A stretch of DNA of 64,000 nt, taken from the NCBI GenBank assembly GCA_965263145.1, contig OZ253585.1, forward strand, positions 261,668-325,667, given 5' to 3'. The translations under genes and the position numbers were made by a program. Positions 1-64,000 of the stretch are shown in pieces. The DNA comes from Botrimarina sp. (GTDB lineage: Bacteria; Planctomycetota; Planctomycetia; Pirellulales; Lacipirellulaceae). The notes beneath the pieces are model-generated. The model made no database searches and was not told the DNA's origin. It saw nothing but the letters and a program-made list of their open reading frames with translations. How positions within the stretch are numbered: position 1 is the first letter of the stretch; every line of letters begins with the position of its first letter.

Positions 1-1209
1 AAATTCCCCACTTCATCAAGCAGGTATATCACGCGTTGGTTGGTGCGATCTCGCACAAGAGCTTCCGCCGAAGCGGAGATAACCAGGTTCAGAAACTGAG
101 CCTGGCTCTTCAGCCGCTCAGGGGGAACCATGATGAAGACGACCATCGGTTCCTGCTTGAGTTCTGCCCAGCTAAAGTTATTCTCACTCACCAGCCGGCC
201 AACATGGCCGCCACTACTAAAGATTTTGACCGATCTAGTGGCCGTCGTGATCGCTCCAGAGAACTCTTCGGGACTACTCGCCATGAGGCTAAGTACGCTT
301 GAAGCGGATTCTGAGAGTGCGCCACCAAACGATTTACTCTCCGACGCCGCTTCCAGTAGCACGAGCATTTCATCACTACTACTCATCACACAGCGACGGA
401 GTCCAGGAAGAGTCACTTCGCCGTATTTGTCGAGTAGCCAAAGGATACAGGTGGTTAGCACCAGCCGAGCCAGATCATCAAAGTGCTGGGTTGTTCCGTT
501 TTGTTTGCTTGGCTCGACCCCTTGATGAAGAAGATGCGTAAACGTCTCGACATCTTCAATCAGGTTGGGGTCCGTCGGATCAAGATAGCCGGCAGGATTA
601 TGGTGAATGCTTTCGATCGGAATGCCAAGTTCTTCACTGAGCCGTTCCGCCTCACTGGCGATCACGACGACCCGATAGCCAAGTTCTCTTAGTCGTCTGG
701 CACAGACGCTATAGAGCTCACCTGAGACGTCAGTGACAATGTAAGACTGGAACCGATCCTTGGTAGGTCTGGGGGCTTCGAGTAAGTTTCGGATCACAAA
801 CGCGACCCCCTTCCAACTACCCGGACGTCCAGCTACGAGCACGGCAGCTTCTCCTGGGTAGCGAACGATCTTTTTGCCAATGCGGCCTAAAATAATCCCC
901 CACTCGCCTAGAAGGCCCGCCTTCTTAGCATCTTTCTGATCGCCTCGTTTAGCAGTCCCTTGGTTCTTTGCGTGGGAGGTGAGTTTTCTTTGTCGCCTGC
1001 GACGATCAGCTTGGTGATCAACCGCCCCAAGAAACCCAAAGAAGAAGAGTAGTGTCATCAACCCCGCAACCATCGCTCCTATCGCAGCTGGTTCTGAGCC
1101 TCCTTGGCTCTGATCGTAGAGGTAATAGGTGGCAGCTGCAGCTATGAGCAACATACATAGTTGACCAAGGACCGTCCGCGGAGCTTGGGTATTGCCTTGA
1201 GCACTCATG
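1..1209 (-). CDS. Type IV secretion coupling protein (VirD4/TraG/TraD-like). The N-terminus starts at 1209 and the C-terminus is cut by the window edge.
   Basis: Hand translation of the minus strand from the ATG at 1209 gives MSAQGNTQAPRTVLGQLCMLLIAAAATYY..., with two hydrophobic helices. Next comes a basic linker, then LVAGRPGSWKGVAFVIRNLL (Walker-A-like, matching the VirD4/TraG APTRSGKGVG-VIPNLL block), then YIVTDVSGE (TraG-family DPKGE-like). The ORF is absent from the track because there is no stop in the window. The small plus-strand ORFs at 36..692 are antisense to it. Confidence 0.7.
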
Positions 1210-1269
1210 AAAGTTCCTTTCTAAAGTTGTCGGTATCGATCTAGATAAAATGCTTGCGTAGCGTTATGA

Positions 1270-1668
1270 CTAGTTGGTGAGAGTTGTTTTGAAACTCACG
1301 ACACCATTTACTTCGTGATAGTCTTCTGTCGCCAAGAGTTCCCGTAGCCGGAGTGCTAAGCCCATCGCCGAGCACCCTTCTTCAGTAGCTAACTTCTCAG
1401 CAATAAGCCCTTCGATGTCAGCTTTTGGAAGCTGGCCATCGTTATCCGTAAGAAGCTTATCCATCGCTTGCTTTACCTGCCGCTTCTTAGGAGCCGGTTT
1501 ATTAGTTCCCTCTGCGGGAGTGCCAAGAGCTTTCAAGGCGGCGTTGACTTGACGCTTGGTCGATTTGGCATCGCTCAGGTCTTTTCTTAAGCTTTCAATG
1601 GTCACCTCAATTTCATTCAGCTGGGTTTGCAGCCCATCGCGTATCGCTTCTAAGGTTTTGTTTTTCAT
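1270..1668 (-). CDS. Hypothetical coiled-coil protein (132 aa)
   Basis: Intact ORF immediately downstream of the coupling-protein gene. Charged and alpha-helical, with no recognisable motif. Confidence 0.4.
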   Translation of the reverse strand: MKNKTLEAIRDGLQTQLNEIEVTIESLRKDLSDAKSTKRQVNAALKALGTPAEGTNKPAPKKRQVKQAMDKLLTDNDGQLPKADIEGLIAEKLATEEGCSAMGLALRLRELLATEDYHEVNGVVSFKTTLTN

Positions 1669-1716
1669 CGCTTCTGTTTCCTATTGAGAGAAAAGAGGAG
1701 GTTTCGTGAGATCCGT

Positions 1717-3177
1717 TTAGGATTTCTCTTGTTCGATCACGAAATACTCACCGCCCGTGATCCTTGCGATCTCCGCCAGAAACTGTCCTCCCGTCCAGTC
1801 GAAGTCTTCGTTCTCTGCTGAGAGTGTGCCGACGCCGATCGTGTTGATAACGGCCTTATGTTTTTTGAGCTTCTCGGAAAGCTCAAGAACCGCTTTCTGG
1901 CCACCTTTGCCAATCGTTGGGACCCCATCGGAGTAGAGAAGGCATGTCATCGGACCATCGAGCTTCAGAGCTTGCTCGATGGCTGCGCCGGTTGGCGTGG
2001 CGCCACCTGCTTTTAGATTATTTACGAATTGGATCGCCTTCTTCCGGTTAGCGGGCGTTGCTTCCACCCACTTAAAACCTGAGAAGACGGAGTTGGGATA
2101 CCTGGGCAGCCTTGGTTTAAAATCTTTCCAGCCACCAAATCCACAGATAGCGAACTGTTTGCAGTTCATCGTTTCGAGTTTCCTTACGACATCATCAATA
2201 ATCGAGCGGAAGAGATGGCTTTGATCATTGCCCTCATGATCTTCCATAACCGATCCAGAGACATCGATGAGGAAGAGAATGCTTTGCTTGTTACCAGCTA
2301 GTAAGTCTTCTTTCGGGTGCTGAACCTTAGCGACAAGTCCTGGCTTGAACTCGATTACCTTCGTTGTTCCATCGGGAGCATAGAGAATCGACTTGGGCTT
2401 ATCTTCTGCAACTTTCTTCGCTCCGTTGCAGTTATCAAGGGGTGATACCTCTGCGTCCCATTGGCTCTCTTTACCATGAAAGACAACGTGAGCTTCGGAT
2501 GAGAGCCGAACGAGAGGGCCCCCCTTCTTGTAAAGCAGGTATCGCAGGAAATGCTCTACTTGCTCGCGATGATTGGGACCATTTCCATAGTCGGCTCGTG
2601 GAGTTAGCCAGCTGACGGTCGTCCCTTGAGGGAAGCTCGCCATCTTACCATAGCTAGTACTCTCATCGGTCACGCAGCCATCACAAGGAATCGTCTCCTT
2701 TCCGATCGAATTGCCCTGCTCCCGATCTTCAATCAAGGGGGATCCAACAAGAATCACTCGTGGCTTAAGATCACTTCGCTTTCGGTACTTGCGGATCGTT
2801 GAAGGAATCGCCAGTAGATCAACCGATTGGGAGCCACCCGTCTTTTCCGGATCAAGTCGGTCAAAGACCTTGGCTAATCCACTCTTAACGATCTTACCAC
2901 GATACGCTTTTGAGCCCTCTGGGATCGTTACAGTACTAAGAAGCTCTTGGTCATCGGCAAGAAAGAACGTCAAAGTCGTGCCAGCGGGTGAACTCTCAAT
3001 GTACCGATTCACTTCGTGATGGATGGCTGGTCCACATCCGGTGGGTAACCCTTTTGGAATCGCAACAAAAAGCTCTTCCTTAGGTAGTGGTTTAACTGGT
3101 TCTTCAATGATTGCCTTGCTACAGCCAGTCAGCCAAATGCCCAACAAGAGGGGCGTAAAGTATTTAATGTTCATCAT
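1717..3177 (-). CDS. von Willebrand factor A (vWA) domain lipoprotein
   Basis: N-terminal signal peptide with lipobox (LLLGIWLTGCSK). MIDAS-type motif LFLIDVSGSV (DxSxS) in the C-terminal half. Confidence 0.6.
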   Translation of the reverse strand: MMNIKYFTPLLLGIWLTGCSKAIIEEPVKPLPKEELFVAIPKGLPTGCGPAIHHEVNRYIESSPAGTTLTFFLADDQELLSTVTIPEGSKAYRGKIVKSGLAKVFDRLDPEKTGGSQSVDLLAIPSTIRKYRKRSDLKPRVILVGSPLIEDREQGNSIGKETIPCDGCVTDESTSYGKMASFPQGTTVSWLTPRADYGNGPNHREQVEHFLRYLLYKKGGPLVRLSSEAHVVFHGKESQWDAEVSPLDNCNGAKKVAEDKPKSILYAPDGTTKVIEFKPGLVAKVQHPKEDLLAGNKQSILFLIDVSGSVMEDHEGNDQSHLFRSIIDDVVRKLETMNCKQFAICGFGGWKDFKPRLPRYPNSVFSGFKWVEATPANRKKAIQFVNNLKAGGATPTGAAIEQALKLDGPMTCLLYSDGVPTIGKGGQKAVLELSEKLKKHKAVINTIGVGTLSAENEDFDWTGGQFLAEIARITGGEYFVIEQEKS

Positions 3178-3224
3178 CTTCTCCCTAGTAATAAGATTGA
3201 TAATTGATGTTGATAGAAGGATTG

Positions 3225-4403
3225 TTAATTGAGGCCAGCAAGACGCTGCTGGGCTTGTTGAATCTTTAGCTGCTCTGCCCGGATCGCTTCCTGCTTGCGA
3301 TTCTCCTTACGAATTTCATCACGACGGCTGATCCACTTACGACTCTGTGACTGAACGTGCTTTTTCACACGTAGTTCGACTCGGTCGGCAAGCTCTTCGA
3401 TCTGCTCCAGCACTTGTCGTTGCTGCAGCAGAGGTTCAATGTCGGCATCCTTCTCTTTGACCTTCTCGTTCTCAACAAGCGTCCATTTATATGAAGACTT
3501 AAACATGCGGCAGACACCTGTCTCGATAGCGACACAGACAAGTCCTAGCGAGACTACGGAGAAGGTTGTAAGTACGCACCGGATACCAGGAAGGAGCCAG
3601 CCCTCGTCCCCTTCAAAAGAGTGCATAAGACCTAGCATGAAGCCAAAGAGAGTTAGACCAATCCAGGCAATCCAAAAGGCAAACCGGGCCATCTGCTTGT
3701 TAAGGGAACTACCCTTTAGATTCGTCTTAGCCTGGGAATGCCAGTAAGTCGCAATGACAACGGCCATCGTGAATCCCCAGGTAAAACCGAACGCTCCAAA
3801 GAAGCTTTGCACCAGACCCCAAGAAGATTCTCTTAATCCGGCTATCTGATAAGCAATTTCAGTCCAGATGGTGGCAAAGAGCACTGAAGCAAGTAGTCCC
3901 GCGGCAAGGCTACTCCAGTTCATAAAAATGATTGTTAGATTCTTTAGCCAACCTTGCTTATGGTTCGCTGACTTCGTGGCGGGGACTAAGAGATCATGAC
4001 CATCTTGAATCTTAAGTTCTCGAACAAGAGATCGCTCAATGCTCTTTTTATAGCCAGCACAAGCTCGGCGAATAACATTCACCACAACAAAGACTTGCGT
4101 GATAATTGAGTCGGCGTAGATAGTACTGCTGACATGCTCCTTGATATCCTCATCCGAGAGCTCATCAGCACTCGGCTCAAGGATCACATCATCTGGCTCG
4201 CAATCGGGCAATTCACAGGTGGTTGCCCCTTCGGTTTGATCAAACAAATGCTGAGATATCTCAACACAAGAACAGTCGATCAAAGGCTTTAAATAGGCTT
4301 CCCCTTTATGGCTGTTCTCACGTGAGCTGCCATTTTGACTAGCGGGTCGATCTGTTTCATATAACGTTGTCACAAGTTGGCTCCTTCTGTTTGGCAAGAT
4401 CAT
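3225..4403 (-). CDS. Hypothetical polytopic membrane protein with C-terminal coiled coil
   Basis: 392-aa ORF with several hydrophobic helices in the middle (WSSLAAGLLASVLFATIW, FTMAVVIATYW, WIAWIGLTLFGFMLGL). The charged, helical C-terminus is rich in E/K/Q/R. Confidence 0.45.
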   Translation of the reverse strand: MILPNRRSQLVTTLYETDRPASQNGSSRENSHKGEAYLKPLIDCSCVEISQHLFDQTEGATTCELPDCEPDDVILEPSADELSDEDIKEHVSSTIYADSIITQVFVVVNVIRRACAGYKKSIERSLVRELKIQDGHDLLVPATKSANHKQGWLKNLTIIFMNWSSLAAGLLASVLFATIWTEIAYQIAGLRESSWGLVQSFFGAFGFTWGFTMAVVIATYWHSQAKTNLKGSSLNKQMARFAFWIAWIGLTLFGFMLGLMHSFEGDEGWLLPGIRCVLTTFSVVSLGLVCVAIETGVCRMFKSSYKWTLVENEKVKEKDADIEPLLQQRQVLEQIEELADRVELRVKKHVQSQSRKWISRRDEIRKENRKQEAIRAEQLKIQQAQQRLAGLN

Positions 4404-4811
4404 TTGCTGATTTCCACGTTTTCCTTACTTAATTCCCTTCGCTCCCTAGTAAGCCCCCAGAGGCTTACTTCCTTGCGACGATGGCAGTCGCTTTTTGCTG
4501 CCATCTGTTAGGGTGTGTCAGCCAGAGGTGGCAATCTGACGGAAGAAGTGAAAAATGATTCAGCTTTTTTCAGAAATCGTTGAAGCCTAGGACTTGGGTG
4601 ATTTGACCCAATTTGGTTTTAAGATTTGCCAGATGTGATTCGTGTCCGGCTGGTAGTAGAAAACGAGCTAAAAGAATTAAATCGAATGCACCTACAGATG
4701 ACCCAAGGTAGGTTGATCAAAAACAATCCTGTGATATGAATTTTGTTAATTAAGAGTTGGTAGTTCCAACAGCGATCCTACGTCCGCGACTATAAAACAG
4801 ACCAAGACGGT

Positions 4812-5414
4812 TTGCTTATGACTTTCGAGATGACCTGTTCAAGTCCTTGTGATACACCTTCTGATGACTCTCTTGATACTGTCACCGATGAAGAACTAAT
4901 GCAATCTTGGCATTTACACCGATGCCAGCGTTGCTTTGAAGCGTGGGCTATGCGTGTATGGAAGGACCCAGGCTACAAAGCCGTTGCAAGTCGAGTTCAG
5001 GTGAACTGGGAGAAGATCGACGTCTCGGAGTTGCGTCAAAAGGCCATCTATGAGTTATGGGACAGACCGAGAGAAATTCGCTTCGTCAAATCTTACTTCC
5101 GGCAGATGTTATTGTGGGCTGCTTACCGGGAGAATGAAGTTAGAAAGAGGCATCAGTCAGCACTTGGAGAGGAGAATGACGAGATTCTAGCAAATGTACA
5201 GGAGGCTCCTCCGATTACAGAAGATCCTCGTACCGAAGATTTGAAAGAGTGCATTGATAAGCTAAGGCCTACTGACTTGCGGCTCACCAAAGCAAGATAT
5301 TACGACGCAGAGCCCCTCAGCAACCTTGCCAGAGACCTAAACAAGTCAATGGATGCCCTCTACCAGCAGCTCGCTCGCATTCGCAAGTTACTCATGCAAT
5401 GCCTGGAAGGATAA
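4812..5414 (+). CDS. Sigma-70/ECF-like regulatory protein (weak)
   Basis: The C-terminal LRLTKARYYDAEPLSNLARDLNKSMDALYQQLARIRKLLMQC resembles the sigma-70 region 4 HTH. FVKSYFRQMLLWAAYRENEVRKRH resembles region 2.3-2.4. First gene of a three-gene overlapping plus-strand operon. Confidence 0.4.
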   Translation: MLMTFEMTCSSPCDTPSDDSLDTVTDEELMQSWHLHRCQRCFEAWAMRVWKDPGYKAVASRVQVNWEKIDVSELRQKAIYELWDRPREIRFVKSYFRQMLLWAAYRENEVRKRHQSALGEENDEILANVQEAPPITEDPRTEDLKECIDKLRPTDLRLTKARYYDAEPLSNLARDLNKSMDALYQQLARIRKLLMQCLEG

Positions 5415-6055
5415 TTCAAATGGAAGAACCATCAGATGTACCTGAGTTGACTCCTGAGCAACAGATTCTCTTTGATATTGAAACGGATAAAATCCTTGAA
5501 AATGTCCCCGAGGATAAAGTGGAAATTAGTAATCAGGATGAGCAACAGTTAGAAGAGGTGCTTAATCTGTTGCGAAACAAGGCTGCTGCTCGGGAAGAGG
5601 AAGCAAAGGTCATCCCAAAGAACGATCGTAAACCTATTAAAACTTTATCAATCGATCCCATTCCAGCTCTTGCCGCTGCTGAGCTAGTGAAAGCAACCGT
5701 TGACTGGGAAGATGGTCAGATTCGCTTCTTGCAATCCCCCATGCGATCGGACTTGGCAATCGAAGTACTGGTGAATGAAGAGGCCGCCGGAAAATACCGT
5801 GAGGCTCTTTTTCTGCTCTCTCTCAGTCTATCCGAGTGGTCACTAATCGTTATACCGGATGAATCGGCAATTTTCTGTGGAGTAACTGCTGAAGCGTTCT
5901 CAGGGGGAGCAACCATTTCCTATGAGTTTGTCTCAAAGCAAGCTCTCAGCAAAGAGTACCTACCGGCGCTCCAATACTCAAAAGAGAATTTGCGTTCACC
6001 AAGGTCTCTCAAGCTATATCGTGAACTGATAAATAAGGTTGAATCGCAATCGTGA
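5399..6055 (+). CDS. Hypothetical acidic protein (218 aa)
   Basis: ORF overlaps the upstream gene end by 16 nt and the downstream gene by ATGA (6052-6055), so it is translationally coupled. Confidence 0.4.
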   Translation: MPGRIIQMEEPSDVPELTPEQQILFDIETDKILENVPEDKVEISNQDEQQLEEVLNLLRNKAAAREEEAKVIPKNDRKPIKTLSIDPIPALAAAELVKATVDWEDGQIRFLQSPMRSDLAIEVLVNEEAAGKYREALFLLSLSLSEWSLIVIPDESAIFCGVTAEAFSGGATISYEFVSKQALSKEYLPALQYSKENLRSPRSLKLYRELINKVESQS

Positions 6056-8187
6056 GCCACCCCTCCTTCGATCCGGTTGATTCTATCAAGTCAGCGATAG
6101 CCATTGGAAATAATGGTCTCATTACGAATCCATTCGATCTGATTGGTCTTATCGCTTCCGCTTCCGAAGTAGAATCACCTAGCCGAGAACTGCTCTGGAG
6201 AAGACTTTTTCTAGAAGCTCCGCTTCCCTACTGGAATGTCGTCAATTGGGCCAAGCAAGTCACCGAATCTCAACTTACAGAAATAGCTTCAAGCACGGTA
6301 TCTACTGGCTGGGAATCGCTCCAACCTTCAACAGGAACAATCGTTCTTAGGGAGGTTTTTACTGAGATAGCCAAGCGGTTTGATGAGTTTGATCCTGACC
6401 TCTATTCTTGGGAACGTCCCGACCCAAACAAGGTATCTCTTCATCGTTTGAAGTACCTCTTAGGACGTGACCTAGCAAGAAGCTACGTTCAAGAGCAAAT
6501 TCCCAATGGTCCTCGAACCAGTCGCAGTGAATTGCTAGCTAGCAATCGAGCGGCTTGGCAAGAGTGGATCGAAGTCAATGAGAAGGTCGGATATCACCTA
6601 GGTTCGGTTTGTGAGGCAACCTCGCTTGCTCTTGATCATGTGGTTTCTCGGCAAGTAACCCCAGGCATCAATGGAATCGGTCGTAGTCATATACTTCTCG
6701 AACAGCTCAACGTTAATCTCAACTCAACCTCCGCCATTATCACCGCGAACATCTTGCCGCTTACCGAGCAGCATCAGCATCTTGATGGAATCTTGGTGCC
6801 CGACCTCCGCGAAAATGGTCTCTTGGTTATTGCTCCTGATTTCTTGGAGGGGGTCTCAAAAGCTTGGCAATACGCAAGAAGAGCTACTCCCTCGCAAGGA
6901 CCTAGTATGCTTTGCTTCTCGGTCAGACCTAAGTTGGCGACTGTCATTCAAGATCTTTCGGGCAGATCGGCAGAGCTGGCTTCGCTTGCAGCTATTGAAT
7001 CAGCTCTGAAGGAGATCGTCTTACGACCTGATGCGGCAGCTTCAGCCACACTCGAATACTCTGAGCCAGAAGTAACAATTGAGGACCCAAAAACTGGTAG
7101 GGCAAGTTTCGAAAATAAGAAATTCTCAGCAGCGAAAGACTTTAATATCTCTACTGTTGTTGTAAATACTGAGGTTGCCAGAGAGTGGAAAACTATTGAG
7201 CAGCAAATTAGTGACACCAAACGTCCAAATGACCCTGATGTGCTGGCAAGTGAATTCTACCGGCGTGATGCCCTTCAAATACTCGAAACGAAATCCCTCT
7301 GGAAACTTTCTTACTACATTCCTGGCGCTATCACCTTGGCCTTTATTGTCATGGCGGTCTGCTTTTGGCAGTTCTATAAAATGAGTGCCAGTCCCGTTAA
7401 CGCTGATTATATTGTTCATGAGGCAAAGCTGCCTTTTGTGGTCACAGCCCTTGTCGTGAGTGAAATGCTGACTCTCGTTCTATGCCTCCTGATAGGACTA
7501 ACGTGTCATCGATCGATCCGACGTTCGCTTGATAGTGAACGATCCGCCTGGATCGCCTTGGCGGTTTCTTCGGTCATCGTTCTGCTTTCCCAATACCTCC
7601 CGATCGGTGTACGATATGAAGGGTTACTCGATACGCCCCTCTACTCGGTCCTCTTTGGTGAACCACAGATTACGCCACAGCTCGTCATTGCAGCCGGAGG
7701 ACTTGGATTCTTACTGATGCATACCACCTCACAAACAGCAGGGTTTATTGCCATTCTGTTTGGAGTTTCTGCTTTTACGATCCGCCTTATCCTAACACGT
7801 GCTCATAGCGAACCGATCTATGAAGATCGTTGTGAGCTGCTCAAAAAGGATTGGCGGTTTAGCGTCGCGCTGATGGTGATGCTGATGGCAGTCGTCATGA
7901 TGTTTTGTCTGACACGTAACGTTTTCTGGTACTACTATCTTACGACCCTTCCCAACGTTCCGATGATCGACAATGGTGGCTCACTACTGCTTGTGGTGGT
8001 TCCACTGCTTACGATTAGTCTCGTTATCATTCTGTCAGTAGGATTGGTTTGGATCTTCGTTATGCAAAAGTACTTAGCCAATGTGGTTCGCACAGCTCAA
8101 GGCCGATCAGGCTATACAACTGCTGACGTCGTAGCAACGATGCCACCTCTGGCAAGACTCCTCTATCACCTGAAGCCAATCGACTAA
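6052..8187 (+). CDS. Large membrane protein (711 aa), soluble N-terminal half and multi-TM C-terminal half
   Basis: Long ORF. Hydrophobic helices run from about residue 420 onward (YYIPGAITLAFIVMAVCFW, ALVVSEMLTLVLCLLIGL, LLLVVVPLLTISLVIILSVGLVWIF). Confidence 0.5.
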   Translation: MSHPSFDPVDSIKSAIAIGNNGLITNPFDLIGLIASASEVESPSRELLWRRLFLEAPLPYWNVVNWAKQVTESQLTEIASSTVSTGWESLQPSTGTIVLREVFTEIAKRFDEFDPDLYSWERPDPNKVSLHRLKYLLGRDLARSYVQEQIPNGPRTSRSELLASNRAAWQEWIEVNEKVGYHLGSVCEATSLALDHVVSRQVTPGINGIGRSHILLEQLNVNLNSTSAIITANILPLTEQHQHLDGILVPDLRENGLLVIAPDFLEGVSKAWQYARRATPSQGPSMLCFSVRPKLATVIQDLSGRSAELASLAAIESALKEIVLRPDAAASATLEYSEPEVTIEDPKTGRASFENKKFSAAKDFNISTVVVNTEVAREWKTIEQQISDTKRPNDPDVLASEFYRRDALQILETKSLWKLSYYIPGAITLAFIVMAVCFWQFYKMSASPVNADYIVHEAKLPFVVTALVVSEMLTLVLCLLIGLTCHRSIRRSLDSERSAWIALAVSSVIVLLSQYLPIGVRYEGLLDTPLYSVLFGEPQITPQLVIAAGGLGFLLMHTTSQTAGFIAILFGVSAFTIRLILTRAHSEPIYEDRCELLKKDWRFSVALMVMLMAVVMMFCLTRNVFWYYYLTTLPNVPMIDNGGSLLLVVVPLLTISLVIILSVGLVWIFVMQKYLANVVRTAQGRSGYTTADVVATMPPLARLLYHLKPID

Positions 8188-9184
8188 CGTTGAAGTGATG
8201 GAGTAGTCACTTTATTGGAGAGGCTCTCAGTAAGTACCTGATTCCAATCCGCTCCTCGCTTTACGGGCCGGTCACCGCGGAACTCAATATCCGACCTACC
8301 AGTTTCGGAAACGATATCCATAAGTTGATCCGTTAAGCGGTCACCCGCTTGATCATTATCAAAAGCGGCTACCACCTGCGAATCTTCTCGGAGTTTTTCT
8401 ATCGCGGAGCGAATAAGGGGTGGCTGGTGAGGGTTCATTTGACCGCTGATTGAAGCAACCCGAAGCCCTCCTCCCCGTTGACCGCCATGTAGGAGATTGC
8501 ATCGAGCCCACTCTCGGCTATTGCAAGTGTCCGATCATTCCTAAATCCGGCAGATATCCAAAGTCCTTTCTTACCGCCCTTACTAAAAAGATTTACTCCT
8601 TTTCCTTTGATTTCATAGCCGGTGAGAGATGGCTGGGCATCTCCCGTCTCAAGACGTCCCCAGTGAGGGAAGACAATCGATTTTCGTACCGGGCAATGAC
8701 GAATTCTGCCAGCGAGTCTCTCGCTCTGCAAAAGCTCAAACGGAACACCTCGGACTTTGCAGAGATAGTTACTCGCATCTTCGATCGGCTCAAACCTTGC
8801 GTATCGTGCAGCAACTCCCAGAAGGTCCGGTTCACTTGGTTCAATCTTCGCTTGGTACTGGTTCTGCTGTTTTCGCTCTAGTTCGCTGTGGTAGCTAGTT
8901 CCAAGAAAAGGCCTTAAAAGTTGTCGCACTCTACCGAGAGTGCAACCTGGCTCAATGACCCGCTGCGCGAAGTCAATTACGGTTCCTGCCGAACTAGGGT
9001 CGCTTGTGCTGCAATAGACATAATGATTACCTTGTTTGGCGATAATGATTTTATCACTTCCGTTGCGCATCAGAACCGAATGGCGAGTCGATTTCTTCCG
9101 GTCAATCTCGAATCCGTAGGCACTTGCTACCAAACTAAGATTGAGTTGCTTAAAAGCGTTAAGCTCACTACTTCTATCGAACAT
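8184..9184 (-). pseudogene. DUF3991-Toprim (TraC-primase-like) protein, interrupted by a frameshift into 8435..9184 (249 aa) and 8184..8438 (84 aa)
   Basis: The upstream part has a DUF3991-like N-terminus (LNLSLVASAYGFEI...NHYVYCSTSDPSSAGTVIDFAQ) and ends with the Toprim glutamate block TLAIAESGLDAIS. The downstream piece carries the Toprim DxD block VVAAFDNDQAGDRL. A single Toprim domain is therefore split over two frames, with the frame switch near 8435-8460 next to a GGGG run. Confidence 0.55.
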
Positions 9185-9227
9185 ATGATTTCTCTGCTTT
9201 CCCTACTTCCAGCTTTGTACTGTGGTT

Positions 9228-9770
9228 TTACTTTGAAAGTAACCTTTGCCAAAACGTTCTCTCACGCTCTTTCCTCAATGCGCGCTTGAGAACCAAGATC
9301 TCCTTCTGACGCTTATCGCGTTCCTGGTCGTAATCTTGCTTCAGGGCACTGATCTGCGACTCTGTCTGCTCGGTTACCTTAGTAATCGTTGCCTCTAAGG
9401 AGGCTTGCCAAGCATCTTCTTTGACTGATCGATCTTCCAGCAAAGGGGGAATATCAAGCGCCTTCTCCAAGGTGTTTTGAAGGTGCGAATTTGTTTTTTC
9501 TAAATGTTCGATCCGGTCTTCGTATTGAGCAATTAAACGATCCTGCATGATTTGGTTATTAGTAGGCTTTATGTTTGCTTCAATCTCATTCTCCGCCAGT
9601 TGGAAATCTGCTCCGTAGACACGCACGAGTTCGCCAGCATCCAAAACCTTACGGCCTTGTGAGTCTAGCTCATAAGACAATTTTCCATCCTTAATATGAC
9701 GCGATAAAGTGGCCCGGTTGCGATTCACTATTCGCGCTGCAGCAGAGATTGAAAATTTGGTTTGGGTCAT
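9228..9770 (-). CDS. HTH DNA-binding protein with long C-terminal coiled coil (KfrA-like architecture)
   Basis: The likely true start is the ATG at 9770 (MTQTKFSISAAARIVNRNRATLSRHIKDGKL = HTH). The rest is a heptad-rich coiled coil. The track ORF extends further upstream to 9953 without support. Confidence 0.45.
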   Translation of the reverse strand: MTQTKFSISAAARIVNRNRATLSRHIKDGKLSYELDSQGRKVLDAGELVRVYGADFQLAENEIEANIKPTNNQIMQDRLIAQYEDRIEHLEKTNSHLQNTLEKALDIPPLLEDRSVKEDAWQASLEATITKVTEQTESQISALKQDYDQERDKRQKEILVLKRALRKERERTFWQRLLSK

Positions 9771-10541
9771 CGGTACTCGTTTGGTAACTGTTGCATCTCT
9801 TGCCACCCTACTACACCTTAGGCACATTACGCAAACGATTTGTACCCGCGCACTCCGGCTGATATCTAACTGCCATGTAACTGAAATGCAACTTCCCATG
9901 CACCATCGGCTTGCTACACATGTCGCATCATGAAGCTGGGAGGAATGAGGCAAGAATCATGCTACCTCCTTACGACGCTAGATTGTCGCAGCGTGTGTCA
10001 CTAATACTTTTCTTTTTGTTTCAACGATTTAGACATTCCATGGTGCAAATGCACCGCGACATGATCTGATGCACCATGCTGCATATGCAGCAAGAAGTAG
10101 CACCGCTTTGTCTCAATGCCTGATGGCATGGCAGCAGGTGACAGCTTGGCATGCTACCTAGCTGATCAAATGTCTCAGCATGTAGCAGTACGTCGTATCT
10201 TCTGCTTTCCTTACTGTCAAAGCAGTTGTGGTCCCTACTCCGCGTTTTGCAGCAATAATGCGATGCTATCTAGCAACGCTACACAGCGTTGCATTTTTTG
10301 TCGATATCTGAGGAAAAAACAGGTAAGGTAGTTTTGTGGCTAGCCGAATCGTGGCCAGCTATTCTCATCGCTTTGGTTGTTCTGACTAAAGCAATCTTAT
10401 ATGTCAACTTTTCACCCAAGGAGGAGCGTCTACTGATCATCTTTGTAAAATGAAAAAGCCACCATGAAGGTGGCTTTGTAGGAATATCGAGCGAAGCTCT
10501 GTGATCATTAGCATCTTCACAGTACGATAGCTTGGTCTTCA
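9771..10541. promoter_or_regulatory. Palindrome-rich non-coding region between the divergent KfrA-like and Rep-like genes (candidate operator, iteron or origin)
   Basis: Perfect palindromes GGTGCAaaTGCACC (~10041-10054), TGCTGCATATGCAGCA (~10077-10092) and GCAACGCTacacAGCGTTGC (~10267-10286). Repeated CATGCTACCT (9967, 10150) and many GCATG/CATGC motifs. No convincing ORF. Confidence 0.35.
10452..10485 (-). terminator. Rho-independent terminator-like hairpin, minus orientation
   Basis: AAAGCCACC-atgaa-GGTGGCTTT stem-loop. Read on the minus strand it is followed by TTTTTCATTTTA. It sits about 60-130 nt upstream of the Rep-like gene start, which is compatible with a countertranscript. Confidence 0.35.
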
Positions 10542-11414
10542 TTGCAATTCTTTATTGAACTTGCAACGGTTTCTTGCACACTTTTTACGGGGAGGGGAAA
10601 GAGTCGCTTAGAAGATATGCAATCACCAAGACCAGCACCTACCAAAGCGCGGGAGTGTAGTAGGGGAGAGAGGCTCGCCAAAATACGTCAATTACAGCAA
10701 CAAGAAATAGAGAAACAGCTCATTGCTAAAACACTAAAGAAATCGGTGTCATTCCATGATAGCAAACCAATCGGCTACCAAAGGCCTTCTTACAATACTC
10801 CCACTTACTGGAGAGACAGTGCGCGTGGCTGGATAACAGAGACAGAACAGCAACAAGATCATGCTGAGTTTGAAGTAAGGCGGAAGAGGGGGCTTCGGTC
10901 CGTTGGAACCAAAGCTAAGCCAGCTTTGCGTCATAGTCGGCCTCCGCCTGGAAAGACGAAACAATTCGCCAAACCAATGTCAACCGAAGCGGCACGCGAC
11001 GATCGGCTTACGCCTCAATCAAAAGCTCTTTTGCAAATCATCACAGCTAGAACCGGGCAGGGACGTTCGACAGATACTACCAAGACTACGCTAGGTGCGA
11101 TAATGAGTCGGCATGCTCGTTCCATCCAGCGTTATATTCAAGAGCTAATTAAGTTTGGGTATATACGAACTCAAACCATCAAGAGTCGACGAACTGGCTA
11201 CTATATCGGTCTTAGGATATGGATTATGGATAAGGTGCTTCCATTTTATAAGGAGACTTCTGAGCATTATGATCCGACTCTCTGGCATCGCTTTGCCAGA
11301 AATGACGGAATGTCAGAGGAGACAAAAGAGTCCCTTACTAATAATAAAAATATAATAAAGAGACTTCTGGGGGCGGATAAACCACCTTGGTTTGATGAGT
11401 TGGCTTACAAATAA
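10542..11414 (+). CDS. Putative replication-initiator-like protein (winged-helix C-terminus). The start may be the ATG at 10617.
   Basis: The C-terminal LLQIITARTGQGRSTDTTKTTLGAIMSRHARSIQRYIQELIKFGYIRTQTIKSRRTGYYIGLRIWI resembles RepA-type winged-helix DNA-binding domains. A GGGAGGGGAAAG RBS-like stretch precedes the 10617 ATG. Confidence 0.35.
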   Translation: MQFFIELATVSCTLFTGRGKSRLEDMQSPRPAPTKARECSRGERLAKIRQLQQQEIEKQLIAKTLKKSVSFHDSKPIGYQRPSYNTPTYWRDSARGWITETEQQQDHAEFEVRRKRGLRSVGTKAKPALRHSRPPPGKTKQFAKPMSTEAARDDRLTPQSKALLQIITARTGQGRSTDTTKTTLGAIMSRHARSIQRYIQELIKFGYIRTQTIKSRRTGYYIGLRIWIMDKVLPFYKETSEHYDPTLWHRFARNDGMSEETKESLTNNKNIIKRLLGADKPPWFDELAYK

Positions 11415-11643
11415 CCTTGCCAGCCTTTCTCTAAATCAAAATCTCAAGAATCTGATATCAAACTGCCAAGCAGAGAGTAGTGCTGACCTAATCAATTGGG
11501 CAATAGGAATAATAATCTCTTCGCAACGTATGATACGCTGCTTTGGCAACCAAACCTTTCCGAATGCTTTCTCAACGTTAAGCTACTGCATCCAAGCACA
11601 AAAATGGGTCGATCAAAGTCGCAAGCTTTGGTAAGATGTCCAA

Positions 11644-13215
11644 ATGACCACTAGCCCACTAAAGATAGCCGAGCCGTTATCTCTTCTAGATACCCTGGAA
11701 GAATTACAACAAGCTTATCTTGCTGAAACTACCCCGGAGATACGCAAAGCGCGCGGTCAGTTTTTTACGCCATGGCCAATAGCCAACTTCATGGCTGAAG
11801 CTTTGGACTTATCGGAGGGTCCGCTAAGAATCCTTGACCCGGGAGCAGGGGCAGGGGCTCTTTCTGTGGCTGTCTGTGAAAGGTTACTTAAAGAACCAGC
11901 AGGTCGATTAGTTCATTTTGATCTATTCGATACCGATAAAGATGTCATTGCTTATCTTGATCAGGTAATGTCTGAATGTCAGTCAGCTATGTCATTAGCG
12001 GGGCATTCAATGACTTATAAGATTTGCTCAGAAGATTTCGTCCTAACGATGGCTCCATGCCTTGGGCTCTCTCAAGAAGAGACGCCAACCTACGATGCCG
12101 TTATCGCTAATCCACCGTACTTCAAGATCAATAAGGCCAGCCCTTATTCTTCCGCTATTCCTGAGATCATTCATGGGCAACCGAACATCTATGCCATCTT
12201 CCTTGCCGTTGCAACTTCTTGCTTAAAAGAGGGTGGTTCGCTAGTTTCAATCACTCCTCGCAGCTTCTGCAACGGTCTTTATTTTCGTGCATTTCGCAAG
12301 TGGTTTCTTGATCGGATGGCATTAGATCAAATCCATCTCTTCCGCTCGCGCACCAATACGTTTCGGGAAGCTAAAGTTCTGCAAGAAAGTGTTATTACGG
12401 TTGCCACCAAACAGTCTAAGCGAAACAAATCGATAACGGTTAGCCGTAGTGATGATCGTGAATTTCAATCTCTTCAAGAACAAAACTTGTCAGCTGAGCA
12501 AGTTGTTTCCAAATCTGATCCAGATCGATTCATCTATCTACCTGAGACAAATCAAGATGCTGAAATCGTAAAATATGCCCAGCAATGGAAATTCCCCTTT
12601 GAAGAACAAGGCTTACGGATTTCCACCGGACCCGTTGTAATGTTTCGAGCTAAAGAGTTTTTGCTTGAGGATGAGACAAAAGGAGTCCCGTTGCTCTCAG
12701 CTCACAACATTCGTCAGTTTCAAACTGTCTGGCCTATCACAAAAGCAAAATGGCCCGTCGCCTTCGCCGATACCGAAGACTCTCGGAAGCACCTCTTGCC
12801 AACCCGCAACTACGTACTTCTCAAACGCTTCAGTTCAAAAGAAGAGAGGAGGCGTCTTACTGCCGGATGCCTCTTTGCAAAAGACCAGAACTATGAACGC
12901 CTAGCGATTGAAAACCACCTAAATTACATTTATCACACGGAACGAGAACTAACCGATCAGGAAACCCGTGGTGTGGCTGCTATTTTCAATTCAGTATTCT
13001 TTGATAGGTACTTTCGAACCCTGAGTGGAAACACTCAGGTCAACGCGACTGAAATCAGAACCTTACATTTCCCCTCACTTGAGCTAATTGCCCGCATTGG
13101 GGAACGGATTTGCAATGCAGATGGGCTTGATCCAGTACAGTCAGAACATATCGTTCTAGAAGAACTTGGTGTCAACGGTTCTCTGAGAAGTTATTTAGAA
13201 AGTGTTGCTACATGA
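11644..13215 (+). CDS. Type II N6-adenine DNA methyltransferase, gamma class (Eco57I/TaqI/PstI-like)
   Basis: Motif I ILDPGAGAGALSVAV (FxGxG-like), then motif IV VIANPPYFKI (NPPY), then a long C-terminal TRD. This order is typical of gamma-class MTases. The size (523 aa) fits M.PstI/M.BsuBI. Confidence 0.85.
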   Translation: MTTSPLKIAEPLSLLDTLEELQQAYLAETTPEIRKARGQFFTPWPIANFMAEALDLSEGPLRILDPGAGAGALSVAVCERLLKEPAGRLVHFDLFDTDKDVIAYLDQVMSECQSAMSLAGHSMTYKICSEDFVLTMAPCLGLSQEETPTYDAVIANPPYFKINKASPYSSAIPEIIHGQPNIYAIFLAVATSCLKEGGSLVSITPRSFCNGLYFRAFRKWFLDRMALDQIHLFRSRTNTFREAKVLQESVITVATKQSKRNKSITVSRSDDREFQSLQEQNLSAEQVVSKSDPDRFIYLPETNQDAEIVKYAQQWKFPFEEQGLRISTGPVVMFRAKEFLLEDETKGVPLLSAHNIRQFQTVWPITKAKWPVAFADTEDSRKHLLPTRNYVLLKRFSSKEERRRLTAGCLFAKDQNYERLAIENHLNYIYHTERELTDQETRGVAAIFNSVFFDRYFRTLSGNTQVNATEIRTLHFPSLELIARIGERICNADGLDPVQSEHIVLEELGVNGSLRSYLESVAT

Positions 13216-14156
13216 GCCGCCTGAAAGAAGCACAAGTTCTACTCAAAGATTTAGGGATGCCATCTGCTCAATACAATGAGCGTTCAGCATTGACTCTGCT
13301 TGCATTGGCAGGACTTGGTCCCAAGGATAACTGGGAAGATGCTGCCCAGAATCTTCTAAGAACAGTTGATATCATGGAGTTCATCGCTGAGCATTACAAG
13401 AAAAGCTATGCGCCAAATAGCCGAGAGACTTTTCGTCGGCAGACTTTACATCAGTTTGTTCAAGCACGCATTGCCGATCACAATCCAGATGATCCATCAC
13501 GCCCAACAAACAGCGGTAACAATTGTTATGGTATCAGCGATGCAGCACTGATAGTCATTAAAACAGTGGGCACCGATGATTACAGCGAATCGGTGAAGAC
13601 ATTCCTTGCTGAACAAGGATCTCTCCAAGAGGCATATCGCAAAAAAAGAGAGCTATTGGAGGTCCCTTTGATTCTGCCTGATGGCACACAAGTAAAGTTT
13701 TCTCCAGGCAAGCATAATGAGCTTCAGGTTGCAATCATTGAAAAGATGGGGCCTCAATTTGTTCCAGGGTCACAAGTTCTGTATGTCGGTGATACAGCGA
13801 AGAAGTACGTTGTTTATGAAAAGGAATCGCTTGAAGGTCTCAATATCCCTATTACCAATCATGACAAACTCCCTGATGTCGTTCTCTATCAAGAAGAAAA
13901 TGATTGGCTGATTTTTGTTGAAGCGGTTACTTCGCATGGACCAGTCAGTCCCAAGCGATACATTGAACTTGAATCAATGTGCAAAGATTGCACCTCTGGG
14001 AGAGTTTATATTTCAGCTTTCCCCGATAGAGCTGAATTCCGCAAGTACGTTGCCGACATTGCCTGGGAAACGGAGGTCTGGATAGCCGATTCTCCAGGCC
14101 ACATGGTTCACTTCAATGGGCCAAAATTTGTTGGGCCATATGGAGAGGAGAATTGA
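13212..14156 (+). CDS. Type II restriction endonuclease partner (BsuBI/PstI-like candidate)
   Basis: Starts within ATGA overlapping the MTase stop, so it is translationally coupled. The 314-aa size and M-then-R order match PstI/BsuBI systems. No motif was confirmed by eye. Confidence 0.55.
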   Translation: MSRLKEAQVLLKDLGMPSAQYNERSALTLLALAGLGPKDNWEDAAQNLLRTVDIMEFIAEHYKKSYAPNSRETFRRQTLHQFVQARIADHNPDDPSRPTNSGNNCYGISDAALIVIKTVGTDDYSESVKTFLAEQGSLQEAYRKKRELLEVPLILPDGTQVKFSPGKHNELQVAIIEKMGPQFVPGSQVLYVGDTAKKYVVYEKESLEGLNIPITNHDKLPDVVLYQEENDWLIFVEAVTSHGPVSPKRYIELESMCKDCTSGRVYISAFPDRAEFRKYVADIAWETEVWIADSPGHMVHFNGPKFVGPYGEEN

Positions 14157-14229
14157 TTGAGTTAATCACAAGTTATTCAGAGTTGCTTTAGGTTGAGGAG
14201 CAGTCACTTACAGAAATACATGGGTACTA

Positions 14230-15207
14230 TTATGTGTAATGAGGTCTTTGTATGCACTCCAATATTTTTGAATCCAAATCTGGCAGTTCTATTTCTGTAG
14301 GAACCATAAGTTTAGGTTTTGATCCGCCTCTATGTTTCTTTAACTTCTTAAAGAGCGACTTACCTTCGACATTTATTAGCGATTCAAGGATTGCACCATA
14401 TGGCGATAAGTTTAATGTCTCGCAACCCCGTCCATTATTAGTTTCTTTGTCTACTATCTCCCACAGTTTTTCCTCAGTGAGTTCAAGTGATCTGCAAAGC
14501 TCTTGAATATTTTGTGCCAAGCGTTGTACATCGTCTGGCAAATTCTCATCTTGCCACCGCTTTTTTACAGCTTCTATCATCTTATGAAGCTTGTCGGTTC
14601 GCCAATCAGACTTAGCAATTGATTGAGAAGAGGAAAGGCTGCTTGCTTCGGCAATCGTTAATTCTGCGTTCTCTAACATAGCCTTTACTTGGTATGCGAT
14701 CCTACTACCCGGCCAATCCACGCTGTCTGATTTATAGACAACGTCATGCGTTGCGATTCCCCATGCATGCTGCAGGAAGGTCTTAATCTGCATTTCAAAA
14801 AGTAGTCCGTCGCATCCACTAGGTCTTGCTTGCCCATCACGCCAACGGACATATAAACGAAGTTCATCAAAGTCAAAATTACAAGGAAGATGCGGCGTTA
14901 TGTTTTGGGATTTTGGTTTACGAGATGCAATTTCGAACTCTTTACAAATCAGAGTTTCTGCCTTGGAAATCGAAGCCTGATTTTCAACTACCAAGCAACA
15001 AGCAAAAAGATCATCTGGTCGAGTACAATCGGTAACTCGACCTGTTTCAAGTTTTTGTGCAAAACTCTCAAGTTGCTTTAAGCGGGATTCGTAGTGCCAT
15101 CTTTTCTCTTTTATGGCTGACACTTTGGTGTCGACCATATTTTTAAGGTTATTATAGGTTGGCAAGAGTCCTGCGTGAAGGTCTCGAACAGACTTGGGCA
15201 CTTTCAT
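14230..15207 (-). CDS. RelA/SpoT-domain nucleotidyltransferase (small alarmone synthetase-like)
   Basis: LFEMQIKTFLQHAWGIATHDVVYK matches the RelA/SpoT synthetase signature (compare RelQ QIRTFAMNFWATIEHSLNYK). DLFACCLVVEN matches the D-x-GiRvi strand. It overlaps the upstream DUF262 gene by ATGA. Confidence 0.65.
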   Translation of the reverse strand: MKVPKSVRDLHAGLLPTYNNLKNMVDTKVSAIKEKRWHYESRLKQLESFAQKLETGRVTDCTRPDDLFACCLVVENQASISKAETLICKEFEIASRKPKSQNITPHLPCNFDFDELRLYVRWRDGQARPSGCDGLLFEMQIKTFLQHAWGIATHDVVYKSDSVDWPGSRIAYQVKAMLENAELTIAEASSLSSSQSIAKSDWRTDKLHKMIEAVKKRWQDENLPDDVQRLAQNIQELCRSLELTEEKLWEIVDKETNNGRGCETLNLSPYGAILESLINVEGKSLFKKLKKHRGGSKPKLMVPTEIELPDLDSKILECIQRPHYT

Positions 15208-16268
15208 GGATGCGTCTCAAAGAACTCACATAATGCCTCTAAACGTTTTTCGCGAGGTTTAAAGTCCGTACTCGCTCCACCAAACGAATCTAAGTATTTT
15301 AGAACTGGATCTTCGTCATGGTTTTGCGCATCTGAGGCTTGGTTACCTTCCTTCTTGGCAAGTGTGAATCTTGAAAGAAATTCTTCGTATATTTCAGCAA
15401 ATTGTTCTGCATCTGGTGAGTCGTCCCAATGAAGAGTCACAAAAGACCAAAGAGAATAAAAATGTGCAACCGATTTTGTACAAGCATCAATAGCTCTACC
15501 ATAATCAAACAAATCGATAATGAACTCTTTACTTCGATGAAAACACTCCTTGACAGAATCGGGATCAAACTCGTCATCTCTTTCGTCGACTAAGTCATAA
15601 TCTGAATAAAGATCATCGAGTGCATCCTGATCAAATCCTTGCTGTTCACCGTGAAGAACAACAGCTAGAAGTTCAGACATGAATTGAGCGTCCTTCATTC
15701 GTTTTGATCGTGTCTTAGTAACTAGCCCAATGTTCTCCCAATCGCTATCTTCACACTCATTCTCAATAAAATTAATCAGCCAACCATCCCACCTTGCATG
15801 CCTGAGCTCTTGTCGCTCAAGTTTTCTCATGTTTCGATTCAGCCTGTCAAACGCACGACTAACCTCTTGGGCCCCATCGTCTTCAAAAGTTAGGTGTTCG
15901 ACTGGTATAACGTAATCCCAGAATGTTGTGCGCTCATCATCTCCAAGCTCTTCCCATTTCTTGCCATTTAGACGCTGATCACCATACGCGTCATCAATAG
16001 CAATTTCACCATTTACGAACATAAAAAGGGTTTGCAGGCGCTGTTTACCGTCAACTACGGCATAGGTTGCCTTTTCTCCATCTACCATTGTCTTGTGTAA
16101 AAAAATTGGTGGACATGGATAACCTCGAAAAACAGTATCAAGGAAAAAACGCCTGTCCTTACGATTCCAAACACTTCGTCTTTGGTATGGAGGATCAAGC
16201 TCAAGCTGATCATTTCTTCGAGCATCAAGAAACCAACTAATATCTGCTGTTGAGGAACGGCGTTTCAT
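15204..16268 (-). CDS. DUF262 (ParB-like nuclease/NTPase) domain protein
   Basis: PPYQRRSVW, PPIFLH and AVVDGKQRLQTL are the hallmark DUF262 motifs (the usual DGQQRL block). At 354 aa there is no DUF1524 HNH partner domain. Confidence 0.75.
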   Translation of the reverse strand: MKRRSSTADISWFLDARRNDQLELDPPYQRRSVWNRKDRRFFLDTVFRGYPCPPIFLHKTMVDGEKATYAVVDGKQRLQTLFMFVNGEIAIDDAYGDQRLNGKKWEELGDDERTTFWDYVIPVEHLTFEDDGAQEVSRAFDRLNRNMRKLERQELRHARWDGWLINFIENECEDSDWENIGLVTKTRSKRMKDAQFMSELLAVVLHGEQQGFDQDALDDLYSDYDLVDERDDEFDPDSVKECFHRSKEFIIDLFDYGRAIDACTKSVAHFYSLWSFVTLHWDDSPDAEQFAEIYEEFLSRFTLAKKEGNQASDAQNHDEDPVLKYLDSFGGASTDFKPREKRLEALCEFFETHP

Positions 16269-16742
16269 GGCAATCTAATGAAGATAATGGATGTTGGATT
16301 AGGACATATTTGTTCTATCGTGCAATAAAATAGAACGGCTATTGTAGTATGATTCCATCAAATCTTATGGCAATAGGAGATAGGTAGAGCGTATCTCAAA
16401 ACACCGAATATTATCTCGTTCGTAGACAGGCCTGAAAGGAGACCGAAAGATTAGGAATCGATCCCGGGGCTTTAGACTACGAACCTTCATCGTCACAAAA
16501 TTGGGTGTTTTGTACTTATTGCAATCCAACACTGTCAGCTTAAAATCTCGAATGTTGTCCAAGGCGAAGGCTACCAGCTTAGGTTCACTCGGCTTGTCAA
16601 TCAGTGAACTTTATACAATAGCTGAAGTCGCTGCTACATAAAAAAACCCTGCCTGACTTGCGACCTACTGACATAAGAACTCTGCGGCAGGCTTAAAGCC
16701 TACTGGCCTACAGCGTGTCAAATTGTTCGACGAATTACTAAC

Positions 16743-17471
16743 TTGGTTGAACAGATGCGCACCAAAAACAATAAAATGAGCATACTAGAAAAGCTTGGAC
16801 TACCCGAATCTGCTGGTATTCTCTTTATTGCATTATCAATTGGACTTGCGTTGTCACCGTATGCATCTGGAGTAGAAGTTGGTGGTGTAAAGTTACCCTC
16901 AGTTACAGGGACTGTCGCAGTTCTTCTCGCGATCGCAGGACCATTGCTTGTCGCAGGATCGATCGCTTTGTTTTTTCCGTGGTTGACATTTCGCGCCCTA
17001 CCTGCACCGATTCAGCAGTCGAAACTACGATCAGGCATCACACACGGCTGGCAGCTAGGTCGCCTCGAGTTTATTGGTGGCAGCAACTTACAAGAAGCTC
17101 GATCAGTCGAAAAGGAAAGCAGAGAAGCCATTACCCTCTTATTGGCTGAAGACGGATTCAAGGATTCACTTACAGAACTCGATTGCAAGGGTATGATAAA
17201 TAAAATTTTGACTAGATACTCAGCAACTGATATCCAAAAGCACGCCGCAGTACTTAATGGGATAGGCGCTATGCGAGCTTCCCTGATCGGCGCATCAAGC
17301 GACCAGATTCACAACCAAGAGATGGAGACGCTATCTAGATCAACCTTTTTGGAGATTAATGAGGCAACTTTACCCGCTAAAGAACTGCTTGTTGAAGAAA
17401 TTGTCATGAAGAAACCGTCAAAGATTGTTGAATTAGTTGAGATAGTAAATTCTCACTGGTATTCTCTCTAG
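16743..17471 (+). CDS. Hypothetical membrane protein (likely start at the ATG at 16776, MSILEKLG)
   Basis: Two or three hydrophobic helices near the N-terminus (AGILFIALSIGLALSPY, VAVLLAIAGPLLVAGSIALFF). Divergent from the DUF262 operon. Confidence 0.4.
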   Translation: MVEQMRTKNNKMSILEKLGLPESAGILFIALSIGLALSPYASGVEVGGVKLPSVTGTVAVLLAIAGPLLVAGSIALFFPWLTFRALPAPIQQSKLRSGITHGWQLGRLEFIGGSNLQEARSVEKESREAITLLLAEDGFKDSLTELDCKGMINKILTRYSATDIQKHAAVLNGIGAMRASLIGASSDQIHNQEMETLSRSTFLEINEATLPAKELLVEEIVMKKPSKIVELVEIVNSHWYSL

Positions 17472-18037
17472 TAGGGCGAAGACCAGACTCCGAAGTTTGA
17501 ACAATACCAGAAAGTTTGCCACCCTGTAACTTGCGTAGGTGTCCAAAACTCTCGCAAGAACTTAACTAAAGATTTCCCAAGATTGTGAATAGTGAGTTAT
17601 CTCTAGCTTCCTGAAGGCGATGCTCGGCAGGTATTTCATGAGATTCACTCAGAAGCTATTACTAATTGCCTTTATTTATCTTCAAGTTGCTACTGCTGGT
17701 ACCAGTACACTTATATTTCAGGGTTTTGAAGAAGGAGAAGTTCGTAAGTTACACAAATGACCCAATTCAGTTCAATGAATTAGGTGGACCCAAGTTGGGG
17801 TGAAGGTCAAGGAAAGGTTGCTAAAACTTAAAAGATGGTTTCACTATTTGAGGGGGCATATCTTAAGCAAGGGTTACTGAAGCATATTACTAGTTCTCCC
17901 TATCAAATCGCTCGCATTTACAGAACCATGGAGAATACAACATCCAAAAAGCAATGGTATTTGGAGCGTTGCTGTTGAGGCTTTTTGCATTCACATGTTT
18001 GAAAAATCGAACTGTGACTAACTGAATTGGAAATATT

Positions 18038-18925
18038 ATGCCACAAAACAATCTACTTCTTATAGACGGACTTCATAATCATCAAATTTGGCCAAGTACT
18101 TCTGAGTGTTTTCGCCGTTTTCTAATAGAAGATGAATTGTTTAATGTTAAGTGCATTCGAGCCCAAATTGCTGCTAAAGAATTTACGGCAGATTTCTCTC
18201 AGTACGACGCAGTCATTTTTAATTACAACGCAAACCCTGGATCTGAAGTAGGAGATATCTGGCCGAATCACACAAGGCTAGCATTTGAGGAATATATGCG
18301 AGATGGTGGTGGCATGGTCGTTATCCATGCCGCGAATAACTCCTTTGCGCATTGGCCTGCATTCAATCAGATGACAGGGATAGGTGGTTGGGGGGGGCGT
18401 GATCGCAATTGGGGACCATATGTTTACTATGATCAGCAGAACAACTTGCGAATAGATCATTCTGATCTTGATAATCGTGCTGGCACTGATGGCCCACCTC
18501 ATGAATATATCGTTGATATACGTGACCCTAATCACCCAATTACTCAAGGACTGCCACAAAGATGGAAACACTGCATGGATGAAATATACGAGCGTCTTAG
18601 AGGCCCAGCAAATAATTTAAATGTATTGGCTACCGCATTCTCTGAAAACCGCGATTGGTATCAAGATGCGACCTATCGCCACGAGCCATTAGTGATGAAT
18701 CTTAGCTATGGACACGGACGAATCTTCCACTTGGCCATGGGGCACTGGACCTACTCAATTCAGTGTGAAGGGTTCATTACACTGTTAAAAAGAGGAACTG
18801 AATGGGCAGCAACGAATATGGTAACGCAAGCAGTGCCCTCCAATTTTCCTACAGAAACTGATGTGAGCTATCGAAAACTAGCATGGCCAGACCTTTCGAT
18901 CTCAGAGTGGACTCCATACCAATAA
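18038..18925 (+). CDS. ThuA-like (trehalose utilisation; class I glutamine-amidotransferase-like) protein
   Basis: YDAVIFNYNAN...MRDGGGMVVIHAANNSFAHWPAF matches the ThuA GGGxVxxH block. Confidence 0.6.
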   Translation: MPQNNLLLIDGLHNHQIWPSTSECFRRFLIEDELFNVKCIRAQIAAKEFTADFSQYDAVIFNYNANPGSEVGDIWPNHTRLAFEEYMRDGGGMVVIHAANNSFAHWPAFNQMTGIGGWGGRDRNWGPYVYYDQQNNLRIDHSDLDNRAGTDGPPHEYIVDIRDPNHPITQGLPQRWKHCMDEIYERLRGPANNLNVLATAFSENRDWYQDATYRHEPLVMNLSYGHGRIFHLAMGHWTYSIQCEGFITLLKRGTEWAATNMVTQAVPSNFPTETDVSYRKLAWPDLSISEWTPYQ

Positions 18926-18935
18926 TATTGAGAAA

Positions 18936-20720
18936 GTGGATGAGATGGCACTTATCTATCTTTGGACGGATCGTTATCGCCCAGATTTCATTGTAACTCT
19001 TCGAACGAGTTATGACTGGCAGAGGGATCTTCCTGGCCTATACGTTAAAGGTCGTTGGGAATTTGATGTCCCTTGGCAGGAATATCAGTCAGGATTTGAG
19101 TTTAAGTTTGTCCTTGAAAAGTCCCTATGGATGGAGGGCCAAAATCTAGTAGTTCCTCCATCACACACTGGTGCATTGGAGTTCACGGAAGGATCCGAAT
19201 ATGAAGACGGTATCGTATTCACTGAAAATATTTTTGATTCCAGGCAAGCCTCTCTTGTAGAGAACGGATACTTTGCACAAAAGTTTCTAGTTCCAAATCT
19301 CGACTCTCAAGTACATTACGATTTGATCGTAATTGGTTCAGGGTTTGGCGGAGGTATCGTTGCAGAACAGGCTGCTGATCGTGGACTTAAAGTATTGATT
19401 TTAGAAGCAGGTTCCTATCTCTTTCCGACGCACGTTGGCAACATTCCTAGGCGTCATTCTTTAAGTGGTAATTTCAATAAGAATATCTGGTCATTATGGG
19501 ATGACTTCAAAGTAAATGCATATCGAAACTCTCCAGAATCACAATATCAAGGTGGTTTTGGAATAAACCTTGGAGGTCGTTCGATTTTTTGGGGTGCTTA
19601 CATCCCCCGAATGGAAGATTTCGAGTTTTTTGGGTGGCCAGAAGATGTCAAGACCTACCTGTTTAGTAGTGGGTACGAAAACGCTGAAAATTTAGTAGGT
19701 CGCATAGAAAGCAAAGATGATTTTACAACCAATATGAGTAATCAAATTCGTGACTCATTAGTTAATTATCTTGTTAATCCACTTCCATTATCTGTTCGCA
19801 GGGCACCCAAAAACTGGGAGGCAGTTTCGAGTGGAGTCTTTTCAACAGCTGACCTTTTAATTGAAGCAAGTTTAACCGAAGGCCCACTGGGAAGACATAA
19901 CTTAACCATGAATCTTAATCACCGTGTAACTAAGATACTTAAGTCTGGCACGAGTGTAACCGGTGTTGAATGCCACGATCTTATTGCTGACATTAATCGG
20001 CGTTTCACGGCTGACCGAATTGTTTTGGCTGCTGGCTCAATCAATAGCCCAGTAATTGCCCTTAATAGTAACCTTGAAGATCCTTCTGGAAAAATAGGGA
20101 TAGGGTTGACAGATCACCCCATTTTTTACATCCACTTTTATGTTCCTGAGGGAAGCGATTTCTACAACTCTCGTGAAGCCGCAAAGTTGATGCTACATAA
20201 CATAAGGGCATCCACGCACACACACCGCTATGTTGCGTTCGTAGACTATGGTTCAGACCTCGGGCTTAGCCGCTTTCTAGATCCGGATACTTTTGCAGAA
20301 CATCAATCTCAGAAGCAAAAAAGAGCATTATGCGAAGTGGTCTTCCAATTCAGTTCTAGATTGGTAGATACCAACAAGGTGATTCTAGATGGTGTTTCTC
20401 CCACCGTCAGCATGGTCGATTGCCCGATCTCTTCTGCTGAACTCGATGAGATAAACAGCATAGCGGACCAGGTACGTGCAAGCCTTGGTGGTGAGTGGAT
20501 TGGGGAATGGACAACCGTCAGCAGGGCAGGTCTCGGCGGCGTTGCACATGAAGTTGGCACGCTTCGTATGGGAAATGATGGCGTCGTCGACTCCAACCTT
20601 AAATTCCATCACTACGACAATCTATTTGCATGTGACCTAAGCGTATTCCCAAGTTCTCCAGCTGCCAATCCATCACTAACCTTAGCCGCGCTTGCCTTGC
20701 GCCTTGCCAATAATCTTTAA
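18936..20720 (+). CDS. GMC-family FAD oxidoreductase
   Basis: N-terminal Rossmann YDLIVIGSGFGGGIVAEQAADRGLKVLILEAG. C-terminal GMC_oxred_C-like GTLRMGNDGVVDSNLKFHHYDNLFACDLSVFPSSPAANPSLTLAALALRLA. Confidence 0.8.
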   Translation: MDEMALIYLWTDRYRPDFIVTLRTSYDWQRDLPGLYVKGRWEFDVPWQEYQSGFEFKFVLEKSLWMEGQNLVVPPSHTGALEFTEGSEYEDGIVFTENIFDSRQASLVENGYFAQKFLVPNLDSQVHYDLIVIGSGFGGGIVAEQAADRGLKVLILEAGSYLFPTHVGNIPRRHSLSGNFNKNIWSLWDDFKVNAYRNSPESQYQGGFGINLGGRSIFWGAYIPRMEDFEFFGWPEDVKTYLFSSGYENAENLVGRIESKDDFTTNMSNQIRDSLVNYLVNPLPLSVRRAPKNWEAVSSGVFSTADLLIEASLTEGPLGRHNLTMNLNHRVTKILKSGTSVTGVECHDLIADINRRFTADRIVLAAGSINSPVIALNSNLEDPSGKIGIGLTDHPIFYIHFYVPEGSDFYNSREAAKLMLHNIRASTHTHRYVAFVDYGSDLGLSRFLDPDTFAEHQSQKQKRALCEVVFQFSSRLVDTNKVILDGVSPTVSMVDCPISSAELDEINSIADQVRASLGGEWIGEWTTVSRAGLGGVAHEVGTLRMGNDGVVDSNLKFHHYDNLFACDLSVFPSSPAANPSLTLAALALRLANNL

Positions 20721-20722
20721 TT

Positions 20723-22414
20723 ATGCCTCTAAATCAACTAAATGCGAATGAGAATGTCTCGGTCCCTATCCAAAATACAGACCTTTCCATCGATGTTCTT
20801 GGGCGTTTCGCTTGCAACACACTCCAAGAAGCACTTTCTAGTGGAACTTTTGACGTAATCATCGTAGGTTCAGGAATGTATGGCAGCTATACCGCTGCCA
20901 AAATCCGACACTATCACCCTGATTTACGGATACTTGTACTCGAAGCAGGACCTTTTTTAATCTCAGAACACGTTCAAAATCTATCTCGTATTGGGTATGG
21001 CATTTTCTCACCGGTTACTGGATTACCATACATATCACCAGCCTCACACCCTGTATCCGGCCATTATTATTGTGTTGGTGGTAAGTCTTTGGGATGGGGT
21101 AAATGGTCGCCACGATTGACAGAATCTGACATCAATCAGTGGCCTAGAGATATGGCTGACTACCTCCGTGCCAACTACGCACATGTTGAACAAGAGATGG
21201 GCGTTACGCCGCGTGAAGATTTTATTTATGGAGAGCTTGCTGACGCATTAAAATTACATATTGGCAATGTTCTGAAAAATAATTCTGATTTCGATGACTT
21301 ATCACACTCAATTGCACCGATAGCCGCACAATCTACTGCACCGAGCTCGGGTCTATACAGCTTTGATGCATACAGCAGTGTAATCGCCTTAATTGACGCT
21401 ATTCGTGGTGATATCAATGAAGCAATGGGGAATGACAGTAACCGAAAACTAATGCTAGTTCCTCGCTGTCGTGCACTAGGCATCAGATTTAATAATAATC
21501 AAGCGGTGGCAGTACAAGTTACCGAAGGTCGAGCTCAACGCTATCGTGAAGTACCGATAGCACATGATGGGAAAGTAATGCTTGCTCTTGGCTCTATGGA
21601 AACAACAAGGTTGGCTTTAAACTCCATACCTGAAGGGAGAACGCGAAACTTAGCTGGTCGTAATTTAATGGCTCATCTTCGTAGTAATTTCAACATACGC
21701 GTTCATCGATCTGAACTTGGACTTGCACTCAACAGTTCGCTTCAACCTGCTGCTTTTCACATTCAAGGAGAGATCGATGGCCGAAGATACCACTTCCAAG
21801 TTCTAGCCGCAGCTGATAATACTTATCGGGTTGAATCAATTCTGTACCGAATGGTACCTGATTTAGATAGCCTAAATGCTATCCTTGCAGCGCAAAAAAC
21901 AGACTGGGTTACGCTGAGAATCTTAACCGTTGGTGAGATACTTGGATTTCCCGATAAGGCTATCCATACCCCGAATACCTACTGGTGTGATCTTTCTCCT
22001 TTTGAGCATGACAACATCGCAGGACTTTCTATACCCAAACTATATTCTCATTGGGTCCTCCGTAATGAAGATAACCAATTTTGGAATTTGATGGACGGAC
22101 GGGCGATAGACTTTTCTAAATCACTTGTAGCAAAAGAGAGAAATATAGAGTTTCAACATGCAAATGATGATTGGAGATCTAGCCCTATAGATATCGGTGG
22201 CTTTAGGGATAGCCTTGGATCGACGTTTCATGAAGCTGGCACATTATGGATGGGCTCCTCCGCAGAAACCTCTATAACCAACACTAACGGGAGCTTCCAC
22301 GAATTCCCAAATCTTTATGTTTTGGATCAATCGTTATTTCCTACCGTCGGTTCGGCCAATCCCGTTCTAACAGGTCTAACTATTTGCAAGAAAATCGCGG
22401 AATCAATTGCTTGA
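20723..22414 (+). CDS. GMC-family FAD oxidoreductase (second paralog)
   Basis: FDVIIVGSGMYGSYTAAKI with the full sequence ILVLEAGPF is the N-terminal FAD fold. C-terminal GTLWMGSS...FPNLYVLDQSLFPTVGSANPVLTGLTICKKIAESI. Starts 3 nt after the previous gene. Confidence 0.75.
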   Translation: MPLNQLNANENVSVPIQNTDLSIDVLGRFACNTLQEALSSGTFDVIIVGSGMYGSYTAAKIRHYHPDLRILVLEAGPFLISEHVQNLSRIGYGIFSPVTGLPYISPASHPVSGHYYCVGGKSLGWGKWSPRLTESDINQWPRDMADYLRANYAHVEQEMGVTPREDFIYGELADALKLHIGNVLKNNSDFDDLSHSIAPIAAQSTAPSSGLYSFDAYSSVIALIDAIRGDINEAMGNDSNRKLMLVPRCRALGIRFNNNQAVAVQVTEGRAQRYREVPIAHDGKVMLALGSMETTRLALNSIPEGRTRNLAGRNLMAHLRSNFNIRVHRSELGLALNSSLQPAAFHIQGEIDGRRYHFQVLAAADNTYRVESILYRMVPDLDSLNAILAAQKTDWVTLRILTVGEILGFPDKAIHTPNTYWCDLSPFEHDNIAGLSIPKLYSHWVLRNEDNQFWNLMDGRAIDFSKSLVAKERNIEFQHANDDWRSSPIDIGGFRDSLGSTFHEAGTLWMGSSAETSITNTNGSFHEFPNLYVLDQSLFPTVGSANPVLTGLTICKKIAESIA

Positions 22415-22459
22415 CAAGCACTGCCTGACCTATGCAGCGAAATATTTACGCATCTGAAT

Positions 22460-23511
22460 GGCCTTGTCGAACAACCTTTGATTTCACTGCGTAGAAGAGC
22501 CGGTTGAGCGGAGCTCGACCTTCTTTTCTTTAGCAGACGGAGCGAAAACGATGGTTGCTAGCAAATCGAAGCAGACCAAGTCTTACCAGGTTCACAACTG
22601 GCGTGATTATAACCGATCTTTGGTCAATCGAGGTAACATCACCTTCTGGTTTAATGAAGAAGTGATCGATTCCTGGGAGCACGACAATGCTCAGAAGAAG
22701 AACGGCTGGCCGTTTACGTACAGCAATACTGCCATCGAAACGTTACTCACCTTGCGAGAACTCTTTCGGTTGCCGTATCGCCAGACCGAAGGTCTGGGCA
22801 TGGCAATAGCCAACTTAATGCACCTCAAGCTTCGGATTCCCAGTTATACGAATCTTCAGAAACGCGCAGCGAAGATGCAAGTTGATTCGAAGTCTCGACG
22901 CTCAAAGGACCGATCACGATTGTTGTCGATAGTACCGGCCTGAAAGTCTTTGGTGAGGGAGAGTGGAAGACGCGTCAACATGGCGTCGATAAGCGACGCA
23001 CTTGGCGTAAGCTCCATCTTGCCGTCGATCCCGATTCGCAAGCGATTGTTGCTCAGCTTCTAACCGGTAACGATACACACGATGGCGATGTGGTCGAGCC
23101 ACTCGTAAAACAGATTCAACCTGAAGTCGAAGGCTTTTATGGCGACGGCGCTTACGACCAACAGAAGGTCTATCAAACGCTAAGTGAGCAAGAAATCTGG
23201 ACGATCATTCCGCCTCGTAAGAATGCCAAGATTCAGCAGCATCGCAATTCGAGCAGCGATCCGCTGGATCGTGACGAATGCCTTCGGCAGATTCGTCGCG
23301 AAGGAAAGCGTGCATGGAAAGAATCAATCGGTTATCATCGACGTAGCTTAGCCGAGACGGCCATGAGCCGATTAAAAACTAACTTTGGCGGTCGGCTAAA
23401 GAATCGAAAATTGGTAAACCAAGTTACCGAGGCGGCCCTCAGGTGCAAACTGCTCAACTGGTTCGTTACCCTTGGGATGCCGCTTTCTACTTGGTGTTAG
23501 GAAACAAGGCC
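22460..23511 (+). mobile_element. IS5-family insertion sequence, IS903-like (~1052 bp)
   Basis: Imperfect terminal inverted repeats GGCCTTGTCGAACAACC (22460-) and GGCCTTGTTTCCTAACA (reverse complement, ending 23511). These resemble the IS903 IR GGCTTTGTTGAATAAATCG. The length is close to the 1057 bp of IS903. The internal DDE transposase has IS5-family similarity. No clean target-site duplication was found. Confidence 0.7.
22551..23500 (+). pseudogene. IS5/IS903-family DDE transposase split by a -1 frameshift (22551..22943 frame 0; about 22914..23500 frame 2)
   Basis: N-terminal part: MVASKSKQTKSYQVHNWRDYNRSLVNRGNITFWFNEEVIDSWEH... C-terminal part: IVVDSTGLKVFGEGEWKTRQHGVDKRRTWRKLHLAVDPDSQAIVAQLLTGNDTHDGDV...YGDGAYD. 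The combined ~316 aa approximates the single-ORF IS903 transposase (307 aa). Confidence 0.7.
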
Positions 23512-23626
23512 GAATAAAGACAATAATTATTATTATCATTCCATACTAGAGAGCCAGTCGTCACCCATTAGGAGGACTAAGGTAACAGGTATTAAAGCAG
23601 CGGATATTATTTATTTAAGGTCAGAT

Positions 23627-26095
23627 TTGGTTGGTGACGGCAGGGAGTATAAGGATTTTTCGGTGACTCCTGTTTTAGCAGAAGGAGAGACCTTGCCGGG
23701 CGAGATTCAAAAACTTGATGATGGTCATTTTCGTTTTGTTCCAGATGAAAGTTTTACCGGCGGTGTTCTTGCCTTTGATTATAGTTTCAAGTACAAGGCA
23801 TTTCATACCCACTATGGAAGTCCAAGTGTGTATACTTATGACTATGAAACATTAACCAAAAGAAGATATTTGGACTATGGTTCACATGTTTCGATCAATG
23901 TTACTCCATTGGACGAAGAGCATGAAGAGTCAAGCATCTACAGGATCAATGGTAATTGGGATGATGACAACAGCAATGGAATTGTAGATAGCTTAGAATT
24001 TAACGTTGGTGATTCAGAAGATGACTTATTCGGATTAAAGGTGGATTTGAAGGCGCTCAGTTTTATAAATACAGATCTTGTGCCAGTGTCGCTGCAATTG
24101 CATAGGTCAGATGGCTTGTCTCCACATTTGCGTCTATGGAAAGATAGCAGTAAGAGTGAGCCTGTTTTGACGGGAATGTATAAATACGATGAATTTCCTA
24201 GAGTTATATATGTTGAGGTTCTCTCGCGTCATTTGACCGACCCTACTTCGGTGGTAATTCAAACGCACCCTAGTAGAGGTTCAGTTAAGGGTGAATATTC
24301 AGCCCTGTTATCCGTAGCTGATTCGGAAAGTAGTTTTACAAGATTCGAAACAGACTGGATGAACTATGGAATACCTCATCAGAAGCTCATAGATCTAGAC
24401 ATTGACAGTGATAATGATGGCCAGATCGGTGTTACTGAAGAAGAGAGAGAGTGGGAGGAGGAGCTTGAAGATAGTGAGTATGCCTTCGGCAAAATATTGT
24501 ATCCGACCTACACACCAGCGTATGATGGTGAAACTACTCAAACCCCACTACCTGTTCTCACACAGTTCACGCCAATGAATTTAAATCTACCTGCTGGATT
24601 AAGTGATGATTACAGAATAAAGTTTGATTACGCCATGGATGCAACAAGTGCGGGTCAAATAAAGCTATGGACTAAAATGCCTCTGACGCAAACTTACAAC
24701 CCTAACAACCCCAGTGCCTCGGGGCGTGATGGCTTGCTTGTCAGTGACTCTATTACTTCTGGTGTTAGCTATTCCCTTGATGATATCGGCTATAATGCTA
24801 CATCTGGTGCTGCCATGGTATACATAGACGGCATTAGTCCAACAAATATAAATACACTTAAACAGCTTGACGAGAATGGTAGCCCAAGCAAAAAAATCAC
24901 TGCGACTCTTACGAACCAAGATACAGGGATCTCTAGCAAAGATAGTGTTAAATACCTAGTTGTAAGGACGGACTCCCAGGTACCAAACCACCCTAAGAAT
25001 ATTTTGCATCAAATAGAATTCCGTGAAGACTTAAGTGCTGCACTATCTTCAAACGGTGTTTATGGGCGTGGGGAAGACCAATTCAAAAGCGTGCCTGAAG
25101 ACTTACCGAATTACGGCCTTAGGTTAGTTTCACGTGAAGAACTGCAAGAGTGGGGGCTTAATGCTGCTCAAGTGCAAGCGTTTAATTCTAGTAACGGAGG
25201 TGGTTCAGGGCTAAAGATGGCTCTTTATCAGGATTACACACGTGGGCCACGAGATTATATTCTTGCATTCGCTGGCACTGACTTCGAAACACCAAAGGAT
25301 TGGGTAAGCAATATATTGAATGGTATTAGGCAGCTATCTCCTCAATACGTGTATGCGGTGGGAGCTGCTAACAAACTATTTAAGGTGAATACACCCTCCG
25401 AGGGGGTAATAGGTAAGTACTTTGATTCAATCCAGTTTGCAGGGCATTCACTTGGAGGTGGATTGGCAAGCGCAGCGTCAGTATGGACAGGCGGTAAAGC
25501 ATACACCTTCAATGCGGCTGGTCTGCATATACAAACCATTAAGAACTTGCAGTACCACTACAAGTTTATGGAGACAGGCAGCTTTGACGAATATGAAAAT
25601 CAGCTATCGAGATATGCTCAAGCAGGCGATTACATCACCGCATATTATAATGAGAGCGACATCCTTTCGACATTACAAGATGGTATTACTATATTACCAT
25701 CTGCAATTGGTACGCGAGAAATATTAGCAGACCCATATTCTGGTGATGTAACCAACTCGCTTGACAATGATTTAGACATTCGATTGGCAAAGGGACTATT
25801 GATTAGTAAGCTAAACCAATCGCTGTTAAGAATAGACCCCGATAGAATATTCATTATTGATGTTGAAAGACTTTATGAAGAAAGCAAGTCATATGCTGCA
25901 TTTTACATCATGAATTATCTTATCAATGAGTTCGAAAATAATATATTCGATGTAGGGCATCCAGATGAATATGCTGGATTTGTAAAGATGATAGAGAACC
26001 ACGGAATGTACCTGTATGGCCTGCTAGATCCACAGTATTTTGGCGTTGGTAATGAAAATATATGGGGTTATGGCTTTGGTGAGGATGATGAGTAA
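23627..26095 (+). CDS. Large class-3-lipase (alpha/beta hydrolase) domain protein with an unknown ~550-aa N-terminal region. Candidate lipase/phospholipase toxin.
   Basis: DYILAFAGTDFETPKDWVSNILNGIRQ followed by FAGHSLGGGLASAASV (GHSLGG nucleophile elbow) is typical of the Lipase_3 family. The ORF begins with TTG, not ATG. It has no signal peptide, and the frame stays open back to 23519, right at the IS right end. Confidence 0.6.
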   Translation: MVGDGREYKDFSVTPVLAEGETLPGEIQKLDDGHFRFVPDESFTGGVLAFDYSFKYKAFHTHYGSPSVYTYDYETLTKRRYLDYGSHVSINVTPLDEEHEESSIYRINGNWDDDNSNGIVDSLEFNVGDSEDDLFGLKVDLKALSFINTDLVPVSLQLHRSDGLSPHLRLWKDSSKSEPVLTGMYKYDEFPRVIYVEVLSRHLTDPTSVVIQTHPSRGSVKGEYSALLSVADSESSFTRFETDWMNYGIPHQKLIDLDIDSDNDGQIGVTEEEREWEEELEDSEYAFGKILYPTYTPAYDGETTQTPLPVLTQFTPMNLNLPAGLSDDYRIKFDYAMDATSAGQIKLWTKMPLTQTYNPNNPSASGRDGLLVSDSITSGVSYSLDDIGYNATSGAAMVYIDGISPTNINTLKQLDENGSPSKKITATLTNQDTGISSKDSVKYLVVRTDSQVPNHPKNILHQIEFREDLSAALSSNGVYGRGEDQFKSVPEDLPNYGLRLVSREELQEWGLNAAQVQAFNSSNGGGSGLKMALYQDYTRGPRDYILAFAGTDFETPKDWVSNILNGIRQLSPQYVYAVGAANKLFKVNTPSEGVIGKYFDSIQFAGHSLGGGLASAASVWTGGKAYTFNAAGLHIQTIKNLQYHYKFMETGSFDEYENQLSRYAQAGDYITAYYNESDILSTLQDGITILPSAIGTREILADPYSGDVTNSLDNDLDIRLAKGLLISKLNQSLLRIDPDRIFIIDVERLYEESKSYAAFYIMNYLINEFENNIFDVGHPDEYAGFVKMIENHGMYLYGLLDPQYFGVGNENIWGYGFGEDDE

Positions 26096-27120
26096 TGAGA
26101 ATTAAGCCTAAATTCGCATTGAGTAAGTTTGTACCTGGAATCAAAATAGCCATGCTAGAGATAGCAGTTGTTCTGTCAGGAATATTGCTCAGCGGTATAT
26201 CACTTGGCCAAACTTCACAGTATCTCAGCTCTAGCAAGTGGCAGGTTACCTACCCGATTGACCTACGTAAGCACTCAGGTTTGAAAGAATCGCATAAATC
26301 TGTCACGCAAGGTGGAGCTATTATTGCTGAATCGATTTTATCAAAGCACTGGCATGACAGGACAATTATTACTCTAAAGCAACGAGTTGATATTACTAAA
26401 GCATGGGATGTTGACTATTTTTTTACGTCTAAAAAAGAAGCGATGCTATGTAGAGCAGTGAGTCGGAGAGATGTAACTGAAATGGAACGTCTCATTGCTC
26501 AGGGAGCAGACGTCAATTTCATTGGCAAAGAGGGGATGACTTTACTTTACTGGTCATTTTTTATAACCGATGATCCAAGACCTTTTCATTGTCTTCTAAA
26601 ACATGGAGCAAATCCAAATGTCATCTGTAGGTTGGATAGAGATAGATGGTTATCAAATACATATGCAAATGAAGCAGTAGTGCACTTGGTTTCACTGGGA
26701 GTTTACAATCGGTTGTTTAAGGAAGTTTTCCAGTCCGGCGGAGATCCAAATCTACCATGTGAGAATGAATTCGAATATAAGAAGAATTCCCCATTATTTT
26801 TAATCAATCCACTGACTCCAGATTGTGCTGAGAGGCTAGAAGTGCTGTTGGCTGCAGGTGCAGACCTAAAGCAAAAAAACAAGCAGAATAATTTAGGTTT
26901 TTGCTATCGCATGCTTGTAAGCAGGAATGAGATTGGATATAAGACCGCTCTGCTTGCTTACAAGAATGGTGCAGATACTGATGAACTATTGCCTTACAAG
27001 AAACAAAAGATGAAGGCATTCGATATTCTTACATCGCCAGGATTTGAGAATGACCCAGAATCCATGGCCGAAGAAAGCTATTATCACCAGCTGATGGAAT
27101 ATCTTGACAGTCGCTACTAG
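26095..27120 (+). CDS. Ankyrin-repeat protein with N-terminal signal/TM anchor. Candidate periplasmic immunity protein.
   Basis: ATGA overlap with the lipase gene stop. N-terminal hydrophobic IAMLEIAVVLSGILLSGISLG. Ankyrin consensus blocks: ERLIAQGADVNFIGKEGMTLLYWS, LLKHGANPNV, LLAAGADLKQKN and LAYKNGADTD. Confidence 0.7.
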   Translation: MRIKPKFALSKFVPGIKIAMLEIAVVLSGILLSGISLGQTSQYLSSSKWQVTYPIDLRKHSGLKESHKSVTQGGAIIAESILSKHWHDRTIITLKQRVDITKAWDVDYFFTSKKEAMLCRAVSRRDVTEMERLIAQGADVNFIGKEGMTLLYWSFFITDDPRPFHCLLKHGANPNVICRLDRDRWLSNTYANEAVVHLVSLGVYNRLFKEVFQSGGDPNLPCENEFEYKKNSPLFLINPLTPDCAERLEVLLAAGADLKQKNKQNNLGFCYRMLVSRNEIGYKTALLAYKNGADTDELLPYKKQKMKAFDILTSPGFENDPESMAEESYYHQLMEYLDSRY

Positions 27121-27357
27121 AGGTTTAATAGCAGCCACATAACCAAAAAATTAGAGTGGTATCGCCACAGACTTAACACTCTGAGGGTGGACTCGGTTGA
27201 AGGAGGTTGACCAGCACCATGGTAGGCCTGCTAGTCTGACTTTGACTTATTGATTATATTTTCAGGGTGACCATATAGGTGACCGGCTAGCAAGAGAAGC
27301 TGGCGAGACTGTTAGCTGGGGGTCGTTAAGTCACAGCTAAGAAAGACTTTAAGGAAG

Positions 27358-27430
<73 letters not shown>

Positions 27431-27638
27431 TATTGAGAAGTACGACATTGTATCGTTATGCCTAGGTTCACTTCTAGCCCTTATCTTTCGCCGTTTTTGT
27501 GGTTAGGCCGTAGTGTGATTGCTTGATCTTTGGTCCTGCACAAGCACTTCATCAAAGCCCTTTCTATTTGTCTACTGGCAAGGCTGGTAGGGTATACTGC
27601 TGCTTGTTTCGATTTGCCTTTAGCACATGGTCAGATAG

Positions 27639-29363
27639 ATGAGATTTCTATTCACCCCCGCCCTGTTCTTGTTGTTGATTTTGGTTTCGGTTGCCAACGC
27701 ACAAGCTGTTGCGAGCGGTTCTAAGTATGCTGTTGCAACGGTCCACCCTGCTGCCACTCAGGCTGCCGAAGAGGTTTTCAAAGAAGGGGGCAATGCAATT
27801 GATGCCGCAGTGGCTGCGGCTTTAACGCTTAGTGTTGTCGATAATCAAAATTCAGGTATCGGTGGTGGGTGTCTTGCTTTGGTTCGTAAGTCGAGCGGTG
27901 AGTTGCTCGCTATCGATGGTCGTGAGATGGCCCCAGCCGCAGCGCATCGTGATATGTATCTTGTAGACGGTAAGGCTGATCCGCAGCTTAGCCAAACGGG
28001 CCCTCTTGCTGTTGGGGTGCCAGGAGCATTGGCGGCCTATCAAGAGTTGCTAAATCAAGCGGGTACAATGCCAATGGCTCGTTTGCTTGCTCCAGGTGAG
28101 AAGCTTGCTCGTCATGGTAGTCGTATCAATTGGGAGTATGCTCAAAGGCTTCAAGGAGTGCAAAGCAAGGTAGCGAAGTTCCCTGCAACAAAGGCGGTTC
28201 TTTTCAATTCGAATGGAAAACCAAAGCAGGAAGGTGACCTTCTTGTTCAAGCGGATCTTGCCGAGACGCATAAAGCGATTGCAGAGAATGGAATCGATTG
28301 GTTTTATCGAGGACCGTTTGCGGAGAAGGTAGGCAATTGGATGCAAGAGAATGGTGGTATTCTTACTGCCAGCGACTTTGCAAATTACCAGGTTAAAATG
28401 CGACAGCCGATCCGTACAACTTATCGTGGCTACCAAATCGTAGGATTCCCGCCGCCAAGTTCCGGTGGTATTCATGTCGCTCAAGTTCTCAATTTGCTAG
28501 AACCATATGATCTAGAAAAGATACTCAAGGATGATGCTGTGCTCGGGTATCACCTCATTGCCGAGGCAATGAAAATTGCTTTCGCAGACCGGGCACACTG
28601 GCTTGGCGACACTGATTACGTGAAGGTACCTCGTGGTTTGATCAGTAAAGCCTATGCCAACAAGCTAAGGGAACAACTAGATCCCGATGCCGCATCGAAA
28701 GTCGCTTCGTACTCCACTCCAGATAACTGGTCGGGTGATTGTTTTGGACAACATACGACCCATATTGCGACGTCCGATGCGGAGGGTAACTGGGTTGCTA
28801 TCACAGCCACGGTAAACACCACATTCGGATCGTGCGTTATTGTTCCAGGGACCGGCGTTGTGTTGAACAACGAGATGGATGACTTTTCCATTCAACCTGG
28901 AACACCAAACGCCTTTGGCTTAGTTGGCGCAGAGAACAACGCGATTGAGCCGGGCAAGCGTCCCCTCTCTAGCATGAGTCCAACGATCATTCTTGATCCA
29001 GACGGCAAGCCAATTATGACAGTTGGCGCGGCAGGCGGCCCTAAGATTATCACCCAAGTGATACTTGCAATCATTCGCCACCTCGATCAAAAGATGTCCA
29101 TTGAACAAGCGGTCGCAGCACCACGCATCCACCATCAATGGCGCCCTGCTCGTCTTGGTGTTGAGATCGCAAAGTCATCAGCAAGAGAAGATCGACATGC
29201 GGTTTCAATCGATGGCATAATTCGCCAAGGGCTACTTGAACGTGGACATGCAATCTACCGTTTACCTGCCGCCGGGGTGACTCAAGCAATTGTCGTTGAC
29301 GGGGCGGGCAAGCTAAGAGCAGCCCATGACCCAAGAGTCCCAGGTAAAGCTTGGGCTGAGTAA
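27639..29363 (+). CDS. ggt: Gamma-glutamyltranspeptidase
   Basis: Signal peptide. The autocatalytic Thr block GQHTTHIATSDAEGNWVAITATVNTTFGS and the C-terminal GGxxGG region are typical of the GGT family. Size is 574 aa. Confidence 0.9.
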   Translation: MRFLFTPALFLLLILVSVANAQAVASGSKYAVATVHPAATQAAEEVFKEGGNAIDAAVAAALTLSVVDNQNSGIGGGCLALVRKSSGELLAIDGREMAPAAAHRDMYLVDGKADPQLSQTGPLAVGVPGALAAYQELLNQAGTMPMARLLAPGEKLARHGSRINWEYAQRLQGVQSKVAKFPATKAVLFNSNGKPKQEGDLLVQADLAETHKAIAENGIDWFYRGPFAEKVGNWMQENGGILTASDFANYQVKMRQPIRTTYRGYQIVGFPPPSSGGIHVAQVLNLLEPYDLEKILKDDAVLGYHLIAEAMKIAFADRAHWLGDTDYVKVPRGLISKAYANKLREQLDPDAASKVASYSTPDNWSGDCFGQHTTHIATSDAEGNWVAITATVNTTFGSCVIVPGTGVVLNNEMDDFSIQPGTPNAFGLVGAENNAIEPGKRPLSSMSPTIILDPDGKPIMTVGAAGGPKIITQVILAIIRHLDQKMSIEQAVAAPRIHHQWRPARLGVEIAKSSAREDRHAVSIDGIIRQGLLERGHAIYRLPAAGVTQAIVVDGAGKLRAAHDPRVPGKAWAE

Positions 29364-29365
29364 GG

Positions 29366-29581
29366 TCATATTCCCTTCTGGAGGTTCTTGAGTACTTCTT
29401 GTTCAAATTCTTTACCCTTGTGCATCGCTTCCATTGCCTCTGAGGATAGCGGAATTCGGTACTTTCTTGCGACTGCAAAGAATTTGTCTGGGTTTGCGTA
29501 TATATAGAAAGCTACTTGGCCATCACTTTGGAGTCCGATGAAACGTTTCTTTAAGCCGGTGATTTTTAGAAGTGAATTCAT
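29366..29581 (-). CDS. Small hypothetical ORF (71 aa). The frame stays open upstream to 29731 without an ATG.
   Basis: From the ORF track only. It lies in the same frame as the upstream 29732..31291 gene, separated only by its TAG stop (see findings). Confidence 0.25.
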   Translation of the reverse strand: MNSLLKITGLKKRFIGLQSDGQVAFYIYANPDKFFAVARKYRIPLSSEAMEAMHKGKEFEQEVLKNLQKGI

Positions 29582-29731
29582 AGCTTGTACAACGGCCTCG
29601 ACATCATACCAATCTCCATAGTTTTTAGCTTCAAAGCGATATAAAGTTTCGTTGTGAATAAACTGTACGGTGTAGGGGGCCTCGAAGTCTTCGTCATGTT
29701 TTTGGCGCCAGATTTCGCTCGGTGATTCTAT

Positions 29732-31291
29732 CTATAAGTCCCCAAGGGTCGTGTGCGCAAAATCCAAAAACAGGCGATCATGATTGCATGGCAGCATGCC
29801 TGTTTCTACGTCGAATGCAATCAGCTGTTTAGTGTATCCTAGTAAAGCGACAAGCTCAGAAGGGTCTGTGATATCTACTTCAGGCATCTCATCTTTCTTG
29901 CGAATTGCGTTCATACCGAGTAGAGTCTCTTCAAATGATTTGCTATTGACGATCACCTCTTTTAGGTCATTGAAAGCCGTTTCTAGGTTTAACCCTTCAA
30001 GTTTCCATGCTACCCACATTTCTGCTTGAGGAGATAGCCGTTGGCGATTTGCTTGAATGTGCTCTCTGCCTTTTTCACCAAGCTGATCAAACATTAATTT
30101 AGTTGTTTCAATCGAGATAGATTCAGAACCTTTGTCGATGATTGGGATAATTGTATTTGCATCTTCTTCACTGGCATGTTCGGTTAAAATTTCAATTGCC
30201 ATTCTGGAGGATCGATCCGATTCTATATGCTGAACAATGCGTTCAACGGCTGTCTCTGGTTGTAATCTTGCTATCGCTTTTAGAGCGTAAAGGCGACTTG
30301 TGAGATCTCTAGCGTTGATATGTATGTCTTCAAGTATATCTAGCGAATCCTCGTCTGCTGTCCTCGTAAGGGCGTGTGCCAGTGATTGCTCGTAGCGCTC
30401 ATTGGGATAATTTAGCGTGTGGGCATGCAGTGCTTTTCCGATGGGAACTGATACTTTAGGATCCGGGTTCTCTAGTAGTACCTTTAATGGGAAAGTTAGC
30501 CATGCGCTGTGTGATTCTTGTGTTGGATCGAACAGGAAAGGCAGCATAACTTCCACGGATTTTGGTTTCGTGGCTACTTTTAGGAGTTGCTCACAGACTG
30601 TAGAAGGATCGTCAAAGTAGTCATCTTCAATAAGCTTGATCAACTTTTCTTCAGTACCTGATAACTGTTTATTTGTTGCTAATTTTATTGCTTCTAATCG
30701 GACAGATTTATCGGAGTCTACGAGCATATTTAGGATGGTTTCAGTACGTCCATCGTTGTTGAAGTCAATCTCTATAAACCAGTCACCTAACATCTTAAGA
30801 GATTGGAGTCTTGTTTCACTGTCTTTTGATTCTAGGGCAGTGAATAGGTACTCTTCCCCCGAAGTGTCGCCGAGCTGAATTAGTGCATGGGCAGCCCTGG
30901 CCTTAGCTGTGATGGTGCGTTTCTTATCTCGAAGAATGGCTTGAAGAGTTTCTTTACTTCTCTGTTTTTGTTGTTCCAAAGCCCAGAGGTGCTCCAGGTA
31001 TATGTCTTCACCATTATTGATAGTAATAAGTGCTTGCCTCTGCAGAGTAGCAACCTCTTCTTCATAAAGAGCTATTGCTTTGGTAATTTCTTTCGGATCT
31101 TTTATTGCAGTTAGATTACTAAAGTTATCACTCGTGTCGCTCCGATTGGCAGTATCTAATGCACCTGAAGTTTCATTGATAGAGTTTGACTCTGATTCAT
31201 TTGAGAGTACATCTGTTGGATCGCTTTGGGGGAAACATCCGATAGCGAAAATTAGAGTGATCAAGATGATGAATGAAGGATATATCGCCAT
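29732..31291 (-). CDS. Secreted helical-repeat (HEAT/ARM-like) protein, hypothetical
   Basis: N-terminal signal peptide (MAIYPSFIILITLIFAIGCF). Repeated leucine-rich helical segments. Confidence 0.45.
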   Translation of the reverse strand: MAIYPSFIILITLIFAIGCFPQSDPTDVLSNESESNSINETSGALDTANRSDTSDNFSNLTAIKDPKEITKAIALYEEEVATLQRQALITINNGEDIYLEHLWALEQQKQRSKETLQAILRDKKRTITAKARAAHALIQLGDTSGEEYLFTALESKDSETRLQSLKMLGDWFIEIDFNNDGRTETILNMLVDSDKSVRLEAIKLATNKQLSGTEEKLIKLIEDDYFDDPSTVCEQLLKVATKPKSVEVMLPFLFDPTQESHSAWLTFPLKVLLENPDPKVSVPIGKALHAHTLNYPNERYEQSLAHALTRTADEDSLDILEDIHINARDLTSRLYALKAIARLQPETAVERIVQHIESDRSSRMAIEILTEHASEEDANTIIPIIDKGSESISIETTKLMFDQLGEKGREHIQANRQRLSPQAEMWVAWKLEGLNLETAFNDLKEVIVNSKSFEETLLGMNAIRKKDEMPEVDITDPSELVALLGYTKQLIAFDVETGMLPCNHDRLFLDFAHTTLGDL

Positions 31292-31448
31292 ATTAATGAC
31301 TCTGTGGTAAAGTTTGCTGTATAAGAATACTTAAAGAGAAATATAGCTTTGGAAGCCAAGAAGGTCGACCATTGAATGGTGAGGAGCGAGAAGCTTAACT
31401 GCTATTAAACCGCAGGCCGAGATTGCTCTCGGCCTGCGTCGTCAGTTT

Positions 31449-32552
31449 CTACAAGAGGTTAACAACCCGGTCGGCTAGGCCTTTTTCGCCTAGCACGACG
31501 TTTAGGTTGCTGGTCGTTGCAACCTTCTCCAGAACTTCCAGTTCTCGGAGACGCATAAGCGTTGGGTTGTCAGCAAGCAACTTTGCCGTGTTAGCTTGGC
31601 TACGCATCGCAGCGGTCTCTTTACGACGTGCAATCAAGTTAGCCTCGGCTGCTTTCTTTGCCTCAGTAACCTTGTTCATCAAGTCCTTCATATCGCCAGG
31701 CAGGATGACATCACGTACACCTACCGTTACGATTTCAAGACCTAATGAACCAGCACGCTTGCGCACTTGCTCTTCGAATTCATCGGTCACGACATCCTTG
31801 TCTGACAGAAACGAATCTAAGTCTCGCGTGCCGACAATAGCACGCAATGCAAGTTGAGTTTCACGATACAGCGATTGGCGTGCACCGTCGGAGACCGTAA
31901 TCGCTTTGTGAGCGTCAACGATTCGATAAGTTACCATTGCGTTCATACGTAGAGTTACCTTGTCAGCGGTCATGATGTCTTGACCAGAGACGTCCAAAGT
32001 TTGCTCACGCATGTCGACTTCAACGACCTTCGAATCGGCAACATTCTTCCAGAAGGCGTACTGGCCAGAAGCCAGCGTCTCGACATAGTCACCATCTTGG
32101 AACGAAACTCCTAAGTGGTTGCGTTCAACCGAGCAGACGTCAAGCAGTTGCGAAGCGTACGGCGAAGCAACAATCGCTTTGATGTCCTCGTGCTGGAATC
32201 GAACCTCGCTGGTATCGATTACCTCGATTTGAACCTCCTTGAATCCGGTCCAGTAAGCGTAAAGACCCGGTGGCAAGGCATGGCTAAAACGTCCTTCGAT
32301 CCATACGAGCGCACGTTGGTTGTCCTTCAGGTCAACAACCTTTGCTTTACCGGTGAGAGCTCCACTTTTGACGATGATGTCAAGCTGCTCATGCTTGATC
32401 CATGGATCACGCATCGAGACAACCTCAACATGCATTTTCCAGAGAGGATCAAAGATACAATGCTTTCCAGCGGTTAGCAATCTCTTGAATTCACCATCTC
32501 GGAAGCAGAGTCCGATTTCATAGCTACGAATTTTTACACGTTTGAACAACAC
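31449..32552 (-). CDS. SPFH/band-7 (stomatin/HflC-like) domain protein
   Basis: The C-terminal half (LRMNAMVTYRIVDAHKA...YRETQLALRAIVGTRDLDSFLSDKDVV...GLEIVTVGVRDVILPGDMKDLMNKVTEAKKAAEANLI) matches the SPFH fold with a coiled-coil tail. Confidence 0.7.
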   Translation of the reverse strand: MLFKRVKIRSYEIGLCFRDGEFKRLLTAGKHCIFDPLWKMHVEVVSMRDPWIKHEQLDIIVKSGALTGKAKVVDLKDNQRALVWIEGRFSHALPPGLYAYWTGFKEVQIEVIDTSEVRFQHEDIKAIVASPYASQLLDVCSVERNHLGVSFQDGDYVETLASGQYAFWKNVADSKVVEVDMREQTLDVSGQDIMTADKVTLRMNAMVTYRIVDAHKAITVSDGARQSLYRETQLALRAIVGTRDLDSFLSDKDVVTDEFEEQVRKRAGSLGLEIVTVGVRDVILPGDMKDLMNKVTEAKKAAEANLIARRKETAAMRSQANTAKLLADNPTLMRLRELEVLEKVATTSNLNVVLGEKGLADRVVNLL

Positions 32553-33002
32553 GAAGCTGTCTCTCCTTTCTGGCCGAATTAGGTTGCGGTCGGCTCACCA
32601 CGTTCATCAAGTAATAGATAATCCCAAGCTTCTGTCTTGGGCTTTGGTTATGGAATGTTAAAAACCCGCAGGTAGCGAAGTCGGCCATCGGATCACACCT
32701 CCGTTCGCGGAGTGCTGTTTGAGCGGTCATGTTCGCTGACTCTTCCAGTTGCTTGCTTCGCATAAGGCCTCACGAGCAATGCTCATATGACGATATACGA
32801 TATCGACAACCATCAGAGTCCGCGTGCGTGAGGCGGTATCCACGCACTGCATAGCGTCGGTAAATGTTACTACAGCGAGTTTGGTACTTGCCGAAGCTTG
32901 TGCCAACTTGCGTAGTAGATCAAACGGACGTTCACTAACTTTGGGGCTCATCGAGACGCTTTTCGCGCCAGTCCCTCTCTGGGACACAGGTTCTTGGCCT
33001 GC

Positions 33003-33075
33003 GTTGTGGTACGGGAATCGAACCCGTGGCTGCTAGATCAATAGTCTAGTGCTCTACCTACTGAGCTAACCAATG
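33003..33075 (-). pseudogene. tRNA-like sequence with non-pairing acceptor stem and non-standard anticodon (ATT). Possible tRNA pseudogene or att remnant.
   Basis: The reverse complement has canonical D arm (TA-GCTC-AGTAGGTA-GAGC), anticodon stem (CTAGA/TCTAG) and T arm (ACGGG-TTCGATT-CCCGT). The 5' acceptor CATTGGT cannot pair with the 3' ACCACAA. The anticodon loop is CTATTGA. Confidence 0.35.
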
Positions 33076-33294
33076 GTGATCTGTCTTCACTTTCGTTAGA
33101 GTCCATGCACGGAACACACTACGCCAACTGCCTGGGGCAGGACGCAGGGCGCCGCTGGCCCAGCGATTTCAAATCTTGCTTGTAGTTCGTCATAAATCCG
33201 CCGGCTAGGAGTTGAATCTACCCTGCTCGTTGGAGCGGTTGGTTCAAAGCCACTTGGGCGCGCCAATGTCCAGTCGATGCGTCGATTTCTTTAG

Positions 33295-33368
33295 TAGCAC
33301 GAAAGGGATTCGAACCCCTATCCACCAAGGTTTGAGCTTGGTCGCTCTGCCTGTTGGCGTACCGTGCC
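33295..33368 (-). tRNA. tRNA, anticodon CAA, class I (short variable loop). Identity uncertain.
   Basis: GGCACGG-TA-CGCC-AACAGGCAG-AGCG-A-CCAAG-CTCAAAC-CTTGG-TGGAT-AGGGG-TTCGAAT-CCCTT-TCGTGCT-A. All stems pair, with G-U at 1-72 and 7-66 and a 3-bp D stem. Anticodon loop CTCAAAC. Confidence 0.55.
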
Positions 33369-33386
33369 AATAAATTATTTCATAAG

Positions 33387-33461
33387 CGTCCCTGATGGGA
33401 TTTGAACCCACGATCTCCTGCGTGACAGGCAGGCGAGCACTCCAGGCTGCTCCACAAGGAC
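33387..33461 (-). tRNA. tRNA-Asp (anticodon GTC)
   Basis: GTCCTTG-TG-GAGC-AGCCTGGAGT-GCTC-G-CCTGC-CTGTCAC-GCAGG-AGATC-GTGGG-TTCAAAT-CCCAT-CAGGGAC-G. The anticodon arm is identical to the E. coli tRNA-Asp arm. Confidence 0.85.
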
Positions 33462-33474
33462 TAAGTTCTACTAG

Positions 33475-33548
33475 TACCCAGGGCAGGATTCGAACCTGCA
33501 AACACCTGATTCTAAGTCAGGTCGCTCAGCCAGTTGGCGTACCTGGGC
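33475..33548 (-). tRNA. tRNA, anticodon TAG, class I. Identity uncertain.
   Basis: GCCCAGG-TA-CGCC-AACTGGCTG-AGCG-A-CCTGA-CTTAGAA-TCAGG-TGTTT-GCAGG-TTCGAAT-CCTGC-CCTGGGT-A. Shares the D-arm sequence with the CAA tRNA. Confidence 0.55.
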
Positions 33549-33667
33549 GTGATGGAATTTGTATTGAGTTAGGGTGGCTGGATTCGAACGATCGAGATCT
33601 CCCGATTCCAAAGCATAAGCTCTATTATTAGTGTTAGGGGGTCCAAGCTATCCTACGCTCTGTTTAG

Positions 33668-33738
33668 TGCGCCCAGCCGGAATCGAACCGACACACCCTG
33701 CATGGCAAGCAGGGAGGCTGCCACTACATCATGAGCGC
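33668..33738 (-). tRNA. tRNA-Gly (anticodon GCC)-like, with irregular D arm
   Basis: Acceptor GCGCTCA/TGGGCGC pairs. Anticodon arm CCTGC-TTGCCAT-GCAGG matches the Gly-GCC loop. T arm GTCGG-TTCGATT-CCGGC. The D-arm region ATGTAGTGGCAGCCTC does not pair cleanly. Confidence 0.5.
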
Positions 33739-34122
33739 CAAGTTTTACTGTGAAGTGCTAAGGCAACAAAAAAGGCCCCGTGTCTTTATGACACAGGGCC
33801 TTGCTATCTCTTAAAGAGTCAGGCCAAGTGTCATGATGCCCTGCCATCACTGCCGAGCGCGCAGCCGGGGTAGAGATATCCTAATATCGCTAGCAGATTA
33901 TCAATCGAGCCACCGTTATTAGGCTGAAGGTTCGTATAGTTTGGTCTTGAATACAACATGGTAGGAATTGCCGTTAATGGCTTTGAGTTGGTGTGTCTGT
34001 GGGCTAAGAGGCAGATCGACAATTTAGGTTCGCAACAAAATAAAAAACCTTCCCAGCTACGAAGCGGAGAAGGTTTATAAGTGAATTGCATCATGCTCTC
34101 TAATCGAAAAGACAAAGAGCCA

Positions 34123-37100
34123 CTATCGCAGATTACCTGCCAAGCAGGCCAATGCGGTAACAAGCATAAGAGCACTCGTTGGTTCAGGTATAGCAACCGA
34201 GGCGGAGGCTTGAATCTGGGTTCCATAATTGGCGGACCATAGATTGTAGTCATCTTGATCTACAACTCCATCAAGGTTGGCATCAGCAGCCAAAGTGATT
34301 CCCGTTTGACCTAGTTCATCTCGCCAGATGGTATAGTCAGCAGCATCAACACTACCATCGTTGTTGAAGTCGCCCATAAGGGTGACCGAGATTTCACCTG
34401 TTGTTAATAACTCGGAAGTGTTCCAAGTTAGCCCAGCTGACAGAGCAGGTAACTGAACTGAATCAAAACTACCTGTAACCGTCGCGAAATCGAGAAGATC
34501 GAAGCTATCACCTGCCTCTGGGGTAAACGATTGGCTTAAGCTAATTGTCAGAGAACCCCCGTCGAGAGTGACATCGCCTTGTACTTCGAGCTTGTCACTG
34601 TTGGCATCGCTGTAGATGTCTAGCTCAAGTGCTGCACCTACCTCGTGCAAGTAGTCTCCTGCGACAAGAATGAAAGCGGGGGACACTAATTGCTCCGTAA
34701 CAACGCTCCCATCAAAAGTAATTCTGGTAGTTACATCCAAGAAGCCATCCGCTTCGTCGCTAAGTACGAGATTATCGATGTGTCCACCCGAATAAACATG
34801 TAATGACCAAAGCTGAATGCCTGCCGTGCCATCATCTTCATCAAAGTCACGGTCATTTAGTAGGTAACTCATATCGGCGCTAGATGACAGACCAGCTTCT
34901 CCAAGACTGACATCCGGGTTAACCCACCATTCGAGTGTATCGTTACCTGTTGCTAAGCTTAATTTACCAACGATAAGCTGAACATCATTGGTGCTTGCAG
35001 TGCTTGGTGAAAAATTACTTAGGTCGTTTGGATTACCGTCAACGAAGAAATCGAGCGTTGCTCCTTGATCTCTTAGCAAAAAGCGATTGTCAAAAATGTT
35101 GCCGTGACCATCAATGTTGATTCCAGCACGACCGCCAGCATCTACTTGTGCCAAGAAGGAAAACCAAACATCTCCATTCAAATCGGTTTGGATAGAACGT
35201 TCGACAGAAGATGCGCCACCAGAAAGTCGTGCCAAATGCTGGCCGTCGCCATCCTGAGTCAGGCCGTAGTTTGTACTTGCTGGGGCAACAAGATCGCCAC
35301 TTACGACATTGATTGTGCCGCCTGAACCGGCGTTCTCCTCTGTATAGGAACTTGACCAGCCAGTACCACCATCCTGTCCCGTAACAACGCCAAGATCGAG
35401 ATCATTGAAGTTTGCAACAACAGGGCCTGATACAGATACAAATTCAGAAGCGACATTAATGGTAGATCCTGAACGAGCAGTTAAGTTACCAAGGATGACG
35501 CCGACACCTTCAACTTTTGAGCCTGTCTGAGATTCGATATCAGCTGCAATAATTTGAGGAAGGGTTTGATTAGCAATAGCTGTTGGTGTGTTAGGCATAC
35601 TTCTCAACTGGAAGGTTTCGCCATTGGCAACAGTCTTTAGGGCGTGAGAGGCAATTCCAAGGTTATTGACTCGGTGTGCTTGGATGTCTTGGTGCACAGC
35701 CCGAAAAGCTTGATAAGCATTACGGTCTTGTCCAACGGTTGCAGCGAGGTTGTTTAATTCCCAAATGTCATTCTGAGTGTCGTAAATCTCGACATAGGCA
35801 GGCAACTCGTCCGATTCATCATCGTAAGTATAGAAAACCTCATAGCGTCCATCGTAACCAGCTAGGATTGGCTTGTTGCCTGCGAAGGTTGATTCCCAGA
35901 TTTCGACGATGTTCGTATTGCGTACCCCAGCACCGTTGCCATTGTCGCTAAACAAGTTCTTGATGCTACTGCCTTGCATGGCTTGAGGGATTTGCGCTCC
36001 AGCGATATCTAAGATTGTGGGTGCAATGTCGACGTTTGAAACTTGACGATCATCCGTACGGCCGGTGTCAACACCAGGACCCATCACCATGAAAGGTACT
36101 CGGGCTGCTTGGTCAAACGGTAGCGACTTACTTGTCATGCCGTGGTCACCAATCATCCATCCGTTATCCGACATGAAGAAGACGTAAGTGTTGTCGATAA
36201 GCATGTGCCCTGGATTACGCGGGTCAGCGGTTGTATTGAGCTTGTCAATTAAGGGAGTTAGCATGTCGTCAAGCTCAGTGATGACGGCATAGTATTCACT
36301 TGTGTGGTCAGCTAGTTCATTGGGATCACCATAGAGATACCGGTTGTCGTTCTGAGCCAGCGTTCGGTTACGAATGTTCTCGTAGTAAGCAGGTTTGTTC
36401 TCTAGGTTGTCGTCCCAGTTACCTGGCAAGTTGTTTACATTGTTGGGAGCATCATAGAAATCAGTCGCATCGTACTTCGCCAAGTTTTCAGGCAACGCAT
36501 CCCAAGCCAAGTTGCCATTTAGGTGAGGTGTTTGGGTGTTGTGCCAGAGAAAGAAAGGCTTGTCAGCGGAGAGAGATTGATCGATGAAGTCAGCCGAGCG
36601 ATCAGCCGCATAGGCATCAATATGTTGGTTGCCAGGTTTAGCTGGGGCATTCGGATCGGAAATGTCTCGATAGTTGCGATAGTAGCTACCATTGCTGTTG
36701 TAAGTTGCGTAGTAATCGAACCCTAAGGCTTGTTGATCAAGTGCATTTCCTAAGTGCCATTTGCCTGTTACGCCGGTCGCGTAGCCTGCGTTTTGAAGTT
36801 CGACACCCAACCGTGGCGAATTGGCGTTAACGCTGTCGCCAAGATTCTCAACACCATTGGTTTGATTGAATTGACCGGTAGTAATTGTCGCACGGGATGG
36901 ACTACAAACAGGTAAGGCAGCACGTGCTTGAGTAAAGCGAACCCCTTGCTGCGCAATCATATCCATGGTTGATGTTTGGATAATGGAATTGCCGTTGGCA
37001 GCCAGTGCGTTGTACTGCTGGTCGTCAGTAAAGATGAAAACAATATTAGGCTGTTGGGCTAATGCCGACTGAGCACATACGAATAACAAGCCTGTGATTA

Positions 37101-37134
37101 AACAACGTAACATGGGATGCCTTTTCAATATCAA
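34123..37134 (-). CDS. Sulfatase (N-terminal) fused to a long beta-rich region with dockerin-like repeat and C-terminal PEP-CTERM anchor
   Basis: Signal peptide. Sulfatase signature PVCSPSRATITTGQ (C-x-P-x-R) and GKWHLG. Near the C-terminus DFNNDGSVDAADYTIWRDELGQ...DANLDGVVDQDDYNLW (dockerin-like). Terminal IPEPTSALMLVTALACLAGNLR is a PEP-CTERM. Confidence 0.8.
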   Translation of the reverse strand: MILKRHPMLRCLITGLLFVCAQSALAQQPNIVFIFTDDQQYNALAANGNSIIQTSTMDMIAQQGVRFTQARAALPVCSPSRATITTGQFNQTNGVENLGDSVNANSPRLGVELQNAGYATGVTGKWHLGNALDQQALGFDYYATYNSNGSYYRNYRDISDPNAPAKPGNQHIDAYAADRSADFIDQSLSADKPFFLWHNTQTPHLNGNLAWDALPENLAKYDATDFYDAPNNVNNLPGNWDDNLENKPAYYENIRNRTLAQNDNRYLYGDPNELADHTSEYYAVITELDDMLTPLIDKLNTTADPRNPGHMLIDNTYVFFMSDNGWMIGDHGMTSKSLPFDQAARVPFMVMGPGVDTGRTDDRQVSNVDIAPTILDIAGAQIPQAMQGSSIKNLFSDNGNGAGVRNTNIVEIWESTFAGNKPILAGYDGRYEVFYTYDDESDELPAYVEIYDTQNDIWELNNLAATVGQDRNAYQAFRAVHQDIQAHRVNNLGIASHALKTVANGETFQLRSMPNTPTAIANQTLPQIIAADIESQTGSKVEGVGVILGNLTARSGSTINVASEFVSVSGPVVANFNDLDLGVVTGQDGGTGWSSSYTEENAGSGGTINVVSGDLVAPASTNYGLTQDGDGQHLARLSGGASSVERSIQTDLNGDVWFSFLAQVDAGGRAGINIDGHGNIFDNRFLLRDQGATLDFFVDGNPNDLSNFSPSTASTNDVQLIVGKLSLATGNDTLEWWVNPDVSLGEAGLSSSADMSYLLNDRDFDEDDGTAGIQLWSLHVYSGGHIDNLVLSDEADGFLDVTTRITFDGSVVTEQLVSPAFILVAGDYLHEVGAALELDIYSDANSDKLEVQGDVTLDGGSLTISLSQSFTPEAGDSFDLLDFATVTGSFDSVQLPALSAGLTWNTSELLTTGEISVTLMGDFNNDGSVDAADYTIWRDELGQTGITLAADANLDGVVDQDDYNLWSANYGTQIQASASVAIPEPTSALMLVTALACLAGNLR

Positions 37135-37242
37135 AACAGTTGTTCGATAGGTAGAATTGGTTTTTATATAGGTATTTTAAAAGAAACCACCATCAATCTC
37201 TAACGATTGATGGTGGTTTTAAATTCTTTCAGCAAAAAATAT

Positions 37243-38010
37243 TTAACGACGACGATAAGCGAATGCAGCAGCACCCATAAATGCAATCATAAGAGTTGAT
37301 GGCTCAGGGATAGCCGTTAGCGACACGTTATCAAAAGTCGCTGAACCATGGGAACTCCCACGATTAAACCGGACGGTACTGACAGTCTCTCCCGCTGTAT
37401 CTGGAGTATTTTGGTAAATTGCCAAACCGGTGAAAGTCTCATTCACAGAACCACCTACCACGCTCAAGTCGTAAGTGGGGGTTGCGGTGCCGAAGCCTGA
37501 ACCCGTAATAGTAAAGGTATAAGCTGTCTCGGTAGCGAGGATTAATTCGGTTGCAGGGCCAGATGGATCTAGGTTCTGCCAGCTACCACCACCAAACAAC
37601 TGGAAGGCACCGCCAATATCTTCATTTCCGCTAACTCGCATGTTAATGAATGGAGTGGCATTACCTTGGCGGACGTGTGTGTTCATCATCCGTTGGGTTG
37701 GAATAGTGCTGAACGGACGCAACCAATCAAAAGAGAATACGAAGTCGGATAGGGAATCGCCAACCGTTTGCTGTACATTTCCAGATGAACCTGCCACGCG
37801 TAGACTTTCGCTACCGCTGATGACTTGATTCTGAGCGGTGCCCGATTCTTGGCTAGCTACACCGCCAGAAACGGTCCATCCGTTTGGGAATGTGCCTGTT
37901 GTGTCTTCAAAATCACCATTTGTGATAAGACTCGCATGAGCAGCAGAGCAGCTCACGAAAACTGCAACAGCCGCACAGGCTGTGAGTAGATTGAGAAATT
38001 TACGATGCAT
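37243..38010 (-). CDS. Secreted PEP-CTERM protein (255 aa)
   Basis: Signal peptide MHRKFLNLLTACAAVAVFVSCSAAHA. C-terminal TAIPEPSTLMIAFMGAAAFAYRRR. Confidence 0.6.
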   Translation of the reverse strand: MHRKFLNLLTACAAVAVFVSCSAAHASLITNGDFEDTTGTFPNGWTVSGGVASQESGTAQNQVISGSESLRVAGSSGNVQQTVGDSLSDFVFSFDWLRPFSTIPTQRMMNTHVRQGNATPFINMRVSGNEDIGGAFQLFGGGSWQNLDPSGPATELILATETAYTFTITGSGFGTATPTYDLSVVGGSVNETFTGLAIYQNTPDTAGETVSTVRFNRGSSHGSATFDNVSLTAIPEPSTLMIAFMGAAAFAYRRR

Positions 38011-38151
38011 TAGTACTTCTCCAAGGTGTCAAGTAAAGAGGATGGATGAGATTCACCGTGGTTAATGCATTGGGGAAAAAGGCATTAGCAAAACCACTAA
38101 CTGTTAAGCACTCAAATGAAGTGGCTCTGAGTGAAAAAATATATTTTTTTA

Positions 38152-41100
38152 TTACTTTCTGGGGCTTAGGGTTGCAAAGCTTGCCCCAAGGGCGAGCAAT
38201 GCAAGGCTTGTGGGTTCAGGAATGGCATTGATTAAGGCAATCGCTGATGAAGCGGACTGTGATGCGGCCAGGGCATCTCGCCAGATCGTGAAGTCAGCGG
38301 CATTTACCACACCATCCGCATTGCCATCAGCACTCAAATCTTGGGTTGAGCCATAAATATTGCTCCAGACTTGGTAGTCCGCTTGGTCAACATCACCATC
38401 GAGATCGTAGTCGCCCAGTAGCGGAATAAATTCACTGTAAGTAAAGGTAGCAGTAGCGTTTGTTGACGTATCCGAGACAAGTCGAACCCAATGAGCTGAG
38501 TAACCACGCTCAAACGTATGGAGCAAAGTTTCTCCTGGTGCCACCGTGAATGTGTCATAGATATGCCATTCATTGGTACCAAGGAAATCTACTTCGACAG
38601 TAAATTCAACAGGGCTAACGTTGTCGTGTAAAATCTCTAATTGTTTGTGATCGTAACCCGCCATGAGGTAAGGGTCCGATTCATCGTTTGCTGTAACAGC
38701 GGTATCGCTCCAAGGACCACCAACTCCCACCGGAGCACCGAAGGTCCATAGGTCGTCAACATTGCCAAACCAAAGTCCAACTTCTCCATCGTCAGATTGG
38801 ACGTAGTGGCCATCTTCGGTCGATCCCTCTTCGACGCCGGATAGTACCATCATGCCACGCCAAGACATGAAGTCGAAGATGTCGCGATTATGGGTTGTAA
38901 TAGGAACCAATCGACGAATTCCACCGCCCGTAAAGCTGTGTGGTACTTCATAGATTGTGCCGTGGACATTTAATAGGTCACGCTCTGTCACAACTTCACG
39001 TTCACCGCGGCGCCATCCAGAGGCGGTAGCCGTATCAAAAGCAGAATGACCCTTTGGTAGACGGAAGCGTGTGCCCCCTTCTTCGACATAGGCAGAAGCA
39101 TTGTCGACTCCGTAGTCTTGAGTCGTTGCCGCACTACTGCGGACAGCTGCCTCAGCCGATGGATCGTTTACTGCGATTAGTTCAAGTGCGGCTGTCGTTG
39201 GATTCAGTTGAGCAACGTAATAACCTGTGCCAACGATGTTTCCAGCCGCATCTAGTCGGTCAGCAGCGAATTCTAGTTCGAAACTAGTACTGCCGGTTGA
39301 TCGCAAAATTCCTTGTGAGCGAGCTGTTGGAGAGCTCGGATCAGCAAGGCTAGCCATTTGTGTTGTGTTAGCAGCTTTTGCACCATTGCCCATGTGGAGG
39401 TAGGCAGATGCTGAGCTGACGTTGCTGTCGGATTTGAATCGAACCCATTCAGCGCTAAGATCCGCAGGCAAGAGATAGTGATCGTAACCATTGCCATTCA
39501 AGGTGCCATCAACGGAAATCACCGTGTGTGTAGTCCAGTTGCCAGTGCCATTCTGGTCTACTTCAATCGTGAAGTTAACGGAATTCGCATTGCTATTTTT
39601 GAAGTGAACTACCCGGTCGCGGAAGCCGTCAATTAGGAAAGCATCTGAGGCTTCGTTTGCGGTTACGCTGTCGTTAACCCACACTCCACCGTAGCCCTTT
39701 GGGTTGCCGCCGTAGTTGGGGACCTCAGTCTTATCGAGAAACATGATGTTTGAGTTAGCACGTGGCAGAATGTTATTGCCAAGTTGCTTTGACGAATCAT
39801 TGCCAGCAAAGATGATTTGGTCACCATCTTCAATATAGTCGACAATCATTTTGTGATGTGAAGCGATTGGCTTCAGTCCACCATAGTTGCCTGTTTCGAA
39901 ACCTTCTGGGACTAAGAACATCATGCCGTGATGACTCATAAGGTAACCGCCTTCAAGACCAACGTCACGAATGCGTGGCCATTCGGTATACCATCCATTC
40001 GGATGACCGTGAGTGTAGCTACTTTTGGGCAAGCGGTACTTCGTCCACTGGCCAGTCGAAGCATCTCGGGTGTTGATGAAGAGTGATTCGTCATCCCAAC
40101 CGGTTGCCCAGATGGCATCGGTGCTGGAAGGATCCATGTCGACAGGGCCTTGGCGGCTAGTGACTTCAGTGTACTGAGCGGTATCATCCGCAATGGTCCA
40201 CGAGGCGAGGTCCTCAGGGTCACCATTTCCGTCCCATTCAACGAGTCCCCCCCCTGCTCCGCCGCCAGCTCCATTGTTAGTGAAGAAGATACGCCCTTGG
40301 CCTGTGAATAGACCTTTACCATGAATGCCAGGAAGATTCTTTTGAATTCCCCCCTGAGAATCATGATTGCCATCAGCACGTAGCGTCGTGATTACAGGGT
40401 TATCGAGGTCGGAGAAATCAACTTCGTAGAGCGCTTCCTCCATTGTCATGTAGTAAAGCTTGTTAGGATCAGTGAGGTGAGCTGAGGTGCCCGTTATACG
40501 ACCAACAAGATCACCACTGTTGGGACTTGTTACTGGAAGATATCGAATTGTCCCGGTGGAGTGCTCAATGTAAGCAGCACCGATGACATCAATCCCCAAA
40601 TGATTGTCGGTATAACGATTGGCGTCAGTATTTCCGGGGTATTCTTTGTAGGTAGTATGCGTGAGGTTGTTTAGATCAACCGAATAAAGTTCATCTGATC
40701 CACCAGCAGTAACGTGAGGTCCGTACGTGACGTACCAAACCTTGCCGTCTCGTTTTATAAGCGCTCCCACCGCAGCTTCATTGTGAGTGTTTGTAACTGC
40801 CGTGTGAGGATAGATGCCTGAATATGCTACCGGGTTGATTGGGGTGATAACTTCTGTAGTTGAGATAGGAGGAGCTGGAGACGCCATGATTGAGACATTA
40901 TCAAGGTCGTACCCTGGGTTACTCCCGAAAGTGTCATTGAAGTTAAGCGATAACGCCCCACCAGTATCAACATTTTCAGATTGGAATATTTGAATTCCTG
41001 TTTGAGTCGAGTTGGAAGACAAGTGGTCAGTAAGCGATAAATCATAGGTCGCCGTTCCAACACCACCTGACCCCCAATTGCTACCTGAGATGCTTAAGGT

Positions 41101-41580
41101 GTTCCACTCACCTGGAAGGATCGGAGATAAGCCGCCAATCACTTGCCAGGACGAGCCATTGAAGGCTGCCCATTCAGAGTCTTGATACCGAAGGTTTAAG
41201 GAAGCCGAAGTGGTACTTGGGTTGGAAGATCTGCCAGATAACTGCAGATTGAATAGACGGTCGGTGGTTGAGTCGACACGGAAATCAAACGTTGCATTGA
41301 AGTCCGTTGCAAAAGGGCTGTTTGTATCCAGTCCTGAAAGACTTACTCCCAGTCCACCCTGACCACTGCCGACTCCTTCAATCCTTGCATAGTAATCTGT
41401 CCCGCCAGAACCATCGCCGGGAGTATTGATGATGGATAGACCTGTGCCTTCAATGGCATCCCAGTCGGCACTAAAGATACCCGATTCAAAATCATCCGTA
41501 ACAACTGAAACTTGAGCACTAAGTTGACCATGAAAGCATATACCTGCAATGGCAACAAAAAATGCAATTCGATAATTCAT
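38152..41580 (-). CDS. Large secreted protein (1142 aa) with dockerin-like repeats and PEP-CTERM anchor
   Basis: Signal peptide. DYDLDGDVDQADYQVWSNIYG...DGNADGVVNAADFTIWRDAL near the C-terminus. Terminal IPEPTSLALLALGASFATLSPRK. Confidence 0.6.
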   Translation of the reverse strand: MNYRIAFFVAIAGICFHGQLSAQVSVVTDDFESGIFSADWDAIEGTGLSIINTPGDGSGGTDYYARIEGVGSGQGGLGVSLSGLDTNSPFATDFNATFDFRVDSTTDRLFNLQLSGRSSNPSTTSASLNLRYQDSEWAAFNGSSWQVIGGLSPILPGEWNTLSISGSNWGSGGVGTATYDLSLTDHLSSNSTQTGIQIFQSENVDTGGALSLNFNDTFGSNPGYDLDNVSIMASPAPPISTTEVITPINPVAYSGIYPHTAVTNTHNEAAVGALIKRDGKVWYVTYGPHVTAGGSDELYSVDLNNLTHTTYKEYPGNTDANRYTDNHLGIDVIGAAYIEHSTGTIRYLPVTSPNSGDLVGRITGTSAHLTDPNKLYYMTMEEALYEVDFSDLDNPVITTLRADGNHDSQGGIQKNLPGIHGKGLFTGQGRIFFTNNGAGGGAGGGLVEWDGNGDPEDLASWTIADDTAQYTEVTSRQGPVDMDPSSTDAIWATGWDDESLFINTRDASTGQWTKYRLPKSSYTHGHPNGWYTEWPRIRDVGLEGGYLMSHHGMMFLVPEGFETGNYGGLKPIASHHKMIVDYIEDGDQIIFAGNDSSKQLGNNILPRANSNIMFLDKTEVPNYGGNPKGYGGVWVNDSVTANEASDAFLIDGFRDRVVHFKNSNANSVNFTIEVDQNGTGNWTTHTVISVDGTLNGNGYDHYLLPADLSAEWVRFKSDSNVSSASAYLHMGNGAKAANTTQMASLADPSSPTARSQGILRSTGSTSFELEFAADRLDAAGNIVGTGYYVAQLNPTTAALELIAVNDPSAEAAVRSSAATTQDYGVDNASAYVEEGGTRFRLPKGHSAFDTATASGWRRGEREVVTERDLLNVHGTIYEVPHSFTGGGIRRLVPITTHNRDIFDFMSWRGMMVLSGVEEGSTEDGHYVQSDDGEVGLWFGNVDDLWTFGAPVGVGGPWSDTAVTANDESDPYLMAGYDHKQLEILHDNVSPVEFTVEVDFLGTNEWHIYDTFTVAPGETLLHTFERGYSAHWVRLVSDTSTNATATFTYSEFIPLLGDYDLDGDVDQADYQVWSNIYGSTQDLSADGNADGVVNAADFTIWRDALAASQSASSAIALINAIPEPTSLALLALGASFATLSPRK

Positions 41581-41651
41581 TCTAGTTAGTCAATCAGTGG
41601 ATGGTTTAGCTGCTTGCAGGCGGCCTCTTCCCTGCGTGCAACGAAAATAGG

Positions 41652-42719
41652 TTAAGTGTCGTTGCGACCTCCTCCGCCGCCACCTCCCCCTAGGACTTCA
41701 CTTTCTTCTACGTCAAGATCCTTAGGCTCTTCTCCATTAATGGTTGCTAGATTCCGAAGAAGATTAAAGCTCATGTTCTCTTGCAGAAAGTGCACACTTC
41801 CATCGGCATAAACAAAGTGAGAACCTACAGGATGCTTGCTACCAAATGGGAGGTGATTGAATGGCATGTTAACTACACCTGGTCCATCGGGATTATCTTG
41901 ATCACCGTAATAACGAAGCTTCTTGCTTGTAGGGTTGTTGACAATGCTGAGTTGGATTTTGTTTATCTTTACAATCGCTTTGCATTGTGACATGCATGGG
42001 AAGTTACTGCTAATGCCTCCTGCACCTTGTTGTACTCCACGCATCCATGCGCGAATTTCGTATGTGCGTTCACCAACTGCTAGAGATTGTGAGGTCCCAT
42101 CAATGATATGTTTGAATTTCTTAGCTTTTGTCAGTTCCATGAAGCCATTATTCAGAGTGTAACCACATTTGTCGTCTATGGGGGGAATCACAGCTCCTGG
42201 TGAGTTGCCGGAAAATTTAACGTCATTATTGAATCCATCGGTACCACCATTTACCGCTGCATAGTTTGAGCAAGTTGCTTTTCCGTCAATCCATGGGTCA
42301 TCCTGGGGACCGTCACTTGGGCAAATCAGAGTTTGAAGTTCAATGTCCAGTAGCTGATTGTTAGGCGCCTGGCCTATTTTTCCATTCCGATCAATGGCTT
42401 CAGCAAGTGTGTTCTCTTCAAAGAAAGGCATCAAGTCGACAAACCAGCCAGGAGTTGAGTTGGCTAGATTGTTGCCAATTTCAGCTAAAGCTAGGCTTCC
42501 ACGCGGGAATTCTTTATTCGTGTCGTGATAATTATGCAAAGCCAGCCCGATCTGCTTCATGTTGTTACCACATGAATTTCTACGTGCTGCCTCACGTGCT
42601 GCCTGCACGGCAGGCAAAAGTAACGCAACGAGAATTCCTATAATTGCAATTACTACCAGTAGCTCGACAAGGGTAAAAGCATGGCGGCTGTATTGAAAAA
42701 TCCTTCGATAATTCATCAT
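41652..42719 (-). CDS. DUF1559 / prepilin-type N-terminal cleavage-methylation domain protein (planctomycete H-X9-DG family)
   Basis: [53 protein letters not shown] is the canonical N-terminus of this family. Confidence 0.8.
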   Translation of the reverse strand: MMNYRRIFQYSRHAFTLVELLVVIAIIGILVALLLPAVQAAREAARRNSCGNNMKQIGLALHNYHDTNKEFPRGSLALAEIGNNLANSTPGWFVDLMPFFEENTLAEAIDRNGKIGQAPNNQLLDIELQTLICPSDGPQDDPWIDGKATCSNYAAVNGGTDGFNNDVKFSGNSPGAVIPPIDDKCGYTLNNGFMELTKAKKFKHIIDGTSQSLAVGERTYEIRAWMRGVQQGAGGISSNFPCMSQCKAIVKINKIQLSIVNNPTSKKLRYYGDQDNPDGPGVVNMPFNHLPFGSKHPVGSHFVYADGSVHFLQENMSFNLLRNLATINGEEPKDLDVEESEVLGGGGGGGGRNDT

Positions 42720-44360
42720 TCAATCCTTATTGGTTGCTATCTCTGGTGTTTTGCTAGGCATCTCATCAAACCAGAGTTCTAGTGTAGGGGCAGGTAGCGT
42801 CGGGTGTTCACGGGAGGCAAACCCATGAACAACGCGGTCTTCAGATGGATCAGAAGAAAGTCCGCTAACGCGGTTGATGCTAAGAGTGATCCAGCCATCA
42901 TTGTCGTAAGTAAGATAGTCGAGCAGGTCGGAGCTCTCAACAAAAACTTGATTACCTTTGATTCCTTTGCCTTGAATTACAAATGACCCAAGCGAGCTTG
43001 CCCCCCAGGGCCCTTTGGGTCTTCCGTGACTGTCAAAATGTTTGGCACCAGGAGCAGTCTCCCAGTTAACTTTTTTTGAATTCCATTTGGGAGTGTTATC
43101 GTCCCAGACGCCATAGACACGAAACTTCCAATCAGTGTCAGTGCTGACATTGGAAGGTTCTATTTCGCTTGCGTAATCGTTTGGTACGACGGTCATTACC
43201 AGACGCGCTCCCGCTAAACGATCTAACGGTAAGTGAGAGAGATCGAAGCCAAGCAATCCTCGGCGGCAATAATGACTATCAACAAGATCAAGCTTAACCC
43301 AGAAGTCTTCCTTGTTAGATCGTATTACTTGACTATGCTTACCGCCAATGACATAGGTGTCTTCTGAGCAGACAATTGATTCATGTGGGAAAGCGAGAGA
43401 ATCAAGGGGGCGGAATATCTCAGTCTCAATGTCTATATAAGGTTTAAGGCTGTTTTTGGAGGTGACCTTAACGGCATTCCCTTCGAAGAACCGACGTTTT
43501 TCGGCATTGTCCGTAGTTGGCTGAACTTCAACTTCTCCCGAGTGGACGTTCAATGTAGCGTTGCCATTAGAATCAGCGTTTACAGCAAAAGAGGTTCCGA
43601 GATCAGTGAATACCGCTTCTTTGGTGATTAGTTGAAAACCTTCAAATCCTTTGTCTACGGTCGCAGTAACCTTGCCAAAGTCGAGACGTACTTCATCTTT
43701 AGAAACAAGATGAAATCTGGCAGGTCCTTGAGCTACAAGAGTTACACCTTCATTGATCCGTAATTCAACAAGGCCACGAGCGAACTCAAAAAAACTGCCA
43801 GCACGGAACTTTGAATCTTTGAGGATTTCATTTCCAAGATCATGTCCAACAGCCGAAGTAACAACTGCAATCGCTGGGCCAGTAGTAGACGATGTAGGCG
43901 AGTTAGACGATTGCATCGCTCTATCAACATCAGGTTGCTGAGGGAAAGCGATCATAATCAAAACACCAGCTGCTAACGCAAGTAAACCAATCAGGTACCT
44001 TGAAGCGTTGACTGCTGTGGGCTGGTGTGTGCGGTCTGAGCTGTCTACTATCTCAAGTTCGTCTTGTGCTAAGCTCTGTTCAATTATTGTCTCTTCAACA
44101 CGCAGTAGTTCATTCGGACTGAATTGTCTTGGTGGATTTATTAAGTACCCAAGGTCAGCATGAGTTTCCAAGTTTTGCTGCCATTTTGCCTGTGCCTCCT
44201 CGGATGAAGAGACAATACTCATGAGTTCATCCAACTCACTCTGAGTACAGCTCTCATCCAACAGCTTGGAGATAAGCAGCTGAAATCGTTCTTTAGGATA
44301 TTTGTCGTTACTGTCCATAGGACTACCTAAGTGGATATTCGCAACCGTCGCTGTATGCAC
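42720..44360 (-). CDS. FecR-like anti-sigma factor with single TM and large periplasmic C-terminal region
   Basis: It lies immediately downstream of, and overlaps, the ECF sigma gene. Mid-protein TM YLIGLLALAAGVLIMIAF. The FecR-like block GFEGFQLITKEAVFTDLGTSFAVN follows. Confidence 0.55.
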   Translation of the reverse strand: MHTATVANIHLGSPMDSNDKYPKERFQLLISKLLDESCTQSELDELMSIVSSSEEAQAKWQQNLETHADLGYLINPPRQFSPNELLRVEETIIEQSLAQDELEIVDSSDRTHQPTAVNASRYLIGLLALAAGVLIMIAFPQQPDVDRAMQSSNSPTSSTTGPAIAVVTSAVGHDLGNEILKDSKFRAGSFFEFARGLVELRINEGVTLVAQGPARFHLVSKDEVRLDFGKVTATVDKGFEGFQLITKEAVFTDLGTSFAVNADSNGNATLNVHSGEVEVQPTTDNAEKRRFFEGNAVKVTSKNSLKPYIDIETEIFRPLDSLAFPHESIVCSEDTYVIGGKHSQVIRSNKEDFWVKLDLVDSHYCRRGLLGFDLSHLPLDRLAGARLVMTVVPNDYASEIEPSNVSTDTDWKFRVYGVWDDNTPKWNSKKVNWETAPGAKHFDSHGRPKGPWGASSLGSFVIQGKGIKGNQVFVESSDLLDYLTYDNDGWITLSINRVSGLSSDPSEDRVVHGFASREHPTLPAPTLELWFDEMPSKTPEIATNKD

Positions 44361-44872
44361 TCGGCAAGTTGGCGACGGATGCGTCTAAGGGCTTGTGAAA
44401 GAGCGTTTTCACTTCTGCCTAATCGATGTGACAGCTTTCTCAATGTGCAGTCAGGTTCGTATCTGCCTCGGACAATTATCTGATCCTTCTCGGGAAGTTT
44501 GTCGAGGCAGTTCTTGAGCGCATCAAGACGGCTCTTTTGTTGCTCCTCAGATCGGTCTGCTACTTTCGTAGCCAAGGATTCAACAAGGGTCTCATCATAA
44601 ATATGGAAGCGATTGGCTCTCTTCTGACGAAATCTTAGAGCTCGATATTTTGCAATCTCTGAAGCCCAGGCATAGAAATTCGTCCCGCTCGTGTAGTCAT
44701 CAAACTTTTGCCATAGTGCAAGATTAGTGTCTTGAAGCACATCGTAGGCATCGGTCGGGTTAAACACCAAAGAGACTATGTAGACATACAGCTTCTGTTG
44801 GTGTTGTGAGAAGAGCTCTAGGAACTCTTCTATGCGGTCTGATTTCTTTCCCTGAGATTCTGATTCTTGCAT
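44327..44872 (-). CDS. ECF-subfamily RNA polymerase sigma-70 factor
   Basis: Region 2 (YVYIVSLVFNPTDAYDVLQDTNLALWQKFDDY...FYAWASEIAKYRALRFRQK) and region 4 HTH (LRKLSHRLGRSENALSQALRRIRRQLAECI). Confidence 0.8.
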   Translation of the reverse strand: MQESESQGKKSDRIEEFLELFSQHQQKLYVYIVSLVFNPTDAYDVLQDTNLALWQKFDDYTSGTNFYAWASEIAKYRALRFRQKRANRFHIYDETLVESLATKVADRSEEQQKSRLDALKNCLDKLPEKDQIIVRGRYEPDCTLRKLSHRLGRSENALSQALRRIRRQLAECIQRRLRIST

Positions 44873-44921
44873 AGTGACTTACTCTAACTTATCCGCCTGC
44901 CTTTCTCCTCTCATTTAATTA

Positions 44922-47900
44922 TTATTTGCGGGCTCCACGCGATGCTCCAACAGCAACTAGCGAGCAAAGCATCAAGAACGAAGACGTTGGCTCAGGCACA
45001 GGAGCAAATACTGCTGCAAGACCCGATGTCGAAACACTTGCATTGATAAGAGCTGATTGCATCAGCAAAGCATCATCAAAATCTGTGTCACCGTCTAAAT
45101 CTAGGTCACCCATGGGGAAAGTTGAGATATCTCCAACTAGACTACCGCCAGTGGTTCCATCTAGGAAGCCAAGGCTACTCTCATTCAGCCAGCCAGCGAC
45201 AAAATCGTCAACGTCCGATTGATTCAAGAATCCATCACTGTTGATATCACCCGCCACACCAGTGAATAGACCCGCTGAGCGAGCAAACCCGTTGTCACGA
45301 ACAAAGTTGTAATCACCATGGTCTTCAATTGGTTCCGCACCAGGGCCTTCTTCCGATACACCCCATGTGAAAACCTCCACTTGGTCAAGCGTACCGGTAA
45401 AGAAATCTTGGGTGCCGCCACTGAACGTGGTTTCATCTCCAGCTGTGTTAGCTCCTAGTACTAAATCAGCGGTGTCTTGTGGTACTTGAGGATCATCACC
45501 CGTTTTGTAGGTACTGCTGGTACGCCCAATCCCAATGCCGTTAAGGTGCATAACCGTACCGACACCCCTTTCACGAACAACCGAAACGTGTGACCAAGCG
45601 TCAAAGTTAACGGCTATCTCGGTGTCGTACTCAACATCGTTAGATTGAAGGATCCATGTATTATCTTCGCTAATCAGGATGCCAAACTGATTCGTGTCAT
45701 GCATAACCGACTGACGTGTTCCCGAAGCGGATGAGTTTGGATTTATCCAAAGCTGCATACCACGATTACGAAGTCCCGTGTAGTTTTTCGAGAATCCGTC
45801 AGGCTGGTTATTTATAGGGCTGATTGAACCAGCTGAGTTTTCGGGATTGCCAAAGCGGCGTTGGTGTAGGTAGTCACCATTCCCGTCAAAGGTGATTCCG
45901 ATTGTGCTGCTATCGGCCCCTGCACCGGGGCGTGCAGAAACATCAGCATAGACTGGATTACCTGCGACGGCGCCCAGGGGATTGGTTACAGCCCCATCGA
46001 AGTCAACGTAGTATCTGCTCGAGTCAAACGATTGTGTCACCGTTGCACCAACCGAACCGCTTTCTTCTTCACCTAGTTGAAGATCACGGTCGAAGATGAT
46101 CGCTTGGGCAGGAGTCGCGGTGGCAGCAACCATCGCGACTGCGGCAACCACAGGAAGGACTCGACGAGTACGACGACGAACAAACATTGCAATACCTCCT
46201 AGTAAGCAAATGCCTAGTGAACCTGGCTCAGGAACTGCTGATGCAGCTGATGAGGATGACGAGCTACTCGCTCCGTAGTTGCCTGACCACAAGGTATAGT
46301 CGCCAGCATCAACCGTGCCGTCGCCATCGCCATTGCCATTCAAGACCGAATCGCTTTGGCCAAGGTTGTCACGCCAAACGGTGTAGTCCGCCGCGTCGAC
46401 CGAGCCATCGTTGTTGAAGTCTCCAGCCAAGCCAACTGGTGGCTCGACGTTGACGAATTCGACTAGGCCTTCAACCAAATTGCCCTCAGGCGTTCGGTAG
46501 CTGAATGAGATATTTTCCGACTGGGTTACGTTATCGATAACAGCTTCGCCAAGATAAACAGACTCGCCAAAGGCCAAGCTAGAGTTGCCAAGTAGGAAAG
46601 CTTCACCAAGCGTGTCGCTATCGGATAAACCTCCCTCTTCCCAACCATTACCGGTTCCATCACCAGCGGGGAAGGCGGCAAGATTTTGGTCTTCTAGGCT
46701 ATTCCATCCAACCGTATCTAGTTCGCCAAGAGCACTGTCAACTTGATAAAAAGCAAAATCGATGCTGCCAGCAACATCCGTGTTAGCAATTCTTATATCC
46801 CCATCTACTGGGTCAACTTGCAATGTTAGCGGTAGGGTGGGAATCGGTGCTACCGATGCTGAATCGATGTTGGCGTAGATTTCATAGAGGTCAGCGCTGC
46901 CTTCATCACCAACTAGAATCCCGCGAATTGCTGTACCATTTGTAAGGGCAGCCCCAGTTTCGTCCAGCAGATCGGTGAAGTCAAAAGCGACACCAGTAAC
47001 GGTGCGATTACCACCACCGCCCAATGGTGTTGCATCAGATCCGTATAAGTCACCTAAAGAGGAAACCGAGTTCCAAGTACTCAATGCGACTGATTCACCG
47101 ACTGTTCCGTTGCCAAGAATTGCACGAACTTCGACGCTATCGTTTCCAAGATCTTCAAAGATGAAGAAGTCCGGGTCTGCATCGTTGTCAGTTAGTCCGG
47201 TTGTATTGTTGTCGCCCCAATAGAGTGCCATTGCACCGCCGTTCTGTTCCGGGTTACCAGTTGACCCTGCAACCCCAGTCAAAACATTGTTGTCGAAAGC
47301 AAATCCTTGATTGGCATCCATAGGATCAACAACAGTACCGGTCAAAACCGAATCGCCTGTTGCAACACCTAGAAGACCGCCAGCACCACGATTGTCTTGG
47401 GCAATGTCAGCGATTGTGAAAGGACCATTGTAATTGGTTGAATTGATCTCAACTCCCGTGAGGGCGTTGTTTACATCGAGTGTGACTGAATCAATTCCAA
47501 CGACCAAAGCTTCTGCTTTATGTGCTGAGAAAGAGAACGTAACAACAAAGAGGATTGCTGGGACAATTGCATTTCGGCTAAATGTACGCATGCGACGTGA
47601 TCCTGCTAGTGAACCGGTTAATGCAAAGAGAATAAGAAGGCTTGCTGATCCTGGTTCAGGAACCGCAGCGATAAGAGCCTCGAAGGAACCAACTCCATTT
47701 GCTGTTTCGAAAGCGGTACGGAACTGCTGGTAGTCAAATCCATTGACAATTCCATTGCCACTGATGTCACCATTAAAGTAGGACTGCGCTGTAGGCAGGG
47801 ATGAGAAATCCCCAAACAGATTTGATCGCAATATGCCCCAATCAAGGGCATCAATCACGCCATCACTATTGAAGTCCCCACTTTCAATGGTAGCTCCATT

Positions 47901-49016
47901 CACGAAATCCACTTGGGCTGACACCGTTGATCCATCGGGAAGCGAATATTCCAGTTGGACATCCTCAAAAGGATTCGCAGTCCAAGCCCCAACGCCGAGT
48001 GAAATCGATTGACCTGGGTTCAAAGTTGCCCCAGCCAAAGACTCGAAATCGATTTCACTTAGGTCACCAGTAGCCGTTGGACTAGAAAGTTCCGTCCAAT
48101 CGTCGCCGGAAATGGTTGGTGACCCTGATCCATTAACATCGTAAGTGTCGCTAATGGATGTCCAGTTGCTTGCATCAAGGCCCCCTGCCGCTGATGTAAA
48201 GCTATAACCCGTAAATGTGACAGCCCCTGCAACGGCGTCATTCGGGTTCGTAAGGGTGATTTCTCCTGTCAATCGATCTATAGTTGCAGTCAAAGATGAT
48301 GGGACTACCGTTCCAGCTACCAAGCTGACATCATCGATATTGTAGTCGTCCCAGTTGGATCGACTGGCGAACTGAATTCGGTCGGCCGTGCCACCAGAAA
48401 TCTGTCCATTGTTTTGAAAAAGAGAAACTACGCCACTGGTATTTGATGTGGTAGCAGAGCCTGGGTTTGGATTTGACCAGTTAACGGAATAACTGGCGTC
48501 ATTAATATCGCCCGTTCCGAAGCCGTCAAAGTCAATCTCGAAGTAGTAGATTGAGCTCTCATCGAATGCGCCTACGGTTGAAAGAGTATTCCAGCTGCCA
48601 CCTGAGAAGGCTTCTAGCGTAGCATTCATACCATCAAGTTGTGCCAAACGGAGGTTAATACCTGCCGTCCCTGCGTCAGTTCCAAACACAAGATTGAAAG
48701 CACGTTCAGTCGTGTCGAAGGTTGTCGTTTGCAACCACCATGACAGAACGCCATCACTAGCTCCTGAAGCGGTGTCTTGGAAGAAGTCGTCGCCTGCACC
48801 AGTTGTGCCTGTGCCTGAAAGAATGGCATGTTGGGTTGAGCCAGGGGCAAAACCAGTACCAGCAGTAGCATTGCCATCGGAATTGTCCCAACCAGTGGCA
48901 AATGGGTTTGTCTCAAAGTCACCGTTCACTACAGTTTGGCCCAGTGCGGTTGAGCAGCTTACAAAAGCCGCCAAAGCCGTACATGCGGCTAGATGAATAA
49001 TGAAATTACGTTGCAT
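44922..49016 (-). CDS. 1364-aa ORF made of three tandem secreted PEP-CTERM paralog modules fused in-frame
   Basis: Three PEP-CTERM termini inside one ORF: VPEPGSASLLILFALTGSLAGSRR (~aa 452-475), VPEPGSLGICLLGGIAMFVRRRTRR (~aa 928-952) and the final VPEPTSSFLMLCSLVAVGASRGARK. Each internal one is directly followed by a new signal-peptide-like segment (MRTFSRNAIVPAILFVVTFSFSAHKA; MFVRRRTRRVLPVVAAVAMVAATATPAQA). Each module also carries a DFNxDG dockerin-like repeat. Confidence 0.6.
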   Translation of the reverse strand: MQRNFIIHLAACTALAAFVSCSTALGQTVVNGDFETNPFATGWDNSDGNATAGTGFAPGSTQHAILSGTGTTGAGDDFFQDTASGASDGVLSWWLQTTTFDTTERAFNLVFGTDAGTAGINLRLAQLDGMNATLEAFSGGSWNTLSTVGAFDESSIYYFEIDFDGFGTGDINDASYSVNWSNPNPGSATTSNTSGVVSLFQNNGQISGGTADRIQFASRSNWDDYNIDDVSLVAGTVVPSSLTATIDRLTGEITLTNPNDAVAGAVTFTGYSFTSAAGGLDASNWTSISDTYDVNGSGSPTISGDDWTELSSPTATGDLSEIDFESLAGATLNPGQSISLGVGAWTANPFEDVQLEYSLPDGSTVSAQVDFVNGATIESGDFNSDGVIDALDWGILRSNLFGDFSSLPTAQSYFNGDISGNGIVNGFDYQQFRTAFETANGVGSFEALIAAVPEPGSASLLILFALTGSLAGSRRMRTFSRNAIVPAILFVVTFSFSAHKAEALVVGIDSVTLDVNNALTGVEINSTNYNGPFTIADIAQDNRGAGGLLGVATGDSVLTGTVVDPMDANQGFAFDNNVLTGVAGSTGNPEQNGGAMALYWGDNNTTGLTDNDADPDFFIFEDLGNDSVEVRAILGNGTVGESVALSTWNSVSSLGDLYGSDATPLGGGGNRTVTGVAFDFTDLLDETGAALTNGTAIRGILVGDEGSADLYEIYANIDSASVAPIPTLPLTLQVDPVDGDIRIANTDVAGSIDFAFYQVDSALGELDTVGWNSLEDQNLAAFPAGDGTGNGWEEGGLSDSDTLGEAFLLGNSSLAFGESVYLGEAVIDNVTQSENISFSYRTPEGNLVEGLVEFVNVEPPVGLAGDFNNDGSVDAADYTVWRDNLGQSDSVLNGNGDGDGTVDAGDYTLWSGNYGASSSSSSSAASAVPEPGSLGICLLGGIAMFVRRRTRRVLPVVAAVAMVAATATPAQAIIFDRDLQLGEEESGSVGATVTQSFDSSRYYVDFDGAVTNPLGAVAGNPVYADVSARPGAGADSSTIGITFDGNGDYLHQRRFGNPENSAGSISPINNQPDGFSKNYTGLRNRGMQLWINPNSSASGTRQSVMHDTNQFGILISEDNTWILQSNDVEYDTEIAVNFDAWSHVSVVRERGVGTVMHLNGIGIGRTSSTYKTGDDPQVPQDTADLVLGANTAGDETTFSGGTQDFFTGTLDQVEVFTWGVSEEGPGAEPIEDHGDYNFVRDNGFARSAGLFTGVAGDINSDGFLNQSDVDDFVAGWLNESSLGFLDGTTGGSLVGDISTFPMGDLDLDGDTDFDDALLMQSALINASVSTSGLAAVFAPVPEPTSSFLMLCSLVAVGASRGARK

Positions 49017-49461
49017 AAGATCCTAAGGCTCCGTGTTCATAAGGTGCATTCAGCCCCTGAAAAGTCAAAATCCGGTAGGTTGTTTTCTCTAAATGGTCAT
49101 GAGATAAGGAGTTAGCCATTTTGTGCAGTCAGCACATGTAGGGGTATGTACTACCCCCCAACGATCTATAAGCAGAATTCTTACAAGTATCTGAGGGAAG
49201 AATTTCAAGAAAGAGCATTGTTCAGGCAGGTCGACCGCATGCAAGGCTAATCGTGACAGCCGTATGCTTAGGCTTATTGTTTAGATTTTCTGGGGCCGGA
49301 GATGTTGAGAATCAAGCTTTGAGATGATCCTGGAGGCTAGATAGGCTAGTAGGTTACATAAAATAGCTATGACAAACTTCTCTTAGCTGTACATGGTAGA
49401 TTGATCTAAGGATTGCCTTGCCAAAAAGCTTTGTTTCTCACTGCAAGCATTTATTTGAGAG

Positions 49462-50349
49462 TTGATGACCACCATTCATAAACCCCATCTCGGATCTATG
49501 CTTTGTCTGCAGATAGCTCTCCTCATGAGCTGCGCTACGTTGTTAGCTGAGGGGAAATACTCGGAGTTAGCCCCAGGCATCTCCATTCTTAGCACTACTC
49601 GATCAGAACCACGACCTTTGAATATCTACGTTGCCAAGATTAACCTGGCGACCAAAGGACTGAGATTTAAAGTGACTCCAGGGAATGGAGATCCCAATGG
49701 CGATGAACCAGGAGATCCGAATCACGAAACTACTCGGCAAACTACTTTACAGTATCTGAAAGAGAAAAACGCTTTGCTTGCTGTGAACGCCTCTTTCTTT
49801 GGAACCAAAGAAGCAAATGCAGACAATGTGGGCCTCGTCGTCTCGCAGGGAGAGAGGATTTCTCCTTTTTACCAAGAGTGGCCTGCATTCAATTTAGATT
49901 CCAAGAACAACGTCAGCTTGATTCGTGGTAAGCATGATACGTTTGAGACTCTTAAACCCAATCAACATGTCGAATTGCACAATGCCATCTCTGGCAGCGA
50001 TCAGATTGTGACTGATGCAAAGGTAACCATCCAGAAGAGGGAATTCAGCACATCACTCCATCCGAGGACTGCGATCGGGTTTACGCGCGAACGGTGGCTA
50101 ATCATCGTGATTGTTGATGGCAGACAACCCTGCATTTCAGAGGGCATGAATCTAGCCGAACTTGCGAAGCTAATGCTTGAACTCGGTTGTATCCAAGCGA
50201 TCAACCTTGATGGGGGGGGATCTTCAACCATGGCGATAGCAAATCCCCAACCTCATGTTGTGAATGTTCCAAGTAGCAAAAATAGCAAGGGTGAGTACGG
50301 AGAGCTAAGAAAGAACGGTACGAATCTTGCCGTTTTCGTTGCTGAGTGA
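49462..50349 (+). CDS. Phosphodiester glycosidase family protein (DUF2233/NAGPA-like)
   Basis: Signal peptide. C-terminal IGFTRERWLIIVIVDGRQP...NLAELAKLMLELGCIQAINLDGGGSSTMAI matches the NAGPA-like domain. Confidence 0.55.
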   Translation: MMTTIHKPHLGSMLCLQIALLMSCATLLAEGKYSELAPGISILSTTRSEPRPLNIYVAKINLATKGLRFKVTPGNGDPNGDEPGDPNHETTRQTTLQYLKEKNALLAVNASFFGTKEANADNVGLVVSQGERISPFYQEWPAFNLDSKNNVSLIRGKHDTFETLKPNQHVELHNAISGSDQIVTDAKVTIQKREFSTSLHPRTAIGFTRERWLIIVIVDGRQPCISEGMNLAELAKLMLELGCIQAINLDGGGSSTMAIANPQPHVVNVPSSKNSKGEYGELRKNGTNLAVFVAE

Positions 50350-50472
50350 GGGCTAGTTCAATTGGTCATATAGGGCTAAGGCAACCAGCTACTCAATCAA
50401 AATATTGAATCTGCTAATGAAGCAGTGTGTGTGTCGCCACCCTCTGCGAATTGCTGGCAACTAAAACAAAAA

Positions 50473-50507
50473 CGGCTGCTGTACTACATTGTACAGCAGC
50501 CGTTAGG
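50473..50507 (-). terminator. Rho-independent terminator for the minus-strand gene ending at 50604
   Basis: Perfect 14-bp inverted repeat AACGGCTGCTGTAC-tacatt-GTACAGCAGCCGTT. Read on the minus strand it is followed by TTTTGTTTTAG. Confidence 0.5.
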
Positions 50508-50603
50508 ATTTCATGAGAGTCAATAAAGCTAAGCAGATTACACCTGCCTTTGACCTTCTACCAACTTCAAGCCAAACGTAAGGCCTGCAAATGCTTGCAT
50601 CGG

Positions 50604-51965
50604 CTAATTGCGTCGCGCACTTCGCTTGATGCCTAGCAACGAAACTAACATGCAGGAAATAAGTCCAGAGGTGCTGGGCTCTGGTACTGCCGTTGCTGAT
50701 GCCGTTGCTGATGAGGTGCCGTAGTTAGAAACCCAGAAGTTGTAGTCCTCTTGGTCAACCACACCTGGCGTGCTGGCTGCGGGGTTCTCATTTGGTAGTG
50801 TTACATTCTGATTTAGATTGTCTCGCCATACCGTATAGTCGGCTGCGTCAACTTCTCCATCATTGTTGTAGTCACCTGGTACGCCAGCAGTTGTCACGAC
50901 TTCGATAAGTGCTTCGCGGATTTCCCCATCAGGACGGCGGTACTCAAACGTGAGTGAGTCCGTATCACCACCCGGTTTGAAGGCTGTCCCCAGATCGACG
51001 GTTCTGTTTTGTCCAAAGATAGAGGTGCTAAGCAAGAAAGCCTCCGAGAGGACATCATCACTTGAACCTCCAGCTTCGTCCCACGTCTCACCAATACCGT
51101 TTCCGACAGTTGAGTCAGGATCGAGGCCATCAATAGCATCGATTTCTTGATCACTAAGACTATTCCAACCAGCAAAATTGAGATCGCTAGTTGAGCTTGA
51201 AAGGCGGTACCAATCAAATTCAAAATCGGTGCCCGATTCGTTGAATAACTCAACCTGACCAGTAACGGAATTGACTTGCAACTTCAGAGCATCGAAGTCC
51301 GAGTAACGGACGTCGTCGAACGAGTTGAATGCAGAGAAACCAGCACCGACGTTGGGGTCGCCTGTAAAGGAAAACGAAGTGATTTCTGCCCCGGGATCGG
51401 TATCGAGGACTCCAAAGAACCCTGTGAAGTTGTTTGAGGAATCAAATGCTGTGACAATTTCCCCGTTAGTCCCTTCAAAGCTGAGGAAAGTTCCGTCGTC
51501 ATCGTTGTCGTAGTTTTTGTACTCAAATGCAAAGGCCTCGACCCCGGGCGGTAGGGAAACGGTCACTGTCTCTTGAGAGTTTGCACCGGTTCCTTTGTCG
51601 AGGAATCGTAGACTGACGACGGCATTTCCATTGATGACGGCGCCTGAGCTGACATAGCCGGAGCCATCGCCAACATCATCAACGTCGATAATCGCGTTGT
51701 CACTGAAGTTTGCGTTGGCGGAAAGTCCCAGAATGCCGTTTGGGCTACGTGTTGAGTTTGAAGCCGTGCCAAAAAAATCGTCACTCACCTGTCCTTCAAA
51801 GTCTTCTAGATGCGTAATCCCTCCCACTGCGGCTTGCCATGATGCCAAATCAGTAAAGGTTTGAATCTCGGCAGTAGCGACGCTTGAGACGCAAATTGCG
51901 GCGACAAAAGTAAACAGGCCTATCTGGCGTTTACTGGTAATAGCTCTCAGGGTGTTGGTAAACAT
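50604..51965 (-). CDS. Secreted PEP-CTERM protein with dockerin-like repeat (453 aa)
   Basis: Signal peptide. GDYNNDGEVDAADYTVWRDNL. Terminal AVPEPSTSGLISCMLVSLLGIKRSARRN. Confidence 0.6.
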   Translation of the reverse strand: MFTNTLRAITSKRQIGLFTFVAAICVSSVATAEIQTFTDLASWQAAVGGITHLEDFEGQVSDDFFGTASNSTRSPNGILGLSANANFSDNAIIDVDDVGDGSGYVSSGAVINGNAVVSLRFLDKGTGANSQETVTVSLPPGVEAFAFEYKNYDNDDDGTFLSFEGTNGEIVTAFDSSNNFTGFFGVLDTDPGAEITSFSFTGDPNVGAGFSAFNSFDDVRYSDFDALKLQVNSVTGQVELFNESGTDFEFDWYRLSSSTSDLNFAGWNSLSDQEIDAIDGLDPDSTVGNGIGETWDEAGGSSDDVLSEAFLLSTSIFGQNRTVDLGTAFKPGGDTDSLTFEYRRPDGEIREALIEVVTTAGVPGDYNNDGEVDAADYTVWRDNLNQNVTLPNENPAASTPGVVDQEDYNFWVSNYGTSSATASATAVPEPSTSGLISCMLVSLLGIKRSARRN

Positions 51966-52041
51966 GAGTATATCCTTGCTTCAGATTGTGTTTGTCGGTG
52001 CACTTTTATATTGATAGGTTGAGTCGGTTTTGTCGTTAGAT

Positions 52042-53526
52042 TCAAGAACCTTTACGTCGGACTGAAAGCATGCTCCCAAAGAATACCGAGACCAGCATTA
52101 AGCTGGTTGGCTCTGGCACCGAAGTAGCCAGCATGACAGCAAACGATCCAGTGCCATTGGCTTCTTCGAAGAGTTCTTTAAAGAGGCTAAAATCGGCAAC
52201 GCTCGTGATGCCTCCGTAATTGAGGTCCCCAGCTTGATATGCTTCTGCGAGGGAAAGTGCTGATAGATCAGCTTCTAGACCGCTAACCAGAGCGTTCCAG
52301 TCATCGACGGTGATTGAGCCATCGAAATTTAAGTCGCCTACTTCAAATGGGTTTCCACTATTGCCGACAAATTCGACAGTGGCACTGCGCACTACATTAC
52401 CAGCAAAAAGCAACTGTGCTTGCAGGTCTTCTCGTGGATTCTTAATCCAGCTTCCGCCGGGGCCACTCAAGATGACTTCCTGGCCAATGCCAAGGACCCC
52501 ACCGTCGCCCGAGTCGAATGATTCACTTACTTCAGTTGTCGTTGATGTAACAATGCTCCAATCATCATCCACATCAACGGATCCATCACCGGGGCCTGAG
52601 GCATTGTCATAGTTATCCGTGATTGGCATCCAGCCACCAGTGTCGAATGCGCCGACTGCAGAAGTTAACGAGTAAGACTCCAAGCCGGAAAGAACTTGTC
52701 CCGTTGTGTTGATCAGTTTCATAACGCCAGTGTCGCGATTCACTTCGAGCGTCATTAAGTCAGTCAATGGATTAACGTCGGTCAAAGCAATTCGGTCGAT
52801 GGTGAAGTTCTCATCAAGATCAGTACCAAAGTTGTTGTTGGCCACAAATCGGATCGAATTACCATTACGCGATGGAGCTACGCTACCCGAGCCGAGTGAC
52901 TGGGAAGGCCCTGAACCATCCTTGTAAAAGATTTCATATCTTTCATTGGCCTTATCAAGCTCTAGTACCATGGTGAATGGATTGGTCTGAACCGTGGAGA
53001 GTTGAGCGGTCGAAGAGAGGTTTGACGCTCCACTTCCCAGGGCACTTCCTTCAAGTTGTATGTTCCCCGTGGTAACATCACGTGTTATCTGTACCTGGGC
53101 AGTAATTGCTGATCCATCGGTGCCGGTATCGTCATCAAGAAACGCGAAGCGAATTTGTTCTGGATCAATCGACTCGCCAATAAGATCCGGTCCACGGAAA
53201 TCCCATCCTGCGACATCGACAATAATATACCGGCTTCCTGAAGTCGAAGAATCAATGTTGTCAATTTGCAGATAGCTTGGGGCAAAGACATCACTGAATT
53301 TAGAAACACGGTAACCGCCATCAAACACGAACGAATCGGTTAGTAGGTTGGTGTTGGTGGACCAATTATTTGCAGGATTTATTGAGTTGGCCGTGTTTCC
53401 AAGCTCCGTAAAGTTTGAATCGTTAAATTCAAATGCTTCAAAATCGATTCCCTTTGCGATCGTTGCGGATAAGCATATCGCAACCATAGCTAGATAGAGG
53501 AATTTACTTTCATTGCTACTGTTCAT
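52042..53526 (-). CDS. Secreted PEP-CTERM protein (494 aa)
   Basis: Signal peptide. VGDLNFDGSITVDDWNAL. Terminal SVPEPTSLMLVSVFFGSMLSVRRKGS. Same architecture as its neighbours. Confidence 0.6.
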   Translation of the reverse strand: MNSSNESKFLYLAMVAICLSATIAKGIDFEAFEFNDSNFTELGNTANSINPANNWSTNTNLLTDSFVFDGGYRVSKFSDVFAPSYLQIDNIDSSTSGSRYIIVDVAGWDFRGPDLIGESIDPEQIRFAFLDDDTGTDGSAITAQVQITRDVTTGNIQLEGSALGSGASNLSSTAQLSTVQTNPFTMVLELDKANERYEIFYKDGSGPSQSLGSGSVAPSRNGNSIRFVANNNFGTDLDENFTIDRIALTDVNPLTDLMTLEVNRDTGVMKLINTTGQVLSGLESYSLTSAVGAFDTGGWMPITDNYDNASGPGDGSVDVDDDWSIVTSTTTEVSESFDSGDGGVLGIGQEVILSGPGGSWIKNPREDLQAQLLFAGNVVRSATVEFVGNSGNPFEVGDLNFDGSITVDDWNALVSGLEADLSALSLAEAYQAGDLNYGGITSVADFSLFKELFEEANGTGSFAVMLATSVPEPTSLMLVSVFFGSMLSVRRKGS

Positions 53527-55012
53527 TGGATTCCCTATTCAAAGTGTGCAGTAAGCGTTTAGTTCTTAGTGAGAATATTGGTGTAAATAAAGCAGCAGCG
53601 ATAAGCATGCTGGTCGAGGGTTCTGGTACAGCGAATAGTGCCGCAAAAGCTGTTGTTCCATTTTCCGCTATGAATGAATCCTTAAACAATCCAAAGTCTT
53701 TGCCGCTATTAAATCCATCGCCATCAAGGTCTCCCAGGTAATAGGCGTCTTCGCTACTAAGCCCACTGAGGTCGGTTTCAGCGTTGGCAATGAACAATTC
53801 CCAATCGAGCAAGTCTAAAAATCCGTCGGTATTGAGGTCACCAAGTAGAGGAATCGAAATTTCCATTTGGTAGAAGCCAACGCTTCCGTAGTCGGAGTAC
53901 CGACCAGGATTGTCGACCCCGTCCACATAGAAAGTGTAGGAGCCTGATTCGAGGAAGATATCAAAGTCAATATTTGGTGTGACCGAAGGATCAAACTCAG
54001 CAACAACGGCACCCGAGTCGTTATAGAGGACGACCCCCACATCAAGATTAGGATCCTGAGCAAAGCCACTCACTTCGATTCCAACTTCACCTCGTCCTGT
54101 TGTAAATCGAAAGTAGTCTCGGTCGTTGCGATCTTCAATAATGCCCCATTCCTCCATCACTCTTCCGTTGGGGGTGAGATCGTGAGGGGTGCTTAGATCG
54201 TTTAGATAGTCGTCTGATCGGAAACCGAATCCTCGGCTGGTAATAAAAGAGTAATCGTCAGCGAAGTTAGTGGCTCCGGCATAGTCGCCATTGCTCCACT
54301 GAGAGATTGTCGCATCGAAGGGAGCCCCCATGATTGGCCCCCAGCTTGTGCGACCAAAGCCTCCAGTGCCTGGGTGATATTCAAGGCTATTTAGACCATC
54401 GTGAGTAAGGCCAAAAGAATGCCCCGCTTCGTGCGTTGCCGTTTGTCCCCCTTTGCGAGCTCCCTTGTTGAAGACAAAGACCGGGTTGTCGACCGGATCA
54501 TCGAAGCCGGTAGGGCCGGCGTTGCCACCGATCCCGTCCCCAAAGCCAGCGGTCGCTTGGGTCATTACTACACGAACTCCCCAGTGAACATCAAAATCGC
54601 CTCGCCGACGCAGAGCTGCAACCCCTGGGTTTCTCGTGGTCACGTTGACGTTGAAAGGGATGTAGTCTTCAGCAACATTTTGGAAGATCTTCTGGATCTC
54701 AATCCTTTCAGTTTCGCTGAAGATGCTGGGATCTCCATCCAAATCGTAATTTGGAAAAACGATGTTGTGACCCCAGGAATTGTTCACACTGTGGTGACCT
54801 GTGAAATCAAGGAAGATCGTTTTAGTAGCAGAAGGGTTGCTGGAAAGATTGAAGGTTTGGTCCAAAGGATAGGGAGCCGTGGTATTCGGATCACCAAACG
54901 TAAATGTCCCATCGATATATGCCGGGTATATTGCTGCGTTTGCGTGGGTTGCTGTGATCGCAACCACCACAATCAACGCAATGCGGAAGCAATATGACGG
55001 ATTGGCAAACAA
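53516..55012 (-). CDS. Secreted zinc metalloprotease (reprolysin/M12B-like HExxHxxGxxHD) with dockerin-like repeat and PEP-CTERM anchor
   Basis: HEAGHSFGLTHDG zinc-binding motif. Signal peptide. C-terminal GDLNTDGFLDLLDWELF and AVPEPSTSMLIAAALFTPIFSLRTKR. Confidence 0.65.
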   Translation of the reverse strand: MFANPSYCFRIALIVVVAITATHANAAIYPAYIDGTFTFGDPNTTAPYPLDQTFNLSSNPSATKTIFLDFTGHHSVNNSWGHNIVFPNYDLDGDPSIFSETERIEIQKIFQNVAEDYIPFNVNVTTRNPGVAALRRRGDFDVHWGVRVVMTQATAGFGDGIGGNAGPTGFDDPVDNPVFVFNKGARKGGQTATHEAGHSFGLTHDGLNSLEYHPGTGGFGRTSWGPIMGAPFDATISQWSNGDYAGATNFADDYSFITSRGFGFRSDDYLNDLSTPHDLTPNGRVMEEWGIIEDRNDRDYFRFTTGRGEVGIEVSGFAQDPNLDVGVVLYNDSGAVVAEFDPSVTPNIDFDIFLESGSYTFYVDGVDNPGRYSDYGSVGFYQMEISIPLLGDLNTDGFLDLLDWELFIANAETDLSGLSSEDAYYLGDLDGDGFNSGKDFGLFKDSFIAENGTTAFAALFAVPEPSTSMLIAAALFTPIFSLRTKRLLHTLNRESNEQ

Positions 55013-55407
55013 ATTGATGTACTCCTATTCTCTTGTCCCAGATTCCCGTGTCCTTGTCTGTGCATGGGCAACTTGTGACCAGTAGGGTCAACGCAGCACC
55101 CAGTCCTCTTTCAATTCCTTAGTCTGATCAGTTTGACCCCTTAGGGGGCAACTCTTGTCTACACACAGGAAATCAAGCAAAAAACGAACTCTGATCAGGT
55201 TATAAGTTCCTGCTTGATTGAACTCTTCCGATAATAACCAGATCACATGGTATTGACAAACCATATTTCTGTGGGCATACTGTAATCCATCATTTGGCGG
55301 GTGATTTGAATACAGTCTTAGAATTGCTAAGTATCACCTTAGATGGTCTTTTCTACGAACTGTATGCGTTGTGCTGATAAACGCTCATTTCAATAAGGGA
55401 TACCGAT

Positions 55408-56565
55408 ATGCCTCATTACTTCTATCTAATTGGCAAAAATGCTAAGCCATGCGTGGGAAGTTCTCCCCGCCGAGTTGGTTTATTCAATCGATTGGGCTTT
55501 ACGCTTGTTGAGTTGCTTGTCGTCATTGCGATCATCGGAATCCTTGTTGCCATGTTGCTTCCCGCGGTCCAGTCGGCTCGCGAAGCGGCACGTCGTGCAC
55601 AGTGCACCAACAACCTGCATAACATCGGATTAGCAATTCATAACTATGCTAGCGCGAATAACACACTTCCGCCTGGTGAAGTTCGTGAAGGTGACTGGGA
55701 CAAGAATCAAGAAGTCCACTCTCTCTTCAGCTGGGTAACCATCATCCTGCCTTATGTCGAAGAAGCAAATGCTCATGGTGAGACCAATTGGTTGGTTCGC
55801 TTTGAAGATAGGTTTGCCAATGGTGATACGGCCCATCATAGAACCTTTGACTTCATGACCTGCCCGAGCGAGCCTAACCCACCTGAAGTGATTGGTATTG
55901 TTAATGATTTCTATGGAGCACGCGGCAACTACGTCGCTAATGCTGGTCTTGGTTACTACTGGGCTGATGATGCTACCCCTAAACAAGCAGTAGAAGGCTA
56001 CCAGGACTCCCCACCTTCAAACCAATTTGCTTATCGTCCCGCCGAAAACGGTGTCCACATGACCGCACTCGGTACCTTTATCGTTACCAACTCTTTACGT
56101 GCGACAGGTACAGCTGTTGGTAATGCTGGCGTGAGTGGACCATTCAAAGGACGACGGTTTGCAGAAATTTCCGATGGCACCTCAAAAACAGCTGCCATAT
56201 CTGAATTGAGGCTAGTAGCAGGTCGAGACACTCGAGGTGCAATGCACTTTGGTCCCGCCGCCCTTTACATGCATGACTGGGGACCAAACACGCCAATTGG
56301 TAGTCGTAATCCCGCCAGCCCAGTATTGCAGCTTGAAGACTGGACTAGATATTGTGATCGAACGAATGCCATGGAGATTTCGCCCTGCCGACCATCAAAT
56401 GCTGGCTGGAAAGGTTTTTGGCAACAGCTTGCCAGAAGTTATCACCCTTCCGGCGTGAATGTTGTCATGGTTGATGCTTCAACACGCTTTGTTTCTGATA
56501 ACATCGAGTTAGACGCCTGGCGTGCCATGAGTACCCCTGACGGCGAAGAGATTTACTCTCTCTGA
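55408..56565 (+). CDS. DUF1559 / prepilin-type N-terminal domain protein
   Basis: [51 protein letters not shown]. The true start is likely downstream of the listed one. Confidence 0.8.
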
Positions 56566-56587
56566 TTAATACCGCCTCATCCAGGAT

Positions 56588-57049
56588 ATGAAACTTAGCC
56601 ACGGTAATTTTTACTCAGGTTGTTGCATGCTTAGAACCGTTTTCATGTTAGTTGCCGTTGCGATGTGCGGATGTGGGACAGAAGAGGTAGGTGTTTTTCT
56701 AAGTGGTGCTGTCACCTACGGTGGCGATCCGGTCGAGATGGGAGAAATCGGTTTTATTCCTGTTGATGTTCATGGGGGCAAAGGGGCACGGGGTACGGTT
56801 GTCGCGGGCAAATATTCCATTGCACCCAGTGAAGGTTTGGTTGCTGGGGAGTACTTCGTGACTATTTATGCTGAAAAAAGAACAGGGAAGCTCATTTCAG
56901 CTGATGAAGCTGGCAATGAAAAAGTAGAAGAAGTGGTTCAATACTTGCCAGCCATCTACAACGACCAAACCACTTTAAAGGAAACCATCGATGGGGATCG
57001 TGGCGATCTTGATTTCAATCTCAAAAAGGGAAACAGACGCCAACGATAA
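56588..57049 (+). CDS. Small membrane-anchored or lipoprotein-like hypothetical protein (153 aa)
   Basis: N-terminal hydrophobic segment with Cys (VFMLVAVAMCGCG). It immediately follows a DUF1559 gene, a gene pair common in planctomycete genomes. Confidence 0.4.
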   Translation: MKLSHGNFYSGCCMLRTVFMLVAVAMCGCGTEEVGVFLSGAVTYGGDPVEMGEIGFIPVDVHGGKGARGTVVAGKYSIAPSEGLVAGEYFVTIYAEKRTGKLISADEAGNEKVEEVVQYLPAIYNDQTTLKETIDGDRGDLDFNLKKGNRRQR

Positions 57050-57079
57050 TTGATTTTGACGTTTCCCCTTCAATTGCAG

Positions 57080-59077
57080 TCATTCCTGTTGCTCACGAAC
57101 AAGACGAAATCCAACGTTAGGTAATGCGACATCGGGGTTAACTCCCAGGCGGAAAGATGGAGTTGCGGTTTGTCGTTCAGTATCCCAACCGCCACCACGG
57201 ACTGATTTCATGGTCCCTGAATCAGGTCCTATTGGGTTGATGACAGGCTCCTGCGATTGCTTGTAGCCAGCTTGCCAGTCAAGCGTCCACTCCCAGACAT
57301 TGCCTGACATGTCGAGGCATCCAACCGGAGATCGACTTGCTTTGTATGATCCAACGGGCGTGGTTGATGGAGTGATCACATTCTCTGATTCATTATTGCT
57401 GTTCATGAAAGTCGCATTTGCTAAGGGAGCAAACCGATCGCGAGAAATTCCAGTGCGGTAGGCTCTGCCGTTATTGGAATCCCACCCTGCAGCTTTCTCC
57501 CACTGGGCTTCTGTGGGCAAGCTGGCGTTGTTAGCTTCTGCCATCGCTTTTGCACCGTGCCATGTGACATAATTTACCGGGTGGTCCGCTCGTCGGTCGC
57601 GATATACCACTTGTCCCTTGTCGAGCGTAAGCAGCGCTAAGGGAGCATGCGGCCAAAGTGAACACCAATCTTTGCCGGAGGAAGTGCTGCGTACTGTCTT
57701 GTCGTCAATTACCGCGTTCCCTTCTGCAATTTGCTTGTTGAGGAAATCGGCATACTGACGACATGTCACTTCAGTCGCGCTAATCTCATACGCATCAAGC
57801 TGAACCCAGTGGCGTGGCCATTCAATGCTCCATCCTTCGCCTTGGGGTGCACCCATTAAGAATGCACCGGCAGGGACTTTACACCATCTTGTCTCTTTTG
57901 TGATTGATCCATCGACGATAGCGGGCTCAAGGCTCTGGCGTTTTATGCTGGTAGGTACGATTTCTTCTTGGATCTTTTTTAAGTAGGCCGCCAGCACGCG
58001 AGATGTCTTTGGGCGGTTCTGAGGATCGATGCGCATTGAATCGGGAGATTCAATATGTATCGCCCGGCGAGAGACTTCGCTATTCAGCACCCCATAGACT
58101 CGTCCTCCCAACCCAGAGTAATAGAAGTCTGTTTGAACTCCCATGTATTCGTATTTGCGATCTTCGATCAGATTCCCCCAATAGCTCTTTGGCGATTGGT
58201 CCCCATATTCTGCTTGCACACATGAATCGAAGGCTACCTTAAGTTGCTGAATCTCTGCGGTAGTAAAACCGCGGGTCATGCATTCAAAGACATTGCGATA
58301 GTGATTCTTTCCCTCGGCATCGGTAACCGAAAGATCGTGCCCATGAAAGTCCAGATAAAGGTCTAGCGGCGGGCTGCCTGGTTCGTAACTGGGAGGCGTT
58401 CCAATACGATGGGTCTTGTCCTTGAATGTAGTGTAAATAGCAGTCGCTTCATCGGTCCAATCACGATAGGGAAGAATCCCATAGTTGGATGGTCGAGGGC
58501 GTCGCTGAAGCGGTCGATTCACATCGATCCAGCGGCCCAAGTAAGTGATCCGAGATCCATACGCACAGACTGAGGGGACTTTGCATAACTCGGTTGTACC
58601 AACAACGATTTCGCCGGTGTACATATCACAGTCACCATGTGGTGCGCCAAGCACAACGCCAGGCCATTGTGATTGATCTCCTTGCTGTGATTCGATGCGA
58701 ATTGGCGAATCGATTCTCTCAAGCGTTGTCTCACTGGCATTCAGGAGTCTCATCTTGACGATTGCTGTACCTGGCTGAACGTCAAGTTTATCTCGCAGTG
58801 ACTTCTTGATCGAAACCGTTTGTGGATGCCGAGTAATCGGATAAAGTAAGACTTCAAGTTGATTCTCTCCGCTTGATAGCATCGCTGCACATCCGGGCGA
58901 AGCATCGAGCTGTTTAAATAGTTTGGGGGATACCAGCGCGACATCGCCTAGCTGCACCGCACTGAGCGGAGTCATCTCTACCTGATTGAATTCCCAAGTC
59001 CCAGCAGCTGATACTGGCAATGCCATCAGCAGCAGTGCCCAGGCTAATATGAGTTGGTATTGATTACAGTTTGTCAT
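57080..59077 (-). CDS. FGE-sulfatase (SUMF1/formylglycine-generating enzyme-like) domain protein with ~370-aa N-terminal extension
   Basis: Signal peptide. The C-terminal half has DMSGNVWEWTLDW and RGGGWDTE, hallmarks of the FGE/DUF323 fold. Confidence 0.7.
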   Translation of the reverse strand: MTNCNQYQLILAWALLLMALPVSAAGTWEFNQVEMTPLSAVQLGDVALVSPKLFKQLDASPGCAAMLSSGENQLEVLLYPITRHPQTVSIKKSLRDKLDVQPGTAIVKMRLLNASETTLERIDSPIRIESQQGDQSQWPGVVLGAPHGDCDMYTGEIVVGTTELCKVPSVCAYGSRITYLGRWIDVNRPLQRRPRPSNYGILPYRDWTDEATAIYTTFKDKTHRIGTPPSYEPGSPPLDLYLDFHGHDLSVTDAEGKNHYRNVFECMTRGFTTAEIQQLKVAFDSCVQAEYGDQSPKSYWGNLIEDRKYEYMGVQTDFYYSGLGGRVYGVLNSEVSRRAIHIESPDSMRIDPQNRPKTSRVLAAYLKKIQEEIVPTSIKRQSLEPAIVDGSITKETRWCKVPAGAFLMGAPQGEGWSIEWPRHWVQLDAYEISATEVTCRQYADFLNKQIAEGNAVIDDKTVRSTSSGKDWCSLWPHAPLALLTLDKGQVVYRDRRADHPVNYVTWHGAKAMAEANNASLPTEAQWEKAAGWDSNNGRAYRTGISRDRFAPLANATFMNSNNESENVITPSTTPVGSYKASRSPVGCLDMSGNVWEWTLDWQAGYKQSQEPVINPIGPDSGTMKSVRGGGWDTERQTATPSFRLGVNPDVALPNVGFRLVREQQE

Positions 59078-59096
59078 CTGTCTTAAGCCCTTGTGT

Positions 59097-59657
59097 CTAT
59101 CGCTCAGTCACTTGCGTAGAGTTGTTTATTCCTGGACATTCGAGGCAAAATGCCATCGCCTCATTTGCTCTAGTGAGGCTAGTCCGTGCTTCTTCTAGGG
59201 CACCGTCAGCTGCTGCACTAATTGTTCGATTAATGAGCCTCTCGACTGTTGCAAAACGGATCATGAGGTTGGCAAATTTCTCGATCCCCAAGCCATCACG
59301 AAGCCTTTGGTAATGGCTTAAGAAATCCCGAATGGGGAGGGCTGTTGCTTCAGCCAATTCTGAATCGAGAAAATGCAAGTCGTCTTGATTTGAATACTTC
59401 TCGCAGACCGACTCAATTGCCTCTGAAAGAGGAGCAAGTAGAGGGATGGGATCGAGAGTTCCCCCCTCCCCTGCTCCTGTGGATAACCCGTTATCGCTTT
59501 TCGTTTGGCGCAGGATTGCTCCAGCCACGATGCATGCGATGGCAATAATGTAGGTGACCAATAGGCTATTGGATTCCTTGAGAGGTCCTGAAGCAGCCAC
59601 CAAAGCTGTAACTGAGCCAAGCGACATCAAGCTAATGGCAAGTGCTTGCTTTATCAT
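59097..59657 (-). CDS. Hypothetical secreted or membrane protein (~186 aa from the ATGA-coupled start at 59657)
   Basis: ATG at 59657 overlaps the OPT transporter stop (ATGA). N-terminal MIKQALAISLMSLGSVTALVAASG is signal-peptide-like. Confidence 0.4.
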   Translation of the reverse strand: MIKQALAISLMSLGSVTALVAASGPLKESNSLLVTYIIAIACIVAGAILRQTKSDNGLSTGAGEGGTLDPIPLLAPLSEAIESVCEKYSNQDDLHFLDSELAEATALPIRDFLSHYQRLRDGLGIEKFANLMIRFATVERLINRTISAAADGALEEARTSLTRANEAMAFCLECPGINNSTQVTER

Positions 59658-61444
59658 TGAAGCACTCCAAGCACAGTCAGAATGGCAAAGAGAAGAGTGC
59701 AAAGTCCATCACCTACGATAAGTCCAACCGCAACAGGAACTCCGGTCGATTCACACCAGGTAACTCCCTTGCTATATGAAGCAACCTCACGGGTGATCGC
59801 ACCAAAACCATATGGAAGCACAATTCCGATTCCGAGGTACATCGAAATACCAACAATCACTCCGAGTCCTGGAATGCCACTAAACGAGAGACAAGCTCCT
59901 ACCAAAGCGCCTGTTCCATAGCGTGTCCAATCAATTGATCCCTGCTGTACCTGTTCTATGACGGCTCGCAGGGCGTCAGCTTGTGGAGCAGCAATTTCGG
60001 TACCAGGGCCAAAACCGTTTTGACCCTCAGGCCCTGATTGCCAAAGCAAAGTGACTACTGCTAGGGCTATGATTGGGCCCAGTCCACAAAAACAAAGTTG
60101 AACCCACTGTTGGCTTGATGGTCGACTTCCGACAAGTTGCCCTGTACGGAGATCTTGCATCATGTCGGCACTAAGCGAACAGGCAACACTTACCGCTGCG
60201 CCTAACAGAATTGCTGCGGAGATGGCTCCACCCGAAAGTTTCATTAGGACAACCACCGATAAGAGTGCCATGCCGGACAAGGGGGTCCAATCGGTCATGC
60301 CAGTAGCTTGCGCAATAATAATTGACGAAAACCAGACCCAAAGTGCCCCGAGAGTTGCCACAACGACACCACGGATAATGGCTTCTATGGGGGTGGTTGT
60401 TGAACTGATTCCATAAACCGTAATGACAAAAAGTGTCACCACGGCAAGACCCGCAGAACCGTACAACCAACCAGCCGAAAGTTCATCACTGCGCGCTCTG
60501 GGCCCGTCGCTTTTAGTTGTATGTTGAGAAGCGTTAAGCACCCCTTTGAAGGCCGCACGAACGGCAGGCAGTGTTAGCACAATCCCACCAAGTGCTCCTC
60601 CAAGTAGCATGCCTATACCAAGAGGGCGGGTTATTAGCGAATGAATATCTGCCCCGATGGTTTCAGGATCAATATCTCCTCCGAAGGCAGGTCCCCACTC
60701 GTACTCGACGACCAAGGGAGCAATTAACCAATAACTAACCGCACTTCCAGCCAGTACAAAGAGACCATTACGCCCAGCAATGAAACCAATTCCAATGGCA
60801 AACAACGAAAGTGATGCGGTCGCTTCGACATAAGGAGGGAGATTCAGCAAGGAAGCAAAGTCGATTGACCCGGGAAAAGTATAATCAACACCAGGAAGGT
60901 GCTTCAGGTTCTTTAGTAGAAAGAACACCGACGAGACACACGCACCAGCAAGCATTAATCGTGTTTTTGCAATCCCTTGCGAAGGAGATCGAAGTATCGT
61001 CGCGACCGCAGTTCCACTGGGAAAGGGAAGGCGTTCGATCTCAATCATCTGTTTACGAATGGGGATGACGAACCCGACTCCAAGCAAGGCGCCCGCTACA
61101 CATGCAGCCGCGACTTCCCAAAAATGAAATTCAACACCGGGTAAAAGAAACAAGACGGGTACCGTAAACACCACACCTCCCGCCGTTGTATTCAGGCTTG
61201 AGGCTATGGTTTGGACGATATTGTTTTCAACAATCGTGCCTCGTCGCAAGGCACCTCGCAAAGCACCCCACCCAAGTATCGCCGCTACAGTCGAACCCGA
61301 TGTGGAAAAGCCAAGCGTCATTCCCGCGTAGGTGAACGTGGCAGTCATTGCTGCCCCAATTAAAAGTCCCAAGACGACGGCTACAAATGTCACTTCGGCA
61401 TATGGCTTCTTCGGCGAACTTAAATGGGGTCGCGAGTTTGACAT
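59654..61444 (-). CDS. OPT-family oligopeptide transporter (polytopic membrane protein)
   Basis: 596 aa with more than 12 hydrophobic helices and glycine-rich TM segments typical of OPT transporters. Confidence 0.65.
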   Translation of the reverse strand: MSNSRPHLSSPKKPYAEVTFVAVVLGLLIGAAMTATFTYAGMTLGFSTSGSTVAAILGWGALRGALRRGTIVENNIVQTIASSLNTTAGGVVFTVPVLFLLPGVEFHFWEVAAACVAGALLGVGFVIPIRKQMIEIERLPFPSGTAVATILRSPSQGIAKTRLMLAGACVSSVFFLLKNLKHLPGVDYTFPGSIDFASLLNLPPYVEATASLSLFAIGIGFIAGRNGLFVLAGSAVSYWLIAPLVVEYEWGPAFGGDIDPETIGADIHSLITRPLGIGMLLGGALGGIVLTLPAVRAAFKGVLNASQHTTKSDGPRARSDELSAGWLYGSAGLAVVTLFVITVYGISSTTTPIEAIIRGVVVATLGALWVWFSSIIIAQATGMTDWTPLSGMALLSVVVLMKLSGGAISAAILLGAAVSVACSLSADMMQDLRTGQLVGSRPSSQQWVQLCFCGLGPIIALAVVTLLWQSGPEGQNGFGPGTEIAAPQADALRAVIEQVQQGSIDWTRYGTGALVGACLSFSGIPGLGVIVGISMYLGIGIVLPYGFGAITREVASYSKGVTWCESTGVPVAVGLIVGDGLCTLLFAILTVLGVLQ

Positions 61445-61456
61445 GTTGACCTGCAG

Positions 61457-62737
61457 TTACGTTCCCTTGCTGAAACGCTGGTTGCTGGCCTCGACTTCAG
61501 GACGATGAGGCACCCCTAGATCCAATTCTTTTTCTGCGGGATCGATACGTAACTTTTGATCTGATTCGTGATCGACTTCGCTTTGGAGCAGATATTCGCA
61601 AAGCGTTTCGTAAAGAGGCTGAAGCGATGCAATATCAAGCCATTCATTATCGGTATGAGCACCATCGCCCGGAACTCGAAGGATCAGAATCGGTATTCCG
61701 AGTGGTGCAAACCATTTTGCATCACTCGATCCGTTGTCTGCCCGTATGCCGATTGGGCGCTCTAAGCGTCTTTCCCATATTTCACGAAGGTTGAGTAACT
61801 CGGGATCTTCCGGAGATAGATAGACGCGTTCCCCTTCGATTAAACCTGTGACATTCAAAGGAGCAAAAGCTTCCCTTGCAAGCTGAATAACTTCTTCGCC
61901 CGATTGCTCACCAGCCCAGTAGATTCTCACCGAAGCTTGTGCCCAGCAAGGTGGCCCTACGCCGTCTGATTTTGATTGCAAATCCAAAACACAGGCAGTC
62001 GATCCCCAGTTGGTATCGGCGTCAAGTTCGTATTGACGAGGACAAAGCTGATCTAGCCCACGTGTCACGTTTCTCATTAAAAGCTCAGCTGCGCTCTCGC
62101 CATTCCAGGGTGCATTGCGTGCCCCGGGATTATTCTGAGCTTCGATCTCTAACTGGATAATGCCTTTCTGCGCAAAGGTAACGGCATGGCCATAGCCACC
62201 ATCACCATTTAATAGCTTCTTCGGGTGCCATCCTTCTTCAACAAGAATTTTCGCTCCGCTGCGTCCGCCGATTTCTTCGTCGGTATTGATCATCAAACCA
62301 ATATTTGGCGGGTTTGGCAAAAAGGCTAAGTCTCGGATGACGTGCATCGCCACCGCGACAAACCCTTTCATGTCGACTGCTCCACGGCCAAACAATTGGC
62401 CATTGATGACTCGTGGCTGGTACTGATTCGGATTTCCTGGAACCACGTCCACATGCCCATGAAGCATGCAGTTAGGGGATTTTGTCTTCTCGGTTGTAAT
62501 TACAATGGATGGATAGCCGTTGCGTTCAACCTGTTCAACTATCACAGGAGCACCATCAAAAAAGCGACGAATCCTATCGATAATCTCACGCAATGCAGAG
62601 TAGTCGTCATCAACCGAAGGTACTTCGATCAGAGAGCAACAGGAATCGACAAGTTGTTGGACCTTGGGGGCCATATTGTTGTGATTAGCTAGTAATAAGG
62701 ATAATGTCGATGTGATTAGCTGTTTGTCAAAGGACAT
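61457..62737 (-). CDS. M20-family metallopeptidase (ArgE/DapE/ACY1-like deacylase)
   Basis: MLHGHVDVVP (M20 metal-binding His/Asp block), NTDEEIGG and the downstream DNGSSD/H block. Size is 426 aa. Confidence 0.7.
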   Translation of the reverse strand: MSFDKQLITSTLSLLLANHNNMAPKVQQLVDSCCSLIEVPSVDDDYSALREIIDRIRRFFDGAPVIVEQVERNGYPSIVITTEKTKSPNCMLHGHVDVVPGNPNQYQPRVINGQLFGRGAVDMKGFVAVAMHVIRDLAFLPNPPNIGLMINTDEEIGGRSGAKILVEEGWHPKKLLNGDGGYGHAVTFAQKGIIQLEIEAQNNPGARNAPWNGESAAELLMRNVTRGLDQLCPRQYELDADTNWGSTACVLDLQSKSDGVGPPCWAQASVRIYWAGEQSGEEVIQLAREAFAPLNVTGLIEGERVYLSPEDPELLNLREIWERRLERPIGIRADNGSSDAKWFAPLGIPILILRVPGDGAHTDNEWLDIASLQPLYETLCEYLLQSEVDHESDQKLRIDPAEKELDLGVPHRPEVEASNQRFSKGT

Positions 62738-62776
62738 GTCTCAAACACAGCAAGACTTTCACGTAGCGTTACCAAA

Positions 62777-63748
62777 CTATTGTTCTGGACTCGCTATATT
62801 GGTCGTGGCAAGTTGCTTGTCATTAATTGCCGCAGAGCGTTCAAGCGTCGTTTTCAGCCAGCTCGTAACTTCAGTACGATCTACCACTGACTCAGGGTGC
62901 TTTTGATACTCGGCGATTTGACGAATGAAATGATCAACAAGATTTCGATGGCTTTGTCGCATGAAGACTTGTCCGAGGTCGAAAACGATAATTTCTCGGT
63001 TGAGTATCTCGTAATTAACGACAAATAGTTGCCGAGGTATAAAGATCACTTCATATCCAAGAAGATCGTTGTGGAGTCGATCCAAGATCGAGTCCACAAA
63101 TTCTTTTACGGGTGCAAAGTCGAGGCGATCCCATGGAGGACGCCTAAGAATGAAATCTTCAACTTCACTCTGTACAACGACTTCCAATCGTCTTCGTTCG
63201 TGTTTGTTGATCACTTCGACACGATGTAAGAAAGATTCAATTGAGACATCGATCTGCTTCTGAGGTAGGGCGTAAACGCGTTTCAAAACCTGTTTACGTA
63301 GCTCAAGTGGTTGATGAACAATCGAGAATCCACGAGAAATGCTCAGCCGCTCACCACTTCCCTGGCTGAGCCAGAATTCCTCGAGATCCGCATAGCTACG
63401 ACTTTCATGCCCAATTTGAGGCCGTAGGTAAAACGAATCACTTTCCATGTCTAGCAACCAATCGATCGATAAGTTCAAGACACGGCAGAGCTTCTGAAGC
63501 TTCTCGAGTGATGGTAATTGATGCCCGTTGAGGATGGAGTAGACCGTGCTAACTCCAATTCCTGATCGTGCTGCGAGCCATTTAGGGGTTTCGCCTTGCT
63601 GGTAAAGAGCAGCACGCATCTTTTTACCTAGCTTTTCAGCATCAACGGATTGGGCCTCGGATTTGGCCATAACAGATGGGGGGGCTGAAGATTGTGGTGT
63701 CATAATAATTTTGGCGTGAAGTATGTAACAAGACGTAGATAATCGCAA
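62777..63748 (-). CDS. XRE-family HTH transcriptional regulator with C-terminal domain of unknown function
   Basis: KKMRAALYQQGETPKWLAARSGIGVSTVYSILNGHQLPSLEKLQKLCRVLNLSIDWLL is a Cro/C1-type HTH. Confidence 0.6.
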   Translation of the reverse strand: MRLSTSCYILHAKIIMTPQSSAPPSVMAKSEAQSVDAEKLGKKMRAALYQQGETPKWLAARSGIGVSTVYSILNGHQLPSLEKLQKLCRVLNLSIDWLLDMESDSFYLRPQIGHESRSYADLEEFWLSQGSGERLSISRGFSIVHQPLELRKQVLKRVYALPQKQIDVSIESFLHRVEVINKHERRRLEVVVQSEVEDFILRRPPWDRLDFAPVKEFVDSILDRLHNDLLGYEVIFIPRQLFVVNYEILNREIIVFDLGQVFMRQSHRNLVDHFIRQIAEYQKHPESVVDRTEVTSWLKTTLERSAAINDKQLATTNIASPEQ

Positions 63749-64000
63749 TCTGACTCTTGTTTCTCTAAGGCTCTCAGGGATTTTTTGCCGTGTTTGGGCA
63801 AGCCGAATCCCACCACAACCACCCCCAAAGTGGGAGACCTAGTGATTATCCGCATCGACCAGGTCGTGGTACTACCATAAGATTATAGCTTGACGGCAAT
63901 GGCGCGCCAAGCTTAAGATCGATTTCTGATGACATTACTGTTTGTTTATTTTGCCGCCTGGCTATCCGACCTACTTGATGCGAATTGGAGTTGACCTCAT

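What the first reader, a model, noticed from the sequence alone, without database searches (positions are those of the whole stretch)
33003..33738. Minus-strand tRNA array with atypical members: class-I tRNAs carrying Leu-type anticodons (CAA, TAG), a tRNA-like gene with unpaired acceptor stem and ATT anticodon, and a degenerate tRNA-like segment
Five T-arm-bearing tRNA-like units are packed within ~740 bp. tRNA-Asp(GTC) is canonical. Two others fold well, but they combine short variable loops (class I) with anticodons CAA and UAG. In bacteria these are normally carried only by long-arm class II tRNA-Leu. The two share an identical D arm. The unit at 33003..33075 has intact D, anticodon and T arms, but its 3' acceptor strand (ACCACAA) cannot pair with the 5' strand (CATTGGT), and it carries anticodon ATT. 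That is compatible with a disrupted tRNA or an integration-site scar. A further T-loop-like segment at ~33565..33650 (GATCG-TTCGAAT-CCAGC) does not fold. The Gly(GCC)-like unit has a poor D stem.
Basis: seen in the sequence. Interest (0 to 1): 0.6.

Follow-up and report, generated by a model that had tools for sequence, protein, structure and literature searches.

The report
Short-arm leucine tRNAs in decaying cluster
This is a partly decayed cluster of transfer-RNA genes whose two odd-looking "short" leucine tRNAs belong to a large, conserved family that is common in phage tRNA clusters and in tRNA arrays of Planctomycetota, so it is real and tidy but not a new kind of thing.

Summary
On the minus strand of 33003-33738, ARAGORN and Rfam find tRNA-Gly(GCC), tRNA-Leu(UAG), tRNA-Asp(GUC) and tRNA-Leu(CAA). 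Rfam alone finds a fifth tRNA-like unit, with only 4 acceptor pairs and the loop CUAUUGA. A sixth segment is degenerate.

The anticodons are correctly registered, and both Leu tRNAs are 75 nt with a 5-nt variable loop. They are not one-off oddities.

- The same D arm marks 30 short tRNA-Leu genes in 12 Planctomycetota genomes, about 150 in IMG/VR viral contigs, and annotated 74-78-nt tRNA-Leu genes in cultured phages such as Felixounavirus wV8 and Bixzunavirus Lukilu.
- Of 116 distinct viral members, 115 carry a Leu anticodon. All have A73, A14 and U48.
- The cloverleaf shows compensatory changes at 16 of 20 pairs.
- tRNA-Ser in the same clusters keeps its long arm.
- A family model built without the window scores its two copies at 86 and 82 bits.
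- The gene order Gly, (Pro), Leu-UAG, Asp, Leu-CAA recurs in relatives.

The degenerate segment is a decayed tRNA-Pro(UGG). The ATT unit is a pseudogene, not an integration scar.

A type I tRNA-Leu that LeuRS charges is already known in Streptomyces coelicolor. Verdict: new member of a known kind. Charging by the host enzyme is inferred, not shown.

The parts
33667..33738 (-). tRNA-Gly(GCC), array type. It has the conserved U11.C24 D-stem mismatch. The discriminator is A73, where all relatives have U73.
   Evidence: ARAGORN. Rfam 49.3 bits. Closest relatives are the array tRNA-Gly(GCC) genes of L015, L007, L019 and L013 and of the viral contigs L127 and L131.
33568..33655 (-). Decayed tRNA-Pro(UGG)-like pseudogene. 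The 3' half (anticodon loop, T arm, 3' acceptor strand) is recognisable. The D-arm region is disrupted.
   Evidence: Local alignment to the L015 tRNA-Pro(tgg) scores 37, against a maximum of 27 in 100 shuffles. No Rfam hit. Folding z = -1.2. A Pro gene directly follows Gly(gcc) in L015 and L127.
33474..33548 (-). Class I (5-nt variable loop) tRNA-Leu(UAG), with G1.U72 and A73.
   Evidence: ARAGORN. Rfam 57.3 bits. Family model R1 gives 86.0 bits.
33386..33461 (-). Canonical tRNA-Asp(GUC).
   Evidence: ARAGORN. Rfam 57.1 bits. Close to the array tRNA-Asp genes of L015, L010 and L005; 72 of 77 aligned columns match the L127 gene.
33294..33368 (-). Class I tRNA-Leu(CAA), with G1.U72 and A73.
   Evidence: ARAGORN. 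Rfam 46.9 bits. Family model R1 gives 82.2 bits.
33201..33237 (-). Possible remnant of a tRNA-Arg(UCG) 3' half inside the 218-nt spacer. Not statistically supported.
   Evidence: Local alignment scores 30, against a shuffle maximum of 33. No Rfam or R1 hit.
33003..33075 (-). tRNA pseudogene. The D, anticodon and T arms are intact. Only 4 inner acceptor pairs remain. The loop is CUAUUGA (anticodon AUU, G37).
   Evidence: Rfam 55.3 bits over model positions 4-67 only; ARAGORN does not call it. No flanking helix restores an acceptor stem. No relative found other than generic Lys-like or Arg-like bodies.
33772..33802 (-). Intrinsic terminator of the upstream sulfatase gene. It marks the 5' boundary of the tRNA cluster.
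   Evidence: Stem of 13 pairs followed by a T-run. Sulfatase ORF at 34123-37134.

Best explanation
The region is a short, partly decayed remnant of the kind of tRNA gene array found in Planctomycetota chromosomes and in phage genomes. It holds four intact-looking genes (Gly-GCC, Leu-UAG, Asp-GUC, Leu-CAA), at least two pseudogenes (a decayed Pro-UGG and the 'ATT' unit) and possibly a third remnant.

The two short Leu-anticodon tRNAs are genuine members of a conserved class I tRNA-Leu family. They keep the tRNA-Leu D arm: a 3-bp stem, N13.A22, and a 9-nt loop A14-A15-Y-N-G18-G19-Y-A-G. They also keep A15 with U48, and A73. Only the long variable arm has been replaced, by 5 nt.

Shown:
- family membership;
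- purifying selection on the cloverleaf;
- restriction of the family to Leu anticodons;
- shared gene order with relatives.

Inferred:
- They are leucylated by the host LeuRS through A73 and the D-arm/tertiary-core determinants. Bacterial LeuRS does not read the anticodon, and it can work without the variable arm.
- They decode UUG and CUA/CUN as extra or specialised Leu isoacceptors.
- The cluster as a whole is under relaxed selection, given the pseudogenes and the Gly A73 change.
For: **Calls and scores.** ARAGORN and Rfam calls and alignments.

**Distribution.**
- The D-arm pattern recovers tRNA clusters in 12 Planctomycetota genomes or MAGs and 3 viral contigs. There, 30 of 32 tRNA-Leu genes are <=80 nt, while 11 of 11 tRNA-Ser genes stay >80 nt.
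- A relaxed pattern recovers 98 further IMG/VR loci, with 149 class I and 33 class II tRNA-Leu genes.
- 234 INPHARED phage records match one viral member. Among them, wV8 and Lukilu carry annotated 74-78-nt tRNA-Leu genes.

**Selection on structure.** Across 33 distinct sequences, 98.5% of cells are paired and 16 of 20 pairs show compensatory changes, with 0 of 500 shuffles as good.

**Leu identity.** Among 116 distinct viral members, the anticodons are CAA 32, UAA 31, UAG 26, GAG 15, CAG 9 and AAG 2. All have A73, A14 and U48, and 115 have A15.

**Family model.** Model R1, built without the window, scores the two window copies at 86.0 and 82.2 bits. The family range is about 65-91. Class II tRNA-Leu scores 39-49. 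The best other tRNA in the window scores 60.7.

**Gene order.** Leu(tag)-Asp-Leu(caa) recurs in L005 and L127, and Gly(gcc) followed by Pro recurs in L015 and L127.

**Pseudogene.** The decayed Pro alignment is significant against shuffles.

**Precedent.** S. coelicolor type I tRNA-Leu(CAA) is leucylated by its LeuRS, and the variable-arm stem is dispensable there (PMC6614811).
Against: - No expression or charging data exist for this locus.
- E. coli LeuRS and one Streptomyces LeuRS failed to charge the S. coelicolor type I tRNA-Leu (PMC6614811). Charging therefore depends on the host enzyme and is not guaranteed.
- No sigma-70-like promoter was predicted upstream. Planctomycete promoters are poorly covered by that scan.
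- Neighbouring pseudogenes and the Gly A73 change show that the cluster is eroding, so the intact-looking genes may be silent.
- Whether the genome also has class II genes for the same Leu anticodons could not be checked from a 64-kb window.
- The loci used to count class I against class II Leu were selected by a class I pattern. That ratio is biased. The Ser and Tyr controls are not.
Confidence: 0.8

Rival explanations
1. The two class I tRNAs are recoding or mistranslating tRNAs. On this reading they have the body of another amino-acid identity but have acquired Leu anticodons, so UUG and CUA codons are read as a different amino acid.
For: - Class I architecture with Leu anticodons is not the housekeeping bacterial norm (PMC6614811).
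- LeuRS does not read the anticodon, so anticodon and identity can in principle be uncoupled.
- A few relatives with the same D arm carry non-Leu anticodons: GUG in L038, L084 and L094, and CUA in L068.
Against: - The D arm has the size and layout of class II tRNA-Leu, as seen by comparing the L005 class II gene with the class I genes.
- A73, A14, A15 and U48 are invariant or nearly so.
- 115 of 116 distinct family members carry a Leu anticodon, and all six Leu anticodons occur.
- No G3.U70 (Ala identity) occurs. Pair 3-70 is only C-G or U-A.
- The long arm needed for Ser identity is absent.
Confidence: 0.05
2. All units, including the two Leu tRNAs, are dead relics of a horizontally acquired array. 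On this reading they are neither transcribed nor used, and their good folds only reflect recent acquisition.
For: - At least two pseudogenes lie in the same 740 bp.
- The window tRNA-Gly has A73, where nine relatives have U73.
- The window Leu(UAG) has U at a D-loop position that is A in the other 32 aligned Planctomycetota and viral sequences and in 115 of 116 further viral sequences.
- No promoter was predicted.
- In Anabaena, 3 of the 26 array tRNAs are pseudogenes (PMC8421152).
Against: - The two Leu genes score at the top of the family range on a model built without them (86 and 82 bits).
- All 20 modelled cloverleaf pairs (acceptor, 3-bp D, anticodon and T stems) are standard pairs in both.
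- Spacers between Leu-UAG, Asp and Leu-CAA are 12 and 17 nt, typical of co-transcribed clusters.
- In Anabaena, 23 of the 26 array tRNAs were detected and aminoacylated under induction (PMC8421152).
Confidence: 0.15
3. The ATT unit at 33003-33075 is an integration-site scar (att remnant) left by a mobile element that targeted a tRNA gene.
For: - tRNA genes are common integration targets.
- The unit's ends do not pair.
- An unrelated metagenome contig (L025) shows what such a scar looks like: a truncated 5' part of tRNA-Arg(ACG), with an intact copy 4 kb away.
Against: - A scar keeps one tRNA end intact and replaces the other. Here the core (model positions 4-67) is intact, and the outer three acceptor pairs are broken with no intact terminus recognisable.
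- There is no direct repeat of any part of the unit within 7.5 kb.
- No integrase or recombinase domain was found in the neighbouring ORFs scanned.
- The anticodon loop is also mutated to a combination that is not used (A34, U36, G37).
Confidence: 0.05

Closest known systems
Type I tRNA-Leu(CAA) of Streptomyces coelicolor (Fan et al. 2019, PMC6614811)
   Same: It is a bacterial tRNA with a Leu anticodon and a 5-nt variable loop, and it coexists with class II tRNA-Leu. It is experimentally leucylated by the single host LeuRS. The U8-A14 pair is an identity element, and the length of the variable loop matters rather than its sequence.
   Different: - In S. coelicolor it is a single gene for one isoacceptor; attempts to knock it out failed. 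Here the family covers all Leu anticodons and sits in multi-tRNA clusters.
- In S. coelicolor A73 is not an identity element. Here A73 is invariant.
74-78-nt tRNA-Leu genes annotated in cultured phages (e.g. Escherichia phage wV8 NC_012749, Mycobacterium phage Lukilu NC_041901)
   Same: They have the same D-arm signature, 5-nt variable loop, A73 and Leu anticodons. They score 73-79 bits on the same family model. They sit in tRNA clusters next to long-arm tRNA-Ser.
   Different: - These are phage-borne, and many encode the 3' CCA.
- The window copies are chromosomal, lack an encoded CCA, and are closer in sequence to the Planctomycetota array copies than to the phage copies.
Long tRNA gene arrays, also called tRNA array units (Tran et al. 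2016, PMC4758250; Santamaria-Gomez et al. 2021, PMC8421152)
   Same: They are dense clusters of tRNA genes with short spacers. They include pseudogenes, have a patchy phylogenetic distribution that includes Planctomycetes, and have similar arrays in phages and other mobile elements. They contribute supernumerary tRNAs.
   Different: The window cluster has only 4-5 genes, far below the >=20 of the published definition. It is best read as a fragment or remnant that shares gene order with parts of such arrays (L005, L007, L015, L127).
Mitochondrial type I tRNA-Leu
   Same: It has a short variable loop, a Leu anticodon and A73 (PMC6614811 introduction).
   Different: It is organellar, often has a reduced D/T-loop interaction, and is charged by a dedicated mitochondrial LeuRS. 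No sequence relationship was tested or is claimed.

Membership tests
tRNA (Rfam RF00005) | Cloverleaf sequence and structure scoring at or above the gathering score of 29 bits | tested here: met
   Five units score 46.9-57.3 bits. The unit at 33007-33072 matches only model positions 4-67. The degenerate segment has no hit at E<=10.
Class I tRNA-Leu family of phage clusters and Planctomycetota arrays | Length of 74-78 nt with a variable loop of about 5 nt, not a long arm | tested here: met
   Both genes are 75 nt including one trailing base. Their variable loops are UGUUU and UGGAU.
Class I tRNA-Leu family of phage clusters and Planctomycetota arrays | Anticodon from the Leu codon boxes (NAG or YAA) | tested here: met
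   The window genes carry UAG and CAA. 115 of 116 distinct viral members also carry Leu anticodons.
Class I tRNA-Leu family of phage clusters and Planctomycetota arrays | tRNA-Leu-type D arm (3-bp stem, N13.A22, A14, A15, G18, G19 in a 9-nt loop), plus U48 and A73 | tested here: met
   Both window genes have all of these. The one deviation is U instead of A at the D-loop position after C20 in Leu(UAG).
Class I tRNA-Leu family of phage clusters and Planctomycetota arrays | Score within the family range on a covariance model built from other members | tested here: met
   The window genes score 86.0 and 82.2 bits, against a family range of about 65-91. Class II tRNA-Leu scores 39-49.
Class I tRNA-Leu family of phage clusters and Planctomycetota arrays | Aminoacylation with leucine by LeuRS | not testable with these tools
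   The only evidence is a precedent: S. coelicolor LeuRS charges its type I tRNA-Leu, but E. coli LeuRS does not (PMC6614811).
Canonical bacterial class II tRNA-Leu | Long variable arm (more than 10 nt, a stem-loop) | tested here: not met
   Both window genes have 5-nt variable loops. Class II examples in relatives are 85-86 nt (L005 3878-3963 and L015 5488-5572).
tRNA array unit as defined by Tran et al. 2016 | At least 20 tRNA genes | tested here: not met
   The window has 4 ARAGORN genes, 1 Rfam-only unit and 1-2 remnants. The definition is quoted from the PMC4758250 abstract.
tRNA array unit as defined by Tran et al. 2016 | Density of at least 2 tRNA genes per kb | tested here: met
   5 units lie within 736 bp.
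tRNA-gene integration scar (att site) | A partial tRNA copy with one native end, a matching direct repeat elsewhere, and an integrase nearby | tested here: not met
   No direct repeat of the ATT unit was found. No integrase domain was found among the neighbouring ORFs scanned. The outer three acceptor pairs are broken around an intact core, and neither terminus looks native.
Suppressor or stop-codon-recoding tRNA | Anticodon complementary to a stop codon (CUA, UUA or UCA) | tested here: not met
   The anticodons are GCC, UAG, GUC, CAA and AUU. The nearest database relative of the ATT unit is annotated tRNA-Sup-CTA in Stenotrophomonas phage DLP_5, but the window unit reads AUU.

The most novel reading that the evidence does not exclude
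Loss of the long variable arm from tRNA-Leu, but not from tRNA-Ser or tRNA-Tyr, may be a selected hallmark of mobile (phage-derived) tRNA sets. One possible reason is that an arm-less tRNA-Leu escapes host nucleases or toxins that recognise class II tRNAs or cut in the variable region, while still being charged by LeuRS. On this reading, the Planctomycetota chromosomal clusters, including this one, are domesticated or decaying copies of such phage arrays. I found no paper in the searchable library that describes this family or proposes this role.
Probability: 0.15. Interest if true: 0.6.

Novelty: new member of a known kind. Interest (0 to 1): 0.35.

Why it matters
**For this window.** The result turns an apparent genetic-code oddity into an ordinary if untidy locus. 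No sense-codon reassignment needs to be invoked. Annotation can call both genes tRNA-Leu and the two decayed units pseudogenes.

**More broadly.** The one biochemical paper on the subject says almost all bacterial tRNA-Leu are type II. Arm-less tRNA-Leu genes are in fact abundant in phage tRNA clusters and in Planctomycetota arrays, with invariant A73, A14 and U48 and near-invariant A15.

That gives a ready-made natural data set for asking which LeuRS enzymes accept arm-less tRNA-Leu. It also allows asking why mobile tRNA sets drop this arm while keeping that of tRNA-Ser.

Tried and rejected
- **Mis-registered anticodons.** Rejected. The Rfam alignments place UAG and CAA at positions 34-36 in 7-nt loops closed by 5-bp stems.
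- **Finding the source genome by exact protein look-up.** Two proteins were tried and neither is on record.
- **Flank synteny between the window and the fetched loci.** tblastn with eight window proteins found nothing, so the clusters sit in different chromosomal contexts.
- **Origin of the ATT unit.**
  - A scan for its anticodon arm with any anticodon gave 0 viral hits and 1 metagenome hit. The metagenome hit is a truncated tRNA-Arg(ACG) in an unrelated contig.
  - The closest full-length relative is a Lys-like suppressor tRNA of Stenotrophomonas phage DLP_5.
  - Descent from Lys(YUU) or from Arg(ACG) each needs two loop substitutions, so the ancestry is left open.
- **Further class I tRNA-Leu remnants in the window.** None found. 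Model R1 with filters off gave no additional hits.
- **Arg(UCG)-like remnant in the 218-nt spacer.** Not significant: score 30 against a shuffle maximum of 33.
- **Whether the array-bearing viral contigs are truly phage.** L127 has a serine-recombinase-like ORF and a topoisomerase-like ORF. L131 has nothing diagnostic. This is inconclusive. The Planctomycetota arrays are flanked by ordinary planctomycete genes.
- **A sigma-70 promoter upstream of the cluster.** None predicted.
- **Literature.** Eight searches found no explicit description of the phage or array class I tRNA-Leu family.
Full report
**1. What is in the sequence**

ARAGORN finds four tRNA genes on the minus strand of the flagged interval:
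- Gly(gcc) 33738-33667
- Leu(tag) 33548-33474
- Asp(gtc) 33461-33386
- Leu(caa) 33368-33294

Rfam's tRNA model hits the same four at 47-57 bits. It also hits a fifth unit, 33072-33007, at 55 bits, but only over model positions 4-67. The D, anticodon and T arms of that unit are intact. Only the four inner acceptor pairs can form. ARAGORN does not call it. Its anticodon loop reads CUAUUGA.

The Rfam alignments place UAG and CAA at positions 34-36 of normal 7-nt loops. They show 5-nt variable loops in both Leu-anticodon genes. The segment between Gly and Leu(tag) gives no tRNA hit at E<=10, and its folding energy is unremarkable (z = -1.2).

**2. Context**

The window looks like a Planctomycetota chromosome. 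It carries a DUF1559 plus N-terminal-methylation protein, PEP-CTERM proteins, sulfatases with dockerin, and a formylglycine-generating enzyme. The cluster starts 33 nt after a strong terminator that ends a sulfatase gene. It is followed by about 450 nt without a convincing gene and then an SPFH-domain gene. No integrase or transposase domain was found among the neighbouring ORFs scanned against Pfam.

**3. The short Leu tRNAs belong to a family**

*Planctomycetota and first viral hits.* The two genes share the D-arm string GTACGCCAACNGGCNGAGCGAC. Scanning for it found 3 IMG/VR viral contigs and 20 stretches in species-representative genomes.
- Seven of the 20 are chance matches in non-tRNA DNA, and one is a 5' tRNA fragment.
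- The other 12 are all Planctomycetota (Isosphaeraceae, Gemmataceae, Planctomycetaceae, Maioricimonas, Stieleria and others). Each lies in a tRNA cluster of 4 to 27 genes.
- In those clusters 30 of 32 tRNA-Leu genes are <=80 nt and cover the anticodons UAA, CAA, UAG, CAG and GAG. All 11 tRNA-Ser genes keep the long arm.

*Wider phage distribution.*
- A relaxed pattern in IMG/VR gave 98 further loci, with 149 short and 33 long tRNA-Leu genes. In the viral loci together, 39 of 41 tRNA-Ser and 25 of 28 tRNA-Tyr genes stay long.
- The Leu ratio is biased by how the loci were chosen. The Ser and Tyr figures are not.
- One viral member used as a BLAST query matched 234 annotated phage records from many host genera.
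- In Escherichia phage wV8 and Mycobacterium phage Lukilu, the matching genes are annotated tRNA-Leu and are 74-78 nt long.

**4. Evidence that the family is functional and Leu-specific**

- An alignment of 33 distinct Planctomycetota and viral sequences, including the two from the window, forms the class I cloverleaf in 98.5% of cells. Compensatory changes occur at 16 of 20 pairs, and no shuffle of 500 does as well. Slid controls drop to 39-48% paired.
- A covariance model built from 25 members without the window scores the window genes at 86.0 and 82.2 bits. The next best tRNA in the window, Lys-CUU, scores 60.7, and the others score <=35.
- Untrained members from cultured phages score 73-79 bits. 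Class II tRNA-Leu scores 39-49.
- Among 116 distinct viral matches, the anticodons are CAA 32, UAA 31, UAG 26, GAG 15, CAG 9 and AAG 2, with one gapped. A73, A14, U8 and U48 are present in all 116, and A15 in 115. G1.U72 occurs in 42.
- The D arm has the same size and layout as that of class II tRNA-Leu. Compare GUG-GCG-G-AAUUGGCAG-A-CGC-G in the L005 class II gene with GUA-CGC-C-AACUGGCAG-A-GCG-A in the class I genes (sequences).
- A73, A14, the A15-U48 pair and the placement of G18G19 are the published E. coli tRNA-Leu identity elements (introduction of PMC6614811).
- No G3.U70 occurs.

These are therefore tRNA-Leu genes that have lost the long arm. They are not tRNAs of another identity carrying borrowed anticodons.

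**5. The cluster is a remnant of a larger array**

- The order Leu(tag)-Asp-Leu(caa) recurs in the Isosphaeraceae locus L005 and in the viral-classified contig L127.
- Gly(gcc) is directly followed by a tRNA-Pro in L015 and L127.
- The degenerate window segment sits in exactly that place. Its 3' half aligns to the L015 tRNA-Pro(UGG): UGG in the loop, the T arm and the 3' acceptor strand. The score is 37, against a maximum of 27 in 100 shuffles.
- A possible Arg(UCG)-like remnant in the 218-nt spacer is not significant.
- The weak D stem of Gly(GCC), with its U11.C24 mismatch, is shared by the array tRNA-Gly genes of L007, L013, L015 and L019, so it is a lineage trait. The same D-arm string, used as a search pattern, recovered tRNA-Gly genes in five viral contigs. 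The window copy differs by having A73 where all nine relatives have U73. From general knowledge of GlyRS identity, U73 matters, so this copy may be impaired.

**6. The ATT unit**

- No helix from the flanks can replace the missing acceptor pairs.
- No part of the unit is repeated nearby.
- Its anticodon arm, searched with any anticodon, is absent from IMG/VR. It occurs once in the metagenome collection, in a truncated tRNA-Arg(ACG) of an unrelated contig.
- The closest full-length relative among about 900 tRNAs at hand is a Lys-like suppressor tRNA of Stenotrophomonas phage DLP_5.
- Either ancestry needs two substitutions in the loop. AUU with G37 is not a combination that bacteria use (general knowledge).

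I read the unit as a pseudogene with mutated ends and a mutated anticodon. A scar would keep one native end.

**7. How it most likely works**

- *Shown.* The two genes are intact members of a selected, Leu-restricted class I family, inside a cluster that shares gene order with larger arrays and is losing members.
- *Inferred.* The tRNAs are transcribed with their neighbours (spacers of 12 and 17 nt) and receive CCA post-transcriptionally, since none is encoded. They are leucylated by the host LeuRS through A73 and the D-arm/core elements, and then read UUG and CUA/CUN.
- *Precedent.* S. coelicolor LeuRS charges its type I tRNA-Leu(CAA), and the variable-arm stem of its type II tRNA is dispensable (PMC6614811).
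- *Caveat.* E. coli LeuRS and one Streptomyces LeuRS did not charge that tRNA. Acceptance depends on the enzyme and has to be tested here.
- *Role of arrays.* Published work shows arrays that spread horizontally, contain pseudogenes and are used under translational stress (PMC8421152; PMC4758250). An anti-defence role has been proposed for mycobacterial arrays (PMC12803027). Which role applies here is unknown.

**8. Novelty**

A bacterial type I tRNA-Leu is published. Short tRNA-Leu genes are routinely annotated in phage genomes. tRNA arrays are known in Planctomycetes. The window adds two further members and a decaying cluster, so it is a new member of a known kind.

What I did not find in the searchable literature is any statement that arm-less tRNA-Leu is a widespread, conserved feature of phage and array tRNA sets. 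The one biochemical paper says almost all bacterial tRNA-Leu are type II. That gap is the basis of the novel reading given separately.

Noticed in passing
window 33667-33738 (-): The window tRNA-Gly(GCC) has discriminator A73. All nine related array or viral tRNA-Gly genes with the same unusual D arm have U73. This may mean the copy is impaired.
   Followed up: partly
window 27357-27430 (-): A lone tRNA-Lys(CUU) lies 6 kb from the cluster (73.7 bits on Rfam). It is not close to the array-type Lys genes and is probably a housekeeping gene. It scores 60.7 bits on the class I Leu model because its D loop is similar.
   Followed up: partly
window 33831-34253 (-): A 140-aa ORF overlaps the 3' end of the sulfatase gene (34123-37134). 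It has no Pfam match and is not on record as a called gene. It is probably spurious.
   Followed up: partly
L068 (IMGVR_UViG_3300005258_000001), about 5140-5215: A viral tRNA has the class I Leu-type D arm but anticodon CUA, which would make it an amber suppressor. It is a candidate for TAG-to-Leu reading in a phage.
   Followed up: no
L038, L084, L094 (IMG/VR contigs): The same 75-nt tRNA occurs in three viral contigs. It has the class I Leu-type D arm but anticodon GUG (His). Its identity is unclear.
   Followed up: no
L005 7502-7573 (+): The Isosphaeraceae array carries tRNA-Gly with anticodon ACC (A34) at the position where the window has Gly(GCC).
   Followed up: no
L023 1046-1120 (+) and L007 2993-3087 (-): Two array members have aberrant anticodon loops. 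One is an Asp-like body that ARAGORN reads with a 2-nt anticodon. The other is a 95-nt unit read with a 4-nt anticodon (cggg). They are likely pseudogenes or unusual tRNAs.
   Followed up: no
L015 4989-5060 (+): A 72-nt stretch between Glu(ctc) and Asp(gtc) scores 65 bits on the class I Leu model, but ARAGORN does not call it.
   Followed up: no
L020 about 1500-1545 (+): An isolated 5' fragment of a class I tRNA-Leu (GCCCAGGTACGCCAACCGGCAGAGCGAC...) lies in a Planctomycetota MAG next to other tRNA genes. It is a further sign that these clusters decay.
   Followed up: partly
L025 750-797 (+) and 4820-4894 (+): An unrelated metagenome contig has a truncated 5' part of tRNA-Arg(ACG), with an intact tRNA-Arg(ACG) 4 kb downstream. 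This is the pattern expected of an element integrated into a tRNA gene.
   Followed up: partly
L002 4045-4349 (-) and L004 5018-5322 (+): Viral contigs with class I tRNA-Leu arrays also encode a tmRNA (tag peptide ANENFALAA) directly next to the tRNA genes.
   Followed up: no
L013 3468-6935 (+): Next to a 23-gene Gemmataceae tRNA array lies a 1155-aa TPR protein with a C-terminal tRNA_anti-like (OB-fold) domain (Pfam PF12869, E 1e-6).
   Followed up: no

What the first reader, a model, noticed from the sequence alone, without database searches (positions are those of the whole stretch)
34123..55012. Dense cluster of secreted PEP-CTERM proteins with dockerin-like DxNxDGxVD repeats, including enzyme fusions
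At least seven consecutive minus-strand genes end in VPEP/IPEP plus a TM helix plus basic residues (PEP-CTERM sorting signal). Most carry one or two dockerin-like calcium-binding repeats just upstream. Catalytic passengers include a sulfatase (CSPSR) and an M12B-like metalloprotease (HEAGHSFGLTHD). The cluster is embedded with an ECF-sigma/FecR/DUF1559 regulatory trio. PEP-CTERM normally implies an exosortase (EpsH/XrtA), which is not in this window.
Basis: partly seen in the sequence, partly recalled or inferred. Interest (0 to 1): 0.55.

Follow-up and report, generated by a model that had tools for sequence, protein, structure and literature searches.

The report
PEP-CTERM surface-protein cluster with three-in-one polyprotein
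A planctomycete gene cluster encodes nine sorting-signal-tagged surface proteins, and three of them are written as one continuous reading frame in which each membrane-anchor signal runs straight into the next protein's export signal, a conserved layout I could not find described in the papers I could search.

Summary
Seven minus-strand ORFs (34123-55012) carry nine [VI]PEP + hydrophobic helix + basic-cluster signals. Scored as isolated tails, 8 of 9 pass the TIGR02595 cutoff. Eight of nine modules have a dockerin-like calcium-loop pair just upstream. The sulfatase (CSPSR), the HExxHxxGxxH metalloprotease and the ECF sigma/FecR/DUF1559 trio are all confirmed. No exosortase was found in the window; the rest of the genome could not be searched. 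The lineage is Pirellulales, probably Lacipirellulaceae.

The new point is ORF 44922-49016 (1364 aa). It is three complete PEP-CTERM proteins in one frame. After each internal PEP helix and Arg cluster comes a signal-peptide-like h-region ending in AxA.

- The fusion persists in homologs at 30-50% identity.
- It is present in cultured Aeoliella mucimassa (QDU55080.1).
- It occurs in 93 of the 150 best 50%-identity clusters of module-3 homologs.
- Standalone homologs start with an ordinary signal peptide at the equivalent position.

Most likely reading: a secretory polyprotein threaded by alternating stop-transfer and re-entry signals, then cut by signal peptidase and exosortase into three lectin-like surface proteins. 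Cleavage is inferred, not shown.

The parts
34123..37134 (-). Gene A: formylglycine-type sulfatase (aa 29-480; CSPSR at nt 36892-36906), then a ~440-aa beta-rich region, a dockerin-like Ca-loop pair (nt 34333-34371 and 34246-34284) and PEP-CTERM (nt 34126-34191)
   Evidence: Pfam Sulfatase E=1.2e-42, SGSH_C and Dockerin_1 23.8 bits; motif coordinates; tail TIGR02595 17.4 bits
37243..38010 (-). Gene B: 255-aa secreted protein ending in PEP-CTERM (nt 37246-37311); no dockerin-like repeat. Its N-terminal domain is paralogous to the N-terminal domains of G module 1 and of C
   Evidence: Pfam PEP-CTERM 27.2 bits on the full-length protein; blastp B vs G1 6e-27 and B vs C 2e-11
38152..41580 (-). Gene C: 1142-aa multi-domain beta protein (jelly-roll, beta-propeller, beta-sandwiches) with a dockerin-like pair (nt 38374-38412 and 38290-38328) and PEP-CTERM (nt 38155-38223). 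Its function is unresolved
   Evidence: AlphaFold pLDDT 84.9; Foldseek gives only generic propeller/sialidase/GH43 hits with TM<0.31; homologs at 48-68% identity, including Aeoliella mucimassa; tail TIGR02595 22.6 bits
41652..42719 (-). Gene D: DUF1559 protein with a prepilin-type N-methylation motif
   Evidence: Pfam SBP_bac_10 1.2e-45 and N_methyl 4e-7
42720..44360 (-). Gene E: FecR-type anti-sigma factor with a CBM96-like C-terminal domain
   Evidence: Pfam FecR 25.2 bits (cutoff 24); CBM96 21.9 bits, below its cutoff of 26. The L002 and L009 orthologs carry CBM96
44327..44872 (-). Gene F: ECF sigma factor
   Evidence: Pfam Sigma70_r2 8.5e-11 and Sigma70_r4 3.8e-7
44922..49016 (-). Gene G: a single stop-free 1364-aa ORF holding three complete signal-peptide + passenger + dockerin-like + PEP-CTERM modules (the polyprotein)
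   Evidence: ORF; three PEP-CTERM signals at aa 452, 928 and 1340; the 99%-identical P0001 was called as one 1362-aa gene on an independent assembly
47586..49016 (-). G module 1 (aa 1-477): N-terminal signal peptide, a domain paralogous to the N-terminal domains of B and C, an LTD-like beta-sandwich, a dockerin-like pair and the first PEP-CTERM
   Evidence: blastp paralogy to B, J and K; Dockerin_1 best stretch at aa 380-431
47508..47663 (-). Junction 1 (aa 452-503): VPEP + 18-aa helix + RRMR + h-region AIVPAILFVVTFSFSA + HKAEA
   Evidence: Sequence. G1 tail scores 10.9 (TIGR02595) and 17.1 (Pfam), both below their cutoffs
46164..47585 (-). G module 2 (aa 478-951): internal signal peptide, variable passenger, LTD-like beta-sandwich (aa ~725-860), dockerin-like pair and the second PEP-CTERM
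   Evidence: AlphaFold beta-sandwich with pLDDT mostly >90 plus two helices; 6 of 25 members of the domain family hit Pfam LTD, best E=1.2e-5
46101..46235 (-). Junction 2 (aa 928-972): VPEP + 15-aa helix + RRRTRR + h-region VLPVVAAVAMVAATA + TPAQA, followed directly by the conserved mature start IIFDRD
   Evidence: Sequence; tail TIGR02595 22.8 and Pfam 23.7; AlphaFold helix-loop-helix at G aa 931-947 / 954-965, at low confidence (pLDDT 53-65); position is equivalent to the N-terminal signal peptides of standalone homologs
44925..46163 (-). G module 3 (aa 952-1364): LamG/ConA-like lectin jelly-roll, dockerin-like helices and the terminal PEP-CTERM (nt 44925-44999)
50604..51965 (-). Gene I: 453-aa protein with an LTD-like beta-sandwich, a dockerin-like loop (nt 50835-50873) and PEP-CTERM (nt 50610-50687); paralogous to G module 2
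   Evidence: blastp G2 vs I 1e-46; Dockerin_1 19.0 bits, below its cutoff; tail TIGR02595 17.9
52042..53526 (-). Gene J: 494-aa protein with an LTD-like beta-sandwich, a dockerin-like pair and PEP-CTERM (nt 52045-52119); paralogous to G module 1. Its start overlaps the stop of K by 11 nt
   Evidence: blastp G1 vs J 3.6e-39; tail Pfam 21.9 and TIGR02595 17.6
53516..55012 (-). Gene K: metzincin-type zinc metalloprotease (HEAGHSFGLTH, nt 54401-54433) with a dockerin-like loop and PEP-CTERM (nt 53555-53629)
   Evidence: Reprolysin_3 E=5e-4, 21.0 bits against a cutoff of 22.4; 304 homologs, many with PF13582, 69% identity to a Pseudobythopirellula maris protein
50471..50504 (-). Terminator-like hairpin (14-bp stem) after gene I; marks the end of the K-J-I unit
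37183..37220 (-). 16-bp-stem hairpin followed by a T-run between B and A; the likely end of the G-F-E-D-C-B unit
55408..57049 (+). Divergent pair: a second DUF1559 gene (55408-56565) and a 153-aa putative lipoprotein (56588-57049). Relatives keep a similar DUF1559 + 143/148-aa gene pair next to the sigma/FecR genes or the polyprotein
   Evidence: Pfam; synteny in L002, L009 and L010

Best explanation
The region is a Pirellulales (probably Lacipirellulaceae) locus for envelope or surface-displayed glycan-binding and hydrolytic proteins.

Nine modules share one design. Each has a Sec signal peptide, a passenger domain, usually an LTD-like beta-sandwich, a dockerin-like two-loop calcium module, and a PEP-CTERM sorting signal. 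The passengers are a sulfatase, a metzincin protease, a large propeller protein and LamG/jelly-roll lectin-like domains. An ECF sigma factor, a FecR-type anti-sigma factor with a carbohydrate-binding-like sensor domain, and a DUF1559 pseudopilin-like protein sit inside the G-to-B transcription unit and probably control it.

Three of the nine modules form one polyprotein (ORF G). I propose the following path.
1. The first signal peptide starts Sec translocation.
2. Each PEP-CTERM helix stops transfer, with its Arg/Lys cluster held in the cytoplasm.
3. The hydrophobic segment that follows re-initiates translocation as an internal signal peptide.
4. Signal peptidase I cuts after the AxA sites, and an exosortase cuts at the PEP motifs.
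5. This releases three separate lectin-like surface proteins in equal amounts. Two ~45-50-residue helix-loop-helix remnants stay in the membrane.

Shown here: ORF continuity; motif and charge pattern at all junctions; conservation across deep divergence and in isolate genomes; equivalence of the internal segments to N-terminal signal peptides of standalone homologs.

Inferred: membrane topology, both cleavages, the final location, regulation by the sigma factor, and the substrate.
For: Cluster identity:
- HMM and motif results support every element.
- Synteny of sigma, FecR/CBM96, DUF1559, the C homolog and sulfatase is seen in L002 and L009, next to GH16 and further sulfatases. A. mucimassa L010 has a sigma, a LamG anti-sigma-like protein and DUF1559 beside a triple polyprotein and a sulfatase.

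Polyprotein:
- It is one stop-free ORF in the window and in the 99%-identical independent assembly.
- The same three-module single ORF occurs at 46-50% identity (P0002-P0004) and 29-32% identity (P0006, L003-L005), checked at DNA level.
- It is present in complete isolate genomes: A. mucimassa CP036278.1 has one stop in 1421 codons.
- A search with module 3 alone found 374 clusters. Of the best 150, 93 carry at least one internal PEP-CTERM, 58 carry two, and 51 are standalone proteins of ~400 aa.
- All 149 internal junctions have a second hydrophobic segment within 60 aa. The linker net charge is always positive (+1 to +9, median +4). A small-x-small motif ends the second segment in 130 of 149. 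No Met is present in 62%.
- Standalone homologs begin M-n-h-AxA and then the conserved xLDRxYxxGDD. Fused forms have the same h-AxA-LDRxY directly after PEP-helix-RRR.
- AlphaFold places two helices joined by the Arg loop at junction 2.
- Module 3 has a LamG lectin fold.
Against: - There is no experimental evidence for any cleavage.
- From memory, the PEP-CTERM domain is defined as lying at the extreme C terminus. Whether an exosortase accepts a PEP-CTERM followed by another helix is unknown.
- The PEP-CTERM of module 1 scores below both curated cutoffs (10.9 and 17.1 bits).
- A third of homolog clusters are unfused, so fusion is not required for function and could be a tolerated neutral state.
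- Junction 1 of the window has an in-frame ATG preceded by AGGA 9 nt upstream. Internal initiation cannot be excluded there.
- The AlphaFold hairpin has low confidence (pLDDT 53-65).
- No exosortase was found in the window, and the genome could not be searched.
- No shared promoter motif was found upstream of the units.
- Sigma/FecR linkage is absent from the distant polyprotein loci L003-L005.
- My PEP-CTERM and junction counts use home-made regular expressions, not SignalP or TMHMM.
Confidence: 0.6

Rival explanations
1. ORF G is made as one protein and stays one protein. It would be a polytopic inner-membrane protein with six hydrophobic segments (N-terminal signal peptide or anchor, two helix-loop-helix hairpins and a C-terminal helix) that displays three lectin-like periplasmic domains. 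The internal PEP and AxA sites would not be cut, or only the last PEP-CTERM would be processed.
For: The topology evidence is the same as for the main explanation: alternating helices and positive-inside linkers. As far as I know, exosortase substrates have only been described with the signal at the extreme C terminus. The G1 PEP-CTERM scores below both cutoffs. Some linkers are long (up to 42 aa), like ordinary cytoplasmic loops.
Against: The internal segments keep c-regions with small-x-small motifs in 130 of 149 junctions. These motifs lie at a fixed 3-6 residues before the conserved mature N terminus, exactly as in standalone homologs whose signal peptides are expected to be cleaved. The PEP tripeptide itself is invariant at internal positions in the alignments, which suggests it is still read by an enzyme. 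The modules also exist as independent secreted proteins in 51 clusters.
Confidence: 0.2
2. The fusion is a neutral by-product. Loss of the stop codon between adjacent PEP-CTERM genes is tolerated because a PEP-CTERM tail followed by a signal peptide is topologically harmless. The downstream modules would mainly be made from internal start codons, so the long ORF has no function of its own.
For: 38% of junctions have a Met near the linker. Window junction 1 has AGGA-N9-ATG. Fused and unfused forms coexist in the family. Gene fission and fusion are common in these loci: sulfatase A is fused in the window but split into two overlapping genes in L002, and K and J overlap by 11 nt.
Against: 62% of junctions lack a Met. 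The frame is kept through many indels, with linkers of 3-42 aa, in lineages down to ~30% identity. If the downstream modules were translated independently, frameshifts or new stop codons in the linker would be neutral and should have split most of the fusions. Without a stop codon the upstream module is made as a fusion in any case.
Confidence: 0.15
3. The long ORF is an assembly, sequencing or gene-calling artefact, for example a collapse of paralogous cassettes or lost stop codons in metagenome-assembled genomes.
For: Most homologs come from metagenomes. The modules share paralogous cassettes. One locus (L006) shows overlapping frames that look like frameshift errors.
Against: The same architecture is found in many independent assemblies and in complete isolate genomes. 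The junctions lie at the PEP-CTERM/signal-peptide boundary, not inside the repeated cassette. Module order and the junction sequences align across 52 proteins.
Confidence: 0.02

Closest known systems
PEP-CTERM/exosortase (EpsH) protein-sorting system (Haft et al. 2006, PMC1569441)
   Same: Same tripartite signal: PEP, a ~16-20-residue hydrophobic helix and a basic cluster. N-terminal signal peptides are present. There are many paralogous substrates per genome. The system is known from Planctomycetes: Rhodopirellula baltica is listed with 12 PEP-CTERM proteins and the EpsH homolog RB2461, and Pfam PF07589 was first built from R. baltica.
   Different: Two of the nine signals are internal and run directly into another signal peptide. 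Nearly every signal is preceded by a dockerin-like module. The neighbouring regulators are ECF sigma/FecR, not the PrsK/PrsR/PrsT set. No EPS genes or exosortase were found in the window.
Dockerin-bearing enzymes of Planctomycetes: the 'planctosome' hypothesis (Andrei et al. 2019, PMC6461901) and the LamG/dockerin sulfatases of Lacipirellula parvula (Dedysh et al. 2020, PMC6995999)
   Same: An M12B reprolysin-like peptidase and sulfatases carry dockerin and LamG modules. A lamin-tail-domain (LTD) module is proposed there as a surface tether. Here an LTD-like sandwich precedes the dockerin-like pair.
   Different: No cohesin was detected in any scanned protein of the window. Anchoring here is through PEP-CTERM. 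Neither paper mentions PEP-CTERM (0 occurrences), and neither describes polyproteins as far as I read them.
Secretory polyproteins threaded by alternating signal and stop-transfer sequences and cut by signal peptidase, such as the flavivirus polyprotein (own knowledge)
   Same: A single ORF with alternating hydrophobic segments and positive-inside loops. Signal-peptidase-type sites lie on the exoplasmic side of each re-entry helix.
   Different: This system is bacterial and chromosomal. The second processing enzyme would be an exosortase acting at PEP. All products are exported, and no product is cytosolic.
Bacterial surface polyproteins carrying a C-terminal sorting domain, such as the Porphyromonas gingivalis RgpA/Kgp/HagA precursors of the type IX secretion system (own knowledge)
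   Same: One precursor gives several surface-attached domains, and a sorting-domain-specific enzyme attaches the cargo.
   Different: Those precursors have one signal peptide and one C-terminal domain, and they are cut by soluble proteases after export. Here each module keeps its own signal peptide and sorting signal, and the cuts would be made by membrane enzymes.
ECF sigma/FecR-controlled polysaccharide utilisation loci (own knowledge)
   Same: A sigma/anti-sigma pair sits next to sulfatases, lectin-like modules and, in relatives, GH16 genes. The anti-sigma factor has a carbohydrate-binding-like outer domain.
   Different: There is no SusC/SusD or TonB-dependent transducer. DUF1559 pseudopilin-like proteins and PEP-CTERM cargo take their place. 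Regulation is untested.

Membership tests
PEP-CTERM sorting domain (TIGR02595 / PF07589) | PEP motif, then a ~13-20-residue hydrophobic helix, then a basic cluster | tested here: met
   All nine signals show it. No other such site exists in the six-frame translation of the window.
PEP-CTERM sorting domain (TIGR02595 / PF07589) | HMM score at or above the curated cutoff | tested here: met
   As isolated tails, 8 of 9 pass TIGR02595 (cutoff 16) and 5 of 9 pass PF07589 (cutoff 20.7). G module 1 fails both. On the full-length proteins only B, C and G pass.
PEP-CTERM sorting domain (TIGR02595 / PF07589) | Located at the extreme C terminus of the protein | tested here: not met
   Met for 7 signals. 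Not met for the two at G aa 452 and 928, which are followed by 912 and 436 more residues.
PEP-CTERM sorting domain (TIGR02595 / PF07589) | N-terminal signal peptide on the same protein | tested here: inconclusive
   Every ORF and both internal modules have an n-h-c pattern ending small-x-small when read by eye and by a simple hydropathy check. No dedicated predictor such as SignalP was available.
PEP-CTERM sorting domain (TIGR02595 / PF07589) | A cognate exosortase (EpsH/Xrt) encoded in the same genome | not testable with these tools
   The three polytopic membrane proteins of the window gave no exosortase Pfam hit. The source genome is not retrievable. R. baltica, a planctomycete, has an EpsH homolog according to PMC1569441.
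Type I dockerin (PF00404) | Two Ca-binding loop + helix repeats (DxNxDGxVD-type) | tested here: met
   One or two loops match the pattern in 8 of 9 modules. AlphaFold gives paired helices after the loops. The best PDB sequence hits are dockerins, but only at E=0.016-0.75.
Type I dockerin (PF00404) | Pfam gathering score (22.9 bits) | tested here: inconclusive
   A 23.8 and G 35.2 pass. C 18.8 and I 19.0 fall below. J and K gave no Dockerin_1 hit; J hit EF-hand_5 weakly.
Type I dockerin (PF00404) | A cohesin partner | not tested
   No cohesin family appeared among the Pfam hits of the scanned window proteins. The genome could not be searched.
Formylglycine-dependent sulfatase (PF00884) | Sulfatase fold plus the C-x-P-x-R maturation motif | tested here: met
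   Pfam E=1.2e-42 over aa 29-380 and CSPSR at aa 77. An FGE-sulfatase domain protein lies at 57080-59077.
Metzincin / M12B reprolysin-like metalloprotease | HExxHxxGxxH zinc-binding motif and a family HMM hit | tested here: inconclusive
   The motif HEAGHSFGLTH(D) is present. Reprolysin_3 scores 21.0 bits against a cutoff of 22.4, and Reprolysin_5 20.5 against 27. Many homologs carry PF13582 or PF13688. The Met-turn was not examined.
ECF sigma / FecR anti-sigma pair | Sigma-70 regions 2 and 4 without region 3, with an adjacent FecR-domain membrane protein | tested here: met
   Sigma70_r2, Sigma70_r4 and FecR all score above their cutoffs. The pair is conserved in L002, L009 and L010.
Secretory polyprotein with internal signal and stop-transfer sequences (functional analogy, not a sequence family) | Single ORF, alternating hydrophobic segments, positive-inside loops | tested here: met
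Secretory polyprotein with internal signal and stop-transfer sequences (functional analogy, not a sequence family) | Proteolytic release of the individual modules | not testable with these tools
   Requires proteomics or western blots.

The most novel reading that the evidence does not exclude
Lacipirellulaceae and other Pirellulales routinely make secretory polyproteins. Two or three complete exported proteins are encoded head-to-tail in one frame, and the PEP-CTERM helix plus Arg cluster of one protein together with the signal peptide of the next form a disposable membrane hairpin. Signal peptidase and exosortase cut the two ends of the hairpin and release stoichiometric sets of surface lectins. 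This would be a bacterial counterpart of viral and eukaryotic polyprotein threading. It would also be, to my knowledge, the first case of an exosortase-type sorting signal working at internal positions.
Probability: 0.45. Interest if true: 0.75.

Novelty: new variant of a known kind. Interest (0 to 1): 0.62.

Why it matters
C-terminal sorting signals (LPXTG, PEP-CTERM, PGF-CTERM and others) are, to my knowledge, defined as terminal signals. Polyproteins with internal signal peptides are textbook for viruses and eukaryotes but, as far as I know, almost unknown in bacteria.

A conserved, widespread architecture in which PEP-CTERM signals sit internally and abut signal peptides offers three things.
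- It is a natural test of what exosortases recognise. Their biochemistry is still largely inferred.
- It is a test of how the bacterial Sec machinery handles re-initiation of translocation.
- It is a test of whether fusion is used to enforce equal dosage of surface lectins.

The question can be studied directly, because cultured strains (Aeoliella mucimassa Pan181, A. straminimaris) carry the gene. It also matters for annotation: these ORFs are currently labelled as single 'LamG-like' or 'hypothetical' proteins, and HMM pipelines that expect a terminal signal may miss the internal ones. The cluster as a whole adds a conserved sigma/FecR/DUF1559 + PEP-CTERM cargo + sulfatase module to what is known about how planctomycetes handle sulfated glycans.

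Tried and rejected
- **Source genome.** Exact-sequence look-ups of three window proteins found nothing. A 99%-identical contig (ERZ26696107 contig_37, 283,858 bp) was found through P0001, but only +/-10 kb of it can be read. The genome-wide exosortase check was therefore impossible.
- **A. mucimassa homolog of C.** The look-up of P0177 failed.
- **Promoters.** The sigma-70 consensus scan gave 17 sites against 24 expected, so no enrichment. An 8-mer comparison of the upstream regions of G, K, I, F, C, B and A with those of L002 gave no motif shared by three or more regions. ECF control remains untested.
- **Function of C.** The PDB sequence search gave nothing useful. The AlphaFold model is good (pLDDT 84.9), but Foldseek hits are generic propellers (DDB1, NanB sialidase, GH43) with TM<0.31. 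I do not assign an activity.
- **L006 as a natural unfused control.** Rejected. Its G2-like and G3-like ORFs overlap by ~320 nt in different frames, which looks like frameshift error in a metagenome-assembled genome.
- **K-J fusion in relatives.** This was suggested by the 11-nt overlap. None was seen; the closest K homologs (60-69% identity) are ~460-530-aa proteins of K's own size.
- **Literature.** No paper in the library combines PEP-CTERM with dockerin, polyprotein or stop-transfer, or exosortase with internal signal peptide. The Haft 2006, 2011 and 2023 papers never use the word 'internal', and their uses of 'tandem' and 'fusion' concern other things. Subscription papers are not covered.

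Full report
**Observation.** A motif scan and a six-frame scan of the whole window find nine sites of the form [VI]PEP, 14-20 uncharged residues, then a basic cluster. All nine lie inside 34123-55012 on the minus strand, and none lies elsewhere in the 64 kb. Seven are at the C terminus of an ORF (A, B, C, G, I, J, K). Two lie inside ORF G, at aa 452 and 928.

Scores depend on how the signals are presented.
- On full-length proteins only B, C and G reach a curated PEP-CTERM cutoff.
- As isolated tails, 8 of 9 pass TIGR02595 and 5 of 9 pass PF07589.
- PEP-CTERM is the top-scoring Pfam family for every tail.
- The exception is the first internal signal of G (10.9 and 17.1 bits).

Dockerin-like Ca loops precede the signal in eight of the nine modules; B has none. 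Pfam Dockerin_1 passes its cutoff for A and G and falls just below for C and I. The best PDB sequence matches are dockerins, but they are weak. The other elements hold as follows.
- The sulfatase is solid: Pfam E=1.2e-42, with CSPSR present.
- The protease has the metzincin motif HEAGHSFGLTH, a sub-threshold Reprolysin hit, and 304 homologs, many annotated as M12 or zinc metalloprotease.
- ECF sigma, FecR (with a CBM96-like C-terminal domain) and DUF1559/N_methyl are confirmed.

**Organisation.** A 14-bp-stem terminator-like hairpin follows I, and a 16-bp hairpin with a T-run follows B. The likely units are K-J-I, G-F-E-D-C-B, and A alone. A plus-strand NAGPA phosphodiester glycosidase gene separates the first two. 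All-against-all blastp of the nine modules shows they are paralogous in their C-terminal cassettes. There are two cassette types, one shared by G1, J and K and one shared by A, C, G2 and I. B, G1 and C also share an N-terminal domain.

**Lineage and synteny.** The source genome is not in the exact-match index. A 99%-identical 283,858-bp contig has the same gene order. C has homologs at 48-68% identity, including one in Aeoliella mucimassa. K is 69% identical to a Pseudobythopirellula maris protein. Both species belong to Lacipirellulaceae, Pirellulales.

Related loci keep much of the gene set.
- L002: sigma, FecR/CBM96, polyprotein, a small PEP-CTERM protein, DUF1559, a 148-aa protein, a C homolog and a sulfatase.
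- L009, from a 4.5-Mb genome: sigma, FecR/CBM96, DUF1559, a 143-aa protein and a C homolog, among sulfatases and a GH16 gene.
- A. mucimassa L010: a sigma, a LamG anti-sigma-like protein, DUF1559 and a 143-aa protein lie divergently next to a triple polyprotein, followed by a LamG PEP-CTERM protein and a sulfatase.

Distant polyprotein loci (L003-L005) lack the sigma/FecR pair. The regulatory link therefore holds within the closer relatives only.

**The polyprotein.** ORF G (1364 aa) has no internal stop. Each internal PEP-CTERM is followed directly by a signal-peptide-like segment:
- junction 1: ...VPEPGSASLLILFALTGSLAGS-RRMRTFSRN-AIVPAILFVVTFSFSAHKAEA|LVVG
- junction 2: ...VPEPGSLGICLLGGIAMFV-RRRTRR-VLPVVAAVAMVAATATPAQA|IIFDRD

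Homologs keep this layout.
- P0002-P0004 (46-50% identity) and P0006 (30%) are triple. P0005, P0007-P0009, P0012 and P0017-P0019 are double. P0011 and P0013 are triple with other passengers.
- A five-sequence alignment puts the junctions in register. The PEP tripeptides are invariant, and no Met is conserved.
- At DNA level, three metagenome-assembled Planctomycetota/Pirellulales genomes of the GTDB set each have one stop-free ORF of 1370-1436 codons with three signals.

To ask how common fusion is without using the fusion as bait, I searched 1.84 billion cluster representatives with module 3 alone. The search found 374 clusters at E<=1e-3. Among the best 150, counted with my own pattern:
- 58 have two internal signals, and 57 of these also have a terminal one;
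- 35 have one internal signal, several of them N-terminally cut fragments that still keep the upstream PEP-CTERM;
- 51 are standalone ~400-aa proteins;
- 6 show no signal.

There is a small bias towards multi-module proteins, because the shared dockerin/PEP cassette adds a little to the score.

The triple form is present in cultured isolates: A. mucimassa Pan181 (QDU55080.1, annotated 'LamG-like jellyroll fold domain-containing protein') and A. straminimaris (WP_252850495.1). The A. mucimassa gene has one stop in 1421 codons.

**Junction anatomy.** I examined 149 internal junctions.
- The first helix is 14-20 residues long, median 16.
- The linker is 3-42 residues long with net charge +1 to +9 (median +4), and never zero or negative.
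- A second uncharged hydrophobic segment is present in all 149.
- A small-x-small motif lies near the end of that segment in 130.
- No Met lies near the linker in 62%.

Standalone module-3 homologs begin with M, a basic n-region, an h-region and AxA, followed by the conserved xLDRxYxxGDD. The fused forms show the same h-region, AxA and LDRxY directly after PEP-helix-RRR. The commonest spacing from the small-x-small site to the DR motif is 4 residues. The internal segment is therefore the counterpart of an ordinary cleavable signal peptide.

AlphaFold on G aa 725-1364 with 52 sequences gives mean pLDDT 83.7. In order along the chain it predicts:
- a confident beta-sandwich;
- two dockerin-type helices;
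- a disordered Ser-rich linker;
- two helices joined by the Arg loop (pLDDT only 53-65);
- a LamG jelly-roll;
- further dockerin-type helices and the terminal helix.

**Mechanism.** The charge pattern obeys the positive-inside rule for a helix-loop-helix hairpin. The simplest reading is co-translational threading. The N-terminal signal peptide opens Sec. The PEP-CTERM helix stops transfer, and the next h-region re-initiates it. Signal peptidase I then cuts after AxA, and an exosortase cuts at PEP. Each module thereby becomes what its standalone homologs already are. All of this is inference. Only ORF continuity, conservation and the sequence logic are shown.

The rivals are an uncleaved polytopic protein, a neutral fusion with internal initiation, and an artefact.
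- The artefact is excluded by the isolate genomes and the many independent assemblies.
- The neutral model is weakened because the frame is kept through many indels down to ~30% identity, and most junctions have no Met.
- The uncleaved model is weakened by the retained AxA sites and the invariant PEP motifs.

**Function of the cluster.** The passengers are a sulfatase, a metzincin protease, a large propeller protein of unknown activity and several lectin-like domains. Relatives add GH16 and further sulfatases. An FGE-type sulfatase-maturation domain protein lies 2 kb away. This fits surface or envelope display of glycan-binding and hydrolytic proteins acting on sulfated glycans or glycoproteins. 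The anti-sigma factor's carbohydrate-binding-like domain would act as the sensor. That reading is an inference from domain content.

**Comparison with the literature.** PEP-CTERM proteins and an EpsH homolog are already recorded for R. baltica (PMC1569441). Dockerin/LamG sulfatases are reported in Lacipirellula parvula (PMC6995999). Dockerin-bearing M12B peptidases with an LTD tether appear in the 'planctosome' hypothesis (PMC6461901). The cluster as such is therefore a new member of known kinds. I found nothing on internal or tandem PEP-CTERM signals, or on PEP-CTERM combined with dockerin. The library does not cover subscription-only papers.

**Verdict.** The added finding, a conserved in-frame PEP-CTERM polyprotein, is a new variant of a known sorting system. 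It can be tested experimentally in cultured Aeoliella.

Noticed in passing
window 33294-33738 (minus strand): A tRNA mini-array lies just downstream of gene A: Gly(GCC), Leu(UAG), Asp(GUC), Leu(CAA). Both 'Leu' tRNAs are 74-75 nt long with a 5-nt variable region (class I shape) and discriminator A73. From my own knowledge, bacterial tRNA-Leu normally has a long variable arm. Their shared D-arm signature (GGTACGCCAACNGGCNGAGCGACC) recurs in ten metagenome contigs. Most of these are dense tRNA arrays of 7-23 genes that also hold 74-76-nt tRNA-Leu and the same Asp(GUC)-Leu(CAA) order. Their charging identity and role are unknown.
   Followed up: partly
window 53516-53526: The stop codon of metalloprotease K overlaps the start of J by 11 nt (ATGAACAGTAG), so the two PEP-CTERM genes are one frameshift away from a fusion. 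The closest K homologs (60-69% identity) are ~460-530-aa proteins of K's own size.
   Followed up: partly
L002 18896-21867 compared with window 34123-37134: In L002 the sulfatase catalytic domain (485 aa) and the C-terminal PEP-CTERM half (505 aa) are two genes that overlap by 4 nt. In the window they are one 1003-aa protein. Domain fusion and fission therefore seem frequent in these loci.
   Followed up: partly
window 57080-59077 (minus strand): A 665-aa protein with a C-terminal FGE-sulfatase (formylglycine-generating enzyme-like) domain lies 2 kb from the cluster. It may mature sulfatase A.
   Followed up: no
window 49462-50349 (plus strand): A secreted NAGPA-type phosphodiester glycosidase gene splits the PEP-CTERM cluster and is kept in the 99%-identical contig.
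   Followed up: no
window 11644-16268: A defence-type island lies in a low-GC stretch (0.42): an Eco57I/N6 methylase plus a BsuBI/PstI endonuclease (11644-14156), then a RelA_SpoT-like protein plus a GmrSD_N (DUF262) protein (14230-16268). A DUF3991 protein lies at 8435-9184.
   Followed up: no
window 23627-27120 (plus strand): An 822-aa protein with a lipase-type GHSLGG motif and no Pfam hit is followed immediately by a 341-aa protein. This could be a toxin/immunity pair.
   Followed up: no
homologs from alignment A3; also P0018 and P0019: In several homologs the dockerin-like pair is inserted inside the LTD-like beta-sandwich rather than after it.
   Followed up: no
P0014: A 1643-aa DUF1559 + dockerin protein is deposited under the green alga Ostreobium quekettii. 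It looks planctomycete-derived, by contamination or transfer.
   Followed up: no

Follow-up and report, generated by a model that had tools for sequence, protein, structure and literature searches.

The locus described here raises the question of how a sorting signal that is defined as C-terminal can occur three times in one protein. The ORF at 44922..49016, on the minus strand of the window (the whole stretch of 64,000 nucleotides that was analysed), starts with ATG and, according to the ORF listing, encodes 1364 residues with no internal stop codon. It carries three PEP-CTERM sorting signals, whose PEP motifs begin at residues 453, 929 and 1341; only the third copy is terminal, and after the first and second the chain continues for another 887 and 413 residues, respectively. 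Directly after each of these two internal copies there is a signal-peptide-like segment, which begins at residue 476 or 953 and not at the N-terminus of the chain. The ORF listing and the motif positions agree on this arrangement, as the first-pass annotation had described it. The PEP-CTERM/exosortase system (EpsH, XrtA), represented by the models TIGR02595 and PF07589 (Haft et al. 2006, PMC1569441), has a known home in the planctomycetes, where R. baltica has 12 members and the EpsH homolog RB2461 (PMC1569441). As in this system, a predicted signal peptide opens each module of the present protein and the tripartite signal ends it; unlike in this system, copies 1 and 2 lie inside the chain, each fused to the signal peptide that comes after it. 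The genes next to the ORF in the window are conventional PEP-CTERM members. No mention of internal or tandem PEP-CTERM signals was found in the searchable literature, and no Pfam match to an exosortase was obtained among 36 window ORFs of at least 150 residues located outside 57080..63748.

The putative precursor, with three modules, opens with a predicted N-terminal signal peptide (aa 1-26, 48939..49016, MQRNFIIHLAACTALAAFVSCSTALG; minus strand, as for all the features that follow), in which a heuristic reading recognises a basic residue, a hydrophobic core and ALG, the cleavage site being predicted. This and the other signal-peptide calls were made with purpose-written hydropathy and AxA heuristics. 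Mature module 1 (aa 27-451, 47664..48938) comprises an N-domain, a shared beta-sandwich domain and a dockerin-like segment, and is followed by the internal PEP-CTERM signal 1 (aa 452-475, 47592..47663, VPEPGSASLLILFALTGSLAGSRR). Segment 2, the first of the internal signal-peptide-like segments (aa 476-503, 47508..47591), reads MRTFSRN-AIVPAILFVVTFSFSA-HKAEA, i.e., a positive stretch, an uncharged hydrophobic stretch and HKAEA with small residues at -3 and -1, which is the pattern of a Sec signal peptide; its reading and the class statistics given below predict a cleavage after AEA. Mature module 2 (aa 504-927, 46236..47507), described from blastp and pLDDT, has an N-domain of unknown fold, a conserved beta-sandwich domain and a dockerin-like segment. 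It is followed by the internal PEP-CTERM signal 2 (aa 928-952, 46161..46235, VPEPGSLGICLLGGIAMFVRRRTRR) and by segment 3 (aa 953-972, 46101..46160, VLPVVAAVAMVAATAT-PAQA), which, with the positive RRRTRR ahead of its hydrophobic stretch, has the same Sec pattern. The cleavage predicted after AQA lies 3 residues ahead of the conserved DRxLxLGEE that opens module 3. Mature module 3 (aa 973-1339, 45000..46100) consists of a ConA/LamG-like jelly roll and a helical dockerin-like part, and the chain ends with the terminal PEP-CTERM signal 3 (aa 1340-1364, 44925..44999).

Such an ORF could be an artefact or a pseudogene, if the stops between three tandem genes had been lost through an error of sequencing or assembly, or through a mutation that happened very recently. 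Tandem single-module PEP-CTERM genes with tiny spacers do adjoin it (50604..51965, 52042..53526 and 53516..55012, separated by a 76-nt gap and an 11-nt overlap), and frameshift errors do occur in the low-coverage long-read contigs of relatives. Nevertheless, independent assemblies and strains agree on the fusion. The identical ORF (100%, P0171) is present in a 3.81-Mb NCBI/ENA contig, and a second strain, 98% identical, keeps it intact with one in-frame 6-nt indel and 79 substitutions, of which 60 are synonymous and 19 non-synonymous, a ratio that indicates purifying selection. In a third, frameshift-ridden assembly, fragments cross both junctions in frame. At 46-50% identity, P0002, P0003 and P0004 (1309-1343 aa) also retain all three modules and the two junctions, with length differences that stay in frame, and closed genomes of cultured Aeoliella carry such fusions, i.e., A. 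mucimassa (QDU55080.1 and QDU58705.1), A. straminimaris and Aeoliella sp. SH292. No DNA repeats of at least 30 nt able to cause a collapse were found in 44.9-55.1 kb; moreover, since there is no spacer at either junction, such a fusion would need more than one stop-codon mutation. The recent stop-codon loss or assembly collapse that had been suggested initially is refuted by these data, and we regard it as extremely improbable that the ORF is an artefact; it is real and conserved.

Junction 1 reads ..VPEPGSASLLILFALTGSLAGSRR|MRTFSRNAIVPAILFVVTFSFSAHKAEA|LVVG, and junction 2 reads ..VPEPGSLGICLLGGIAMFVRRRTRR|VLPVVAAVAMVAATATPAQA|IIFDR. In the latter, RRRTRR is at once the basic tail of signal 2 and the n-region of the signal peptide that follows, a double use already noticed in the first reading of the sequence. 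Both junctions of the window gene contain an in-frame ATG. The ATG of junction 1 (47591) has the AGGA that had been pointed out upstream of it, with a 9-nt spacer, and the ATG of junction 2 (46187) lies within the anchor helix with GGAGG-N7 upstream. These purine-rich motifs, and the fact that the LGG[VI]AM / GGAGG-N7-ATG of junction 2 also occurs at two homologous loci (L002 and L004), would fit internal initiation, in which modules 2 and 3 would be made mainly from their own ATG as separate pre-proteins and the read-through chain would be a minor or tolerated by-product. However, the Shine-Dalgarno argument for an internal start did not hold, since none of the 34 gene-like ORFs taken as genes of the window has GGAGG upstream of its start, whereas 10 instances of GGAGG-N5-9-ATG can be counted across the window, which makes motifs of this kind uninformative in this genome; the GGAGG of junction 2 is accounted for by Gly-Gly codons within the anchor helix. 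Orthologous junctions speak against it as well: junction 1 of L003 is entirely devoid of ATG, GTG and TTG, Met is missing from junction 2 of L003 and from the junction of P0005, the start codons at junction 1 of L002 are confined to the h-region, and only 38 of 163 loops (23%) contain Met. Promoter-like sites inside the ORF were not found above the shuffle expectation. Given that many junctions have no start codon and that the real gene starts of this organism have no Shine-Dalgarno sequence, internal initiation is not the general mechanism, and for the present gene we consider it unlikely. The ORF had been proposed to be either a polyprotein or an internal-start arrangement; the first part is supported, because with no stop codon the ribosomes that start at 49016 must produce the fusion, and the second is not supported, given that orthologous junctions often lack a usable start.

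We consider it probable that the ORF encodes a conserved Sec-exported polyprotein of a Lacipirellulaceae-like planctomycete (Pirellulales), which would be cut at hairpin junctions into three PEP-CTERM surface proteins. According to this model, each junction would span the membrane as a hairpin of two helices. In this hairpin, the PEP-CTERM helix of one module would act as a stop-transfer anchor, running from outside to inside; the short and strongly positive loop would stay in the cytoplasm; and the next hydrophobic segment, running from inside to outside, would be an internal signal peptide that restarts the Sec translocation of the following module. Signal peptidase I would then cut after the AxA that ends each second helix, and exosortase would cut at each PEP motif, the hairpins being discarded after cutting. 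The outcome would be the same three mature proteins as from three genes, in a fixed 1:1:1 ratio and at one translocation site. The sequence features expected of a stop-transfer helix, a cytoplasmic positive loop and an internal signal are present at each junction; the topology itself, cleavage by the two enzymes and the advantage that the arrangement would bring are inferred.

This predicted topology has the same membrane logic as the two-helix hairpins of the flavivirus prM-E-NS1 polyproteins, which are cut by the host signal peptidase; in these hairpins the first helix is a stop-transfer anchor, and the second is the signal sequence of the next protein, cleaved on the lumenal side. There is no known sequence relationship with these viral proteins of the eukaryotic ER, nor are they known to have a second enzyme that removes the anchor, as exosortase would here. 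A bacterial precedent is the cytochrome b-c1 polyprotein FbcH of Bradyrhizobium japonicum, reportedly described by Thony-Meyer and co-workers in 1991, which has an internal signal peptide. Here too a single ORF is translated, and its downstream product is freed by signal peptidase at an internal signal that follows a membrane segment. FbcH differs in being a single isolated case, formed by two subunits of one respiratory complex with no recurrent modular junction, and in that its upstream part is a polytopic membrane protein and not an exported one whose sorting anchor can be removed. To our knowledge, viral polyproteins and this one cytochrome fusion are the only close counterparts of the bacterial secretory polyprotein proposed here.

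The hairpins could also be permanent anchors, so that a polytopic membrane protein, cut in part or not at all, would hold three periplasmic domains on one chain, with PEP-like motifs that are relics no longer processed by exosortase. The alternating topology fits a stable five-helix membrane protein, and the PF07589 scores of signals 1, 2 and 3 (14.9, 17.1 and 15.6 bits) are under the gathering score of 20.7; the terminal copies of the neighbouring genes obtain matching values, of 13-17 bits. All three copies show the tripartite motif, i.e., PEP, a hydrophobic helix of approx. 15-20 residues and a basic cluster. The first-pass annotation had conceded that its reading would fail if the internal stretches did not score as sorting signals, and they do score with PF07589, with TIGR02595 (18 bits for signal 2, cutoff 16) and with a family-specific HMM built on 131 terminal tails of homologs. 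With this HMM the internal signals 1 and 2 obtained 20.7 and 32.6 bits, versus 16.8 for the true terminal signal of the same protein, and the class-wide medians were 22.2 bits for internal and 25.1 for terminal copies. The full scores kept by the internal copies argue for continued selection on the motif, against the idea of relics. Likewise, AxA follows the internal hydrophobic segment in 71% of the cases, as enriched as in the N-terminal signal peptides of the same proteins (64%; background 22%). The stand-alone homologs of module 3 (P0183, P0185 and P0187-P0197) have the AxA of their N-terminal signal peptide 3-5 residues before a conserved DRxYxxGDD, and the fused forms have the internal AxA at the same spot relative to this start motif. 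Taking into account also that split and fused homologs coexist, a permanently anchored chain appears improbable, and we favour the cleaved polyprotein.

The family to which these statistics refer was collected by phmmer with the C-terminal domain of module 2, which retrieved 25049 cluster representatives. Among the best 150 of these, 131 carry a PEP-CTERM, and in 105 at least one copy is internal, a share of approx. 70% that describes this family and not PEP-CTERM proteins in general, given that part of the present protein was the query by which the sample was retrieved. An uncharged hydrophobic 10-mer comes after 163 of 164 internal PEP-CTERMs (background 6.6%). The junction loop has a median length of 8 residues and a mean net charge of +4.4 that is never zero or negative, in part by construction, since the search pattern demands two basic residues. 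Proteins joined in one ORF are also found as separate genes, as illustrated by the stand-alone homologs of module 3, the single-module paralogs of the window and the split locus L008, where 67 nt separate the stop codon after an M2-type PEP-CTERM tail from the ATG of an M3-type gene. Split homologs such as L008 and the tandem genes of the window share the domains, the signals and the type of locus; they differ in the stop codon and spacer, each protein being translated and exported separately. The junctions with long loops look like translated former spacers. Judged at the level of sequence, the junction architecture is conserved, widespread and equivalent to split genes.

On balance, we lean towards a broader proposal, that Pirellulales routinely export "beads-on-a-string" polyproteins in which an exosortase signal merged with a signal peptide makes a disposable hairpin, so that one Sec event and both cleavages would yield two to four cargoes in fixed stoichiometry. 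If so, bacteria would have their own counterpart of flavivirus polyprotein biogenesis, and a "C-terminal" sorting signal would be put to a use not recognised before. PEP-CTERM and related tags are annotated as strictly C-terminal; here they are regularly internal and coupled to a signal peptide that would re-initiate export. Thousands of predicted proteins show this arrangement, those of cultured strains with closed genomes among them. If the proposed processing is right, it would represent a modular and repeatedly evolved bacterial mechanism for secretory polyproteins. It would also bear on substrate recognition by exosortase, i.e., on whether a free C-terminus is needed, and would illustrate how genes may fuse with a neutral or favourable effect under selection where two signals have compatible topology. 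The model predicts neo-N-termini after the internal AxA sites, a hairpin topology and a dependence on exosortase.

With regard to the modules, the view that three paralogous genes were fused is correct in part. Modules 1 and 2 have in common a C-terminal domain of approx. 240 residues (31% identity, E=1e-16, blastp), whereas module 3 shares only the dockerin-like/PEP-CTERM tail and is otherwise a LamG-type module. By blastp, the N-domain of module 1 is homologous to the 255-aa PEP-CTERM gene at 37243..38010, and in the predicted structure of module 2 the C-terminal domain has a high pLDDT and the N-domain a low one. Dockerin type I, a domain of paired EF-hand-like Ca-binding repeats (PF00404, gathering score 22.9), is matched by module 1 with 28.6 bits and by module 2 with 17.0, under the gathering score. 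PDB dockerins match module 1 with E=0.004, and no cohesin partner for the dockerin-like segments was identified. The AF2 model of module 3 (pLDDT 83.5, pTM 0.86) has the fold of a jelly-roll beta-sandwich, for which Foldseek found PDB matches at E of about 1e-7, i.e., carbohydrate-binding domain 4 of AbnA, the lectin domain of a trans-sialidase and pentraxins; homologs of module 3 carry PF13385 (Laminin_G_3). Immediately downstream of the ORF there is an ECF sigma factor gene (44327..44872, minus strand; Pfam Sigma70_r2/r4), with the same neighbours in L001, L002, L004 and L007, and then a gene for a FecR/CBM96-type anti-sigma factor (42720..44360, minus strand), whose synteny recurs at homologous loci. 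The modules resemble glycan-binding or adhesion components of a locus of the polysaccharide-utilisation type, which the adjacent ECF sigma/anti-sigma pair would control.

In current annotation, each ORF of this kind is entered as one "PEP-CTERM sorting domain-containing" protein. Where an assembly is noisy, gene callers begin false "genes" at a Met located within the anchor helix.

The interval 44922..49016, on the reverse strand, appears in the ORF listing as a single ATG-started ORF of 1364 residues with no internal stop codons. It comprises three modules (M1, M2 and M3), each ending in a PEP-CTERM signal, with PEP motifs that start at residues 453, 929 and 1341. Junction 1, between M1 and M2, reads ..VPEPGSASLLILFALTGSLAGSRR-MRTFSRNAIVPAILFVVTFSFSAHKAEA-LVVG and has an ATG at 47591, and junction 2, between M2 and M3, reads ..VPEPGSLGICLLGGIAMFVRRRTRR-VLPVVAAVAMVAATATPAQA-IIFDR and has an ATG at 46187, both on the reverse strand; the methionine of junction 2 sits within the anchor helix. 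Junction 1 spans 47508..47663 and junction 2 spans 46101..46235. The first-pass annotation described three PEP-CTERM genes fused in one frame, and this description is accurate; likewise, its proposal that the basic tail of the second sorting signal doubles as the n-region of the following signal agrees with the cluster RRRTRR, which fills both roles. The internal stretches do score as sorting signals. With the Pfam PEP-CTERM model the three tails reached 14.9-17.1 bits, under the gathering score, as is also the case for the terminal tails of neighbouring genes, and the second tail passed the TIGR02595 cutoff. A family HMM trained on 131 terminal tails of homologs gave 20.7 and 32.6 bits for the internal signals versus 16.8 for the true terminal signal.

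It had also been considered that the fusion reflected a recent loss of stop codons or an assembly collapse in a repetitive array of paralogs. This explanation is refuted by several observations. A protein 100% identical to that of the window (P0171) is encoded in the 3.81-Mb NCBI/ENA contig, and another strain (284-kb contig L001) retains the ORF with 79 substitutions, of which 60 are synonymous and 19 non-synonymous, plus one in-frame 6-nt indel, the pattern of an intact gene under purifying selection. A third assembly shows frameshift breaks, none of them at the junctions, and its protein fragments P0167 and P0169 cross junctions 1 and 2 in frame. Assembly collapse was ruled out because no direct DNA repeats of at least 30 nt were found in the region searched (44.9-55.1 kb), so that there was nothing available to collapse; moreover, no spacer remains at either junction, hence a point mutation in a single stop codon would be insufficient to create either of them. 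The ORF is not an artefact.

A homolog search revealed three proteins (P0002, P0003 and P0004) of 1309-1343 residues, with 46-50% identity, that retain the three modules and both junctions. Their loci share as neighbours an ECF sigma factor, a FecR/CBM96 anti-sigma factor, DUF1559 proteins and sulfatases. The N-terminal domains of M1 and M2 vary between lineages, and the C-terminal domains, the junctions and M3 are retained. A cluster look-up identified fused proteins in Aeoliella mucimassa (6.6-Mb contig; QDU55080.1 with 1420 residues and junctions near residues 477 and 974, and QDU58705.1 with 1275 residues and junctions near residues 419 and 854), A. straminimaris (WP_252851220.1) and Aeoliella sp. 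SH292 (WP_442482290.1), as well as in metagenome-assembled genomes labelled Pirellulales or Pirellulaceae. The named Aeoliella carriers are cultured and their genomes are closed or near-closed, and the fused polyproteins are experimentally tractable in these cultured organisms. A scan of GTDB genome contigs with full-length alignment produced 599 pattern matches, none of which was confirmed. The gamma-glutamyltransferase of the window is 57-63% identical to homologs from Botrimarina, Pseudobythopirellula, Pirellulimonas and Aeoliella, which places the source organism as an uncultured relative of the Lacipirellulaceae.

The 3.81-Mb contig of the window carries a paralog, P0178, which is a second three-module polyprotein of 1345 residues, and belongs to the cluster of P0020. 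The paralog shows approximately 68% identity to the window protein from the C-terminus of M2 through M3, and 47 residues of junction 2 are identical in both (SAVPEPGSLGICLLGGIAMFVRRRTRRVLPVVAAVAMVAATATPAQAI); the junction compared is that of P0020, the representative of the 90%-identity cluster of P0178. The identity of these residues points to gene conversion or to an unusually strong constraint on the hairpin. Family representatives also vary in the order and number of modules: P0067 begins with an M3-type module, and P0053 carries three internal junctions, with near-identical repeated modules preceding two of these.

A phmmer search of 1.84 billion cluster representatives with the C-terminal domain of M2 (residues 715-952) yielded 25049 hits with E<=1e-3. 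Among the best 150 of these, a PEP-CTERM-like signal is present in 131, at least one internal PEP-CTERM in 105, at least two in 38, and three in one. In total, 164 internal signals were detected across 166 proteins, and 163 of the 164 have an uncharged hydrophobic 10-mer within the next 75 residues, versus a background of 6.6%. The loop between both helices has a median of 8 residues (range 2-41) and a mean net charge of +4.4 that is always above 0, partly by construction since the search pattern demands two basic residues. In 71% of cases the second helix is followed by a strict AxA, versus 22% of random windows and 64% of the N-terminal signal peptides of the same proteins, and the median family HMM scores are 22.2 bits for internal and 25.1 bits for terminal signals. 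From these recurrent features, the junction is a defined recurrent element formed by PEP, helix, positive loop, helix and AxA. The fused layout is conserved, and it is widespread in Pirellulales.

The first-pass annotation left two readings of a genuine gene, a polyprotein or separate proteins translated from internal starts. Since no stop codon intervenes, any ribosome that initiates at 49016 has to make the fusion. In favour of internal initiation, the sequence GGAGG-N7-ATG of junction 2 recurs in the homologous loci L002 and L004; it is absent from L003, and it corresponds to the codons for Leu-Gly-Gly-[Val/Ile]-Ala-Met of the anchor helix. GGAGG precedes the start codon in none of the 34 window ORFs taken as genes, most of which lack a Shine-Dalgarno-like motif of any kind, and the window as a whole contains 10 instances of GGAGG-N5-9-ATG; after this inspection of real gene starts, Shine-Dalgarno support for internal initiation was dropped. 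Junction 1 of L003 has no ATG, GTG or TTG from PEP to AxA, in junction 1 of L002 the start codons are confined to the h-region, the junction of P0005 (the closest M2 homolog) has no methionine, and a methionine occurs in only 38 of 163 loops. Promoter-like and terminator-like sites within the ORF did not exceed the shuffle expectation. These start-less orthologous junctions exclude internal initiation as the general mechanism. Internal starts are not needed either, and the reading of the window ORF as a polyprotein is supported.

The equivalence between fused modules and separate genes was observed with M3. A search with mature M3 recovered stand-alone proteins of 400-450 residues with PF13385; the true stand-alone genes (P0183, P0185 and P0187-P0197) have ordinary N-terminal signal peptides, with AxA located 3-5 residues ahead of the conserved start DRxYxxGDD (e.g., ..SVSA|ATLDRDY). 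The internal AxA of fused proteins is equally far from the M3 start (e.g., ..ASA|AVTLDRYF, and ..AQA|IIFDRDL in the window). Four other candidates were rejected: P0184 and P0186 begin upstream of a PEP-CTERM junction and not with a signal peptide, and P0181 and P0182, although among the best hits, are fragments of fused genes broken by frameshift errors in long-read contigs of 2-3x coverage (L006 1..330 and L005 5400..6130, respectively), for which the gene caller picked a methionine within or before the PEP-CTERM helix. Such false stand-alone genes represent an annotation trap for this family.

The same gene pair is found in its split state in L008, where a dockerin and a PEP-CTERM tail are followed by a stop codon, 67 nt and the ATG of an M3-type gene; in L007, a lone M3-type gene precedes a two-module fusion, with an ECF sigma factor and FecR alongside. 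The junction of P0045 has a long loop of approximately 30 residues that includes Met-Lys-Leu, and long-loop junctions of this kind resemble old spacers that have come to be read in frame. Split genes, fusions with a long loop, and fusions with a minimal shared basic cluster form a series. In the window itself, 50604..55012 (reverse strand) contains three tandem single-module PEP-CTERM genes, of which 53516..55012, a reprolysin-like metalloprotease on the same strand, overlaps 52042..53526 by 11 nt, and the next gap is 76 nt; given this tight packing, small indels could fuse these genes.

From the order of the helices we infer the following route of export and processing. The N-terminal signal peptide would initiate the export of M1, and the PEP-CTERM helix would act as a stop-transfer sequence, leaving the positive loop in the cytoplasm; the following hydrophobic segment would then re-engage Sec with its C-terminus outside, so that M2 is exported, and M3 likewise. 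Cleavage by signal peptidase I behind AEA(503) and AQA(972), together with exosortase cleavage at every PEP motif, would release three mature proteins of the conventional kind and leave two hairpins to be discarded. This alternation of helices is topologically self-consistent. The likely benefit of the fusion would be a fixed stoichiometry together with co-localised delivery.

The signals of the window belong to the PEP-CTERM/exosortase system (PMC1569441); however, unlike the definition of PEP-CTERM, two of the three are not C-terminal. Full-text searches and the consulted papers on exosortases and sorting signals yielded no mention of internal PEP-CTERM signals or of exosortase polyproteins, and an earlier mention elsewhere is possible; the fused layout is apparently a hitherto undescribed version of a known sorting system. 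In flavivirus structural polyproteins, an anchor helix and an internal signal helix are cut by signal peptidase, and FbcH of B. japonicum is a cytochrome b/c1 polyprotein; to our knowledge, these are the nearest functional analogues.

Regarding the modules, M1 and M2 have in common a C-terminal domain of approximately 240 residues (31% identity, E=1e-16), whose closest relatives are 52042..53526 for M1 and 50604..51965 for M2. The N-terminal domain of M1 matches a PEP-CTERM gene of 255 residues (37243..38010). The Pfam dockerin model is above threshold in M1 and below it in M2, and PDB sequence searches with the three modules gave only dockerin-level matches. The model of M3 (pLDDT 83.5) shows a ConA/LamG jelly roll and a helical dockerin-like part, and the top PDB hits of this model are domains of the carbohydrate-binding or lectin type. 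The AF2 model of M2 is poor over the N-terminal 220 residues (pLDDT <50); its shared domain is a confident beta-sandwich with just generic Ig-like and weak cohesin-like fold matches. For the beta-sandwich at 46236..46850 (model md291d28c6c1b), the weak Foldseek matches to the cohesins 2xdh and 6kgc_A have a probability of 0.63-0.77 and a TM-score, normalised by target length, of 0.31-0.37. A conserved beta-sandwich precedes each dockerin-like segment; if the cohesin likeness is real, one module might bind the dockerin-like part of another, and their 1:1:1 synthesis would then have a reason.

The locus includes sulfatases, a NAGPA phosphodiester glycosidase, DUF1559 proteins, an ECF sigma factor and an anti-sigma factor with CBM96, a content that suggests a role in surface glycan binding or utilisation. 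The ECF sigma factor and the FecR-type anti-sigma factor lie at 42720..44872 (reverse strand). A pair of this type, the anti-sigma member carrying either CBM96 or LamG, shows synteny with the polyprotein in four divergent loci (the window, L002, L004 and L007), with variable gene order; this suggests that the polyprotein genes are under glycan-sensing regulation. A sulfatase of 1003 residues (Sulfatase and SGSH_C domains; 34123..37134, reverse strand) has a dockerin-like segment and ends with the PEP-CTERM tail ..IPEPTSALMLVTALACLAGNLR before the stop, thus enzymes of the locus share the surface-sorting tail with the polyprotein modules.

Elsewhere in the window, 8435..17471 has a lower GC content (0.42-0.45) and is a probable defence or mobile island. 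It includes a DUF3991 protein and an HTH_36 protein, an Eco57I/N6_Mtase methylase (11644..13215), a BsuBI/PstI endonuclease (13212..14156), and a RelA/SpoT-like protein (14230..15207) that overlaps a GmrSD_N protein (15204..16268).
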